DNA from: Mustelus asterias
Taxonomy: Eukaryota
NCBI RefSeq assembly: GCF_964213995.1
Contig: NC_135827.1
Coordinates: forward strand, 21,080,001-21,144,000
Direction of reading: 5' to 3'
Length of the DNA: 64,000 bases
The translations under genes were made by a program, and so were the position numbers. Below, piece by piece: positions 1 to 64,000 of this stretch. Positions within the stretch are counted from its first letter, which is position 1, and every line of letters starts with the position of its first letter. The notes beneath the pieces were generated by a model, which saw only the letters and a program-made list of their open reading frames with translations, ran no database searches and was not told where the DNA came from.

Positions 1-899
1 AAGAAAGTGGTGGAAATGCTGGTTTCTCGATAGATTGGAGTACTAACAAAGTACTTGCCCTAATTTTGTTAAATCTTCAATTCTAAGCATTATCCTACCA
101 TAAATCACCAGGGTAAATTCAGCATTAACAAACCTAACGCATTCTCAGCATTAATATTCAGAGAAATTGATCAGATGATTATCTCCTAAAGGCAATCTTT
201 AATTCAGCTAGGTATTTGATATGTATCGATATATATTTAGCACTGAATGCTCTATTTCCAATTTTCTTTTTTAACGTTTTCCTTCAATTAATATTGCTTT
301 TAATTCTATTAAATTATTACATCTCTTTTCACCACAGTAACCTTTCTGTAATCGTGTTAAACATGAACTCCAAAGAGCGAACAGCAACAGCACAATTTGC
401 TTTGCAGAACCGTGAATATATTGCCTGTGAAAGCTGCGGTGATGCAAATTTATGAAGATGGAGCTTAAACACTGAGAACTACAGGACCATCACAGGCAAG
501 TCCTATGCAAACTGCAGAGCACACAAATGATGTGGTCAGCTTAAAACATGGCAAGAATAAGGTGCGTTGTAACATCTGAAGTGCCGTTCAATATCAGTTA
601 GTTATGAGTTTAAGAGCGATGAAATTATGTTTTATAAAATACTGAGCAACGTTCTTCCCTTTCAAGTGGATTGTTGCAACTTTATCAAAATTTATAGTGG
701 ATCTTTGTTCTTTTTTCTCTGCTAAACTCTGTTTGATTCTTGCCTATATTCACTTATTTGAAGTAATAAAACATTTCTGAGAAACATTTTAAGGCACTGG
801 TGAACTATTTTTTTCTAGATTTGACTGCTGTGTTTTTGCTTTAATAGCTTTGCTAATTTATTTATTTTTATTGTTTAGAAACCAGAAGACTTTTATTTT

Positions 900-1275
900 T
901 AATTCTTTAATGGGATGTGGATGTCACTGGCCAGGCCAGCATTTATTGCCCATCCCTAATTGCCCTTAAACTGAGTGTCTCACTTGGCCATTTAAGAAAG
1001 CAGTTAAGAGTCAACCACTTTGCTGTGGATCTGGAGTCACACTGAGGTCAGGCCGGTAAAGGATGGCAGATTTCCTTCCTTAAACGACATTAGTGAACCA
1101 GATGGGTTTTTACATCAATGGTTTCATAGTCACCATTAGAACCTTAATTCCACATTTCTATTGAATTCAAATTTTGCCATCTACTGTGGTGGGATTCAAA
1201 CCTGGGTCCCCAGAGGATGACCCTGGGTCTCTGGATTACTAGACTACTGACAACACCAGTGAGCCACTGCCTCCC
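900..1275 (-). mobile_element. tRNA-headed SINE of a second family (non-HE1)
   Basis: Same family recurs at ~8050-8330, as a head fragment at ~30872-30925 and at 56915-57160. Confidence 0.6.
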
Positions 1276-2044
1276 CAAATGCTTTAAATTGTTCAGCAGT
1301 GGTACTTTAGTGAGCATGTTTAGAACTCTAAGCACTAGAAGCATGTGGTGTAAGTATCTCAATTTGTGCAAAGAAGACAATTCAACTTCTAACCGTTGCA
1401 TATTTATTTCCTGCTCGTTTGGAAATATAAACCATATTTACTGAAGACAAGAATATTCTTCCTTGTTCTTTCATCTTTGTAAGGACTCAGGATTGAAATT
1501 GCTGTCTAATATTAACAATAAAACATGTAAATGCATCTTCACAAAATTGCATTTATCATTATCTTAACAAAAAGGTGATAATTTGATTTAATTCTTTGGG
1601 GAAATATAAAAAGATGAACATTATCAAATTAAAAACACCCATTCTTTTCATTTGCTCCAGTTATTTTTTTAAAAAACGATAATTAATTTTTTCATGATTT
1701 TAATTATCTCATCCCTTTGTCTCTGTATTGGTTGTTGCTGGAAAGTACATCATGATATATCAGGGAAAATAGCTTAATTCTCTGATCCCGTAGCTGTTTA
1801 AGAAATCGGGTCTGCCCAATTTTACATTGCAACTTGCCCATGTAAAGACTTCTGCTTGTAAAACCGTCTGTGGCACCAGTTACTCAGTTCACAAAAGTAA
1901 ACAGCTAAAAGAATTCTGAAATATCATTTCAGTTTTTGACCATCTATTTTTGTACATTCTTGTTTTTTTTTTCAAATTGCGGCAACAAAATAATGGGGAG
2001 TTTGCTTTCTGGAGGTATCACGATTGATAGTGTGATAGATATTT

Positions 2045-2365
2045 CGTAGAGTCCCTACAATGCAGAAGGAGGACATTCGGCTCATCAAATCTGCACTGGC
2101 CACAATCCCACCCAGGCCCCATTTCCGCAACTTCACATATTTACCCTGCTAATCCCCCTGACACTAGGGTCAATTTAGCATGGCCAATCAAACTAACCCA
2201 CACATCTTTGGACTGTGGGAGGAAACCGGAGCACCCGGAGGAAACCCACATAGACGCGGCGAGAATGTGCAAACTCCACACAGACAGTGACCTGAGACTG
2301 GAATTGAACCCTGGTCCCTGGCGCTGTGAGGCAGCCGTGCTAACCATTGTGCCACCATGCCGCCC
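2045..2365 (-). mobile_element. HE1-type V-SINE
   Basis: tRNA-like head GGCGGCATGGTGGCACAATGGTTAGCAC, V-domain GGGTTTCCTCCGGGTGCTCCGGTTTCCTCCCACAGTCCAAAGA, CR1-like 3' tail. Confidence 0.85.
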
Positions 2366-2664
2366 ATATATAAGATATACAGCCAGTAGTAAGAGTCCTT
2401 CAGACATAATTCAACTCATGTATCATATTTGGTTTGGTGACAGCTTTCCAAAAGATAGAATTGAAAAACGCTGACTTCTAAACATAGAACATAGAACAGT
2501 ACAGCACAGAACAGGCCCTTCGGCCTACGACGTTGTGCCGAGCTTTATCTGAAACCAAGATCAAGCTATCCCACTCCCTATCATCCTGGTGTGCTCCATG
2601 TGCCTATCCAATAACCGCTTAAATGTTCCTAAAGTGTCTGACTCCACTATAGAAGTATGTATAG

Positions 2665-3170
2665 AAGCTTGGTTAAACCATACTTGGAATACTGTGAGTA
2701 GTTCTGACATCTATATTATGAAAAGAATAGAGGCACTGAAGAAGGTGCAAAATATATTGACCAGTCTGAGACTGGAACCAAGTGGTCAAAAATTAAGCAG
2801 GCTAAATTTTCTCGTGAAATGAGTAGACTGAGAGGTTATCTGAAAGATGATTTCAAGATTGAAAAAGGGTTTAATAGGGTAGATATAGAGCAGATATTTG
2901 CATTTGTGATGAGGCCACAACTGCCAGCCATAAATATAAGATAGTCACTCGTAAACACAGTAGGGAGTTCAGGAGAAACTTCCTTTAAGAAGATGCTTCG
3001 AATATGGAACTCACTGCTGGAAGCTGAAGCGAATAGCACAACCTCATTTCATGGCTGAATAATCACTTGAGGGAGAAAGGAATAGAAAAGGTGTTGCTCG
3101 GGTTAGATGAAGAAGGGTTGGAGGATCAAAAACAATAACATGGACTGTTTGGGCCATATGGCCTGTTTCT
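2665..3170 (+). mobile_element. Old degraded CR1 LINE 3' fragment
   Basis: Degenerate PHLEYC.../RLRGDL...FK and 3'UTR-like sequence. Confidence 0.55.
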
Positions 3171-3243
3171 GCATCACAAATACATTGAAAATACTTAGCA
3201 CCAAGAGAAAAAGTAATTAGAATGTTTTAAAATGGTATACTAG

Positions 3244-4388
3244 AACAAAGAACAGTATAGCACAGGAACAGGCCCTTTGGCCCACCAAGTCTGTGCTGAC
3301 ACAGATGCCCCTCTAATGTAATATTTTCTTGCCTCTGTGTGTGGTCCATATTCCTTCATTCCCTGCCTATTCGTGTATCTATCCAGATACCTCTTGAATG
3401 CTGTCAGTAGAATCTGCTTCTATCACCTCCTCCAGCAGCATGTTCCAGGCATTCACCATCCTCTGTTTAAAAACCTTGCCCTTACATCTCTTTTAAACTT
3501 CCCCCTTTCGCTCTCAACCTATGCCCCTGAGTAATTGACCCTTTGAAAAAGACTCTGACTATCCACTCTATCCAAGCCTGTCATAATCTTGTAAACCTCT
3601 ATCAGGTCCCCCCTCATCCTCCGACGCTCCAATGAAAACAATCCAAGTTTGATCAGCCTTTCTTCATAGTCCATATCCTCCAAACCAGGCAACATTCTGG
3701 TAAAGCTCTTCTGCACTCTTTCCAATGCATCAACATTCTTCCGGTAGTGTGGCGACCAGAATTGTACTCAATACTCCAAATGCAGCCTAACCAAAGTTTT
3801 ATACAGTTGCAACATGATTTTCTAATTCCTATACTCAACGCATCGACCGATAAAGGCCAGCATGCCATATGCCTTCTTGACCACCTTGTCCATCTGAGTT
3901 GCCATCTTCAGGGAACTGTGGATCTGCACACCTCGATCCCTCTGTATGCGAATATTTCTCAGGGCTCTGACATTTATTGTGTACTTTTCTTCTGCAGTAG
4001 ACCTTCCAAATCGCATCACCTCACATTTGTCCAGGTTAAATTCCATCTGCCATCTTTTGGCCCAGGACTCCAGCTGTATCCTCTGACAATCCTCCTCACT
4101 ATTCGCTACTCCCCCAATTTTTGTATCATCTGCAAACTTACTCATCAGACAACCTACATTTTCCACCAAATCATTTACATATATTACAAACAACAGAGGC
4201 CCCAGCACTGATCCTTGTGGAACACCGCTTGTTACAGACCTCCAGTTAGAAAAGTACCCTTCCACTTCTACTCTCTGCTTCCTATGCCCAAGCCAGTTTT
4301 GTATCCATCATACCAGCTCACCTCGGATACCTTATGACTTCACCTTTTGTATCAGCCTACCATGAAGAACCTTATCGAAGGCATTACT
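3244..4388 (-). mobile_element. CR1/HER1 LINE 3' portion (RT, frameshifted)
   Basis: ORF fragments SGVPQGSVLGPLLF, SKFADDTK, LERVQKSFTRMLPG, RGDLIEVYK. Confidence 0.9.
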
Positions 4389-4404
4389 AAAATCCATGTA
4401 TACA

Positions 4405-5045
4405 TCGAAACATAGCAGATAGGAGAAGGAGGAGGCCATTTGGCCACTCATTATGATCGTGGCTGATCGTCCAACTCAATAACCTAATCCTGCTTTTTCT
4501 CCATAACCTTTGATCCCATTCGCCCCTATATTTAGCCGCCTCTTGAATGTTCAATGTTTTAGCACCAACTACTTCCTGTGGTAATGAATTCCACAGGCTC
4601 ACCACCCTTTGGGTGAAGAAATGTCTCCTCACCTCCGTCGTACCCCGAATCCTCAGACTGTGACCCCTGGTTCTGGATTCTCCCACCATTGGGAACATCG
4701 TCCCTGCATTTACCCTGTCTAGTCCTGTTAGAATTTTATAAGTCTCTATGAGATCCCCCCTCATTCATCTGAACTCCAGTGAAAACAATCCTAACCTAGT
4801 CAATCTCTCCTCATACATCAGTCCCGCCATCCCCGGAATCAGCCTGGTAAACCTTCACTGCACTCCCTCGAGAGGAAGAATATTCTTCCTTAGAAAAGGA
4901 GACCAAAACTGCACACAATACTCTGGGTGTGGCCTCACCAAGGCCCTGTATAATTGCAACAACAATCCCTGCTCCTGTACGCAAAACCTCTCGCAATGAA
5001 GGCCAACATACCATTTGCCTTCTTTACCGCCTGCTGCACCTGCAT
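4405..5045 (-). mobile_element. CR1 LINE 3' fragment (nested)
   Basis: [44 protein letters not shown]. Confidence 0.85.
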
Positions 5046-7075
5046 ACAATATCCACAGCCCTGCCTTGGTCATTTTTTTTTGTCACTCCTTCAAAGAACT
5101 CAATCAAGTTTGTGAGACACGACCTCCCCCTCACAAAACCATGCTGCCTATCACTAATAAGCCTATTCTTTTCCAGATGCGAGTACATGTCCCTAAGAAT
5201 CTTCTCGAATAATTTCTCCACCTGAGATGTAAGGCTCACAGGCCTGTAATTTCCCGTATTCGTCTTCTGCCCTTCTTAAACAGAGGAACAATGTTAGCTA
5301 CTCTCCAGTCCTCTGGTACCCTGCCCGTGACTAAAGAGTATACAAAGATTTTGGCCAAGGCCTCAGCAATTTCTTCCCTCGTCTCTCTGAGTATTCTGGG
5401 ATAGACCCTATCTGGCCTTAGGGACTGGTCTACCTTAATATTTTTCAAAACCTCCAATACCCCCTGCCTTTTTATCTCAACAGGTCCTAAAAAGTCAACA
5501 CCTTCCTTTCTACACTCACCATCCACCACATCCTTCTCCTTTGTGAATACTGATGCAAAGTACTCGTTAAGGACCTCACCCACTTCATCTGGCTTCAGAT
5601 ACCAAATGCCTCCACTGTCTTTTTGTGGACGTACCCTTTCTTTAACTACCCTCTTCCTCCTTATATACACATACAAAGCCTTGGGATTCTCCTTAATCCT
5701 GCGTGCCAAGGACATTTCATGACCCCTTTTTGCCCTCTTAAGTCCCTGTTTGAGTTCTTTCCTGTTACCTTTGTATTCCTCAAGAGCCTTATCTGTTTTC
5801 AATTTCCTGAAATTTATGTATGCCTCCTTCTTCTTTTTCACTAAGCTCACAATCTCTCTCGTCATCCAAGGTTCCCGAATCTTGCCATCTTTATCTTTCA
5901 TTTTTACAGGGACATACTTGTCCTGAATTGTTAACAACTGACTTTTAAAAGACTCTGACATATCGGATGTGGATTTACCCTCAAACAGCCGCCCCAGTCT
6001 ACGTTCCCTAGCTCCTGTCGTAGTTAGCCTTCCCCCAGTTTAGTACTTTCACGCTGGGACTACTTCTGTCCTTTTCTTGAAAAGTATAGAATTGTGATCA
6101 CTGTTCCCAAAATGGTCCCCATTGAGACATTAATCACCTGTCCAGGCTCATTTCCCAGAACCAGGTCTAAGATAGCCCTTTCCCAAGTTGGACTATCTAC
6201 ATATTGCCTCAAGAAGCACTCTTGGACACACTGAATAAACTCTGCCCGGTCCAAGACCCTGGCACTAAAAGAATCCCAATCTATATTGGGGAAGTTAAAA
6301 TCGCCCATCACAACCGCCCTGTTCTTTTTACATCTTCCCATAGTCCGCTGACATATTAGTTCCTCCACTTCATGTTAGATGTTAGGAGGTCTGTAGCACA
6401 ACCCCAACAGTGTGATTGCACCACTAATGTTCCTGAGTTCTACCCATATAGCCTCACTGCATGATCCCACCAAGGTGTCCTCCCTCTGTATAGCTGTGAC
6501 ATTCTCCCCAATGAGGAAAACACCTCTTTTGTCACCCTTTCTATCTCACCTGAAGCATCTAACACCTGGAATGCTAAGATGCCAGTCCTGCCCTTCTTTC
6601 ATCCAATCTCTGCAATTGCCACAACATCATAATTTTATGTAGCAATCCAAGCTTTAAGTTCATCTGCCTTACCTGTCATACTCCTTGTGTTAAAGCAAAC
6701 ACACCTCAGGCCATCTGTCCTGTCACGTTTTGTACACTCTCCCTGTGTTTTATTTCTCTCAGCCTTACTGGACCCATTCACTGAGTTCTCCACAATCTCT
6801 GTGCTCTCTGATCTACAATGTGGATCCCACCCTTACTAGCCTTATTAGTTTAAATCCACCCGAACTGCACAATCAAATCTCCCCTCTAGGATATTGGTGC
6901 CCTTCCAGTTAAAATGCAACCCGTCCTTTTTGTACAGGCCCTATCTGTCGTGGAAGAGATCCCAGTGGTCTAAAAATCTGAAGTCCTCCCTCCTGCACCA
7001 ACTCTCAAGCCACTTATTAAGCTGCATTATCTTCCTATTTCTCGCCTCACTACCACATGGCACAGGGAGTATTCC
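5046..7075 (-). mobile_element. CR1 LINE: ORF1 esterase C-terminus, ORF2 APE endonuclease and RT N-terminus (decayed)
   Basis: VMGDFNFPNIDW, LDLVLGN, VPEDWRVANIVPLFKKG, QHGFVRGRSCLTNLIEFF; ORF1-like LYKKDGLHFNWKG at ~6890-6975. Confidence 0.88.
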
Positions 7076-7777
7076 TGAGCATACTAGTTGGAGCCTGCAC
7101 TGCGCATTTCCACCCTAGATGCATTGGCACAGACCGTTCAATTGAATAATTGTTTCAAAGGTTTTATATTTATTCTCATCATCTACTTTAATCTTCACCT
7201 CATCTCATCTTTTGCATTCATTCAAAACCTCAGTCATGTGCTTTGCCTCCATAAGATTTCTTCCTCACCCTTAATTGGCCTCACCATTCCTTTAACTATC
7301 CTTTAAATTATGTATTCCATTTAAAGATTTTAGGGTTCCTTTTCATATACTATATTGATGCTTTTTAACACCCTTTTAGCCCTTCTTGTTTCAATTACCC
7401 CTGCACTCTGCCTGAATTTTAATTAGCTACCTAATTATTCTGTATCTGGTATTTGTTATAAACATCCTTGTATTCTAACCTCTATTTCCTGTATCCAGGG
7501 AGCTCAAGCTTTGCATGCCACGGCTTTCCTCCTGATGAGAACATGCCAGATTTGTACCTGAATTATCCTTGCCTTGAAGGCCAGCCTTGTTCATTTATTC
7601 TTACCCTGGTCTTTTTTTTAAAAATTCCAGTCTACCTGTGCTGGATCTCGACTCAGGTCACTGACAATTGGCCCTGTTCCACTTGCAAATTTTTTAATTT
7701 GATGTTTCTTCACTCCTTTCCATAACCTAATAATATTATGATCACTAATACCAAGACATTGGTAATAGTGATCACTA

Positions 7778-8035
7778 GCATGGTGGCATAGTGGTTAGCA
7801 TTGCTGCCTCACAACATCGGGGACCCCGGTTCAATTCCAGCCTTGGGTCACTGTTTGTGTGGAGTTTGCACATTCTTCCCGTGTCTGCGTGGGTTTCCTT
7901 CAGGTACTCCAGTTTCTTCCCATGGTCCAAAGATTAGGTGGATTTACCATGCTAAATTGCCCCTTAGTGTCATGGGAATTAGCAGAGCAAATGTGTGGAG
8001 TTACAGATGGGATTCTTTTTGGTGCAGGCTCAATG
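7778..8035 (+). mobile_element. HE1-type V-SINE (degenerate)
   Basis: Head and V-domain motifs. Confidence 0.75.
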
Positions 8036-8819
8036 GTTCAAATCCCACCACTGCTGGATTTTAAATTCAATAGATAAAATCTTGATTTGAGAGCTAGCAT
8101 CAGTGGTGGTGGCCATGAAACTATCAATAATTTTTGTTAAAACTCATCTGGTTTACTCACGTCCTGTTCTGCCATTCCTACCTGGCCTAGGCTACACGTA
8201 TCTCACAGATACACATCGGTGTGGTTGATTATTCCCTCTGAAGTGGCCGAACAAGTATGTCAATTTAAATGCAATTAGAGATGGGCAACCTTGTCAGCAA
8301 CACCCTCATCCCATCAAAGAATGACAAAAAGCTGAAGATAACAACAGAAGCGGAAATATTGGTTCATGCTGCTGTTCAAACCAAAATAAAAGTCTTTGCA
8401 AGTGACGAGGTGACAAAGTAATAGATCCTTTCAGATTAATAATTTCCACCAGCCCGCTTTATCTTTGCAAATCTTAATGTTTTTTTAGTCGCATGATGAG
8501 TCAGGTCCTAATTGTGTCACTATCTGTTAAAAAAAGGTAAGATGTATTTTTATTTCCAAATTAAAGTGATGTAACTTAACTGTTCACAGGAAAGCAGGCA
8601 CAGTGGTGATCTGAAATCATTCGAGTCAGCAACAGTGCAGGAAAGGCAAGGGAGGAGCCAACTGATGTGTTGTTCAAATTGAGGGAGATGCTGTCCTTGC
8701 AGTGTTAAATTGAATGGAAAAAAGGCATGTAGGTGAGTTTGAACGTGTCAACATTGTACTATCAGAACTCAGAATCTCACTCACATCTTAAACGGTGACA
8801 GTGAGTTATCATAGAATAG

Positions 8820-9078
8820 ATCATAGAAACCCTACAGTACAGAAAGAGGCCATTTGGCCCATCGAGTCTGCACCGACCACAATCCCACCCAGGCCCTACC
8901 CCCATATCCCTACACATTTTACCCGCTAATCCCTCTAATCTACACATCCCAGGATACTAAGGGGCAATTTTAGCATGGCCAATCAACCTAACCCGCACAT
9001 CTTTGGACTGTGGGAGGAAACCGGAGCACCCGGAGGAAACCCACGTAGACACGAGGAGAATGTGCAAACTCTACACAG
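8820..9078 (-). mobile_element. HE1-type V-SINE (5'-truncated)
   Basis: V-domain and tail. Confidence 0.8.
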
Positions 9079-9221
9079 TTAGCAGAAACAAAGTACGGTG
9101 TCTAAAAGTAAAAATTATATTTTATCTCTATTCAAAAATATTAAGAACTTGACTATTCTAAAAACATCTCGGTGCAGTCGAAAAGGTCAACAGAATAGAT
9201 CAGAGTCCTGATTCTGACATT

Positions 9222-10591
9222 GGGCTCGATTTTACCATTGCAACGGGCGCAAAAACGTGGTAAAGTCGGGTGAGAAGCCATTATCACGATCCCCGTCCAC
9301 GCAGATTGCCACTTTACCGAAACCCAGGAATGGCGGCGATCCGCTTCGCGCCCAAAACAGGCGCAACGGCGATTTAAATGCATTTGCATGCATTTCAATT
9401 GAATTAATGAACTGCCCGCCCAACTTTATCAGCATTTCCCCCTTTACCATCGCGTTTGCCAATCCGGAACCGCGCCGTAATGGACCTGCTAAATAAAAGT
9501 CTGAATCGGGTGCTCCAGGTTCCAACGGCTCCCTGACTCAGATCAGTGGTGGGGGACGGGGGGGGGGGGAGGGAGGCCAGTCACATCATTCTCTGGTTGG
9601 AGGGGGGAGGAGGGGGGTGAGGCCAGATCGTTGTCTGGTTTGGAGGGGGGGGGGGGGGAGGAGGAGGAGGCGTGTCAGATGTATCTCTGGTGGGGGCGGG
9701 GGGGAGGGCTGATCGTTGTCTGATGGGGAGGGGGAGGAGGCGGGTCAGATGTTCCTCTGGGGGGGACAGGGGGGAGGGCTGATCATTGTCTGGTCGGGAG
9801 GGAGGAGGAGGCGGATCAGATGTTCCTCTCGGGAGTGGGGGGTGAGTGAGGCCAGACCATTCTCTGGGGGGGGGGAATGAGTTAGGCCAGATCGTTGTCT
9901 GGCGGGGGGGGGGGGGGGGGGGGGGTGGGTGGAGGAAGGAGGCGGGCAAGATGTATGTCTGGTGGGGGGGGTGAGGGTGAGGCCCGATCGCTCACTGGTG
10001 GGGGGGAGGCAGATGGATCTCTGGTGGGGGCGTGGGCAGGTGGGTCCACTGCCACTCTGCAGGCAATTGGTGGCGGGGGGTGGGGGAGGGGGGCAGGGGT
10101 GGCGATTGGTCTGGGTAGCGGGGGGGGGTTGATAAGGGGGACACCAATGTCTGTGGGTAGTGGGGGGGTGGATAAGGGGGACAGTGATGTGTATGGGTAG
10201 TGGGGGGTGGATAAGGGGGACAGCGATGTGTGTGGGTCATGGGGGGTGGATAAGGGGAACAGCAATGTGTGTGGGTAGTGAGGGAGGTGGATAAGGGTGT
10301 CAGTGATGTTGTGGAAGCCATCGCTCCCGCTTTTCGCTCCCGAGCCGCTTTCCGTGGCCCGGGAGCAATCTGACACGGGCGCGCTTTTTCAAATTTATTT
10401 TCTAACTACACATGCGCAGTTCAGAGCTCCGAACGTTTCGGGCGTGCTAAGCCCCGCCCACTGCGCGAATCAGACCCGTGATTTTTTTTTCAGGCTGAGT
10501 GTGTATCGGGGCGCCTGAGAGCAGATTTCTAAGTCGGATCTGCATTACGCCCAGATTCAGCGCTTAGAATGAAAATGGTAAAATCGGGCCC
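9222..10591. mobile_element. Non-autonomous TIR DNA transposon (PIF/Harbinger-like) with internal G-rich minisatellite
   Basis: TIRs GGGCTCGATTTTACCATT / AATGGTAAAATCGGGCCC; 3-bp TSD ATT at 9219-9221 and 10592-10594. Confidence 0.75.
9545..10310 (+). repeat. G-rich imperfect tandem repeats inside the TIR element
   Basis: Repeated gccagatcgttgtctgg(G)n and gtgggtagtggggggtggataagggg units. Confidence 0.85.
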
Positions 10592-11224
10592 ATTGTCTCC
10601 CAGTTGGCACAGATAGCTCTTAGAAAACACAGAAATAAGACCTAAAAAAATTAAATTATCGACTTGTTAAATTCACCCACAAGAAAGAAGTCCAGAATTG
10701 CACAGAGAGCAATAGAAACAGAACTAGATTTAACCAGCTGAATGGGCTTGAGCAGACACAATTCTAATTATCACCACAGTCTTTCCCACAACCTGATCGT
10801 GAGAACATGATTTACCATTTTGTGTGAATGAATAAAAAGCCTTTCTCATTTAATCCGCAATACTTTCATTCACGTAAAAAACAATCTTGGCTGAAAATTT
10901 CCTGTCACGCCTGCTGCGGGAATTGTAGCGGGTGGTACAGAAAATTTGCAGACTATTTACAGGTCTGTTGAGCTCAGCAGGAATTTCGGGTCTTGGGGCG
11001 TGTGCAGCCGGAAAATCCCACCCCCTTGACTATCAATTTAACTATTGACCAGTCTCAACAATACATCCCACAAGTTGATCTGCAGAAATTTATTCATATG
11101 ATTCGATAGTTCTAGTTTAACCCTCTAGTCTAACTCTCTGATTAGTTAGTGAAGATGGACTAAAATAAATATGCATCAAGACAGGAGCAGAAAATCTAAT
11201 TCATGTATCAAATTTAGGAAGATA

Positions 11225-11880
11225 GAAATTAGGAGCAGAAGTAGACAAATTCAGCCCTTCGAGCCTGCTCCGCCATTCAATCAGATCATGGCTGATCTCT
11301 CCCTGGTCCCAAATCCACCTCTCCATCTGTTCCCCATATCTCTTTAACCTGTTTTTTAAAAAATCAGCAATGTGTCTATCTCCTTCTTGAAACCAATCGA
11401 TGTTTCAGACTCCACCGCGCTATGGGGCATCGAGTTCCACAAATTCACCACCCTCTGCGAGAAGTAGTTCCACCTCATCTCAGTTTTAAATCTACTGCCT
11501 CTCAACCTGTACCTGTGACCTCATGTTCGAGATTGCCCCACAAGGCGAAACATTTGGACTACATTTACTTTATCAATCCCTTTTAGTATTTTATATACCC
11601 CGATCAGATCCCCTCTCATTCCTCTAGACTTCAGCGAGTATAAGCCCAAATTGTTTAATCTCTCCTCATACGTCAACCCTTTCATCACCGGAATCAATCT
11701 GGTGAACCTCATCTGAACTGTGTCCAATGCCACCACAGCCTTCCTCAAATAAGGAGACTAAAGCTGGACACAATACTCCAGAAGTGGTCTCACCAACACC
11801 CTATACAAATGCAACAACACTTCTCTACTTTTTAACTCCAGTCCTTTTGCAATGAATGCTAACATTCCATTTGCTTCACA
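11225..11880 (-). mobile_element. CR1 LINE 3' fragment
   Basis: VQMRFTRLIP...GLTYEERL...RGDLIGVYKIL. Confidence 0.85.
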
Positions 11881-14550
11881 AACTTTGCATCAATTGAACC
11901 TTTATAAGCATTTAGTTGCTTGACAAATGTGGAAATGATATTACAGATCTATTATATTCAGTCACTTCACTAATTTGTGAGCTAGTATTGTACAAAGTTC
12001 CCTATAAACAGTATAGTTGCGAGGAACTGATGAAAACAAGGCAGAGAAACAAACAGGGGTTTATTTTGAGATTTCACTCTATACAAGATAGAGATAAGAA
12101 TGCTTCAGAACTCCATGACTCCCAGACTCCAACTGCCATAAAGCTCACATTTCCTCCCTCAATTCACACACCTTGCCATAATTGGCCCAATGGGTCATGT
12201 GTCCCCCAATAATACAGCCTTAATGGGGCACACGACCACATCCCTCCCCCTTTAAGTCCTTAATTAACTATTTTACAATAACAAAACTATTTATAATATT
12301 ATACAACAAAAGGTGGAAACGTAATACAGTCTCATAAAGTAATTCCCTGGAGATTTTCTAATTCTTTGAAAGCACTGTAATTCTTTTGCTGGCACTTCAT
12401 CAGTTGATGTAGTTCCATCTTGAATAAAAGCAGGAGGGCTTTCAATTTGTTAACATGCTGTAGTGCATATAACCTCTGGAATGTTACTTGATCCCTCCTT
12501 AGGGTTCTTGGATTCAGTTCCGCTCGCAATCGCTGGAGCCACACTAATAGGCGTAGCAGAAAGAGACTGCTTACGTCATTCTATGCTTGGTTCTCTTCTC
12601 CTCAGATGGTCCACATGCTTCTTCACTCTCTTCCTTTGTACATCAACAACGTATGACACTAGACCTGTCTTGACCATAACCATCCCAGGGACCCAATTCG
12701 GACCAACATTGAAATTTCTTACATAAACATTATTTACCTGAAAAGTACTCTGAACCTTGGTGGAGTCATGATATCTCTTATCTGCATTCTGTTTTGCTTC
12801 CACTCTCCCCACCAAATTTGGAAATATTAAATCAAGTCTTGTCCAAAGAAATCTTCCCATGAGCAATACAGCAGAGGTAGCTCCTGTAGTGGCATGGTTG
12901 TTCTGTACATTAGTAAAAAACGGGCCAATCGAATTTGTAAAAACACAAGTACAAACACAAAAACACAAGCAGCTTTAAACGTCAGGACAGCCTTTCCAGC
13001 TAACCCATTTGAGGCTGGATGGCTGTTCTAACATGCTGAATCCCATTGGTTCGCATGAAGTGTTGAAACTCCTCACTTGTGAATGCAGTCACATTGTCAG
13101 AACTCAAACAACCCATGTGTAGTGAATGTCTACTGTAATTTATCAACTATGGCTAAGGAAGTCATACTCTTCATCTCATGAATGTTCATCCATTTAAAAT
13201 AAGCATCAATAATGAGGACAAACATGCTGCCCATGAAGGGCCCACAAAATCAACATAGAGTCACACACATGGCCGACCTGGCCATTTCCACAGGTGCAGA
13301 AAAGCCAAAAGTGGTAAACTTTGCTGTACTTGACACTGCTCACAGTGTTTTATGAGATCTTCAATATCTTTATCGATCCCAGGTGACCACACAGCTCCGG
13401 GCTAACATTTTAACTTTTGTCACATCGGGATGCTTTAAGCTGTCTTCCTTTGCCGCAAAGTATTCCACCGCCACCAGTGCCCCATGAAATTGGGCTCACT
13501 CTTAACTTTCTGGACATGTCATCGGTATCAGTAAGACAAGTCAAGTTGTGGAATCAAAGGGACCCCATCTTATCGAAAGTCAAACAGATGGTCCTTCACG
13601 GTTGGCAAGATGACAAGTCCAAACAATTTGACTTCTCCAAATCAGAAAGGATGAACTGAGTTGTGAGGATGGAGTACTGTTGTGGGGAGCCAGGGAGTTG
13701 TTCCTGCTTTTGCATGGACAATTCTTCTAAGAGCATTGCCCATAAGCACATGTAAGGGTGCCAACAATGTGGACAGGTTGGGGATAAATCGTCCACAATA
13801 ATTCACCAACACCAAAAATGATTTTAGTTTTGATAAGTTTCCGGGGGTTGATGCTCCCTGGATCACATTAATCTTCTACTCCATAAGATGTAGCCCTTTA
13901 GCATCAACCTTGTGAAACCCAAATATGTTACATTTTCTTCAGAAGCTCCAGCAATTAATCCATCTTTGAATAGACAACTACCTTAGGCAGGTCCTGTAAT
14001 ACGACTTCCATGATACATTAGAATATGGCACAAGCCAAAGATACACCAAATGGCAGCTGGGTACATTGATACAAGCTGTTGTGGATGTTAATCATCATGA
14101 ATTACCTAGATGCCTCATTCAATTTAATTGTCTGATAAGCGTGACTCACGCCATGTTTTGGTGAGTGAACGTTCCAGCTAATTTAGCATTTACGTCTTCG
14201 ATTTTCAGTATAGGGCACTGATCCAGTTTTGCTGCTTGTTTGATGGCTATCTTATAATCTCCACATATCCTGTTTGGTTTAACAACAGCGATGAGGGGGG
14301 CAGCTCAGTCAGAAAACCGCACAGGCTTCATTATTCCTGAGCCCTTCAGCCACTTGAGCACAGCTTCTACGTTTTGGTATAAAGCATAAGGCACTGGACA
14401 AGCTCTGTACAACTTGAGTGTTGACTCAGAATAAATGTAGGTTTTTGCCTTGATACCCTGCATTTTACCCAGTTCATTCTGAAATACTTCTTGGTATTTC
14501 TTTAATTTTCATGAAAACTGCCTTCTTTAACGCTGAAGATCACTGTGCTA

Positions 14551-14890
14551 CGCGGCACGGTAGCACAGTGGTTAGCACTGCTGCTTCACAGCTCCAGGGA
14601 CCTGGGTTTGATTCCCAGCTTGGGTCACTGTCTGTGTGGAGTTTGCACATTCTCTTCGTGTCTGCGTGGGTTTCCTCCGGGTGCTCCGGTTTCCTCCCAC
14701 AGTCCAAAGATGTGCGGGTTAGGTTGATTGGCCATACTAAATTGCCCCTTAGTGTCCTGGGATGCGTAGATTAGAGGGATTAGCAGATAAAATATGTAGG
14801 GATATGGGAGTGGGATTGTGGTCGGAGCAGACTCGATGGGCCGAATGGCCTCTTTCTGTACTGTAGGGTTTCTATGATCTATGATCTCTA
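14551..14890 (+). mobile_element. HE1-type V-SINE nested in the Gypsy element
   Basis: Full head, V-domain and tail. Confidence 0.85.
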
Positions 14891-14979
14891 ACAAATTTAA
14901 TCAGATTTGATGGAGCCAATCTCATCCTACGAGACTTAGCCCTTGACCATGATGACAGGTAACTGGTCTGACTGATGTT

Positions 14980-15622
14980 CATTTGATTTATTATGGTCAC
15001 ATGAATTAGTCTACAGTGAAAAGTATTGTTTCTCGCGTGCTATACAGACAGAGCATACCGTTCATAGAGAAGGAAAGGAGAAAGTGCAAAATGTAGTGTT
15101 ACAGTCATAGCTAGGGTGTAGAGAAAGATCAACTTAATGCAAGGTAGGTCCATTCAAAAGTCTGATGGCAGTAGGGAAGAAGTTGTTCTTGAGTCGGTTG
15201 ATACATGACCTCAGACTTTTGTATCTTTTTCCCGATGAAAGAAGGTGGAAGAGAGAATGTCCGGGGTGCGTGGAGTCCTTAATTATGCTGGCTGCTTTGC
15301 TGAGGCAGCGGGAAGTATAGACAGAGTCAATGGATGGGAGGCTGGATTGTGTGATGGATTGGGCTGTATTCATGACCTTTTGTAGTTTCTTGCGGTCCTG
15401 GGCAGAGCAGGAGCCATACCAAGCTGCGATTCAACCAAAAGAATGCTTTCTTTGGTGCATCTGTGAAAGGTGGAGAGAGTCGTAGCTGACATGCCAAATT
15501 TCCTTAGTCTTCTGAGAAAGTAGAGGGGTTGATGGGCTTTCTTGACTATAGTGTCGGCATGGAGGGACCAGGACAGGTTGTTAGTGATCTGGATACCTAA
15601 AACCTTGGAGCTCTCAACTTTC
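14980..15622 (-). mobile_element. Rex1/Babar-type LINE 3' fragment nested in the Gypsy element
   Basis: KVLGIQITNNLSWSLHADTIVKKAHQPLYFLRRLRKFGM; HPGHSLFHLLSSGKRYKS..RLKNNFFP. Confidence 0.8.
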
Positions 15623-16334
15623 ATCTCGACGGATGTTGGTAGGCTACTGGTGCTGCTGTGGTACTGAGTATCTTTAAGGCTTCACCAATGTATGTGGCCA
15701 GCTTGGTCATTGTGCTTTTCAATTCCAGAGGCTGGACCACACCCTGAAAATACCGATATGTCTTTTCTCCTATGTTGGTGACAGAGACTCTTGTATGCAC
15801 TTTCATTCTTAGTGGCCGACGGTTCACCATTAACACAATTACAACTGGGGCTGACTTACTCACTTGAATATTGTTTAATCTGTAAACTTCAGGTTCTTCT
15901 TAAAAGTTATTTTCTAAACTATGCACCAAAGTCATAGCTTTTTTCTGTTGGCCTTTGGTAGACTTTGCATTTAATCCGAAAATGCCCCCTTCTGTTACAG
16001 GCAAAACATGTTACATCTTTAAATTTACATCTTTCCTGTAATGTTTTGCTATCTGACTGTTAAAGTCTATGAAAGCATTTATTTCACTGCAAAAGAACAG
16101 CATGCTTTATCATGCTGTTGTCGTAACATTTTGCAGCTATTTTGAGATCAAGAATTAATCAACTGTATTACAAGTGGTTCAAATGGAATTTAAAATATCA
16201 TTAACTTTGGTTAACATGAACCCATTTTAACATTCCTTTTGTGGAATTTTACATCCCCGCGCACATCTTTTAATCTTTGCTAAAGGAAAGCTTAATTTCC
16301 TTAGATGTTCTTCCCTCACAGTGACAGCTGTATC

Positions 16335-16740
16335 TCAATTGGTGACACTCTCACCTCTGGGTCAGAAGGTCCATAGAATCACAGAATCCCTACAGCGCTG
16401 AAAGAGGCCATTCGGCCCATCGAGCCTGCACTGGCTGCACTGCTAGAGGTGCCATTTTTCAAATGAGCTGTTATGCTGAGGCTCCAGCTCTCAGGTGGAT
16501 CTAGAAGATTCCATGCCAATTTCAAAGAAGAAATGGGAGTCATCCCAGCATCTGAGCCAATATTTATCCCTCAGCCAACATCACAAAAACAAATTTTCTG
16601 TCATTAAGAGGTGCCTGTTGGTGGGAGCTTGCTGTGGGCAAATTGCCTCCCAGTGACTGCACTTCAACATTTACTTCATTAGTGGTAACTTTGAGACATC
16701 CGGTGGCTTTGAAAAGCGCTATCTAAATGCAAATCTTGCT
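16335..16740 (+). mobile_element. Deu-domain-like SINE (ancient, degraded), interrupted by an HE1 tail fragment
   Basis: gcactgctagaggtgccatttttcaaatgag resembles the Deu core as I recall it; a related copy lies at ~48585-48910. Confidence 0.5.
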
Positions 16741-17656
16741 TTTCATTTTGCTCTCTTGTTGTGAGGTGTTCTTCAATGATCATTGGTTGGTTACTTGAAA
16801 ACCAATTTTAATCATGGAGCATTCCAGCAAGTTGTTCTGACAATGGTCATGTAAAAATATTGACATACACAGGATTGGCTACTCTTAATCATTAGGCATG
16901 ACGTTTGCCCATTTAATTTTCTTGCTGCACATATCAATTTACCTGATGCTGAAAAATAATCAGTACAGCCTATGTCAATGGATTTATAATCTGTCTGATC
17001 ATAGTTTCCACTCCAATTATTTCCTTGATGTAAACATCTTCATGCACATTGAAGCATTTTAAAAAGAAAGATAGTTTAAAATATGAAGCTTGATAGATCA
17101 CTGAGGGAGGTTTGCAGATTTCTACTGTGGTGAAGGTAAATCTAATTTTATAAGAGCGCACTGCTTCGCACTTACCAAGGCTGCAGTAAACCACCTTTCT
17201 GAAAATTATCGACTTGTTGCTCCAAGCATATCAAGTGCAAGAGCAAAACTACTGACCTTTCCAATCTTTGCAGAATTAATTTTCAGTGGTTTTATGCAAC
17301 TGTTCATTGTGAGGAAGCACTAAAGTAACTAAATGTATGGTCTATTTTAGTGTGTGCTGTTTATTGTCGCTTTGTTTTGGAAGCCAGGGGCAATTCACAG
17401 TGTGCCATGCCACTAATACACCCAGTTTTACCTTAGAGAAAAAAGCTTTTGGATAGAAAAATCTAGTTTTCTGAAAAAAATATATAAATAGTTCCTGAAA
17501 AATTATAAATTGAGTTATGGTGCATTAATTGTTTATTATGGAATGGCTCTTCCAAATTCTAACAGATTCATATTAAATTATATGATTGCCTTCCTTTTTA
17601 AATATTATATAAATACATTAGATAGGAAATCTGGGACCTGAACACTGTGTATGATG

Positions 17657-17871
17657 TGGAGTTGCCAGCGTTGGACTGGGGTGGGCACAGTAAGTAGTCT
17701 CACAACACCAGGTTAAAGTCCAACAGGTTTATTTGGTAGCACGAGCTTTCGGAGCGCTGCTCCTTTATCAGGTGAGTGCCACTCGCCTGAGGAAGGAGTG
17801 GCGCTTCGAAAGCTCATGCTACCAAATAAACCTGTTGGACTTTAACCTGGTGTTGTGAGACTACTTACTGT
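17657..17871. mobile_element. Penelope-like pLTR fold-back insertion with hammerhead-like motifs
   Basis: Inverted arms sharing caacaccaggttaaagtccaacaggtttatttggtagc; 13-bp TSD actgtg(t/c)atgatg. Confidence 0.75.
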
Positions 17872-18287
17872 ACTGTGCATGATGTATGGAGTTTAATTCC
17901 CATTTACATTTTATAGCTTAATTTCCCTGAGTTGATGAGTCATTGTTGTTGGAATTCAGCGTGACCACTGGTTATTCCACCTGTCCGATATTCAGTACAC
18001 GGGTGAGCAATGGACTAACTTTTGTTTGTCGCTCTTAATCACAGTTAATTCCTTTTCCAATTTGTTTCTTTAAAAATATATATTTAAAAGGTGTAATTAA
18101 GAAATGGGTCAAATGCCTTCCTACTTTTGTCGTCTACTGGAATTCACTAAATTAGAGATTTAAACACATGATACAGTAACCCAGAGGAGGGTAAAAGGAG
18201 GGAAAGTAAGGGCAGCCACAAACTCCTGAAGCGTAGCGGGAGTTTGGTAGGGTAGAGCATCTGATCAGAAAGGAATGACATCAGAGG

Positions 18288-18628
18288 AACGGTGGCACGG
18301 TAGCACAGTGGTTAGCACTGCTGCTTCACAGCTCCAGGGACCTGGGTTCGATTCCTGGCTTGGGTCACTGTCTGTGTGGAGTTTGCACATTCTCCTTGTG
18401 CCTGCATGGGTTTCCTCCGGGTGCTCTGGTTCCCTCCCACAGTCCAAAGATGTGCGGGTTAGGTTGATTGGCCATGCTAAAATTGCCCCGTAGTATCCTG
18501 GGATGTGTAGGTTATAGGGATTAGTGGGTAAAATATGTAGGGATATGGGAGTAGGGTCTGGGTGGGATTGTGGTCGGTGCAGACTCGATGGGCCGAATGG
18601 CCTCTTTCTGTACTGTAGGGATTCTATG
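18288..18628 (+). mobile_element. HE1-type V-SINE
   Basis: Full-length motifs. Confidence 0.85.
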
Positions 18629-19587
18629 GTGAAGAGAAAGAGGGATCAGAATCAGGAGGCTGGCAATTGATAAAATCTTTTGGGGAAGGACTGGGAGAGC
18701 CAAAGTTTTCACAAAATCCCAGAAAACACTTTCGAAGTTGAGACAATAGATCAGGAAGGAAACTGTCCACAAAATTGGAAAGTCCCTTTGAGATCCAGAA
18801 CTAATACAATAATTCTTCAGACTTCTCTTGAAAGAAACAAAAGATTTTATGAAATAAGCTGCTATTTCCTTTTGTGGCAGGAGTGCAGTGAGCAAACAGT
18901 GAATGAAAGCAAAAAAAAAGCCATACTAACTGAATATGGTTTGCATTTCAGATTTGGAGCTTTTAAACATAAATATTCCTCAAGTGATATTCCAAACAAG
19001 CTCTCATGTGCTACACATGAAAGCCCGTGACAGATTAGCATGAATACAGCTTCCCCCCCACATCCATATATGGTTAGGCAATGGAACTCAGCACATTTCC
19101 CCCCCGACCTTTGCCTTGTTTTGTACAAGGAAAGTTGGAGGACTCTCAGAAATTAAACTACTTCCTCCGGCTTTAAATGTCTACAGTGCAAAATTAATAA
19201 TTTTACTTAAATACCACCTCTCACTTTGAGTCAAGCTATGATAAATAATTACCGATAGCTGTTCGGGAACTACTGCAAAACAACCATCAGTATAACTATG
19301 TCACTCACCCCTAAAACCTCACTAATTAAACCCACTTTACTGAAAGTTTCCCTGTTCTTTGAATTTTTTGTTCTGAGTGCATTGCAAAGGGAAACAAATC
19401 ACCATTTGAAATTAATTCATGTTAAGAATATCCCAATGTTTCTTCTTTACATTAATTGCTCAAGTTAAAATTAATTAATGTCAATGAATAACAATTAGTT
19501 ATAACTTTTACCCTAATTGATTAGCATTACTGAGGAATCACTAAATGTGATATTGCTGAATGAGTAAAGGCATTGTAGTCTCTGGAG

Positions 19588-19915
19588 TCGATGTTTCCCC
19601 TTGTGGGGCAATCTAGAATGAGAGGTCATAGTTTTAGGATAACGGGTCGCACGTTTAAAACAGAGATGAGGAGAAACTTCTCTCAAAGGGTCATGAATCT
19701 GTGGAATTCACTACCCCAGAGTGCACTGGACGCCGGGACATTGAGTAAATTTGAGGAAATTGTGAGATTTTAAATGTGTAATGGGTTAACGGGTTATGGA
19801 GAACAGGCAGGAAAGTGAAGTTAAGGCCACTTGAGACAAGGTCAGCCATGATCGTTTTGAATGGTGGAGCAGGCCCAGGGGGCTGAATTGCCGACTCCTG
19901 CTCCTAGTTCTTATG
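19588..19915 (+). mobile_element. CR1 LINE 3' end
   Basis: MFPLVGQSRMRGHS...NLWNSLPQ. Confidence 0.75.
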
Positions 19916-20819
19916 TTTTCACAAAGTTACTGGTGTGGAAAGTTTTGAGAGTTGTTGTTGCACGTTCTTTAACTGGTGAACTCTGCAACCACTATATGTC
20001 AATGGTGGATGGTGCTGCCAATCAAGCAGGCCTCCTTCCTTGGGTCACGAGGTGCAGATACCCAGCCCTGATCTGTTCCAGAAGCTATGGCATTTACTTG
20101 GTCTAGTTGTGTTCCTGGTCAGCATGATGACCTACCAGGATATTGATGGTGGGGGAGTTGATGAAGGCAAAGGCTTTGATTGTCATGGGAAGGTTGTTAG
20201 AGGCACTCTTTTTGAAGACGGCCATTTCCTGGTACTTCTGTGGCCTGAATGTTATGCAGCACAAGTCTTCGCTGGGCAAGTCTAAATGTTGTCCAGGTCT
20301 TGATATGCACAGATATGGACTGCATCAGTATCTGACTAATTCCAAACAGAAACTGCCTGATCATCAACAAACCAATCCACTCCTGACTTTGTGAAGGATG
20401 GAGGTCGCATATGAAACATCTGCAGATTGTTGGGCCTAGGATTCTGACCTGAGTACCTCCAGCAGTGATGTCCTGGGACTGAGATGCTGAACCTACAACA
20501 ATCGCAATCTTCATCCTTTGTGACAGATAGGATTCAGATCACCTGAGAGATTTCCCCCGCCCGCCGATTCCGATCAACTTCATTTTTACTCGAGCTCCTC
20601 TCCTTCATGCCACAGTCGGGCAAATATCTTGATTTCAAGGGCAGTCACTCACACCCAAACCTTGGAATTTAGTTCTCGTGCCCATGTTTGGACCCAGGCT
20701 GTGATGGGATATGGAGCCAAATGGCTCTGATGGAACTCAATGGTCATCAATAATGCAGTCTTGAGGGCGGATATGGTTAAGCTGTGCTATACAAACACCA
20801 TTACAAAATGGCAAATGCA

Positions 20820-21562
20820 AATCATAGAATCACAGAAACCCTACACTGCCGAAGGAGGTCATTCTGCCCATCGAGTCTCATAGAAACATAGAATCCCTAC
20901 AATGCAGAAGGAAGCCATTTGGCCCATCGAGCCTGCACTGACAACAATCCCACCCAGATCCCATTTGGGGCGACACACTGGCACAGTGGTTAGCACTGCT
21001 GCCTCACAGTGCCGGGGACCCAGGTTCAATTCCAGCCTCAGGTCACTGTGTGGAGTTTGCACATTCTCCCCGTGTCTGCATGGGGTTCCTCCGGGTGCTC
21101 CGGTTTCCTCCCATAGTCCAAAGATGTGCAGATTAAGTTGACTGGCCATGCTAAATTGACCCTAGTGTCAGGGGATTAGCAGGGTAAATATGTGGGGTTA
21201 CAGGAATAGGGCCTGGGTAGGATTGTGGTCGGTGCAGACTCGATGGGCCGAATGGCCTCCTTCTGCACTGCAGGGATTCTATGAGTCTGCACCGACCACA
21301 ATCCCACCCAGGCTCTTCCCAGTAGCCCCATTTAATTACCCTGCTAGAGCCCATGACACAAAGGGTCAAGTTAGCATGGCCAATCAACCTAACCCGCATA
21401 GCTTTGGACTGTGGGAGGAAACCAGAGCACCCGGAGGAAACCCACGCAGACACGAGGAAAATGTGCAAAGTCCACACAAACAGCGACCCAAGCCGGGAAT
21501 TGAACCCAGGTCTCTGGCACTGTGAGACAGCAGTGCTAACCACTGTGCCACCGTGCCGCCCT
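20820..21562. mobile_element. Cluster of HE1 SINEs and tails in opposite orientations
   Basis: + copy ~20967-21283, - copy ~21283-21562, tail fragments upstream. Confidence 0.8.
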
Positions 21563-21914
21563 TATACGATGGAATCTAATTTCAGATGCTGTATTATTCC
21601 CTTGTTTGTGCCATCAGACACTGAACTCTTGTTGTCGGATACTCCCAGCTCTGTGACATCCACAACAGCTCACTGATCTGTACCATCGATGCTGTGCCAT
21701 CACACATTCCATGCTCTCTAATGCCCAAATCTGTGCTATCAGACATTTTCAGCTCTGTGACATCTACAACCACTCATTGCACTTGTCATCAAATATTCCC
21801 AGTGTTATGTCCTCAAATATTCATGGCCTTTCCACCACATTTTTTCCTATAATACTTCATATCTCACAACAGCAGATCCAAAACTCAGTGGAAATATGAA
21901 AACCATTGAAGTTA

Positions 21915-22210
21915 ATTTATTAGTGTCACAAGTCGGCTTACATTAACACTGCAATGAAGTTACTGTGAAAATCCCCTAGTCGCGACATGCCGGCGCCTGT
22001 TTGGGTACACTGAGGGAGAATTTAGCATGGCCAATGCACCTAACCGGCATGTCTTTCGGAGTGTGGGAGGAAACCAGAGCACCCAGAGGAAATCCACGCA
22101 GACATGGGGAGAACGTGTGAGACTCCACACAGTCACCCGAGGCCGGAATTGAACCTGGCTCCCTGGCGCTGTGAAGTAGCAGTGATAACCACTGTGCCAC
22201 CATGCCACCA
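21915..22210 (-). mobile_element. V-SINE with alternative 3' tail
   Basis: HE1-like head and V-domain, but tail ...ggcgactaggggattttcacagtaacttcattgcagtg...; same type at 28192-28480 (+) and 57310-57610 (-). Confidence 0.75.
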
Positions 22211-22219
22211 AAACAATGG

Positions 22220-22292
22220 CAGCCAACATGGGGCGCAAACCCACGACCCTGAGATTAAGAGTCTTATGCTCTACCGACTGAGCTAGCCGGGC
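22220..22292 (-). pseudogene. tRNA-Lys(CTT) pseudogene
   Basis: GCCCGGCTAGCTCAGTCGGTAGAGCATAAGACTCTTAATCTCAGGGTCGTGGGTTTGCGCCCCATGTTGGCTG matches vertebrate tRNA-Lys-CTT, with a mutated T-loop/B box and acceptor stem; followed by CCA and TTTT. Confidence 0.85.
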
Positions 22293-22800
22293 ATACGTAA
22301 TCAACCAGTGAACAGTGCATACCACACGATTTCCATTCCTGTTTCACTTGGAGCTGATGACTCAATATTGCATCGGTATTAAATGCAATAACATTTTCTA
22401 TTCACCCTTACCAACACCCAACTAAATTTCAGCAAATGAGTCACAAATCCTTTAATATTTTTCATCGTTAACAATATTTTTAAATAATCTGTTGACTACA
22501 CATTATACTGAGAGTATGTTACATAACAAGCTGAAACCAGCAGAAATGAATGCAAGAGCTTTTGTCAAGTTGAGATATTTATTCTCACGAATGCAATCTC
22601 CAGTTAGTCTCGGTGTTCTCCATCATTTACCATAGAATCCCTACACTTTTTTTTAGTGTGGCACAGTGGTTAGCACAGCTGCCTCACAGCGCCAGGGACC
22701 CAGGTTCAATTCCCAGCTTGGGTCACTGTCTGTGTGGAGTTTGCATGTTCTCCCTTGTCTGCGTGGGTTTCCTCCGGGTGCTCTGGTTTCCTCCCACAGT

Positions 22801-23010
22801 AAGAAGTTTAACAACACCAGGTTAAAGTCCAACAGGTTTATTTGGTAGCAAAAGCCACACAAGCTTTCGGAGCTCCAAGTCCCTTCTTCAGGTGAGAGCT
22901 CCGAAAGCTTGTGTGGCTTTTGCTACCAAATAAACCTGTTGGACTTTAACCTAGTGTTGTTAAACTTCTTACTGTGTTTACCCCAGTCCAACGCCGACAT
23001 CTCCACATCA
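22801..23010. mobile_element. Penelope-like fold-back insertion inside an HE1 SINE (22658-23185)
   Basis: Inverted arms; TSD ttcctcccacagt at 22788-22800 and 23011-23023. Confidence 0.78.
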
Positions 23011-23576
23011 TTCCTCCCACAGTCCAAACATGTGCAGGTTAGGTGGATTAGCCTTGCTAAATTGCCCCTTAGCGTCAGGGGGGTTAGAAGGGTAAATACG
23101 TGGGGTTGCGGGGATAGGGCCCAGGTGGGATTGTTGTCGGTGCAGGCTCGATGGGCCGAATGGCCTCCTGCACTCGTGATTCTATGGAAAGGAGACCATT
23201 CAGCCCATCTAGTCTGCAGTGACTCCCGAAAGAGTATTTTACCCACGCCCACCGCCCTGCCCTATGCCTGTAATCTGCGCATTTCCCATGGCCAATTCAC
23301 CTAACCCACATATCATTGGACAGTGGGAGGAATCCGGAGCACCCGTAGGAAACCGGAGCAGACATGGGGAGAATGTGCAGCCTCCACACAGACAGTCACT
23401 CAAGGTCGGAATTGAACCCAGGGACCCTGTGGTCCCTGTGCTAACCACTGTGCTACCGTGCCGCCCTGACAGAGATAAACCAAGACGTGGAGATGCCGGC
23501 GTTGGACTGGGGTGAACACGGTAAGAAGTCTCACAACACCAGGTTAAAGTCCAACAGGTTTATTTGGTAGCAAATA

Positions 23577-23613
23577 CCATAAGCTTTCGGAGCACTGCTC
23601 CTTCGTCAGATGG
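23577..23613 (-). ncRNA. Hammerhead ribozyme motif (mirror copy)
   Basis: Reverse complement of 24342-24378. Confidence 0.7.
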
Positions 23614-24341
23614 AGTGGAAATGTGCTCACAAACAGTGCAAACAGACAAAATCAAGTTGCAGAATACTGATTAGAATGCGAATCCTACAGCCAGCCAGGT
23701 CTTAAAGGTACAGACAATGTTGGTGGAGGGAACATTAAACACAGGTTAAAGAAATGTGTATTGTCTCCAGACAGAACAGCTAGTGAGATTCTACAAGCCC
23801 AGGAGGTAAGCTGTGGGGGTTACTGATAATGTGACATAAATCCAACATCCCGGTTTAGGCCGTCCTCATGTGTGCGGAACTTGGCTATCAGTTTCTGCTC
23901 AGCGACTCTGCGCTGTCGTGTGTTGTGAAGGCCGCCTTGGAGAACGCTTACCTGAAGATCCAAGGCTGAACGCAGTCACGGGCATTCAGCCTTGGATCTT
24001 CAGGTAAGCGTTCTCCAAGGCGGCCTTCACGACACACGACAGCGCAGAGTCGCTGAGCAGAAACTGATAGCCAAGTTCTGCACACATGAAGACGGCCTAA
24101 TCCGGGATGTTGGATTTATGTCACATTATCAGTAACCCCCACAGCTTGCCTCCTGGGCTTGTAGAATCTCACTAGCTGTTCTGTCTGGAAACAATACACA
24201 TTTCTTTAACCTGTGTTTAATGTTCCCTCCACCCACATTGTCTGTACCTTTAAGACCTGGCTGGCTGTAGGATTCGCATTCTAATCAGTATTCTGCAACT
24301 TGATTTTGTCTGTTTGCACTGTTTGTGAGCACATTTCCACT

Positions 24342-24378
24342 CCATCTGACGAAGGAGCAGTGCTCCGAAAGCTTATGG
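24342..24378 (+). ncRNA. Minimal type I hammerhead ribozyme motif in the Penelope pLTR
   Basis: CCAT-CTGACGA-A-GGAGC(agt)GCTCC-GAAA-GCTT-ATGG: conserved core, stem II, palindromic stem III, stem I. Confidence 0.7.
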
Positions 24379-25263
24379 TATTTGCTACCAAATAAACCTG
24401 TTGGACTTTAACCTGGTGTTGTGAGACTTCTTACAGAGATAAACCAAGACATTGATATTTGTGGATCAATGCTTCTCACACCTGTGTGACATTTCTTTTG
24501 CCTACTGTATTCACTGACATTATACCACTTAAAGCACAATGGTTAATACTTTTGTTAAAGCAGGTGACAAAGGAATGCCATACAAATGTTTTAAGTGCTT
24601 AACTACTAATTGTCAATAGACTTTGTGTTGAGATTGTGCTTTGGTGTCAATTTGGGCAGCTATGCCTTTCTGAGAAAGTCATGGTATTAATATAGAAAAG
24701 GCCTGAAGAAAAGGATGAGAAATTGCAAGAATTAGTGGTCAGGTGACATCACACTTTGGTTACAAAAGTCTGTAAACTGCAGGAGAAACGCATCACGGAG
24801 GGAAGTAAGGCATTCCACATTTCTGAGGTTTTGAGGTGCTAAGTTTGGTTTCGATATGCCGACAATGCTGAGAACAGGAAGTGTGGGTGGGAGGGACAGT
24901 GTATTTGGATCGCAAGAGGATCAGGAAAGTTGAGCTTGGCACCAGTAACAAAATCATGAACAATCACAACACAAGGGAAAATTAAATGGTTTCTGAAGCA
25001 GTGCAAAAAATGTTCCAGCAGCATCGCTGCAGTAAAGAGTGGTATTTTCCAGCTCTTTCCCGCTGGCGGGATCATCTGGTGTTGCCAAAGGCATCCTGAC
25101 CCACGGCTGATTCCCCAGCAGCAGGACTGGCGAGCTGCACAAAGGGCTGTGGACATCGGTGGGACTGAAATATCCCGCCAGCAACCAATGGCGAGCTACC
25201 TCCGTCGTCAGAAAAATGTTCCATTCTGCAGGGTTGGGATGCGGGGGGTGAAAGTCCTACCCT

Positions 25264-26045
25264 AAAGCTACGACTCTCACCAACTTTTACAGGTGCACCA
25301 TAGAAAGCATTCTTTCTGGTGGTATCATAGCTTGGTATGGCTCCTGTTCTGCCCAAGACCGCAAGAAACTACAAAAGTTTGTGAATGTAGCCCAGTCCAT
25401 CATGCAGACCAGCCTCCCACCCATTGACTCTGTCCACACTTTCCGCTGCCTCAGAAAAGTAGCCAGCATAATTAAAGACCCCGTGAACCCCGGACATTCT
25501 CTTTTCCACCTTCTTCTGGCGGGAAAAAGATAGTGAAGCCTGAGGTCACGAACCAACTGATTCAAGAACAACTTCTTCCCTGCTGCTGTAAGACTTTTGA
25601 ATGGACCTACCTTATATTAAGTTGACCAACTAACCACCCCTCCTTACTCCCACCCTCCTGCATTTTGATGTTTGGCCTTGGAATTGTACGAATTTCACCT
25701 GGCTCGAGTCCAAAGGTCAAGTGAGAGAAGATCTAAAGAATAATCTTTTGAGTAATTGGGTACGGAGTGGCAATCTGATGCTGATTACCACTCCAAGGAA
25801 ATGTGGCCCAATCTCTCATTAATAACCTTGTCATAATCTTCTTTCAGAATGACTTCAATCACCTTAGCTTTAGTCAAAAAGCCCCATCTTCTGAAATGTC
25901 CTCATAACTCCTCATTCCTATAATAAGTTGACCTTTCTCTACACCCTGGCCATGACTACATTCGGCACTCTTTCCTTTCCTTCTCTATGAATGGTATGCT
26001 TTGTCTGAATAGCGTGCAAGAAACAATACTTTTCACTGTACACTG
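25264..26045 (+). mobile_element. Rex1/Babar LINE 3' fragment, tail interrupted by a ~300-bp local duplication
   Basis: Homologous to 14980-15490 in reverse orientation. Confidence 0.75.
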
Positions 26046-27239
26046 ACCAAAAATGCAATTTAAATTGCAAACTATGGATGATTTTGACAAGGCTATACCA
26101 ATAGTTCCTCTGAAAAAGTTAGAAGAGTTAAAACTTCTCCTAAGTTCTGAGTAATCATTGCAAACGCCCAGACTGGCCGCATCAAGGGGGCCCCCCAACA
26201 CCTCTCGGGGACTCCCCCCACACCCCTGATCTCAAAGGGAGCAGCCCCCATCCCCAACTAACCACCCCTCCTTACTCCCACCCTCCTGCATTTTGATGTT
26301 TGGCCTTGGAATTGTACGAATTTCACTTGGCTCGAGTCCAAAGGTCAGGTGGGAGAAGATCTAAAGAATAATTTTTTGAGTAATTGGGTACGGAGTGGCA
26401 ATCTGATGCTGATTACCACTCCAAGGAAATGTGGCCCAATCTCTCATTAATAACCTTATCATAATCTTCTTTCAGAATGACTTCAATCACCTTAGCTTTA
26501 GTCAAAAAGCCCCATCTTCTGAAATGTCCTCATAACTCCTCATTCCTATAATACTCCAGTGAATCCAGGCTGCACCTTTTCCAACCTTTATTTTTCCTCT
26601 TCCTCTAACGGCAGTTCAAGTCTACAAACAACATTCTAACCTCAGCAAATCAAACAAGTTCAGCACAATTTTATTTGTATTCTATGGGCTGAATTTTCTG
26701 GCCTTTCCTGCCGGTGGGATCTTCCAGTCTTGCTGATGGCAATTGCCGTCGTGGGTTCCCCGGTGGCGGAGGGTAAGAGTCATGCAAAATGCTGTTGACA
26801 TTGGCAGGACTGGAAGATCCCACCGGCAGCAAATGGTGAGCTATCTCCATGGCCAAAAAACCCGCTGCAGGAGCGCTGGAAAATTCCACCCCAGGAATCC
26901 AGATGCTAAAGTAAGGAGTCTGTTTACAGTTCTTTGGCCTTCCCCGTTTACTTGTCTATCTGCACACCTAGTTTGCTTCAAAAATCAAATTCACATAAAT
27001 CATCTTTTCTTTCATTTAAAAGTGTATTAACTCAATTTATTTCCATGTTGAATTGCATCTGCTACCCATATTCTAATTTTATTAAGTCTATCTTTGTCAT
27101 TCTGATCACAAGTTTCTACGTCTTTCAATTTCACATGACCAAAGTTGACATTTTTGCCTCAACTCCCGGAAACAGATCATTTAAGTATTATTAGTGGTGA
27201 ACATACAGATCACTGTGGAATACCAGTCAAACTGTCCAT

Positions 27240-27797
27240 ACGACATAGGAGCAGAATTAGGCCACTCGGCCCATCGAGTCTGCTCCACCATTCAATCATG
27301 GCTGATATTTTTCTCATTCCCATTCTCCTGCCTTTTCCCCATAACCCCTGATCCCCTTATTAATCAAGAACCTATCTATCTCTGTCTTAAAGACACTCAA
27401 TGACCTGGCCTCCACAGCCTTCTGCGGCAAAAAGTTCCATAGGTTCACCACTCTCTGGCTGAAGAAATTCCTCCTCATCTCTGTTTTAAAGGATCGTCCC
27501 TTTAGCCTGAGATTGTGCCCTCTGGTTCTAGTTTTTCCTATTAGTGGAAACATCCTGTCCACGTCCACTCTTTCCAGGCCTCGCAGTATACTGTAAGTTT
27601 CAATAAGATCCCCCCCTCATCCTTCTAAACTCCAACGAGTACAGACCCAGCGTCCTCAACCATACCTCATACGACAAACTCTTCATTCCAGGGATTATTC
27701 TTGTGAACTTCCTCTGGACCCTTTCCAAGACCAGCACATCCTTCCTTAGATATGGGGCCCAAAACTGCTCACAGTACTCCAAATGGGGTCTGACCAA
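27240..27797 (-). mobile_element. CR1/HER1 LINE 3' end
   Basis: LVRPHLEYCEQFWAPYLRKD; FFSQRVVNLWN. Confidence 0.85.
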
Positions 27798-28071
27798 GAA
27801 ACTTCCTTTATCTTGACTCTTTGCTTTGTGCTCTTCAATAATTTCTGGGGCTAAGCACACAAGTCACTACTTTTATTGTGAAGCTGTATAACTTAGCAAA
27901 TATTTTTTGAAAACTCACATAACCTGCATCCGCTGCAATTTCTCTCTGTTTTTAAAGGACTCTATGAGTTGGTTCAAACATAACCTGCCCTTTACAGCTA
28001 TGTGCCAACTGGTCCTGTCCCTCCTCTCAGTAATTTTGTCCTACATTATAGAGTCCAGTAGTTTACCAATA

Positions 28072-28653
28072 TGTTGTGATAACCCCCATGACTTGCATGG
28101 GGAAATCACTAATTGACTTCCCAGCAGGATTTGTTGAATACAAGCTCCCTGGAGATTGGTAATTAACCAACCAGGTGGAGCTCATATACCGAGGCGGTGG
28201 CACAGTGGTGAGCACTGCTGCCTCACAGTGCCAGGGACTTGGGTTTAATTCCCAACTTGGGTCGCTGTCCATGTGAAGATTGCATCTTTTCCCTGCGTGG
28301 GTTTGCTCCAGGTGCTCCGGTTTCCTCCTACAGTCTGAAAGACGTGCTGGTTAGGTGCATTGGCCATGCTAAATTCTACCTCAGTGTACCCGAACAGGCA
28401 CTGGAGTGTGGCGACTAAGGGATTTTCACAATAACCTCATGGCAGTGTTAATGAAAGCCTACTTGTGACACTAACAAATTATTATTTTTAAAAAACCTTG
28501 TATAAAGCAAGACCATGAGTGGGTTCATTAGCCTTTAGTCCCCAGTGGAACGTGTGTTCACCACAGGCTTGTGGTTTTTGTTTATGTTATTTTGTGCAAT
28601 AAAAGCACTGTTCTTTGGCAGCTGACTCCTGGAGTTATTATACATGTGTAACA
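28072..28653 (+). mobile_element. Probable solo LTR interrupted by a V-SINE
   Basis: TGTTG...TATAAA...AATAAA...TGTAACA organisation; TSD not clear. Confidence 0.4.
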
Positions 28654-29100
28654 TTAAAATCCAGCTTTATCTACCTTTTGAATATCTTGTCATCTCACAA
28701 GGCACTCCCTGGCATAATTTTCTTGACCAAGGAGTTTAGAAAATTTTCAAAGCCTTTAATACAACTTTTTAAGAATCCTTCAATATCCTGATATGTGAAC
28801 TTTATTTCAGTACAGTACAATTTATCATTGAAACCTGGAGAATTTTACTGAGATAGAAATTTTAACTTCCTACATCGTAGTCCAACCATGACTGCTAAAT
28901 ATTTCCCATACCGGATTAATAGAAAATGTTGGTTTCAAAAGTATTGCAAGATAATATAATAGTTTTGTCTTTATCCACAATCCAATTTATCTCCTAACTT
29001 TCTGGTATCGCAAACCATCATATAACATCCAGAACACAAGTGGCGAAATTCTGAATGTTTAAAAAGATACTCTAGAAAGCCCTGGCTTGATGTGAACAAC

Positions 29101-29141
29101 CTATTTAGTCCCAGTGAGAGACTGGGACATGAAAAAATAAC
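29101..29141 (-). CDS. Candidate terminal exon of copy A (tail GYFFMSQSLTGTK*)
   Basis: Plausible phase-1 acceptor (ttcttgcttgtcag) 145 nt past the TM donor, stop at 29103-29101, minus-strand AATAAA at 28806-28801. Alternative acceptors exist (see findings). Confidence 0.3.
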
Positions 29142-29286
29142 CTGACAAGCAAGAACATTCACAAACACGTTATTGCAAAGGGCTAGAGTCACACCAGCTA
29201 GTGGAAAACCACATCATTTTACAGCTCGCTATTGATGTCAATGGTAAGGTTAACACCTATGCCCAAAGCCTTATTTTAAGTTTTAC

Positions 29287-29388
29287 CTTTCAATTGTCTC
29301 TTGCAGATCAGACATAAACATATTGTTACCACAGCGATGAATCCAATAACAGTAATGACTGGAACTAGAATGTGAAGCAATGAAGCAA
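29287..29388 (-). CDS. IgSF receptor copy A, exon 5: uncharged transmembrane exon (VASLLHILVPVITVIGFIAVVTICLCLICKRQLK|G)
   Basis: Acceptor tctctttcacag|TT, donor G|gtaaaa; 102 nt, phase 1-1, open; hydrophobic run followed by basic KRQLK. Too short for the ORF track; translated by hand. Confidence 0.85.
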
Positions 29389-29674
29389 CTGTGAAAGAGA
29401 AAATAAATCATGATGAAATCACAATTAATGACAAGAATCATAACATTTAAACAACGTATTTGAAGTGCTAGAGGATGTCACTGAGAGGCATGAATAAATG
29501 TCATATGAATGCAATTCTTTAAATGTTTATTTGACAACAGTGTAGCCATTTTCTTCAATTTTGTACCCATCACATTGCAATTAATCGATAACATCGCCTA
29601 GGTTCATCTTCTAATTGCTGTGCCAAACACTAAAAAGTGCTGTGGAAAAGCAAATTGCTGATGTTAAGGCTATA

Positions 29675-30090
29675 TATCTGGGGCTGTACTCGATGGAGTT
29701 CAGAAGGATGAGGGGGGGATCTTATTGAAACTTATAGAATACTGAAAGGCCTCAATAGAGTGGACGTGGGGAAGATGTTTCCATCAGTAAGAGAGATTAG
29801 GATCCGAGGGCATAGCCTCAGAGTAAAGGGACGACACTTTAGAATGGAGAATTTCTTCAGCCAGAGGGTGGTGAATCTGTGGAATTCACTGCCACAAAAG
29901 GCTGTGGAGGACAGGTCATTCATGTATTTAAGGCAGAGATATATAGGTTCTTGATTGGTAAAGTGGTCAAAGGGTACGGGGAAAAGGCGGGCGAATGGGG
30001 TTGAGAAACTAATCAGCCATGATTGAATGGCGGCGGAACAGACTCGATGGGCTAAATGGCCTATTTCTGTTCCTATATCTTATGGTCTTA
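29675..30090 (+). mobile_element. CR1/HER1 LINE 3' end in the copy A exon4-TM intron
   Basis: GLYSMEFRRMR...FFSQRVVNLWNSLPQKAVE and tail. Confidence 0.85.
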
Positions 30091-30344
30091 TAAAAAATAA
30101 TGTCAATCGTGGACAAATGTGTGTTAACCCATAAGTGGTTAAACATGACCATGTCTTGGGGATGGGATGTATTATTTTCTATACAAGTCCATTTTAAAGT
30201 AGAATAAATATTACAAGCCTACACATTCTGAGCCCAAGAAAGAAGATACTTGACAGTTCATCTGTGCTCCCAATTTTCTGAAAGTATTATTCCCTGTAAC
30301 AAACACTGCAATCTTCACACATGTATTATAACAAGCATGTTTAC

Positions 30345-30659
30345 CTTTCACACCTACTATACGAACACTTGCGTTTCTCCAGCCATAGCTATTGTTCGCC
30401 ACACACCAGTACACTCCTCCATCTATAGACTGGAAATTTATCTTTACATTTGAACAATTCAATCCAGATTCAAGTCGTGAGATTTCAGTGTAGTTTTCAC
30501 TGTCCTTCATCCAGATCACAGTGGAAATCGGGTTACTATCCACACAACATTTCAGTTCCAGGAACGAGCCCATTGGGACAGTGATGGAGCTATTGGTCTG
30601 ATGACGATAATTGTCACTGCTGGCCAACCTATACATTATAGTGGGATCTTGTGGTCCAT
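30345..30659 (-). CDS. IgSF receptor copy A, exon 4: C2/I-set Ig domain (Siglec/CD22/MAG-like)
   Basis: Acceptor tttactgttag|AT, donor G|gtaaac; 315 nt, phase 1-1; YGP...LKCCVDSNP...W...GVYWCVANNSYG. Confidence 0.92.
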
Positions 30660-30930
30660 CTAACAGTAAAGATAATGTACACTTAATTTTATGTAAAAAA
30701 CATATGAATATAATGCATACAGAGATAGAATTAGTTAACAAGAACCTGCTCCTACATAGCACACTTCTGATAGGAAAACACCCCAAAATGATTCTTAACA
30801 GTGAAATCAAAAATAAACTGTGTAGAGAGACGGTGATTATTATTCTGCTGGAAGAGTTCACAAAGTGAACTGGGGAGACTGTGGCGTAGCGGTAATGTCA
30901 GTGGGATAGTAATCTAGATGAAGCTTTTCT

Positions 30931-31266
30931 GGGCGGCACAGTAGTTAGCACTGCTGCTTCACAGCTCCAAAGACCTGGGTTCGATTCCCGGCTTGGGTCA
31001 CTGTCTGTGTGGAGTTTGCACATTCTCCTCGTGTCTGCGTGGGTTTCCTCCGGGTGCTCCGGTTTCCTCCAACAGTCCAAAGATGTGCGGGTTAGGTTGA
31101 TTGACCATGCTAAAATTGCCCCTTCGTGTCCTGAGATGCATAGGTTAGAGGGATGAGTGGGTAAATATGTAGGGATATGGGGTAGGGTCTGGGTGGGATT
31201 GTGGCCGGTGCAGACTCGATGGGCTGAATGGCCTCTTTCTGTGCTGCAGGGTTTTTATGATTCTAT
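30931..31266 (+). mobile_element. HE1 SINE present only in copy A
   Basis: Absent at the equivalent position (~54998) in copy B. Confidence 0.85.
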
Positions 31267-32265
31267 GAAAGTCACAGGAGAAAGAGTAAACAGGACAGGA
31301 GGCAGATTGTCAGTATTAGCCCTCATTAGGTGCATTGGTGTGGAAGATAGAAAAGAGAACAGCATGCAGCAGTTGGGTTTGTTGTTCATACAGAGGCAGT
31401 GATTATTGAAAGGCAAGGAGGGAAGCTATGGATTTGTCCAAGAAGGAGTGAAGCCTGAGAGAACACCAGGAGAGTAAGAAAATAGAGGAATAGTGAAAGG
31501 TTAGTGTAAGGCTATATCCAAGAAGAAAGAAATGAAAGGAGGTATGACAGAATAACAGGAAGGGTGAGAAAAAGCCCAATAGAGAGAGAAAAGAAAAAGG
31601 GTGATAAAAATAATTGGGACCAGGTCTGGAACAGCAAACAAAGTGGACACAGGGGAATCCCATTCCTGGGATGAAGGGTTTATCCTATGAAGAAATACTG
31701 CTCAGTTTGGAGTTATACCCATTGGAGTTGATCTTATTAAAGCATTTAAGATTTTGAGGGCACTTTATTGAGTCGATGGAGGGAGAATGTTTCCTCTTGC
31801 GGGGGAAACTGAAATTGGAGACATAGTTTAAGAAAAAGAGGTCTATCTTTTCAGACAAAGTTGAGATTTTTTTTCCTCAGAGGGTTGTTAATCTGTGGAA
31901 TTCTCTTCATCAGCATGGAGTGAAGGCTGAGTGTTTAAACTGATTCAAGTCTAAGTTGAATAGATTTTTGACAGACAAGAGAGCCAAAATTTACATGGGG
32001 CAGACAGGAAAGTGGAGTTGTGACCTCAATCAGATCAGCCGTGATTATATTGGAATGATGGAGCGAGTTCAAAGGCCAAATGGCCTACACCTGGACCCAA
32101 GTCCTATGTTTCTCTGTCCTATGTTCCTATGAAATTGAGGTTACATAGGCATGGCACAGATACCTACATTCTAGCTGTAAAGAGATAATATGGAAGAGAT
32201 AATAAAAGTTAAAATAAAAATTAGCATTACAGAGTACTCAAAATGTAAAAAAAAACCATACTCAC

Positions 32266-32568
32266 ACATAATGTGAAGTTTGATCTCATTTGTCACTGGC
32301 TGGCTGAAAGTCACATGGTTTATCTGACATGTGCAGACAGTTCCATGGTCAGTCAGTTTTGGGGTGATTTCAAGCTGGCTGGAGGCAACAGGTGTACCAT
32401 TCACTATTGCTCTTGAGGTCTGTGTAGTGATGTTTTTTATGATGTTTTCGCCATGACATGTCCAGATAAAGGTAATGTTCTCAAAGTACAACCCCTTGGC
32501 AGAGCAGGTCAAGTTTGACTTGTGTCCAATAACCAAAGCACCATCCCCAGTGGAGATTTCAGGGGGTC
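32266..32568 (-). CDS. IgSF receptor copy A, exon 3: C1-like (SIRP/nectin D2-like) Ig domain
   Basis: Acceptor ctctctcag|GA, donor T|gtgagt; 303 nt, phase 1-1; motifs LTCSAKGLYFENITFIW and CQINHVTF resemble C1-set CxxxGFYPxxIxxxW and CxVxHxxL. Confidence 0.92.
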
Positions 32569-33873
32569 CTGAGAGAGAAAGGAAAAGAAAAGGTAGAGTC
32601 ACGTTACTAGTTAAGTAACCTTCACTTTAGATTAAACAAATCAAGGAACAAAATACATTCAAGAAATACACTCATGTCACTCTAAATTACTATTCAATCA
32701 GGATTATATATTGTAATTTTTAAGTAGTAATTATCTGATCACAGTAACTGACACACCACAGTCCTATGTTTTACCTTACCTACTGGGTAACATTAATGGC
32801 ACACTAAGACAACTTAATGGTAGCAGAAACTTGCCTTATACGAGTTTATTTTGATTAATTTATATTGGGATTCTTCTCTGTGATTAACACCAAGTAATTA
32901 TCAGGTACTTTCAATAGCTCTGACACCTTTTGTTATATTACTTTATGCTTACACTGAGAACAGTTATTTTGTGCGCATTTCCCATATGTGACCTTCTATA
33001 TGTTCTGCTGCAGTGACATCAACAGTGGACACATGCACAGGAATTCCCAAAAGCCTTTGGCAAAAGATAGAGTCTGATACAACTGGAAGCTTATTGGAAA
33101 ACTTCAGTATGGTCTGACAGCATCTGTGGAGAGAGAATAAAGCCAATGTTTCAAGTCCGGGTGACCTTTCAGTCATCCAGGTGAGGTGGTGGCGTAATGC
33201 TGTAACAGTATCAGCGTTTGAAGATGCTATTGGACATTGTGGGCAGGTTGTGATTCCTGACATGACCTTTTTAGCCTCAAGCTGTAGGCTTTCCATGGCA
33301 AATCTCTATTTGCTTTCTGAAATCCCCTGTTTGATATTTCCTGACAAATAGCAATGTATCACACACTTGTGCAATTTCATCATAATTGATTATATGTCAT
33401 AGTTTTGATTAAAGCTTTGAACCAAAGCATTAAAGGGTGAGGGGGGGAGATGTAAGATGCTTTGTCAGAGAGTCAGTGCAGACTCAATGGGCCGAATGGC
33501 CTCATTCTGCACTCTGGGGATTCTATGGTAACTCTTCCCTTTAGAGATGCTGACTGACCCGCTGTGTATTTCTAACATTTTCAAACCTTTCTTGGATTAT
33601 TGATTTTATATTACTGGTCATATATTGAAGTGGAATAATTTGATATTGAAATTCATTTTAAGATGTGCATTTACAACTTCAACATGTAGTTTGAATATTA
33701 ATAGTTTTAAAATCAGCTGTGGGAGCCTTTGTGGCATGATGGGAAAGGTAGCCAAAACAATAAAGAGACAGTAAAGTTGACAGGGAACTATCCCTGATGT
33801 GAGACAGGAATATCACACAATGGAGAAAAGGGACCATCTGTATCAGCTCTGTGACCAATCTGTTGCTGTACGG

Positions 33874-36460
33874 GGAAGCACAGTGGCTCAGTGGTTAGCA
33901 CTGCTGCCTCACAGCGGCAGGGACCCGGGTTCAATTCCAGCCTCGGGTGACTGTCCGTGTGGAATCTGTACATTCTGCCTGTATCTGTGTGGGCTTCCAT
34001 TGGGAGCTCTGGTTTCCTCCCACAGTCCAAAGATGTGCGAGTTAGGTGGATTGCCCATGTTAAATTGCTCCTTAGTATCCAAAATTGTGCACGTTAGATG
34101 GATTGGCCATGGCAAATGTGTAGGGTTACAGGGATAGAATGGGAGAAAGTGTCTGGGTAATGTACTCTGTCAGAGAGAGTCAGTGCAGACTCAAAGGGCT
34201 GAATTGCCTACTTCTGCTCTGTAGGGATTCTATTATCTCTATGTATAAGACCTCCTGTTTTTCTATAACCAAATATATTACACAGCCTTGGTGTCAGACA
34301 GACATTCTGTAGGAGCAGGACTATTTGTCTATCAGGTATGTTTCTGAATAAAGTGTCAGTTACTGTAAACTACACACTGGAATGGTTTCAATCTTTTGCC
34401 CCAACACATGTAATAATGAATAGCTTTAGATATTTCGAGTATTAACTCGAACTCAAGAACAAAGTCTTGAAAAGCTAACCGAGAATGTTATTGACTTGGT
34501 GAATTTTAGCATTCCACCCGCAGCGGGAATCATAGCGGGCGAAGAGCGGATGAAGGAAAGGTTCATTGAACTCAGGCAGGATTTTCCGGTTTCAGGGTGA
34601 GTGAGGCTGGAAAATCCCACCCAAACATGTTTTAACAAATCCAGTAAATCTTAAAAAGAGTAATGTTTGAACGATTGTATAACTAGCTAATATGAAACAG
34701 CGGGATAATCATAGAATCCCTACAGTGCAGAAGGAGGCCATTCGGCCCATTGAGTCTGCAACAACTACAATCCTACCCAGGCCCTATTCCCGTAACCCCA
34801 CGTATTTACCCTGCCAATCCCCCAATACTAAGGGTCAACTTAGCATGGCCAATCAACCTAACCCGCACATCTTTGGACTGTGGGAGGAAACCAGAGCACC
34901 CGGAGGAAACCCACGCAGACACGGGGAGAACGTGCAGACCCTGTTCAGACAGTGAACCAAGTTGGGAATCAAACCCAGGTCCCTGGCACTGTGAGGCAGC
35001 AGTGAAAACCACTGTGCCACCGTGCCACCCTTGTGGTTTGAATATAATAGATATTGAATTTGTAAGGGATTCACCTTAGTGATGGCCTTTGTACCTCCTC
35101 AGACCCTACAGTAACAAGTGATCACAAACCAGGTTTAGAGAACATCATTCTGAACACCAGCACTCATTTACTTGTACTCTTCTGGGTAGCAACACAATTT
35201 GCTTAAATAACCTGGTGCAACATTGTGTGTGTCTGTTAATAATTTTTGATTGTATGAATGGTTTGGTGAACATGTTGTATCTATAGGGGCGGCATGGTGG
35301 CACAGTAGTTGGCACAGCTGCCTAACAGCGCCAGGGACCTGAACTCAATTCCTGGCTTGGGTCATTGTCTGTGTGGAGTTTGCACATTCTCCCCGAGTCT
35401 GCGTGGGTTTCCTCCTGGTGCTCTGGTTTCCTCCCACAATCCAAAGATGTGGGGGTTAGATGGATTGCCCCTTAGTGTCAGGGGGACGAGCTGGGGTAAA
35501 TGCATAAGGTTATGGGGATAGGGCCTGGGTGGGATTGTGCAGACTCAATGGGTCAAATGGCCTCCTTCTACACTGTAGGATTCTGTAATCTATAATTAAT
35601 ACAGACTATACAGTGAATCTTTAAAGTTGCAAAGTCTTCTTACTTATTACATGATATGCAAAGATTTTACCATAACTCTGTATCCGTGTTCCTGGTCCAC
35701 TTCTCTCGATTGGCGGGTAAAGCGGAATCTTCACCACACAGAGATAATTATAATCAGACTGATCAGAAGAAACATTTTCAAGCTTCAGTGATGTAACACA
35801 GTGATTCAAATGACCCAGAGTAACGTCAGGAATGCAGGTCGGTTTATTGCTGCTATAGGAATAGTTGGAAGCCCTTCGAGAGTTTCTGTACCAGTTTGCA
35901 TGTATCCATTGACGAGAAGTTCCATTATAAATAAATGTACAGGTTATTGTGACTGGCTGTCCTCTCAGGACACTGACCAGACTTGGCTGAGTCACCTCCC
36001 CAATGATCAACACACCTGATGGAATAAAAAGCTTTGTCATTTTCATTTTAAGTTGAGTTGGTCCTGATTTTCAATATAAACTGTTTACATCAAAAACTCA
36101 ATTGAAATAGCATGGAACATGAAAGATCCTGATGGCACAGTGGTTAGCACTGCTGCCTCACAGCGCCAGGGACCTGGGTTTGATTCCCGGCTTGGGTCAC
36201 TGTCTGTGTGGAGTTTGCAGGTCCTCCCCGTGTCTGCATGGGATTCCTCCGGGAGCTCTGGTTTCCTCCCACAGACTAAAGATGCGCAGGTTCGGTCGAT
36301 TAGCCATGCTAAATTGCCCCTTAGTGTCCTGGGGTGTGTAGGTTAGAGGGATTAGTGGGGTAAATATGTGGGATTACAGGAATAGGGCCTGGGTGGGATT
36401 GTTGTCGGTGCAAACTTGATGGGCTGAATGGCCTCCTTCTGCACTGTAGGGATTCTATTT
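33874..36460. mobile_element. Several HE1 SINEs flanking the copy A V exon (33874-34240 +, 34709-35030 -, 35285-35590 +, 36133-36460 +); equivalents in copy B at 59225-61375
   Basis: Recurrent head, V-domain and tail motifs. Confidence 0.8.
35671..36015 (-). CDS. IgSF receptor copy A, exon 2: V-set domain with joined J-like motif (EVTQP...TITC...NWY...YLCVVKIPLYPPIERSGPGTRI)
   Basis: Acceptor ttccatcag|GT, donor G|gtaaa; 345 nt, phase 1-1, open; canonical B-Cys, C-Trp and YxC, plus G-strand GPGT. Confidence 0.92.
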
Positions 36461-36531
36461 ATCTTTCTAAGCCTGAGTTCTAAACAAAGTGAGTATTTGA
36501 GACCTGATATTCTACATTAATATTTTCTTAC

Positions 36532-36613
36532 GGTGCTGAATCTATTGTGACTGCCTGTCATCTCAAGACATTGACCAGACTTGGCTAAAACATCTCCCCA
36601 ATGATTGCGATAC
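36532..36613 (-). pseudogene. Degenerate partial duplicate of the V exon 5' end (copy A intron 1)
   Basis: Aligns by eye to 35945-36015 plus its upstream intron; reads GIAIIGEMF*PSLVNVLR*QAVTI; keeps the ttccatcag acceptor and is followed by gtaaga. Confidence 0.75.
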
Positions 36614-37297
36614 CTGATGGAATATAAAGCTTTGTCATCTTCATTTTGAAGTTACTTCCTCATGATTTTCAACAGAAATGGGGAATATTAAAATCTCAAT
36701 TTAAACAGTGTCGAGTTGCGATATCCTTCCAATTGGATCTAATGTAAAAAAAGATTTTCTCAGACTTAATTCTAAACTATGCAACGCTTTGGGACCAGCT
36801 GCTCTGCACTAATATTTTCTTCCATTTTAAATTTGTTTTACTTTGTAAAACTAGACAGATGTCACCACAAATAATCTATAGATTTCTGATGTTACCATAA
36901 GAATCTATAGACTTTAGCTTCCAATTCTGTGAAATGGCTGCTATCAGTGTGAACACTGAGCAATGAATGACACACTTTTACCAAAGATCTACACAACTTT
37001 AAGCAATACAACCCTAATCAGGGTGAGAATTGGCAATCGGTCTACAAAGCATCAACTCAACTGAAATATAAATTATACAGCAGGAAATTTAACCCAGCCA
37101 CTGTGATGAGGGCCTTTGAATAGTGATCTTAACCGAATCATTCAAGTTCAGTCTCACTTGCAATCTCTCTCTTCAGTACAACATACTATAAAAATACTGA
37201 AATATTCTTTAAAAAATGAATCAATTGCCTCTAACATCCATACCCCAGCACTCCGACAATGTACACGTCTCCTGAGCAGAGAGAGAAAATATCTTAC

Positions 37298-37346
37298 CTT
37301 GAACTCCTGTTTGTAAAATGAAAAGCAGCTTCAGCAGGAATTGCAT
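37298..37346 (-). CDS. IgSF receptor copy A, exon 1 (signal peptide MQFLLKLLFILQTGVQ|G)
   Basis: ATG at 37346; 16 codons +1 nt of hydrophobic leader; donor G|gtaaga; phase 1 matches the V exon acceptor; same coding sequence in copy B. Confidence 0.85.
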
Positions 37347-37499
37347 CTTTTCAATGTTTCCCACTGTTCCCGAAGCTGTTTAAACTCTCAGACCCAGGAC
37401 CAGTTATTATCCTGTGCGTCTGTGTTTGAGACATCAATGCGGATGTTCCACCCGGTAATTAACCTGAATTTCACCCTGCAACCGGCAACAACTGTGAAA

Positions 37500-37560
37500 T
37501 ACCATGACTTTCTGCTATCTTAAGGAAGGAAGTTACGTGGGAAGCGAAGATTGCTTTCTT
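37500..37560. promoter_or_regulatory. Putative proximal promoter of copy A with ETS-like (GGAAGGAAGT) and GATA motifs
   Basis: About 170-200 bp upstream of the ATG; also present in copy B (~62410-62470), but that region is duplicated wholesale. Motif matches only. Confidence 0.25.
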
Positions 37561-38057
37561 TTCTCTTTTGATTTAACGGTGTTGTAAAGTTCTACGTTGA
37601 GGAGGCTTTTTAATCAAAGAAAATTAAAGAATCCCGCCAACATATTTCTGCTCCATAATAGCTGATCTAGGACGCTGATTGTAATAGATTCAATACTAAT
37701 TTCAATACTCCAATTATAATACAGTGGGCACCTTACAAGGTTTACATCAGGTTTACTTATCAGGTTTACATTGATTCAAATCGCTTTTCATCCCATGAAT
37801 ACAGTTGTTATTTTCTACATTTACAACACTAATCCTCTACTTATTTGAACTGTGTCAGTTAAATTGGTCAGGAGAATATTTTCTCCTTTCTTAAACTACA
37901 AATAGCTCACACATCTCCCACCCCATCCCTTGTACCCAAGGACCAAAGCTGCATTAATCCACCAATACCTATTTCAGATCACTATTGTCAGGGGCAGCCT
38001 ACAGGTTGGGAGTTACACCACCATTGAGTATCTCTTGAGTTCTTAATGGAAGCAACT

Positions 38058-38129
38058 TCCTCGTTCGTGTAGAGGTTATTATCCTCGTCTGTTACGCTGG
38101 AGACCGGGGTTCAATTCCCCGATGGGGAT
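38058..38129 (+). pseudogene. tRNA-Asp(GTC)-derived pseudogene (anticodon decayed to GTT)
   Basis: TCCTCGTTcGTgTAGaGGTtAtTATCCtCGtCTGTtACGCtGGAGACCGGGGTTCaATTCCCCGAtGGGGA resembles vertebrate tRNA-Asp, with several CpG-type changes. Confidence 0.8.
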
Positions 38130-38145
38130 CTGCCAACTTCCATAT

Positions 38146-39790
38146 GGGCAGCACGATGGCACAGTGGTTAGCACTGCTGCCTCACAGTGCCAAGGACCCA
38201 GGTTCAATTCTGGCCTCGGTCACTGTCTGTGTGGAGTTTGCACTTTCTCCCTGTCTCTGCATGCGTTTTCTCCCACAATCCAAAGATGTGCGGGTTAGGT
38301 GGATTGGCCATGTTTAGTTGAGCCTTAATGTCAGGAGGATTAGCAGGGTAAATGTGTGGGGTTATGGGAATAGGGCCTGAGTGGGATTGTGTTCGGTGCA
38401 AACCCGATGGGCCGAATGGCCTCCTTCTGCACTGTAGGATTCTGTGTTCTTTGATCTCTACTTAGAACCCCACTCTCTGGTGGTTCAGTTAGAATCTCTA
38501 AGGTGGGGCTGGAAGCATTGTTTTCCTCATCACATTAAGAAAATCCCACACAAAGTTTCTACACTGTATGAAAGGTACTTCATGCTGAGCTTCTCACCAC
38601 GCAGTTTGTGAAAGGGAAATGCCTTTCTGGTTAGATTTTCACACCAGTTTCTTTAGTGCACACTGGGGTTAGTTTGTGAGTTGACCCGTTACATTGTCCC
38701 ATTGACATCAATGCATGTCAGAAACTGCTTTCTAAATGCATGTCACAACACAACTGCAGCCTGAAGTCACTGCGGTCACTGTTGAACTACCAGTGCTCCA
38801 CCTTGTGGATAACTGGAACATAGCATTGATAGATTTCTGATGTTCCTCGTGCTAAATTAACCCATCAGCACTCATCCATGTTCGGGGCATGTACTCTGGC
38901 AAAGAGACACTGAAGGAGAAAGGGATGGGAGAAACTAAGGAAGAAATATTCTGATTTAGCAGAGGAAGGGCATTTCAAATAGGAATGTTCTATTATCACA
39001 ATCACAATCATTGAATCTCTACAGTTCAGAAGGAGGCTATTTGGCCAATTGGGTGGGACATTCTGGCTGCGCTCGCCCTGAAACTGGAAAATCCCAGCTG
39101 AGGTCAATGGGCCTTTCCATGGTCCGCCCCTCGCCCGCTACGATTCCCATGGTTGGAATTCCCCCCATTGCACCAACTCTACAACATTTGGCACGGTAGC
39201 ACAGTGGTTAGCACTGCTGCTTCACAGCTCCAGGGTCCCGGGTTCGATTCCCGGCTCGGTCACTGTCTGTGTGGAGTTTGCACATTCTCCTCGTGTCTGC
39301 GTGGGTTTCCTCCAGGTGCTCCGGTTTCCTCCCACAGTCCAAAGATGTGCGGGTTAGGTTGATTGGCCAGGTTAAAAAAAAAATGTCCCTTAGAGTCCTG
39401 GGATGCGTAGGTTAGAGGGATTAGCGGGTAAAATATGTGGGGGTAGGGCCTGGGTGGGATTGTGGTCGGTGCAGACTCGATGGGCCAAATGGCCTCCTTC
39501 TGCACTGTAGGGTTTCTATGTTTCTAAAGGCCATATCCCTGTAAACCCATATATTTACCCCACTAATCCCCCTAACCTACACATATTTGGACCCTAAGGG
39601 GCAATTTAACATGGTCAATTCACCTAACCTGCACATCTTTGGACTGTCGGAGGAAACCGGAGCACCTGGAGGAAACCCACGCAGACACGGGGAGAACGTG
39701 CAAAGTCCACACAGACAGTGACCCAAGGCTGAAATTGAACCTGTGTTCTTGGCGCTGTGAGGCAGCAGTGCTAACCACTGTGCCGCCCCA
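38146..39790. mobile_element. HE1 SINEs (38146-38450 +, 39190-39525 +, 39530-39790 -)
   Basis: Head and V-domain motifs. Confidence 0.8.
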
Positions 39791-40794
39791 TAATCAATGT
39801 GAACAATTATCCATAACCCCAGAGTCAGGATTAGGGCTCATGGGGTAGTATATTATCAAAATTTGTGGATTGGTTAATGGAGAAATCAGAGAGGAGGAAT
39901 AAATGGGCCATTTTTGGGATGGTAATTGTGCCCAAGAATCAGTGCAATTGACTCAGCTATTTGCATATTTAGCAATGACCCAGATGGGAGGAGGATTGAG
40001 TGTCATACACCCAGATTTACAAAGCTAGGTGGGAAAGTGAGCCCTAAGGAGGACACAATATGGCTGCAAAGCAGTGGTAGGCAACCTGCAGTCCAGGGGC
40101 CACATGCAGCCCACAAAACATTTTGTTGACCACTGCCCACCATGGAGTTGCCACATTCCACTTGTTTCCATCCATGTTGTATTTTTTCCTACTGGTATGT
40201 CTAAAGTGCCATGCACATAAAGCAAGGGCACGTGAAATGAGATGCATAGTGATACCAGACAGCATTGACTGTGAGAGCCGTGCGCTCCCTCTGTGTCCAA
40301 TCTAAGTGTAAATATTTCTTTTGTTTTTACCATTTGAAATTGATGACAGCTCCATTAGAAAATAAGAACGATTAAGCATTTTCTATAAATCATTATGAAT
40401 TATTCAGCGTGTTTTCAATGTAATTAATCTTATTCGTGGGGCCATGGTTACTCAACATGCCCGACTTGAGTCATACGGCCCACTGTGAATAGGGAGGGTC
40501 ACACATGTAGCCCACTTACTAGCCTAGGCTGCCCATCACTGCTTCAAATGGATATGAACATTCATTCTCGACTTTGCACCCAAGGGAATCAGACCCTCAA
40601 TGTCAACACTTGAATAGTTCAAACAGATCACTTTCTAAATTCAGGGTAGAAAACACTTCAGTATTTGAGCTCGGAAGTGGCAGAAAGAATATGATGTAGA
40701 AAATGCTAGTCAGAGACTACTTCAGAGGGTCCCGGGCAGCAGGTGAAATGCTGATTGGGTGTTCGAACCTCCCAGGCTATTCCCACAGGGTCAT

Positions 40795-41882
40795 AAGACC
40801 ATAAGACATAGGAGCAGAATTAGGCCACTCGGCCCATCGAGTCTGCTCCACCATTCAATCATGGCTGATATTTTTCTCATCCCCATTCTCCTGCCTTTTC
40901 CCCATAACCCCTGATCCCCTTATTAATCAATAACCTATCTATCTCTGTCTTAAAGACACTCAATGACCTGGTCTCCACAACCTTCTGCGGCAAAAAGTTC
41001 CACAGATTCACCACTCTCTGGCTGAAGAAATTCCTCCTCATCTCTGTTTTAAAGGATTGTCCCTTTAGCCTGAGGTTGTGGCCTCTAGTTCTAGTTTTTC
41101 CTACTCATGGAAACATCTTCTTCATGTCCACTCTGTCCAGACCTCGCAGTATCCTGTAAGTTTCAATAAGATCCCTCCTGATGCTTCTAAACTCCAACGA
41201 GGACAGACCCAGAATTCTCAGCTGTTCCTCATACGACAAGCTCTTCATTCTTGTGAACCTCCTCTGGACCCTTTCCAAGGCCAGCACATCCTTCCTTAGG
41301 TATGCGGCCCAAAACTGCTCACAATACTCCAAATGGGGTCTGATCAGAGCCTTATACAGCCTCAGAAGTACATCCCTGCTCTTGTATTCTAGCCCTCTCG
41401 AGATGAATGCTAACATTGCATTTGCCTTCGTAGCTGCCGACTGAACCTGCACATTAACCTTAAGAGAATCTTGAACAATGACTCCCAAGTCCTTTTGTGT
41501 TTCTGATTTCCTAAGCACTTGCCCATTTAGAAAATAGTCTATGCCTCCATTCCTCCTTCCAAAGTGCATAACCCCACACTTTTCCACATTATATTCGATC
41601 TGCCACTTCTTTGTCCACTCTCCTAACCTGTCCAAGTCCTTCTGCAGCCCCCCTGCTTCCTCAATACTACCCAACCCTCTACGTATCTTTGAATCATCTG
41701 CAAGCTTAGTAACAGTACCTTCAGTTTCTTCCTCCAAATCGTTAATGTATATTGTGAAAAGCTGTGGTCCTAGCACTGACCCCTGAGGCAGACCACTAGT
41801 CACCGGCTGCCATTCTGAAAAAGACCCCTTTATCCCCGCTCTCTGCCTTGTGCCAGTCAACCAATCCTCTTTCCATGCCAGG
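40795..41882 (-). mobile_element. CR1/HER1 LINE 3' portion (RT)
   Basis: ORF 41105-41914: SGLPQGSVLGPQLFTIYINDL, KLADDSK, LIRPHLEYC. Confidence 0.9.
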
Positions 41883-42917
41883 GACCCTGAATTAGAATTT
41901 CCAAAGGGTCCCATATCTCATCGTCTTGGGTACAACTGGTCTCCAACTATCCAGCAACCGAAAGATTTGGGCCAAAATAATATTTTTTAATAAGAGATTG
42001 GTAAATATTGATATTCAGGGGAGCTGGGTCTTTTGTACATGAATTACAGAAAGTTAACATGTAAGTACAACATGCAGTTTGCAAAGCAGCTGGTGTATTT
42101 ATATTGGAGTATAAGTTCAGGAAATTTTGTTGTAAAACTCTCTTCAAACGTGAATGCCAAGATACTGTTTCCCCTGGCTGGAGAGTCAAAATTTAGGGCT
42201 CATAATCTTTGGACAAAGGGTCTGCCATTTAGAATTGAGATGAGCAAAGTAATTCATTCAGGGTGTTGTGAATCTTTAGAATTCTCTACTTCAGGTGGTT
42301 ATGAATGTTCAGTTAATAGAGATATTCAAGACTGAGATCAGTAAACGTTGGGTACTTAAGGGAGTTAAGAGTTACAGGTCTAGGTTGTGAAAGGGAAGCT
42401 AATGTAAAAGTTCAGACGTGATCTTATTGAATGGTGGAGCAGCTGTGATGAGCCATATTGAATACTCCTGTTCTGAATTCTAATGTTCTAAAACTCTTCA
42501 GAACTTTAGAATTCTCCTATATGCACTATTTGGCACAAACCATTAGGTCATGTTGTTTCACTTCAACATGGGTTGTTTAGTCACTTGGTTAGATAGCTGG
42601 TTGAAAGGTTGAGTGAGTAGAGACAGGATTAGATAAAATGGATAATGTGGAGAAAGTACATTGCAGAGATTAATTTCCTTCCTTCATCTTGTGGTCTTAT
42701 ACATTAAATACTGTCGCTTGGCAGTATTGAACTTGAGTATCACTGAAGGAAAAGCATGTGTCGAAGCTTTTTGTCTTGCACACATCAGCACAATTCACAA
42801 GAAGATGTCACACCACAGCTTGTGGTGGAAAATAAAAGCCCATGGTACAGCGGGTAACATATCAGAATGGATAGAAGATTGGCTCACTGGCAGTAAGTAG
42901 ACTTCGCATAAATGGGT

Positions 42918-43151
42918 CAAAGCAAATTACTGCAGATGCTGGAATCTGAAACCAAAAGAGAAAATGCTGGAAAACCTCAGCAGATCTGACAGCTTCTGTA
43001 AGGAGAGAAAAGAGCTGACATTTCAAGTCCAGATGACCCTTTGTCAAAGCTTTGACAAAGCGTTATCTGGACTCAAAACGTCAGCTCTCTTCTCTCCTTA
43101 CAGATGCTGCCAGACGGGCTGAGATTTTCCAACATTTTCTCTTTTGGTTTT
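42918..43151. mobile_element. Palindromic Penelope-like pLTR element of a second family
   Basis: Inverted arms centred on ctttgtcaaagctttgacaaag; TSD cataaatgggt at 42907-42917 and 43152-43162. Confidence 0.65.
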
Positions 43152-43654
43152 CATAAATGGGTGTGTTTCTTTTTGGCAGGACGTGATGAGTGGATTCCCA
43201 CAGGAGTCTGTACTGGTAAGGGGAGTGAAGGCATGGTAGCTAAATGTGCAGGTGATAAAAAGATAGGTAGGAAAGTATGTTGTGAAGTGGATAGAAGGAG
43301 GTTGCTGACAGATGTAGAAAGGACTCAGTGAGTGGACAAAAATCTGGCAGATGGAGTATAATGCGGGATAATGTGAATTTGTTCACTTTGGCAAGAAGAA
43401 GAAAAAAGCAGAATATTATGGAGGACAGCTGTAGAATTCTGACGTGCAGAGGAATTGAGGTGTTCTAGTGCATGAGTCACAAAAAGTAAGGAAACAAGGT
43501 ACAGCAAGTAATTAAGAAGACTATTGGAATGCTATCCTTTATTGAGAGAGGAATTGACCATAGAAGTAAGGTTGTTATGCTTCAGTTATACAGGGCATTG
43601 GTGAGAGCACATCTCAAATACTGTGTGTAGTTTTGGTCTCGTTGTTTAAGGAAG

Positions 43655-46162
43655 AGTGCTCCAAGAAAAATAAGGTGGTAATAGCCGGAGATTTTAACTT
43701 TCCCAACATTGACTGGGACAGCCCTAGTATTAGAGGGTTGGATGGAGAGAAATTTGTTGAGTGTATTCAGGAGGAATTTCTCATTCAGTATGTGGATGGC
43801 CCGACTCGAGAGGGGGCAAAACTTGACCTCCTCTTGGGAAATAAGGAAGGGCAGGTGACAGAAGTGTTAATGAGGGATCATTTTAGGACCAGTGACCATA
43901 ATTCTATTAGTTTTAAGATAACTATGGAGAATGATAGGTCTGGCCCAAAAGTTAAAATTCTAAATTGGGGCAAGGCCAATTTTGATGGTATCAGGCAGGA
44001 ACTTTCAAAAGTTAATTGGGGGAGTCTGTGGGAAGGCAAAGGGATGTCTGGCAAGTGGCAGGCTTTCAAAAGTATGTGAAACAGGGTTCAGGATAAACAC
44101 ATTCCTCTTAGAGTGAAGGGCAAGGCTGGCAGATGTAGGAAACCCTGGATGACTCGGGATATTGAGACCCTGGTCAAGAAGAAGAAAGAGGCACATCACA
44201 TGCATAAGCACTTGGGATCAAGTGAATCCCTTGAAGAGTATAGGAGTGTAGGAGTAGAGTTAAGTGAGAAATTAGGAGGGCAAAAAGGGACACGAGATTG
44301 TTTTGGCAGATAAGGCAAAGGAGAATCCAAAGAGCTTCGACAAATACATATAGGGCAAAAGAGTAACAAGGGAGAGAATAGGGCCTCTTAAGGATCAACA
44401 AGGTCATCGGTGACCGGATCCACAAGAGATGGGTGAGATCCTAAATGAATATTTCTCATCAGTATTTACTATTGAGAAAAGCATGGATGTTAGGGAACCT
44501 GAGGAAATAAATAGTGATGTCTTGAGGAGTGTACTTATTGCAGCGAAGGAGGTGCTGGAAGTCTTAAAGCGCATCAAGGTAGATAAATCCCCAGGACCTG
44601 ATGAAGTGTATCCCAGGACATAGTGGGAGGCCAAGGAGGAAATTGCAGGTCCCCTAGCCAAGATATTTGAATCATCGATAGTCACGGGTGAGGTGCCTGA
44701 AGATTGGAGAGTGGCAAATGTTGTGCCTTTGTTTAAAAAGGGCTGCAGGGAAAAGCCTGGGAACTACAGGCCAGTGAGCCTCACATCTGTGGTGGGTAAG
44801 TTGTTGGAAGATATTTTGAGGGACAGGATCTACAGGCATTTAGAGAGGCAAGGACTGATTAGGGACAGTCAGCATGGCTTTGTGAGTGGAAAATCATGTC
44901 TCACAAATTTGATTGAGTTTTTTGAAGGGGTAACCAAGAAGGTAAATGAGGGCAGTGCAATTGATGTTGTCTACATGGACTTTAGCAAGGCCTTTGACAA
45001 GGTACTGCATGGTAGGTTGTTGCGTAAAGTTAAATCTCACGGAATCCAGGTTGAGATATCTAAATGGATACAAAATTGGCTTCTTGACAGAAGCCAGAGG
45101 GTGGTTGTAGAGGGTTGTTTTTCAAACTGGAGGCCTGTGACCAGTGGTGTGCTCAGGGATCAGTGTGGGGTCCACTGCTATTTGTCATTTATATGAATGA
45201 TTTGGATAAGAAGACAGGAGGCATGGTTAGTAAGTTTGCAGATGACACCAAGATTGGTGGCATAGTGGACAGTGAAGAAAATTATCTCCAATTGCAACAG
45301 GATCTTGATCAATTGGGCCAGTGGGCTGACGAATGGCAGATGGAGTTTAATTTAGACAAATGCGAGGTGATGCATTTTGGTAGATTGAACCAGGGCAGGA
45401 CTTACTCAGTTAATGGTAGGGCGTTGGGGAGAGTTACAGAACAAAGAGATCTCAGGGTACATGTTCATAGCTCCTTGAAAGTGGAGTCACAGGTGGACAG
45501 ACTGGTGAAGAAGGTATTTGGCATGCTTGGTTTCATCGGTCAGAATATTGAATACAGGAGTTGGGACGTCTTGTTGAAGTTGTACAATACATTGGTAAGG
45601 CCACACTTGGAATACTGTGTGCAGTTCTGGTCACCCGATTATAGAAAGGATATTATTAAACTAGAAAAAGTGCAGAAAAGATTTACTAGGATGCTACCGG
45701 GACTTGATGGTTTGAGTTATAAGGAGAGGCTGGATAGACTGGGACTTTTTTCTCTGGAGCGTAGGAGGCTGAGGGGTGACCTTATAGAGGTCTATAAAAC
45801 AATGAGGGGCATAGATAAGGTAGATAGTCAATATCTTTTCCCAAAGGTAGGGGAATCTAAAACTAGAGGGCATAGGTTTAAGGTGAGAGAGGAGAGATAC
45901 AAAAGTGTCCAGAGGGGCAATGTTTTCACACAGGGGGTGGTGGGGTCTGGAACAAGCTGCCAGAGGTAGTAGTAGAGGCGGGTACAATTTTGTATTTTAA
46001 AAAACAGTTAGATCGTTACATGGATAAGATGGGTATAGAGGGATATGGGCCAAATGCAGGCAATTGGGATTAGCTTAGGGGTTTAAAAAAAAATGGCGGC
46101 ATGGACAAGTTGGGCCGAAGGGCCTGTTTCCATGCTGGAAACATGTATGACTCTATGACTCT
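43655..46162 (+). mobile_element. CR1 LINE ORF2 (endonuclease + RT, frameshifted), nested in an older CR1
   Basis: GDFNFPNIDW, SDHNSI, PGNYRPVSLTS, YMDFSKAFDKV, SKFADDTK; (ctatga)n tail; the older CR1 continues on both sides (~42800-43655 and 46163-46700). Confidence 0.92.
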
Positions 46163-46711
46163 ATGATTAAGATGCTGGAGGTGGTTCAGAGGAGTTTTAC
46201 TCGACTGATACCTGGAATAAGCAGTTTATCTTATGAGGATGGATTAGACAGACTAGGCTGGTTTTCACTGGAGGTTAGAAGAGTGAGGGGTGACTTCATT
46301 GGAGTATATAAAATCCAGAATCGTCTTAACAAGATAGACGTGGAGATGATGTTTCCTCTTGTGCGTGAGTTGAGAACCGTGGGACACTGCTTGAAAATTG
46401 GAGGTCACCCCCATTTTAGGACAGAGATCAGGAGATTTCTTTTCTTGGAGAATTATGCAATTTTGCAGCTCTCTGCCTCAGGAGGTAGTGGGGAGCAGGA
46501 GCCGATGGGTGTGTGTGGGGTCACTAAATAAATATTTTTAAGATGGAGGTAGGTAGATTCTTGTTAACGGAATCAAAGGTTATGGGGGGGTAGAATGGAA
46601 TGCAGAATTTGAAACACAAGCAGATTAGTCATGATCATATAAAATGGAGGAGCAGGCTCGAGGGGCTGAATGGCCTGCTTATCTTATTTTATATGTTTGT
46701 ATGTGCGTATG

Positions 46712-46955
46712 ATACCAAATGTAAAGGGAACAACAATTTATATTGCATGAGAAGGGAATGATGACTGTTTGGCAAGTGGACTTTAACTGGTAAAGGCATT
46801 GCCATAGAGAATATATCAATTAACAGCCAAGCTTTGTTTAAGAGCACTCTCTTTTGATGCAATATAAATTGTTGTTCCCATTACATTTGATACTCTTGCA
46901 AATTGTCCTGATGAGTGCAAGATGAAAAGCTTTGAAAATATGTGCTTTTTTCAGC
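46712..46955 (+). mobile_element. Short hairpin repeat ending in a hammerhead-like CTGATGA...GAAA motif
   Basis: Inverted repeat caaatgtaaagggaacaacaatttatattgcat / atgcaatataaattgttgttcccattacatttg, then cctgatgagtgcaagatgaaaagctt; reverse fragment at ~42745-42800. Confidence 0.45.
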
Positions 46956-47884
46956 AATACTCAAACCTTACATTATCAAATTACCAACACATATAATTAA
47001 GGTCTTTGCATTAGAGGTGAATAAATGCATTTGGTTTATCTCACAGATTCACATGGGAGAAAACACATTTCTTAAAAGATTCAGACAAGCAGTAATTTCT
47101 GTTTTAACTATTCAGACCCTGGTAAACACAATGGTAGAACCGGGATAGAAAACAACACCAAACAAAAATCCTTGACTGACGTCATTAAGCACGATAGTGG
47201 GACAGATCTGAATCAAAGACATTGGGCCAAATAATGATAGGCTCATTTATCTGGGGGCAAATGTCCTGTTGCATATTTACATTGATTTTTCTTCTTCAAA
47301 CCTGTGCTTGCAGATCTGACACTTCTATTCAGTAATGTTTATTTGGTGAAGATTTGTAAGTGTGCAGACATGATCGTCCTAAACATTAAATTGATTGTTG
47401 AGCATGAATTTTTTAACAATTCTGTGCCATTCTAACTATTCTGCTGGATGTTTCTGGTGGAATCTATTTACCACAGGCCACTGAAAAGTGTCACTGCTCC
47501 CAACTGAAGGGGCAACTTTTAGATTCATGAGTGCGCTCACTTCAGCCATCTCCCATGTGTTATTCCTTATCCTCCCTCCCCCATACACACTAGTTTCCCA
47601 CTCACAAATGGCAAAACCAACATCGGATTCCTTTATTTAAAAACAACTGAATGCCTGCTGCTTATTGCAGGCCCCATACCAATTAACACCAATCGTCTCC
47701 TTTCCTCTTTAAAATACCAACCACAAGGGCACCCATCCTCTCCATAAAGAATATGAGTTCGTCAGGCAATCAGCACAGCTCCAGAATCTCACTGTAGGAG
47801 TTCCTCGGGGAAATGTCTTCAGGCCAATATCTTTAGCTTCTGCATCATTGACATTCCTTGCATCATGCCAGGGTATAGATTGAA

Positions 47885-48222
47885 TCATAGAATTCCTACA
47901 CTACAAAAGGAGACCATTTGGTCCATCAAGTCTGCACCAACAACAACCCCACCCAGGTCCTATCCGCGTAACCCCACATATTTACCCTGCTAATCCCTCT
48001 AACCTACGCATCCCATGATACTAAGGGGCAATTTAGCATGGCAAACCTACCTGACCCGCACAGCTTTGGAGTGTGGGAGGAAACCGGAGGACCTGGAGGA
48101 AACCCACGTAGACACGGGGAGAATGTGCAAATTCCACACAGACAGTGAGCCAAGCCCGGAATTGAACCGAGGTCCCTGGAGCTATGAGGCAGCAATGCTA
48201 ACCACTGTGCCACTGTGCCACC
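47885..48222 (-). mobile_element. HE1-type V-SINE
   Basis: Full motifs. Confidence 0.8.
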
Positions 48223-50377
48223 CCACTTTCCCTTGTTCCCTTTCCATTGCACAGTGTTCAGCACAATGCTCCAATAATGCAATAGACCCTGTCAACCTCA
48301 AAGCACCTCTGGATTGGGTCGACAAGAGGAAAGTAGCATTCATGTCACTAAAAGCACGCCAGACAATGACCATTTTGAAACGCCCTTCAATTTTTATGAT
48401 ATTAGTACCAAATCTATTGTGGGTGTCATTAATCCAGGCTCCCAGCGAGCAGCTATTGAAATAACAACAAGGCAGAAACTGGATATTCTTATCAACCTGA
48501 CCTCTCCAATGTTCTCAACTATCTTGAGGCAGGAGTGTGATGGAACATTTACCACTCACCTGAAGAAGTGTCAGCTGGAGCTCAGCGATAGCTTTCTTGC
48601 CTCTGAGTCAGAAGGTTGTTAAACTCCCACTGTGAAGCAGGAGATCCAAGAGGACACACCAGTGCAGTATAGTGGGAGGGTTATACTGTCATTGTTTTCC
48701 AGATGGTGCATTACACTGAGATTCCTTTTGCTCGTAAAAGTAAAACTTATTAATCTATCAAGCAGCATCATTAATACGGGTTATTTGGTCATTCCCACAT
48801 TGCTGTTTGTGCATCCACATTTTCTACATTATAACAGTGGCCAGACTTTTTCAGCATTTTGCTTTAAAGAGCTTTGGGAAATCTTGAGATTGTGAAAGGC
48901 ATTATTTTAATATGTCTTTTCTTTTGCAGACTCAACAGCACTCAGGAGGTTTGATACCATTATACAAAGCAGTTGGTATTCGTTATTAAGCCCAGGTTTA
49001 AATCCTGTCCTACCTCTGTACTGTGGCTTAAGTAAGTAAGATATGGAGTTTATCACAGCGACTCATTTTCCTGTGTTCTCTAACAGAAAAGAGTGTAGGA
49101 ATAGTAATGTGGGACACCAGGTTCCTCTCCAAACCAATGACTGTTGTGCATTGCTATTCCTTCACTGTTGTGGTGTCACTATCCTGAATGCCCTACCTAG
49201 CCGCATTGTGGCTGCCTTGTCACATCAGGGACTGGAATTATTGAAGAAGAAGCCTCACTGCCACCTTCTCAGGAAATGGGGAATGAATGCGGCCTCAGCA
49301 CTGCCTAAGAATGTTCCTCTGAATTCAAAGTAATTTCATTCAAATAACTCAACCAGGCAAACGTTAGCACAAAAGGCCCATTTCACTGTTTTCTTGGACA
49401 ATTCATTGTCGACTGCAGAAATGACTTTGAATTTTCAGGAGTGACGCTTCAACAATCATAAGGGATTCCATTCTCTCTATCACCCAGAAACCATTGTGCA
49501 GACCAGGTAGCAGGAGGACTTCAATCTCTCCATCAACGATTAATACTGTCGATGTGGTGAAATTCAGTTCCTGGTTTATACATGATAGTGTTGTTGTCGT
49601 ATTTGTTGATAGTTCTATTTGTTGATAGTTCTATTTTCGATATTGGGAATTTCTAAATTAATTGTATTTATATTCAAAAGAGCTGACAGTTCTGGGTTAA
49701 AAGCCTATAAGAATAAATAGGTATGCAGGTTCTTTTCTTACTCAGGCTGTAAAGTTAACCACTGTATTGAAGGAAAAAAAATAAAACTTCTCACACAAAA
49801 TATTGAGGGATAATTATAAACGTTGAAGGTGTTGAAACTCTCCTGCATTTTCACCCCTCACTTCTCTCCAAGTTGGTATCTAATTTAGTCCCGCTTCTAT
49901 TTTGATGCCAGCACGTTCTTTGGCCAACACAATTTTCTGTTTTCATGAGAATTACTGCCACAGCTAATAGAAGACTGAACTGCTCTTGGCACTGGGGAGA
50001 GATGGGTCTAATGCAATGCTGATTCTTCTTTGCAGATTAGACTCTCAAAACACGAGTTGTCAGGAGATATTGGTCCAGATCCTTTGGCTTCCAGATCAAC
50101 AGTGATCAGAGAAACCCCAGGAGAGACGTATTGGGAAGTTTGGAATGCACCAGCTCCAGGGGACTTGCCCAGGTGATTGGAACTTCTGATGGGCAATTTT
50201 CATACTCCCTGGAACACTGAAAAAGTTTCCAACTCTCCGTTGCTTAAACCTGGACAGTTCTGACTTACTTGAAAAAACCGTGACTCCAGCCTGACCACCC
50301 CCTGACTCATGACTACATTGTCTGATCTCCCAACTACCCTCTTAACCTGCCAAATCCCCCTGATTCCCCATCTCCAT

Positions 50378-50665
50378 TGGTTAGCACTGCTGCCTCACAG
50401 TGCCAGGGACCCGGGTTCAATTCCATCCTCGGTTCACTGTGCGGAGTTTGCACATTCTCCCCATATCTGCAAAGGGGCCCTCCGGGTGCTCCGGTTTCCT
50501 CCCACAGTCCAAAGATGTGCAGGCCACGCTAAATTGACACTGGTGTCAGGGAATTAGCAGGGTAAATATGTGGAGTTACAGGAATGGGGCCTGGGTGGGA
50601 TTGTGGTCGGTGCAGCCTCGATGGGCTGAATGGCTGCCTTCTGTACTGTAGGGATTCTATGATTC
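50378..50665 (+). mobile_element. HE1-type V-SINE (degenerate)
   Basis: Head, V-domain and tail. Confidence 0.75.
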
Positions 50666-50855
50666 TACCCCACCTTCCAAAATATACCCCTGATCTCCCC
50701 CCCCGACCCCCACAACTTCCCGGACCCAATCTGTCTAGCCCTTGACAGCCCCCAAATGCAACCCACCAACTTACTTACCCACTCACCCACCTGCCACCCT
50801 ACCACCCCACCCACCTATTACACAAACCAGCTGGCATCCAAATCACCTGCCACCT

Positions 50856-51800
50856 GTAACGATCCCAGTTATAACTGGATGGGAAGATCCCAGAATGGAA
50901 CCCTAACTCAGGCTGTAACATTTATGTTTCTTTTAGAAAAGGTGGAGGAACAGAATCACATGATCACAAATTCGAATTAACAACAAGAAAAAAAAACATT
51001 TATTAAACATGATGCATTGGATTATGATACAATACTCCTTTACAGTACCCTCCCACCTCCCAGTGTCACAGATATATACAAATTTTAAGATTAACATAGA
51101 TTACAAAGCACATCTTAAGCTATAATGGACTCAGTAACACAAAGTCCCTTTGAACATACATTGGCTGTGTCAAAGTACAAAGCACACACTCCATTCTGAA
51201 CCCAAGTTAGTATGTGTGGATTCCTTCACTGAGAGCCCAGTAGCCCAGTATCAGGCTCAGCCAGTGGAAATACTAAAATTATCATTGCCCCAGTGAGTTT
51301 TCCTGACGTCACTTTCAGCAACATCTCCTGGAATAAGACCAGCCAGAGTTGGCAACCCTAAGATAAGTTCAATAGGGGCCCATACAAAGGCCTCAGGAAT
51401 CCTGGAAATAAAGTTAGTTGATCCCACATCGGCCCCTAAGGGGAAAAGAAAATAAACTGCTGCCATCATCCAAAGGAATCCCACGTTGGACACTGAGGAG
51501 TCATTTCATCTGTGTAGGTGCTCCTGCTGTACATTGAACATTGCTGGAGGTAGGCAGAGAGGGGGCTGGTGAGAACTTTGCTGGCATGGAAAGAAGGGAA
51601 CATTGCTGGGAGCTGGGTGGAGTGGGGAGTGTGAACATTTTTGAGTGCTGGACAGAGAGTGAACATTGCTGGGGACTGGGTGGGGAGGTGAACATTGCTG
51701 GGGTTGCTCTGGTCGCCCTTGTGCTTGGACATCCCAGGTAATTTATTTGCTGCCAGGTAGGTTTCACACCTGCTCTGGAAAGTTGTCAGCAATTTTCTGT
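50856..51800. mobile_element. Possible LTR-element remnant with ~30-bp tandem repeats (gaacattgctgg...) at 51535-51710
   Basis: TGTAACGA start, minus-strand AATAAA, imperfect tandem units; no coding motif recognised. Confidence 0.3.
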
Positions 51801-52644
51801 AAAAACTAGGGTGAGTGTAGCAGAAACAGCCCAGATCGCTGTGGTTTGAATAATCTGATCCCACTGTCATCAGAACCATGGAACATTCCCGATAATACAT
51901 TCATTAACAAAACAGCTATTTGTTAGAAACATGTTACAAGAAATCAAACATATGTACCCTTCAGAAGATAACTAAACAAATCACGTTTGCAATGATTTTT
52001 ATACCTTTTTTTCCCCCAAGGTAAGTCGGATGTCCGATCCAAATCCACCTTTAACTACAATTGTCCAACGAGGCATCTAATTCTTTATTCAGCCAAGGAC
52101 ATTGGAGGCTCCTTCACAATGACCATGTGTTTAAATTTCTTCAGTAATTTCATCACTCCTCGTTGATGTTGCTGGTGCCTTCAAAAGCTTTACCGATAAA
52201 TGGAACAGTAGCTCTCTTTCCTGTTCACATGCACAATCCACTAGGAAATAATTCAAGTCACTTCAGTTATTGGCTTCTTTCAAACTGTTGCTTGGAAAAT
52301 TAAATACAGAGTTTATCTGATAAAGCACAGGTCTCCTAGTTCCTCGGCATTTCAGAAGGAGGCAAACTCTGACATTGTCCATCAGCATCGCTTCTGTCAA
52401 TATCTCTGTTAGCACTGATGAAAATAAATCCCAAAATGCGATGCTCTCCCCACCACCTCAGGTAATTTGTAAATCAAATTTTGATTAGTACCATTAAGTT
52501 CGTCAAAAATACTAGAGCTTCTGATATGTCATTTCACTGTCTTTTGAGTGGAATCACACTTGCATCTTTCCCAATATGATTAATGAATTTATATCTCATT
52601 TAGTAATAGACATAGAAACTTTACTGTCGAAATTCAATTATGAA

Positions 52645-52960
52645 TCATAGAATCCTACAGTGCAGAAGGAGGCCATTCGACCCATCGAGTCTGCACTGAC
52701 CACAATCCCACCCAGGCCCTATCCCCATAACCCCAAGCATTTACCCTAGCTAGTCTCCCTGACACTAAGGGGCAATTTAGCGTGGCCAATCCATTTAAGC
52801 CGCACATCTTTGGACTGTGGGAGGAAACCGGAAGATACAGACACAGACACGGGGAGAACGTGCAAACCCCACACAGACAGTGAGACCCAAGCTGGGAATC
52901 GAACCCGGGTCCCTGGTGCTGTGAGGCAGCAGTGCTAACCACTGTGCCACCGTGCCACCC
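52645..52960 (-). mobile_element. HE1-type V-SINE
   Basis: Full motifs. Confidence 0.8.
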
Positions 52961-53347
52961 CTCATATGTCTCTGGTATCCTTTTTCTGCTGTTTCAGTTT
53001 TTATTGTGAGACAATTTCAGAAAGAAGAACAAAATAGTCACCATTCCCCCAGTTAATTTTATTTCTTTGAACCTGATCTTTCTCCCATCTATTGAATGGT
53101 AATCTGAAAACAATCGGCATGTGTACATTAATACACACACATCTCAGCAATTTAATGGAAAGTTATATCAGAAGAAGTGAAGACTGATTTAGTTGAGAGC
53201 AATTCATAAGGCGAGGTATATTTCTAAAAGACTATAATGATTACATTAGATGTGAAAGCTGAATTATTTTACCTTTATTGATTTGAAAGAAAACATCAAT
53301 GCTATCATGTTTCTTGGTGATTTAAGCTTTACATCGTTACCTGGTTT

Positions 53348-53442
53348 TCAGCAGTTAACCAAACAACTCAGCGTGATTAGAATCAGAATGATCACAGCAA
53401 CTGCAACGAACCGCATAATCAAAATCCCATACCATGTGTGAC
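53348..53442 (-). CDS. IgSF receptor copy B, exon 5: Arg-containing TM exon ending in a stop (GHTWYGILIMRFVAVAVIILILITLSCLVNC*); predicted protein 368 aa
   Basis: Acceptor cttcttacag|GT, phase 1; hydrophobic helix with a single Arg; TGA at 53350-53348; donor CAG|gtaacg at 53341 makes a 102-nt exon, the same length as the copy A TM exon. Confidence 0.8.
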
Positions 53443-53568
53443 CTGTAAGAAGTTTGTGAAGGATCAGTGTAGCATTTTTAAACAAGGCAAATAGTAGGTC
53501 CTAAAGATTTCATCTACTTTATTGCATGGTCAATCAAAAATGTTCGAATTGGAGACCAGAAACACAAT

Positions 53569-53924
53569 GGCCAGGATTCTCCCCCCCCCCCAAAGAAATT
53601 CTAAGTGCCGAATTTGAGTGAACAAGGGAATAACCAGCTGTTTTTTTCAGTGGGATTTTCAAAAAGAATCTCCCACATTCTGAGCACTGCAGAGTTCCCT
53701 AGTGAGATTCACGTTGAAAATCCAGCAGCGGGGTCTATTCCCACCAGAGAGGCCGGCAGCATAGCGCTGAGCGGGCCACTGCACATGTCTGCGCCGTAAT
53801 CAGCGCAAGTGCAGCAGCCCCGCACTGCCGGCCTCCCGATCGCTGGCCAGCTACATTGTTGGCCAGGCTGGCAACCCCCCATCGCTGGCCGCGGGACCCC
53901 ACCCCCCGTCTCCCCCCTCTCAGG
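53569..53924. mobile_element. Truncated GC-rich MITE-like element at the copy B breakpoint
   Basis: Begins ggccaggattctccc, like other local GG-terminal MITEs; ends abruptly at the duplicated intron patch. Confidence 0.45.
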
Positions 53925-54476
53925 CCTAAGTCCTATGTTTCTCTGTCCTATGTTCTTATGAAATTGAGGTTACATAGGCATGGCACAGGTACCTAAATTC
54001 TGGCTGTAAACAGAGAATATGGAAGAGATTTTACGTAAAAAACATATGAATATAATTAACGCAAACAGAGATAGAATAGTTAACAAGAACCTGCTCCTAC
54101 ATAGCACATTTCTGAAAGGAAAACACCCCAAAATGATTCTTAACAGTGAAATCAAAAATAAACTGTGTAGAGAGACGGTGATTATTATTCTGCTGGAATA
54201 AGAATATAAGAAGAATGTCTTATAAAAAATAATGTCAATCGTGGACAAATGTGTGTTAACCCATAAGTGGTTAAACATGACCATGTCTTGGGGATGGGAT
54301 GTATTATTTTCTATACAAGTCCAGTTTAAAGTAGAATAAATATTACAAGCCTACACATTCTGAGCCCAAGAAAGAAGATACTTTACAGTTCATCTGTGCT
54401 CCCAATTTTCTGAAAGTATTATTCCCTGTAACAAACACTGCAATCTTCACACATGTATTATAACAAGCATGTTTAC

Positions 54477-54791
54477 CTTTCACACCTACTATACGAACAC
54501 TTGCGTTTCTCCAGCCATAGCTATTGTTCGCCACACACCAGTACACTCCTCCATGTATAGACTGGAAATGTATCTTTACATTTGAACAATTCAATCCAGA
54601 TTCAAGTCGTGAGATTTCAGTGTAGTTTTCACTGTCCTTCATCCAGATCACAGTGGAAATCGGGTTACTATCCACACAACATTTCAGTTCCAGGACCGAG
54701 TCCATTGGGACAGTGATGGAGCTATTGGTCTGATGACGATAATTGTCACTGCTGGCCAACCTATACATTATAGTGGGATCTTGTGGTCCAT
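54477..54791 (-). CDS. IgSF receptor copy B, exon 4: C2/I-set domain
   Basis: Intact splice sites, 315 nt; 4 aa differences (G>D, F>V, N>H, D>H). Confidence 0.92.
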
Positions 54792-55997
54792 CTAACAGTA
54801 AAGATAATGTACACTTAATTTTATGTAAAAAACATATGAATATAATGCATACAGAGATAGAATTAGTTAACAAGAACCTGCTCCTACATAGCACATTTCT
54901 GATAGGAAAACACCCCAAAATGATTCTTCACAGTGAAATCAAAAATAAACTGTGTAGAGAGACGGTGATTATTATTCTGCTGGAAGAGTTCACAAAGTCA
55001 GAGGAGGAAGAGTAAACAGGACAGGAGGCAGATTGTCAGTATTAGCCCTCATTAGGTGCATTGGGGTGGAAGATAGAAAAGAGAACAGCATGCAACAGTT
55101 GGGTTTGTTGTTCATACAGAGGCAGTGATTATTGAAAGGCAAGGAGGGAAGCTATGGATTTGTCCAAGAAGGAGTGAAGCCTGAGAGAACACCAGGAGAG
55201 TAAGAAAATAGAGGAATAGTGAAAGGTTAGTGTAAGGCTATGCCCAAGAAGAGAGAAATTAAAGGAGGTATGACGGAATAACAGGAAGGGTGAGAAAAAG
55301 GGCCCAATAGAGAGAGAAAAGAGAAAGAAAAAGGGTGATAAAAATAATGGGACCAGGTCTGGAACAGCAAACAAAATGGACACAGGGGAATCCCATTCCT
55401 GGGGTGAAGGGTTTATCCTATGAAGAAATACTGCTCAGTTTGGAGTTATACCCATTGGAGTTGAACTTATTAAAGCATTTAAGATTTTGAGGGCACTTTA
55501 TTGAGTCGATGGAGGGAGAATGTTTCCTCTTGCGGGGGAAACTGAAATTGGAGACATAGTTTAAGAAAAAGAGGTCTATCTTTTCAGACAAAGTTGAGAT
55601 TTTTTTTCCTCAGAGAGTTGTTAATCTGTGGAATTCTCTTCATCAGCATGGAGTGAAGGCTGAGTGTTTAAACTGATTCAAGTCTAAGTTGAATAGATTT
55701 TTGACAGACAAGAGAGCCAAAATTTACATGGGGCAGACAGGAAAGTGGAGTTGTGACCTCAATCAGATCAGCCGTGATTATATTGGAATGATGGAGCGAG
55801 TTCAAAGGCCAAATGGTCTACACCTGGACCTAAGTCCTATGTTTCTCTGTCCTATGTTCCTATGAAATTGAGGTTACATAGGCATGGCACAGATACCTAC
55901 ATTCTAGCTGTAAACAGAGAATAATCAGAGGGGGTCCAAAGTTGAAATAAAAATTAGCATTACAGAGTACTCAAAATGTAAAAAAATCCATACTCAC

Positions 55998-56300
55998 ACA
56001 TAATGTGAAGTTTGATCTCATTTGTCAGTGGCTGGCTGAAAGTCACATGGTTTATCTGACATGTGCAGACAGTTCCATGGTCAGTCAGTTTTGGGGTGAT
56101 TTCAAGCTGGCTGGAGGCAACAGGTGTACCACTCACTATTGCTCTTGAGGTCTGTGTAGTGATGTTTTTTATGATGTTTTCGCCATGACATGTCCAGATA
56201 AAGGTAATGTTCTCAAAGTACAACCCCTTGGCAGAGCAGGTCAAGTTTGACTTGTGTCCAATAACCAAAGCACCATCCCCAGTGGAGATTTCAGGGGGTC
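55998..56300 (-). CDS. IgSF receptor copy B, exon 3: C1-like domain
   Basis: Intact splice sites, 303 nt; 2 aa differences (N>S removing an NGT sequon, V>L). Confidence 0.92.
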
Positions 56301-59300
56301 CTGAGAGAGAAAGGAAAAGAAAAGGTAGAGTCACGTTACTAGTTAAGTAACCTTCCCTTTAGATTAAACAAATCAAGGAACAAAATACATTCAAGAAATA
56401 CACTCATGTCACTCTAAATCACTGTTCAATCAGGATTATATATTGTAATTTTTAAGTAGTAATTATCTGATCACAGTAACTGACACACCACAGTCCTATG
56501 TTTTACCTTACCTACTGGGTAACATTAATGGCACACTAAGACAACTTAATGGTAGCAGAAACTTGCCTTATACGAGTATATTTTGATTAATGTATATTGG
56601 GATTCTTCTCTGTGATTAAAACCAAGTTATTATCAGGTACTTTCAATAGCTTTGTCACCTTTTGTTATATTACTTTATGCTTACACTGAGAACAGTTATT
56701 TTGTGCGCATTTCCCATATGTGACCTTCTATATGTTCTGCTGCAGTGACATCAACAATGGACACATGGACAGGAATTCCCAAAGTCTTCGGCAAAAGATA
56801 GAGTCTAATACAACAGGAAGCTTATTGGAAAACTTCAGTATGGTCTGACAGCATCTGTGGAGAGAGAATAAAGCCAATGTTTCAAGTCCGGGTGACCTTT
56901 CAGTCATCCAGGTGAGGCGGTGGCGTAGTGGTATTGTCGCTAGACTAGTAATCCAGAGACCCAGGATAATTCTCTGGAGACCTGAGTTCGGATCCCACCG
57001 AATCTGAAATGGTGAAATTTGAATTTAAAAAGAATCTGGAATTAAAAAATCTGATGATGACCATGAAACAATTGTTGTAAAAACCCATCTAGTTCACTAA
57101 TGTCCTTTAGGGAAGGAAATCTGCTGTCTTTACCCAATCTGGCCTACATGTGACTCCAGATCCTCAATTCCAACCCTTAGGGTGCTTCAGGTACAAAGTC
57201 AGATTACGGAGTGTCAGTAGGCCTGACACTCCTCAATATATATAGGTGAGACTCCCTGATGGAGCAGGCAATCATTACCTTAATCAGGGAATATTGTGCT
57301 CAAAGACAAAGTTTATTTATTAGTGTCATAAGTAGGCTTACATTCACACTGCAGTGAAATTACTGTGAAAATCCCCGAGTCGCCACATTCTGGTACCTGT
57401 TCAGGCATACTAAGGGAGAATTTAGCATGGCCAATTCACCTAATCCGCATATCTTTTCGAGTGTGGGAGGAAACAGGGGCACCTGGAGGAATCCCACGCA
57501 GACACGGGGAAAATGTGCAAACTCCACACGGGCAGTGACCCAAGCCGGGAATTGAATCTGGGTCCTTGGTGCTGTGGGGCAGCAGTGCTAACCACTGTGC
57601 CACCATGCCACCTTTTTTTGCTCATACTCCAAGAGGCCAACCTCATGCACCTCGTTGAGGTCATTACAGTAGGTTTATGCTTTTTTTCCCCCTCGGTATT
57701 TCACATGCCACAATTGTTGGTTGAAATATTATGGGCCCAGTGCCAAAAAGTTTTCATTCATTGAATGCAATCGGTAAAACAGCATTTATATAGCAAAACC
57801 ACCCACACATTTCACAGAGCACCATTGAACAATGTTTAACACTGATTCATATAAGGATATACTAGGACATTGATCAAAAGCTTCACAATAGAGACATTTT
57901 TAAGAATGGTTTTAAAGGAACCTATCACATATTTGTCCACATTCATTGTAGTTTGTCAATTAAATGTATTGGCTTTGATTAAAACTTTGAGCCAAAACAT
58001 TAACTGCACTCTTTGCTTTAGAGATGCTAACTTACCTGCTGTGTATTCACAACATTTTCAAGCTCTTACTGGATTATTGATTTTATATTGCTGCTCATAC
58101 ATGTAACAATGATGAACAGCATTAGGTATTTCGAACATTCATTGGAACTTGAGGACAAAGTCGGAAATGCTAACTGAGCATGCGGATAAGGGTAAACAGT
58201 ATCTCGTGTGAATTCCAATATGCATTATACAAGAGCCGTCACAATAGACGCAGGATTTTGATGCTACAAATGTAGACAATGTAACCAATTTTAAAAATTG
58301 TAAATTCTCAGAGTTAATGATCAGCAGAAAATGTTGCTTAATCCAAATAAGTATGGAAACTTTACCCTAAACCATGATGGAGATCTTTGAATAATTACAA
58401 ATGGCATCAACAAAACCATTTTGGAAAAACTGCACTAACTTATTGCCAGTGTGCTTAAAGTTAATAATTTTCTCTGAGAACTGAGTTTTATATCTGTATA
58501 TGTGACACAATAAAGCATGTTATTGCATTAGTTATTCCTTTGTGCATCACTCCTGCTGTAACAGTATCAGCATTTGAAGATGTTATTGGACATTGTGGGC
58601 AGGTTGTGAATCCTGACATGACCTTTTTGCCTCAAGCTGTAGGCTTTCCATGGCAAATCTCTATTTGCTTTCTGAAATCCCCTGTTTGATATTTCCTGAC
58701 AAATGGCAATGTATCACACACTTGTGCAATTTCATCATAATTGATTATATGTCATAGTTTTGATTAAAGTTTTGAACCAAAGCATTAAAGGGGGGAAGGG
58801 GGATGTAAGATGATTTGTCAGAGAGTCAGTGCAGACTCAATGGGCCGAATGGCCTCATTCTGCACTCTGGGGATTCTACGGTAACTCTTCCCTTCAGAGA
58901 TGCTGACTGACCCGCTGTGTATTTCTAACATTTTCAAACCTTTATTGGATTATTGATTTTATATTACTGGTCATATATTGAAGTGGAATAATTTGATATT
59001 GAAATTCATGTTAAGATGTGCATTTACAACTTCAATATGTAGTTTGAATATTAATAGTTTTAAAATCAGCTGTGGGAGCCTTTGTGGCATGATGGGAAAG
59101 GTAGCCAAAACAATAAAGAGACAGTAAAGCTGACAGGGAACTATCCCTGCTGTGAGACAGGAATATCACACAATGGAGAAAAGGGACCATCTGTATCAGC
59201 TCTGTGACCAATCTGTTGCTGTACGGGGAAGCACAGTGGCTCAGTGGTTAGCACTGCTGCCTCACAGCGGCAGGGACCCGGGTTCAATTCCAGCCTCGGG

Positions 59301-60585
59301 TGACTGTCCGTGTGGAGTCTGTACATTCTGCCTGTATCTGTGTGGGCTTCCATTGGGTGTTCTGGTTTCCTCCCACAGTCCAAGAACAAAGTCTTGAAAA
59401 GCGAACCGAGAATGTCATGAACTTGGTGAATTTTACCATTCCACCCGCAGTGGGAATCATAGCGGATGAAGGAAAGGTTCATTGAACTCAGGCAGGATTT
59501 TCCGGTTTCAGGGTGAGTGAGGCTGGAAAATCCCACCCAAACATGTTTTAACAAATCCAGTGAATCTTAAAAAGAGTAATGTTTGAACGATTGTATAACT
59601 AGCTAATATGAAACAGAGGGATAATCATAGAATCCCAACAGTGCAGAAGGAGACCATTTGGCCCATTGAGTCTGCAACAACTACAATCCTACCCAGGCCC
59701 TATTCCCGTAACCCCACGTATTTACCCTGCCAATCCCCCGATACAAAGGGTCAACTTAACATGGCCAATCAACCTAACCTGCACATCTTTGGACTGTGGG
59801 AGGAAACCAGAGCACCCGGAAGAAACCCACGCAGACATGGGGAGAACGCGCAGACTCTGTTCAGACAGTGAACCAAGCTGGGAATCAAACCCAGGTCCCT
59901 GGCGCTGTGAGGCAGCAGTGAAAACCACTGTGCCACCGTGCCGCCCTTGTGGTATGAATGTAATAAATAATGAAATTGGAAGGGATTCACCTTAGTGATG
60001 GCCTTTTCACCTCCTCAGACCCTACAGTAACAAGTGATCACAAACCAGGTTTAGAGAACATCATTCTGAACACCAGCACTCATTTACTTGTACTCTTCTG
60101 GGTAGCAACACAATTTGCTTAAGTAACCTGGTGCAACATTGTGTGTGTCTGTTAATAATTATTGATTGTATGAATGGTTTGGTGAACATGTTGTATCTAT
60201 AGGGCGGCATGGTGGCACAGTGGTTAGCACAGCTGCCTAACAGCACCAGGGACCTGGACTCAATTCCTGGCTTGGGTCACTGTCTGTGTGGAGTTTGCAC
60301 ATTCTCCCCGTGTCTGCGTGGGTTTCCTCCTGGTGCTCTGGTTTCCTCCCACAGTCCAAAGATGTGGGGGTTAGATGGATTGCCCCTTAGTGTCAGGGGG
60401 ACGAGCTGGGGTAAATGCATAAGGTTATGGGGATAGGGCCTGGGTGGGATCGTGCAGACTCAATGGGCCAAATGGCCTCCTTCTCCACTGTAGGATTCTA
60501 TAATCTATAATTTATACAGACTATACAGTGAATCTTTAAAGTTGCAAAGTCTTCTTACTTATTACATGATATGCAAACACTTTAC

Positions 60586-60930
60586 CATAACTCTGTATCC
60601 GTGTTCCTGGTCCACTTCTCTCGATTGGTGGGTAAAGCGGAATCTTCACCACACAGAGATAATTATAATCAGACTGATCAGAAGAAACATTTTCAAGCTT
60701 CAGTGATGAAACACAGTGATTCAAATGACCCAGAGTAACGTCAGGAATGCAGGTCGGTTTATTGCTGCTATAGGAATAGTTGGAAGCCCTTCGAGAGTTT
60801 CTGTGCCAGTTTGCATGTATCCATTGGCGAGAAGTCCCATTATAAATAAATGTACAGGTTATTGTGACTGGCTGTCCTCTCAGGACACTGACCAGACTTG
60901 GCTGAGTCACCTCCCCAATGTTCAACACAC
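60586..60930 (-). CDS. IgSF receptor copy B, exon 2: VJ-type V domain
   Basis: Intact splice sites, 345 nt; 3 aa differences from copy A (I>N, Y>H, T>S). Confidence 0.92.
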
Positions 60931-61446
60931 CTGATGGAATAAAAAGCTTTGTCATTTTCATTTTAAGTTGAGTTGGTCCTGATTTTCAATATAAACTGTT
61001 TACATCAAAAACTCAATTGAAATAGCATGGAACATGAAAGATCCTGATGGCACAGTGGTTAGCACTGCTGCCTCACAGCGCCAGGGACCTGGGTTTGATT
61101 CCCGGCTTGGGTCACTGTCTGTGTGGAGTTTGCAGGTCCTCCCCGTGTCTGCATGGGATTCCTCCGGGAGCTCTGGTTTCCTCCCACAGACTAAAGATGT
61201 GCAGGTTCAGTCGATTAGCCATGCTAAATTGCCCCTTAGTGTCCTGGGGTGTGTAGGTTAGAGGGATTAGTGGGGTAAATATGTGGGATTACAGGAATAG
61301 GGCCTGGGTGGGATTGTTGTCGGTGCAAACTTGATGGGCTGAATGGCCTCCTTCTGCATTGTAGGGATTCTATTTATCTTTCTAAGCCTGAGTTCTAAAC
61401 GAAGTGAGTATTTGAGACCTGATATTCTACATTAATATTTTCTTAC

Positions 61447-61528
61447 GGTGCTGAATCTATTGTGACTGCCTGTCATCTCAAGACATTGACCAGACTTGGC
61501 TAAAACATCTCCCCAATGATTGCGATAC
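61447..61528 (-). pseudogene. Degenerate partial duplicate of the V exon 5' end (copy B intron 1)
   Basis: Same sequence as 36532-36613. Confidence 0.75.
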
Positions 61529-62208
61529 CTGATGGAATATAAAGCTTTGTCATCTTCATTTTGAAGTTACTTCCTCATGATTTTCAACAGAAATGGGGAA
61601 TATTAAAATCTCAATTTAAACAGTGTCGAGTTGCGATATCCTTCCAATTGGATCTAATGTAAAAAAAAGATTTTCTCAGACTTAATTCTAAACTATGCAA
61701 CGCTTTGGGACCAGCTGCTCTGCACTAATATTTTCTTCCATTTTAAATTTGTTTTACTTTGTAAAACTAGACAGATGTCACCACAAATAATCTATAGATT
61801 TCTGATGTTACCATAAGAATCTATAGACTTTAGCTTCCAATTCTGTGAAATGGCTGCTATCAGTGTGAACACTGAGCAATGAATGACACACTTTTACCAA
61901 AGATCTACACAACTTTAAACAATACAACCCTAATCAGGGTGAGAATTGGCAATCGGTCTACAAAGCATCAACTCAACTGAAATACAAATTATACAGCAGG
62001 AGATTTAACCCAGCCACTGTGATGAGGGCCTTTGAATAGTGATCTTAACCGAATCATTCAAGTTCAGTCTCACTTGCAATCTCTCTCTTCAGTACAACAT
62101 ACTATAAAAATACTGAAATATTCTTTAAAAAATGAATCAATTGCCTCTAACACCATACCCCAGCACTCCGACAATGTACACGTCTCCTGAGCAGAGAAAG
62201 TATCTTAC

Positions 62209-62257
62209 CTTGAACTCCTGTTTGTAAAATGAAAAGCAGCTTCAGCAGGAATTGCAT
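62209..62257 (-). CDS. IgSF receptor copy B, exon 1 (signal peptide)
   Basis: Same coding sequence as 37298-37346; donor gtaaga. Confidence 0.85.
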
Positions 62258-62968
62258 CTTTTCAATGTTTCCCACTGTTCCCGAAGCTGTTTAAACTTTC
62301 AGACCCAGGACCCGTTATTATCCTGTGCGTCTGTGTTTGAGACATCAATGCGGATGTTCCACCCGGTAATTAACCTGAATTTCACCCTGCAACCGGCAAC
62401 AACTGTGAAATACCATGACTTTCTGCTATCTTAAGGAAGGAAGTTACGTGGCAAGCGAAGATTGCTTTCTTTTCTCTTTTGATTTAACGGTGTTGTAAAG
62501 TTCTACGTTGAGGAGGCTTTTTAATCAAAGGAAATTAAAGAATCCCGCCAACATATTTCTGCTCCATAATAGCTGATCTTGGACGCTGATTGTAATAGAT
62601 TCAATACTAATTTCAATACTCCAATTATAATACAGTGGGCACCTTACAAGGTTTACATCAGGTTTACTTATCAGGTTTACATTGATTCAAATCGCTTTTC
62701 ATCCCATGAGTACAGTTGTTATTTTCTACATTTACAACACTAATCCTCTACTTATTTGAACTGTGTCAGTTAAATTGGTCAGGAGAATATTTTCTCCTTT
62801 CTTAAACTACAAATAGCTCACACATCTCCCACCCCATCCCTTGTACCCAAGGACCAAAGCTGCATTAATCCACCAATACCTATTTCAGATCACTATTGTC
62901 AGGGGCAGCCTACAGGTTGGGAGTTACACCACCATTGAGTATCTCTTGAGTTCTTAATGGAAGCAACT

Positions 62969-63040
62969 TCCTCGTTCGTGTAGAGGTTATTATCCTCGTC
63001 TGTTACGCTGGAGACCGGGGTTCAATTCCCCGATGGGGAT
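62969..63040 (+). pseudogene. tRNA-Asp-derived pseudogene (duplicate in unit B)
   Basis: Same sequence as 38058-38129. Confidence 0.8.
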
Positions 63041-63665
63041 CTGCCAACTTCCATATGGGCAGCACGATGGCACAGTGGTTAGCACTGCTGCCTCACAGTG
63101 CCAAGGACCCAGGTTCAATTCTGGCCTCGGTCACTGACTGTGTGGAGTTTGCACTTTCTCCCTGTCTCTGCATGCGTTTTCTCCCACAATCCAAAGACGT
63201 GCGGGTTAGGTTGATTGGCCATGTTAAGTTGAGCCTTAATGTCAGGAGGATTAGCAGGGTAAATGTGTGGGGTTATGGGAATAGGGCCTGAGTGGGATTG
63301 TGTTCGGTGCAAACCCGATGGGCCGAATGGCCTCCTTCTGCACTGTAGGATTCTGTGTTCTTTGATCTCTACTTAGAACCCCACTCTCTGGTGGTTCAGT
63401 TAGAATCTCTAAGGTGGGGCTGGAAGCATTGTTTTCCTCATCACATTAAGAAAATCCCACACAAAGTTTCTACACTGTATGAAAGGTACTTCATGCTGAG
63501 CTTCTCACCACGCAGTTTGTGAAAGGGAATTGCCTTTCTGGTTAGATTTTCACACCAGTTTCTTTAGTGCACAGTGGGGTTAGTTTGTGAGTTGACCCGT
63601 TACATTGTCCCATTGACATCAATGCATGCCAGAAACTGCTTTCTAAATGCATGTCACAACACAAC

Positions 63666-64000
63666 CTTCCAGGTACACGGTACATACTCTTGCAACTCGG
63701 CCAACGTTGTCTACCTGATACGCTGCAAGAAAGGATGTCCCGAGGCATGGTACATTGGGGAAACTATGCAGACGCTGCGACAACGGATGAATGAACACCG
63801 CTCGACAATCACCAGGCAAGACTGTTCTCTTCCTGTTGGGGAGCACTTCAGCGGTCACGGGCATTCGGCCTCTGATATTCGGGTAAGCGTTCTCCAAGGC
63901 GGCCTTCGCGACACACGACGGCGCAGAGTCGCTGAGCAGAAACTGATAGCCAAGTTCCGCACACACGAGGATGGCCTCAACCGGGATATTGGGTTCATGT
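63666..64000 (+). mobile_element. Penelope-like retroelement, GIY-YIG endonuclease region (runs off window)
   Basis: Open frame FQVHGTYSCNSANVVYLIRCKKGCPEAWYIGETMQTLRQRMNEH...HF...EQKLIAKF; absent from the equivalent site in unit A (38755). Confidence 0.88.

Follow-up and report, generated by a model that had tools for sequence, protein, structure and literature searches.

Paired receptors have been well studied in mammals. For Siglec-5/14 and Siglec-11/16, the passages cited here describe a V-C1-C2-like fold, an ITIM with a distal motif in one partner and a charged transmembrane (TM) segment in the other, a V exon that has been converted repeatedly, and an activator that is often a pseudogene (PMC5701461, PMC13358205). 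The SIRPalpha/beta/gamma genes, whose origins are called unknown in the portion of the source drawn on here, are reported there to combine an unsplit VJ with a C1 domain and a multi-tyrosine inhibitory tail with activating or non-signalling twins (PMC9652883). In the merohomogenised pairs KLRC/NKG2, PIR and Ly49, as presented in the cited part of PMC3210942, signalling ends are kept across species and ligand-binding exons match within species. A single-exon VJ followed by C1 is described, in the sections cited, for UrIg, UrIg2, NKp30, PRARP and Xenopus VJC1 (PMC12227049, PMC10751288); PRARP and Xenopus VJC1 enter here solely through citations in the parts of PMC10751288 used. These traits are shared by a VJ-C1-C2 family, of which the shark Mustelus asterias carries two genes, A and B, at one locus. 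No publication naming or describing this family, or a receptor pair within it, was found in the literature searched, which did not cover Ohta 2019, Fu 2019 and Flajnik 2023; for PRARP, the best 20 of 106 literature items were all unrelated.

Anatomy of genes A and B

The window, that is, the whole stretch of DNA analysed, is 64,000 nt long; positions are numbered within it, and extended coordinates run past its end. A and B lie on the minus strand in the order L-V-C1-C2-TM, and both ectodomain-to-TM sets are intact. All ten exons proposed in the sequence-only reading were found in place, with AG/GT ends and open frames; its count of five per gene nevertheless fell short, A having five more exons outside the window and B one more (52220). 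The exons are as follows.

Gene A
37298..37346, minus strand: exon 1, leader, with ATG, GT donor, phase 1
35671..36015, minus strand: exon 2, unsplit V domain with J-like GxGT (Pfam V-set/ig)
32266..32568, minus strand: exon 3, C1-set domain (Pfam C1-set, E=1.6e-8)
30345..30659, minus strand: exon 4, I/C2-type domain (Pfam Ig_3 and I-set, without a C1-set match)
29287..29388, minus strand: exon 5, uncharged TM, single copy in the genome search
C68:21,072,908 down to about 21,055,400: five tail exons with canonical splice sites, placed by back-mapping of NCBI model P0002
Gene B (exons 1 to 4 read from the sequence)
62209..62257, minus strand: exon 1, leader, the same as that of A
60586..60930, minus strand: exon 2, V domain
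55998..56300, minus strand: exon 3, C1-set domain
54477..54791, minus strand: exon 4, I/C2-type domain
53341..53442, minus strand: exon 5, TM with Arg and a stop inside the exon; pseudogene C has a TM exon 99% identical to it
52153..52220, minus strand: exon 6, from NCBI model P0001 mapped by tblastn, with AATAAA at 52089-52084

The near-identity of the ectodomains was upheld when the exons were re-derived: 9 of 337 residues and 12 of 1012 nt differ, nine of the changes being non-synonymous and three synonymous. Pfam resolves the ectodomain into V-set, then C1-set, then I-set/Ig_3, and the V domain of A has, in a 37-row alignment, an extra conserved cysteine pair (C77, C89) besides the canonical one. 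One A/B difference, D312H, strikes the conserved D of the D-x-G-x-Y-x-C motif of the C2 domain. The TM exons are 102 nt each and phase 1-1. That of B bears an Arg near its extracellular end (Arg348, residue 5 of the best 19-residue hydrophobic window) and leaves virtually no tail, since a TGA stands 7 nt ahead of the donor; exon 6 would be 3' UTR in a transcript that uses the TM exon, and would code for a soluble C-terminus of 21 residues in one that skips it. The TM of A is uncharged and splices onward, as had been proposed, to five exons 36-54 kb beyond it, which carry an ITSM, an ITIM and a distal ITIM-like motif (TIYALV, VSYADI and SEYSAI). In a script alignment VxYADI was present in 11 of 11 full-length chondrichthyan ITIM forms, and it occurs also in coelacanth, gar, paddlefish and bichir.

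A JAM-family gene is the sole neighbour identified; it emerged from a Pfam scan of 300 of the 429 candidate frames of at least 75 residues, together with an orphan C2 exon, a hAT fragment and an RPL39-like frame. Two presumed RNA runs, from other organisms, placed their reads within 52000-56400 almost solely on repeats, with no exon joints, and are uninformative on expression.

Duplication behind gene B and its older relatives

The locus contains a tandem duplication of ~23 kb, laid out as follows.

30085..53903: downstream copy, holding the A ectodomain, a spacer and the B TM region
53904..54216: duplication junction in B intron 4, located by BLAST of intron 4 against the region; as a whole unique in the genome
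54217..64000: upstream copy, in-window part, running on to extended position 76820

The two copies (30085-53903 and 54217-76820) are 97-99% identical, with 1.0-2.6% divergence, and are broken by repeat insertions. The upstream copy ends, at 76820, within intron 4 of pseudogene C (C68:21,156,2xx-21,163,0xx), and the junction contains two short segments derived from intron 3 (54198-54028 and 54029-53925). Over the TM region B differs from C at 16 of 1498 sites and from a further pseudogene, D, at 48 of 1494; C and D differ at 44 of 1494 and have in common a C1 stop and frameshift. Gene B is a chimera in which the ectodomain of A is joined to the Arg-TM exon of the older pseudogene C. In run X13 the depth at the junction was zero, but it was near zero too on the TM region common to C and D, so that the junction depth of this run is uninformative.

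B being a young duplication chimera, its introns match those of A no less closely than its exons do. On these introns, exon-restricted gene conversion was rejected as the cause of the A/B match, and with it the earlier attribution of this likeness to homogenised ectodomains; homogenisation is real, but at an older level, between A and C and across species. The pN/pS of A against B (0.86) comes from only 12 changes, so no claim of selection on B is made. Nor is the TGA a recent nonsense change in B, the same stop being found in C, D and Heptranchias. As to the order of events, C would have lost its C1 exon and then been copied to D (about 3% diverged), before the duplication (about 1%) restored an intact Arg-type gene, B, likely renewing the "on" partner of an ancient on/off pair.

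Gene models end with the Arg-TM and then a stop in four other sharks (Heptranchias, Pristiophorus and two Scyliorhinus species), the Heptranchias form terminating in CLVNC exactly like B. Arg and ITIM forms share one contig in three of these four, and the S. torazame locus tags are adjacent. Among 12 non-self matches the Arg form was found in four of nine other shark species, S. torazame having been added by separate searches; a search with the V exon for a longer or fused form had the genome's own model as its sole match, and the C2+TM search gave no further Arg-type protein. The Arg-TM with its stop is an old feature. The TM exons of A and B, formerly described as unrelated, are instead diverged paralogues, as alignment rises above shuffles (p=0.0004 for the Heptranchias Arg/ITIM pair, though only p=0.04 for the window's own pair).

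In the V-domain tree sequences group by species, and monophyly of four shark Arg-type V domains is rejected (p-AU 1.2e-47); the shark TM tree, of 32 columns and weak support, splits by type. The ligand-binding domain is thus homogenised within species and the signalling ends by type, with the exception of Heptranchias, whose paired V domains are only 60% identical, so that tight V matching is not universal. The coelacanth ITIM/Arg pair is 96-98% identical across all three domains. In the skate Rhinoraja a 96-99% identical partner has neither Arg nor ITIM, which means that non-signalling twins exist in the VJ-C1-C2 family.

Predicted signalling and competing explanations

We read A and B as inhibitory and activating receptors for one common ligand, B being a chimera of the outer exons of A and the Arg-TM exon of C, with a probability of roughly 0.68. 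The earlier assignment of activation to B and inhibition to A held up in part, as a prediction from the ITSM/ITIM tail of A and from the retention of the Arg-TM and stop in the four other sharks. Ligand bound by the V domain would lead to phosphorylation of the tyrosines of A and recruitment of SHP-1/SHP-2; in the tailless B, an FcRgamma (or CD3zeta) dimer would bind through its Asp to the outer-leaflet Arg348, and B would signal via the ITAM of this adaptor. FcRgamma-like and CD3zeta-like TM exons, each with an Asp, are present in the Mustelus asterias genome (best PDB match of the FcRgamma-like exon, E=3e-11). As a rule, an Arg in the outer leaflet of the TM points to FcRgamma/zeta rather than DAP12. 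Against this rule counts Siglec-14, which signals through DAP12 according to the cited part of PMC13358205. By receiving its V from the inhibitor over and over, the activator may stay able to catch whatever, probably a pathogen, engages the inhibitor.

It is unlikely that A is inhibitory and that B serves for the most part as a secreted decoy, or is a short-lived neutral duplicate, with exon 4 joined to exon 6 and the Arg-TM exon left out or not used. The NCBI model of B (XP_078055065.1) has this very structure, a predicted soluble protein of 359 residues with exon 6 in frame with exon 4, and the pN/pS of 0.86 and the Rhinoraja twin point the same way; yet acceptor and donor of the TM exon are both intact, the orthologous exon is included in the models of the four other sharks, and TM and soluble isoforms can coexist. 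Under the 50-nt rule for nonsense-mediated decay, a TM transcript should escape, since its stop lies 7 nt ahead of the last junction and exon 6 is followed by an AATAAA. It is improbable that the assembly created B by placing two haplotypes in tandem, or that B is a structural variant private to one animal. The low divergence of the units, down to 0-0.3% in one 47-50 kb stretch, would fit, and none of the contigs listed for DNA run X11, which may be the assembly's own sample, bridges 53904-54216. The window, however, has no N, three large insertions distinguish the copies within 9 kb, and the junction consists of new sequence that includes two pieces templated by intron 3, needless in a false join; adjacency of A intron 4 and C intron 4 is impossible from an unduplicated allele. 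Moreover, one X11 contig starts exactly at the A/B fork, 54217, and copy-specific depths are balanced (A-type contig 17, B-type 21, shared stretches 35-39, without a single-copy baseline).

The NCBI names for these genes, Siglec, would make A and B genuine Siglecs that bind sialic acid, the shark counterpart of Siglec-5/14, a reading that we consider very improbable. The names accord with Foldseek, whose top matches for the predicted three-domain model are MAG Ig1-3 and CD22 d1-3, with a profile match to MAG and Siglec-8 spanning all three domains, with language-model neighbours in MAG/Siglec clusters, and with the ITIM plus distal SEYS motif of A. For the same model (VIA Z 15.1, rmsd 12.2, 282 aligned), however, MAG is tied with nectin-3, SIRPgamma and Necl-4 within 1 Z unit, and the best PDB matches of the V domain are Ig light chains. 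Across 37 aligned rows the canonical V cysteines C42/C109 are invariant, where Siglecs have a non-canonical V disulfide; an Arg right after the F-strand Cys, the site of the Siglec essential Arg, occurs in none (0/37), and Cys stands at neither of the V-D2 inter-domain positions of Siglecs. In a search with a stricter first look, the Siglec-like V exons of the genome lay on C20 and C192; the A/B locus is on C68 and its V exons were unlisted there. Siglec membership was rejected on the missing Arg and cysteines and this separate location, and it is likely that the "Siglec" labels given automatically to these genes in many fish genomes are mistaken.

Position among known receptor families

The V domain of this family occupies a single exon, followed by C1, and keeps a J-like GxG motif (G123 in 33 and G125 in 32 of the 37 rows). 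A profile match to SIRPalpha covers the first two domains (E=7e-38); SIRP membership was set aside because the third domain is Ig_3/I-set and not C1-set, which leaves no V-C1-C1. The CD28/CTLA4 family, with a single extracellular V domain in the part of PMC11599192 cited, was rejected, despite a YPP loop in the V of A/B, for the three extracellular domains found here. The best PDB match of the C1 domain is UrIg2; for UrIg/UrIg2 the cited sections of PMC12227049 give a V followed by several C1 domains and an Fc-like dimer, and membership was rejected on the one C1, one I/C2 and ITIM tail of these genes.

Tentatively, and at somewhat below even chances, an unnamed VJ-C1-C2 family, whose range takes in sharks, rays, coelacanth and basal ray-finned fish, may have maintained an on/off pair ever since the early jawed vertebrates. 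Its activator would have been re-made repeatedly: in catsharks through conversion of the V exon, in coelacanth through a separate change of Cys to Arg and, at the A/B locus, through a duplication that brought a dead activator gene back into being (about 1% divergence). In structure, on the same tentative reading, the family stands between SIRP/antigen receptors on one side and Siglecs on the other. A and B, whose ectodomains are 97% identical and whose predicted outputs are opposite, offer a small model of the birth of an activator from an inhibitor, in which the recombination junction behind B is still readable, and their single-exon VJ-C1 is an extra candidate for the short list of non-rearranging antigen-receptor-like genes.

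Compared with Siglec-5/14 and Siglec-11/16, A and B lack the essential arginine and the Siglec cysteines, have a canonical V with a J-like motif, and lie on another chromosome than the genome's Siglec-like cluster; B, moreover, arose by duplication fusion and not by conversion. In contrast to SIRP, their third domain is I/C2 and not C1, and the charge of B is an outer Arg, that of SIRPbeta1 being a mid-helix Lys. UrIg2 has, in the passages cited above, ten Ig domains and an antibody-like dimer, whereas gene A has one C1, one C2 and ITIMs. KLRC/NKG2, PIR and Ly49 belong to other protein families and to mammals, whereas the A/B-type pattern is found in both squalomorph and galeomorph sharks and again in coelacanth.

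Exon anatomy and the tail of A

The ten exons of A and B, two minus-strand receptor genes with leader, V, C1, C2 and transmembrane (TM) exons, lie where the sequence-only reading had placed them; all have AG/GT ends and their frames are open. Also upheld were the near-identity of the ectodomains (9 differences in 337 residues, 12 in 1012 nt), the 102-nt, phase 1-1 TM exons, and the arginine near the outer end of the B TM (Arg348, residue 5 of the most hydrophobic 19-residue window); the B TM exon contains a TGA 7 bases 5' of its donor. Pfam assigns V-set, C1-set and Ig_3/I-set domains, the predicted structure comprises three beta-sandwiches (mean pLDDT 82), and both Mustelus asterias models matching A and B carry the NCBI label 'sialic acid-binding Ig-like lectin 12'. 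An extra cysteine pair of the V domain (residues 77 and 89), predicted on neighbouring strands and invariant or nearly so in 37 family members, is a family signature. The NCBI model of A includes GKIWE at the leader-V join (window 37298 / 36015), which canonical splice sites do not reproduce. Intron 1 of each gene holds the decayed 5' end of a V exon with stops (window 36543-36708 and 61458-61623, minus strand), and a GTT-anticodon tRNA called by ARAGORN, possibly a pseudo-tRNA, stands some 700 bases 5' of each start codon (window 38058-38130 and 62969-63041, plus strand), having been duplicated along with a unit of ~23 kb.

The description of both as five-exon genes held for the listed exons, but A has five further exons beyond its TM. 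As had been proposed, this TM splices onward: P0002, the NCBI model of A (495 residues), maps to five more exons outside the window, 36-54 kb past the TM exon, whose splice sites are all canonical and whose phases agree. The tail carries TIYALV, which follows the ITSM pattern TxYxxI/V (PMC13358205), the ITIM VSYADI, and SEYSAI; VxYADI is kept in 11 of 11 full-length chondrichthyan ITIM forms aligned (receptors with a tyrosine-motif tail), as well as in coelacanth, gar, paddlefish and bichir. These motifs would recruit SHP-1/2, and of the two options previously given for A, inhibitory or non-signalling, the tail backs the former; judged by its sequence, A is very likely an inhibitory receptor. 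Two ~460-base repeat arms in inverted orientation (window 23519-24434) lie within its 36-kb intron 5.

Origin and predicted output of B

The V and C2 exons have four copies in the genome: A, B, and the older pseudogene copies C (~15-20 kb past the window's right end) and D (same contig, 13 Mb away), both bearing the Arg-TM exon. B has the ectodomain of A, its TM exon shares 99% identity with that of C and 97% with that of D, and the TM exon of A is single-copy. Self-comparison revealed a ~23 kb tandem duplication, 30085-53903 against 54217-76820 (window numbering carried past its right end), with differences in its five blocks of 8/782, 50/1929, 20/830, 73/4284 and 128/12515; since the A/B introns match as closely as the exons, the likeness of the two genes reflects a young duplication. 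B is a chimera, the ectodomain of A on a C-like Arg-TM exon. The join falls within B intron 4 and includes two small fragments derived from intron 3, suggesting template switching rather than a clean unequal crossover.

The possibility that A and B are an assembly artefact, raised by the sequence-only reading, was partly answered. The window contains 0 N bases. In DNA run X11 one contig begins exactly at 54217, and over one intron-3 stretch depth was 16.8 for the A-type contig and 21.1 for the B-type, against 35-39 for shared stretches, values that lack a single-copy baseline and come from what may be the assembly's own sample. The fork and the depths fit two real copies, but none of the X11 contigs listed bridges the B duplication junction; B is likely a real gene.

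C and D share one stop and one frameshift in C1, C having an extra stop in C2, and BLAST of the leader over the examined stretches matched A and B only. In the TM region B and C differ at 16/1498 sites, C and D at 44/1494. The common lesions predate the C/D split, which in turn predates B, since B is nearer C than C is to D, an order that later conversion could blur. From these lesions and distances, the activator would have been dead before B arose, and its readable rebirth is the distinctive part of the locus. Near D lies a decayed V exon (G000:C68:7,953,900-7,954,148, minus strand); an orphan C2 exon (L022:3367-3621, plus strand) belongs to a second subfamily and matches a Pristiophorus paralogue at 56%.

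An arginine at the outer TM end prefers FcRgamma or zeta, as in LILRA, FcalphaRI and NKp46. Two zeta-family TM exons, each with the Asp, were found in this genome:

Zeta-family TM exons
L020:1507-1599, minus strand, FcRgamma-like TM exon, best match FcRgamma (E=3e-11)
L019:1507-1608, minus strand, CD3zeta-like TM exon, best match CD3zeta

A 2014 survey reported no FcRgamma in sharks (PMC4016189). B might instead be soluble, as the NCBI model, in which exon 4 is spliced to one at 52220, predicts a protein without a membrane anchor, and the A/B pN/pS of 0.86, from 12 changes only, counts against the activator reading; on balance, B is more likely than not an adaptor-coupled activator.

Age of the pair and homogenization of its V domains

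One protein search returned 12 non-self proteins, nine with a tyrosine-motif tail and three that terminate with an Arg-TM followed by a stop (Heptranchias, Pristiophorus and Scyliorhinus canicula). A fourth Arg form, in S. torazame, has a locus tag adjoining its ITIM gene, and none was seen in the other five shark species of that protein list, in which 90% clusters hide members. The Heptranchias Arg form ends in CLVNC exactly like B, so the stop is ancestral. In coelacanth an ITIM/Arg pair occupies one contig, with 96-98% identity in each domain; in the skate Rhinoraja the short partner, 96-99% identical, has neither Arg nor ITIM. Sequence comparison thus dates the ITIM/Arg pair as old. In coelacanth the Arg TM closely resembles the TM of its own partner and therefore probably arose separately. 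Relatives also occur in gar, bowfin, paddlefish, bichir and the eel-like Aldrovandia, and no tetrapod orthologue was identified among the search matches looked up. Proteins of gar (P0167) and bichirs (P0041, P0171) have a Lys near the outer TM end, possibly a third route to an activating form.

Identity between the S. torazame partners is 92% in V, 84% in C1 and 53% in C2, and DNA identity between A and C is 91%, 81% and 77%, the A/C V match ending after only ~100 bases of flanking intron, beyond which repeats alone align. In the trees, V domains cluster within a species or genus, and constraining the four shark Arg-type V domains to one group was rejected (p-AU 1.2e-47, in a test leaving out B and the partial S. 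canicula V), whereas shark TMs split by type (support 80/100 and 99/100, on 32 columns); Heptranchias, with 60% V identity between partners, is an exception. V by species and TM by type is what PMC3210942 calls merohomogenization, described also for Siglec-11/16 (PMC5701461). The proposed homogenization of ectodomains accordingly stands for A/C and for V across species, but not for A/B. Nor are the two TM types unrelated, as had been held; they are paralogues, the Heptranchias pair aligning at p=0.0004 against 5000 shuffles, with A/B marginal (p=0.04) and S. torazame short of significance (p=0.11).

Family identity

The ectodomain profile matched MAG and Siglec-8 over three domains and SIRPalpha and UrIg2 over two; the best fold matches of the predicted structure were MAG and CD22, equalled by nectin-3, SIRPgamma and Necl-4. 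At the alignment positions that we take to be those of the Siglec arginine and inter-domain cysteines, the arginine is absent in 37/37 aligned rows and the cysteines are missing from the aligned family rows, and the Siglec-like V exons of this genome sit on contigs other than that of this locus; Siglec membership was rejected on these grounds. A large cluster of such exons, with more than 20 matches, occupies G000:C20:0.12-0.96 Mb and C192. SIRP membership fails on the third domain (Ig_3/I-set by Pfam), the CD28 family on domain number (PMC11599192) and UrIg2 on architecture (PMC12227049). A JAM-family gene has V and C2 exons ~126 kb past the window's right end (L038:6350-9255, plus strand; JAM-A best PDB match, E=1e-17). 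That no named gene had been recognised agrees with the searched literature, in which the family appears unnamed, the comparison covering Siglec, SIRP, CD28 and UrIg2. PRARP and Xenopus VJC1 are further non-rearranging VJ-C1 genes, cited in PMC10751288. A and B form a real paired-receptor locus of a kind already known, predicted to work like Siglec-5/14 or SIRPalpha/beta, yet belonging to neither.

Follow-up and report, generated by a model that had tools for sequence, protein, structure and literature searches.

A germline VJ-C1-C2 receptor gene of Mustelus asterias, predicted inhibitory member of a likely paired family, and its probable chimeric activating twin

To our knowledge, the on/off receptors of shark leukocytes are poorly known. 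Siglecs carry an ITIM and a distal tail motif, the transmembrane (TM) charge of SIRP-beta1 is a lysine, and the neighbours of the human SIRP genes are those at 20p13. The SIRP ectodomain consists of a V and two C1 domains (PMC12975943). Siglecs bind sialic acid through an F-strand arginine, and CD22 and MAG have the order V-C1-C2 (PMC5624926, PMC5150538). The I domains of NITRs contain six cysteines and a germline J, and NITRs occur in ITIM and TM-Arg forms, with none known from sharks (bioRxiv 10.1101/2021.06.11.448072). Homogenisation of the ectodomains of opposing receptors is documented (PMC3210942), and the CD28 family is defined by a single extracellular V domain.

The window analysed was a 64,000-nucleotide stretch of the Mustelus asterias genome, and coordinates refer to it unless the contig is named. 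On its minus strand, it contained a gene (gene 1) with three Ig-domain exons that are real and in frame, namely a VJ exon (35671..36015) with B-F cysteines, C75/C87, a YPP loop and a GPGT G strand, a C1-set exon (32266..32568) and an I/C2-set exon (30345..30659), each bounded by AG/GT and joined in phase 1 throughout. The coding part of the leader exon, a predicted signal peptide (37298..37346, minus strand; ATG and GT donor, phase 1), agreed with P0008 and the catshark orthologues. The uncharged TM exon lay at 29287..29388 (minus strand), and five tail exons lay left of the window (contig 21,072,909-21,055,406). The RefSeq model P0008 gave the gene 1 exons letter for letter, save a few residues at the leader/V junction. 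The motifs quoted in an earlier note, which was made from the sequence alone, were present where it had placed them on the minus strand; its limits coincided with the exact ends of the three Ig exons, and the leader, TM exon and tail were left out of its coordinates. Neither the ITIM-type tail nor the paired partners with an Arg-TM nor the chimeric copy appears in that note. Intron 1 of gene 1 held a broken 5' V-exon fragment (36534..36614, minus strand), with a second copy near 61529. Contigs of four presumed-RNA sets at the TM and I/C2 exons covered the intronic repeat alone, a result that speaks neither for nor against expression.

The tail behind the uncharged TM carried three conserved tyrosine motifs (TIYALV, VSYADI and SEYSAI), and because of these gene 1 is predicted to be inhibitory, likely a type I membrane receptor with an ITIM-type tail. 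V[SP]YADI was found in 14/14 long-tailed family members, while the distal [ST]xYxx[IV] and the proximal YAxV were each found in 13/14. Five of the 21 aligned proteins (P0023, P0024, P0028, P0042 and P0054) had an Arg in the TM and lacked a tyrosine motif; because of these relatives, the predicted proteins likely form a paired-receptor family with inhibitory and activating forms. Near-identical ectodomains, one with an ITIM tail and the other with a charged TM and short tail, were found in smooth-hound and coelacanth, where the pairs were 96-98% identical per domain. The sevengill shark pair showed 61-85% identity per domain and the catshark pair only 50% in D3. In the C1+C2 tree, the activating forms did not make up a single clade, the 6 rows requiring 6 changes.

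All 17 matches at E<=1e-10 were cartilaginous-fish proteins, including one from a chimaera, and the family was traced in sharks and rays, in a chimaera and in coelacanth, with few genes per genome. The coelacanth pair was recovered by the V search (single-V library search, E 7.9e-5, rank 19 of the best 30). Word-based searches gave no coelacanth, ray-finned or tetrapod orthologue, and as the single-V search reaches coelacanth weakly, orthologues in other groups may have been missed. Held-out shark-only HMMs for each domain, set against outsiders, gave gene 1 55/57/87 bits (V/C1/C2) and the best outsiders 37/36.5/27 bits, with almost no Siglec C2 exons in the D3 reference set. Monophyly of the family with outgroups was weakly supported (V 78/64 among labelled groups; D2 60/58). 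Judged from its members' sequences, the family occurs in both cartilaginous fish and coelacanth and therefore predates their split. No description of this family was found in the open literature.

Each of the quoted gene 1 motifs recurred once in the window, some 24-25 kb further upstream. Comparison with gene 1 gave a second set of ectodomain exons (copy 2), all open, at 54477..62257 on the minus strand, with the leader at 62257-62209, the VJ exon at 60930-60586, the C1 exon at 56300-55998 and the I/C2 exon at 54791-54477. The two ectodomains were 97% identical; of the codons that differ, 9 alter the amino acid and 3 are silent. Behind the I/C2 exon and in frame with it (phase-1 join) lay an Arg-containing TM exon (53341..53442, minus strand; IMRFVAVAV ... 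LVNC, then stop), which duplicates the TM exon found in a broken gene, gene 3, and whose end agrees with sevengill shark P0024. An exon at 52080..52220 (minus strand) that contains AATAAA is likely 3' untranslated in copy 2; RefSeq P0004 skips the Arg-TM exon and reads this one as coding. With the predicted splice, copy 2 is likely a chimera of an inhibitory-type ectodomain and the Arg-TM exon of a broken activating gene, and this chimeric copy is new here.

The duplication junction (53904..54216) contained two templated patches whose donor sequences lie in intron 3 and match them at 93-96% identity. A simple homologous crossover was considered as the route, but the stretch common to introns 4 of genes 1 and 3 is just 42 bases next to the exon, and these patches mark the junction; on both grounds, a replication-type event fits the sequence better. 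A false duplication, in which two alleles were set in tandem in the assembly and there is no chimeric activating gene, would agree with the mere 1.0-1.85% substitutions between the duplicated units. It is nevertheless unlikely, since the region is without a gap, the patches are 4-7% off their donors, which an assembler is not expected to make, several private insertions separate the units, and both loci are annotated by RefSeq.

By analogy with SIRP, Siglec-5/14, PIR and NITR, the V domain would bind a cell-surface protein ligand, perhaps via the conserved PP loop. As in known paired receptors, the tail tyrosines would then be phosphorylated, SHP-1/SHP-2 recruited and leukocyte activation damped, while the Arg-TM form without the tail would pair with an ITAM adaptor, presumably of the FcR-gamma/CD3-zeta type, and give an 'on' signal. 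The activating form may be matched anew, repeatedly, to the inhibitory ectodomain; in Mustelus asterias, a 23-25 kb tandem duplication would have put the gene 1 ectodomain before the TM exon belonging to gene 3, the broken activating gene. We consider it probable that gene 1 belongs, as its inhibitory member, to an old and apparently unnamed paired family and that copy 2 is the newly assembled activating twin of gene 1.

The D1 domain scored 25.7 bits with Pfam V-set (E 1.3e-5), slightly below the cut-off of 26 bits. The canonical C40/C107 pair (B-F) was found in 20/20 family V domains, and two extra cysteines (C75/C87) made up the four conserved in the V domain. The J-like GPGT G strand was encoded within the V exon, in agreement with the earlier note, and as encoded the V domain is a germline, non-rearranging VJ. 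The likeness to the CD28/CTLA4 FG loop held in part: PP was kept in 20/21 aligned relatives with a spacing to GxG resembling that of CD28X/CTLA4, and the first Pro of PPP was absent. The proposed C1 type of D2 was borne out by Pfam (C1-set 35.2 bits vs C2-set_2 21.2) and by profile scores and trees, which put it nearer true C1 domains than Siglec or nectin D2; its best PDB matches were UrIg2, IgM, IgA and SIRP-gamma, and in the tree it stayed outside the Ig/TCR-like C1 clade. The D3 domain matched Ig_3 (35.7 bits) and I-set (32.3 bits) without a C1-set match, and DCC, contactin, DSCAM and MAG in the PDB, with DCC as the best single-domain stretch among the matches listed. By these profiles, it is a generic I/C2 domain and not the Siglec/CD22-like one that had been suggested. 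The further idea of a hybrid origin is weak, because V-C1-C2 is already the order of CD22 and MAG d1-d3 and D3 is not Siglec-specific.

In Foldseek, the V model had Ig/TCR V domains alone among its best 50 matches, while the whole ectodomain model had MAG Ig1-3 at the top and SIRP-alpha at rank 6; nectin-3, Necl-4 and CADM were also among the structure matches. The VIA rows tied at Z 10.9-12.2 were mostly TCR/Ig V, with IL-18R-beta, LRIG3, PD-1 and SIRP-alpha; a Siglec or nectin entry was absent among the best 50 listed, which rules nothing out.

RefSeq names gene 1 'Siglec', and the automatic names of its relatives are Siglec or MAG. A divergent Siglec/MAG relative that has lost sialic-acid binding would suit these names, the lead of MAG over SIRP-alpha in Foldseek, the domain order, the ITIM with distal motif and the continuous D2-D3 profile matches to MAG and Siglec-8. 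ESM Atlas feature matches included clusters with Ig_CD22 in 23-79% of members, and neither one clade of family V and Siglec V (p-AU 0.22) nor D2 with Siglec and nectin jointly (p-AU 0.19) was rejected. However, D2 with Siglec D2 was rejected (p-AU 0.023; reference domains labelled by eye), Siglec V reached at most 18 bits on the family V profile, and Ig_CD22 matched 0/21 family members and 36 places in the genome, none on the contig of gene 1. Arg followed the F-strand Cys in 0/21 rows, as the earlier note had observed for this protein. The V cysteine pattern of Siglecs (a CxxxxC in strand B, none in strand F and a disulfide between D1 and D2) was not seen in the family, whose V domains have the F-strand Cys in 20/20 cases, whereas shark Siglec V exons are YYFRI-type without it; the V-C1/C2-C2 order and ITIM tail are present but Siglec-unspecific. 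Siglec membership of gene 1 is largely refuted, and descent from a Siglec/MAG gene is improbable.

The neighbours of gene 1 were JAM-like, NCAPD3 and VPS26 genes, which we take to be human 11q24-25 genes, and the shark's own Siglecs lay elsewhere; crude scans of the 650 kb left of gene 1 showed no IGSF9B exon. A nectin/CADM-type adhesion molecule would share the domain order and the structure matches to nectin-3, Necl-4 and CADM, and IgSF adhesion genes are common in this syntenic region. Such an identity is nonetheless highly improbable, as D2 with nectin D2 was rejected (p-AU 0.013), nectin-like D2 reached at most 25.5 bits, and the family has a J-like GxG strand, a tyrosine-motif tail and Arg-TM partners. 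The three domains did not fall together into any single known family, and the synteny was unlike that of the shark Siglecs.

An early divergence from the SIRPs, which are paired receptors of VJ-C1-C1 type, with a differing third domain would account for the germline VJ, the C1 D2 and the paired forms, and SIRP-alpha held rank 6 in Foldseek. The YADI/SEY tail resembles that of gecko SIRP P0058, which in the profile search scored highest among outsiders from vertebrates (E 8.5e-16), and D2 with SIRP C1 was not rejected (p-AU 0.19, one gecko SIRP only). Against this, the family D3 is I/C2 and not C1, the extra Cys pair is absent from SIRP V, and among three groupings compared for the V domain, that with SIRP V was favoured least (p-AU 0.06, one gecko SIRP only). 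Moreover, C1 exons of tapasin-like, Ig-like and B7-H6-like type scored above SIRP C1 on the family D2 profile, and the neighbours are of the 11q24-25 type and not 20p13, so that a SIRP origin has little probability. When the gecko SIRP was compared with the shark genome, 63/64 matches came from a retrotransposon-like N-terminal piece of the gecko model, and this search did not locate a SIRP gene of the shark itself.

The V domain may instead be homologous to the NITR I domain, the family being a cartilaginous-fish/lobe-fin sister of the ray-finned NITRs. The outsider V domains with the best score (37 bits) came from goby and have six cysteines, of which numbers three and four align with C75 and C87; a germline J, six-Cys I domains, ITIM/TM-Arg forms and the lack of a known shark NITR also agree. 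Holostean NITRs adjoin runx1/donson, a region presumably paralogous to 11q24-25. The grouping of family V with NITR I was not rejected (p-AU 0.18), nor were those with Siglec and SIRP (all p-AU >= 0.06; 0.18, 0.22 and 0.06), but the best tree does not unite the two. When the NITR marks were examined, the family had four conserved Cys and not six, so that just two of the extra four are common to both, and a C1 domain, whereas NITRs are V-I without C1. The goby proteins were called NITR from their Cys count, with no PDB NITR chain at E<=1e-12. This homology is doubtful. A wider and equally tentative joint reading is that the family is an early-jawed-vertebrate relic of a pre-RAG VJ-C1 class, the missing cartilaginous-fish/coelacanth NITR sister with a CTLA4-like ligand loop, and a checkpoint receptor that tetrapods have apparently lost. 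Its activating partner would have been rebuilt more than once: in sharks through a separate Arg-TM exon, in coelacanth through an Arg that arose inside the TM exon of the inhibitory form, and in Mustelus asterias through a fresh exon-shuffled chimera.

As a paired family with gene 1 as its inhibitory member, it would be a low-copy receptor family spanning cartilaginous fish and coelacanth, mislabelled Siglec or MAG in databases. It adds one more non-rearranging VJ-C1 receptor to the arguments on the origin of antigen receptors, SIRPs and NITRs. A tandem duplication that gives rise to an activating twin is apparently caught here while the broken predecessor still adjoins it, and the pathogen-decoy idea of paired receptors becomes testable in an early vertebrate lineage.

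Compared with known systems, the family shares with SIRP-alpha/SIRP-beta1 the germline VJ, the C1 D2, three Ig domains, ITIM and charged-TM pairs and similar tail motifs, and differs in its I/C2 D3, extra V cysteine pair, PP loop, TM Arg and neighbours. With CD22, MAG and Siglec-5/14, it shares the V-C1-C2 order, the ITIM with distal motif and pairs kept alike; unlike Siglecs, it lacks the F-strand Arg and an Ig_CD22 match, has a canonical B-F disulfide and a J-like strand, and lies apart from the shark Siglec cluster. The FG loop C-x6/7-xPP-x4-GxG resembles CD28X YxCx6PPPx4/5GxG (PMC11599192), with three domains in place of one V and two prolines in place of three, and the gene 1 locus does not correspond to any synteny block described there for the four new paralogues. 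Like shark UrIg/UrIg2, it has a germline non-rearranging VJ with C1, and UrIg2 was the top D2 PDB match; UrIg2 differs as an antibody-like V-C1-C2-C3 dimer within the antigen-receptor complex. With ray-finned NITRs, it shares the germline J, paired ITIM/TM-Arg forms and two extra Cys at aligned I-domain places, whereas NITRs have a V-I architecture with six-Cys I domains and no C1, and form large clusters where this family has few genes per genome.

The motifs described in the earlier note were present at their place on the minus strand, and every one of them was repeated about 24-25 kb upstream. Gene 1, the receptor gene, contained a leader exon (37346-37298), V (36015-35671), C1 (32568-32266) and I/C2 (30659-30345) exons with AG/GT ends and phase-1 joins, and a transmembrane (TM) exon (29388-29287), all on the minus strand, and five tail exons were found on G000:C68 left of the window. 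The assembled exons matched the RefSeq model P0008, a Mustelus asterias protein of 495 aa that bears the automatic name "sialic acid-binding Ig-like lectin 12", and the tail carried the motifs TIYALV, VSYADI, and SEYSAI. The leader/V join of P0008 (window 36015-35998) differed from the canonical acceptor of the catsharks and of P0004, the model of the upstream duplicate (copy 2); both models look imperfect.

The V domain of gene 1 (D1) scored 25.7 bits as V-set against a Pfam cut-off of 26, and in structural alignment its predicted model (pLDDT 89) matched mainly V domains of TCR and Ig; PD-1, SIRP-alpha, and some Ig domains of non-immune proteins were tied with these. D2 scored 35 bits as C1-set against 21 as C2-set_2 in Pfam, and its top PDB matches were shark UrIg2 and Ig constant domains. 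Across the family, 18/21 members matched C1-set and 15/21 matched C2-set_2, and the textbook C1 signature GFYP...NSDGTF was retained in the sawshark paralogue P0028. D3, which had been described as Siglec/CD22-like, was a generic I/C2 domain by Pfam and PDB matches, and Ig_CD22 was matched in Pfam by none of the 21 members. The V-C1-C2 order is not rare, being also that of CD22 d1-d3 (excerpts of PMC5624926) and MAG Ig1-3 (excerpts of PMC5150538). Foldseek with the whole gene 1 model ranked MAG first, followed by SYG-2, SIRP-alpha, Necl-4, SIRP-gamma, nectin-3, and CD22. The domain order by itself is therefore no proof of a hybrid origin, nor does it assign the receptor to a family.

All 17 matches at E<=1e-10 in a protein search with the gene 1 product were from sharks, rays or a chimaera, and a profile search gave 20 cartilaginous-fish matches at E<=1.6e-94 before a drop to 1e-23. 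A library search with D1 led to a coelacanth protein with a near-identical neighbour in the same cluster. When the coelacanth rows and P0028 were excluded from their construction, family HMMs scored the coelacanth V, C1, and C2 domains at 55, 57, and 87 bits; the best outsiders, drawn from 10 proteins outside the family and from the ORFs at 59 shark loci, reached 37, 36.5, and 27. The family thus likely predates the shark/bony-fish split. The extra cysteine pair C75 and C87 was retained in 20/20 V domains of the family alignment, the proline pair (PP) of the FG loop in 20/21 aligned rows, and GxG in 21/21. The models P0015, P0025, and P0027 of other sharks had V-V-C1-C2, V-C1 or V-only ectodomains with an inhibitory tail, and may be isoforms or annotation errors.

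Long tails were found in 14 of the 21 aligned proteins, with V[SP]YADI in all 14 and the distal and proximal motifs in 13 each. Five proteins had an Arg near the TM start and no tyrosine motif, one was short without the Arg, and one (P0004) was without a TM. The activating forms did not make up a single clade. Per-domain identity within pairs was 96-98% in smooth-hound and coelacanth, 61-85% in sevengill shark, and 80% and 50% in catshark. The coelacanth Arg lay within a TM resembling that of its inhibitory partner, and a separate type of Arg-TM exon was common to sevengill shark, sawshark, catshark, and smooth-hound. We infer that the activating form probably had at least two origins.

Four V copies were found in the genome at E<=0.01: gene 1, copy 2, gene 3 (a broken activating relative), and a copy of gene 3 that is itself broken. 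Gene 3, 19 kb beyond the right edge of the window, is interrupted by a stop and a frameshift in its C1 domain and by another stop in D3. Window 30085-38754 matched 54217-63665, and 41380-53904 matched contig DNA containing the gene 3 TM exon; copy 2 is therefore a gene 1 ectodomain with a gene 3 Arg-TM exon. This exon (53442-53341, minus strand), left out by P0004 (window 54477-52220), follows the gene 1-type ectodomain in frame, and the reading frame ends in LVNC-stop as in P0024, the sevengill Arg-TM form. No exon of copy 2 is interrupted, and of its codon changes 9 are replacements and 3 are silent. Two patches at the duplication junction were templated by intron 3, with 93-96% identity to their donors, and the duplicated units showed 1.0-1.85% substitutions and several private insertions; together these make a genuine, recent duplication more likely than a false one. 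Copy 2 is likely, by prediction, a newborn activating chimera.

By eye, window 41,100-46,500 and 63,570-64,000 contained fragments of LINE reverse transcriptase and part of a GIY-YIG-like retroelement, and translation suggested a tRNA-Lys-like sequence at about 22,250-22,300 (minus strand). The broken copy of gene 3 (96-98%; 7.93-7.95 Mb), an older V remnant and a broken D3 exon of the P0028-type paralogue were found 13 Mb from the cluster, at G000:C68 7,931,800-7,954,150 and 8,007,337-8,007,627. They adjoin a tandem satellite and exons that look CDON-like by eye, and there is one assembly gap in the vicinity.

Right of the cluster were JAM-like exons (weak JAM-A match), which we take to be JAM3, NCAPD3 (E 1e-24), and VPS26, and left of it were a Bar-type homeobox gene, presumably BSX, JHY, and B3GAT1. 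In human, these neighbours are genes of 11q24-25, a region not known to contain a SIRP or Siglec. None of the 36 Ig_CD22 matches of the genome was on C68, and the shark's own Siglec-type V exons were on other contigs. Siglec/CD22-type V and D2 exon clusters with the F-strand Arg were at G000:C20 0.1-1.1 Mb and 5.4-5.8 Mb, a nectin-like D2 exon cluster at G000:C20 3.4-4.0 Mb, and several related C1 exons, B7-H6-like by eye, at G000:C9 109.25-109.43 Mb. At G000:C68 21,259,316-21,259,828 (no Pfam match) and near 20,681,100 there were fragments that by eye look like a cold-inducible RNA-binding protein and may be processed copies.

Anatomy, conservation, motifs, and paired forms were observed directly. 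As to mechanism, D1 would bind a ligand, the inhibitory tail would recruit SHP-1/2 as SIRP-alpha does (excerpts of PMC12975943), the TM Arg of the activating form would couple to an adaptor, and selection would keep the pair matched (excerpts of PMC3210942). Because the PP loop is conserved and the inhibitory member is retained in nearly all species sampled, it may be proposed tentatively that the ligand is a conserved self protein, which might be B7-like. No description of the family was found in the literature searched, and the abstract and a term search of the UrIg2 paper gave no mention of SIRP, Siglec, ITIM or JAM. The family is real and ancient, is apparently unnamed, and belongs to a known kind, that of paired opposing receptors.

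In the D2 trees, with reference exons labelled by eye, grouping with Siglec D2 (p-AU 0.023) and with nectin D2 (p-AU 0.013) was rejected, while grouping with SIRP C1 (p-AU 0.19; a single SIRP in the set) and with Siglec and nectin jointly (p-AU 0.19) was not. A retrotransposon-like segment opens the gecko SIRP model P0058 and probably stems from an exon joined in error. In the D1 tree, Siglec V domains formed their own starred clade, and none of the groupings with NITR-I (p-AU 0.18), Siglec (0.22) or SIRP (0.06) was rejected. The top-scoring outsider V domains were six-cysteine goby domains, which fit the NITR I definition in excerpts of bioRxiv 10.1101/2021.06.11.448072; these have four extra cysteines, and C75 and C87 are aligned with two of them. 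The family FG loop C-x6/7-xPP-x4-GxG is close to the CD28X motif YxCx6PPPx4/5GxG (excerpts of PMC11599192), but each CD28 family member has one V domain, unlike the three-domain shark receptor.
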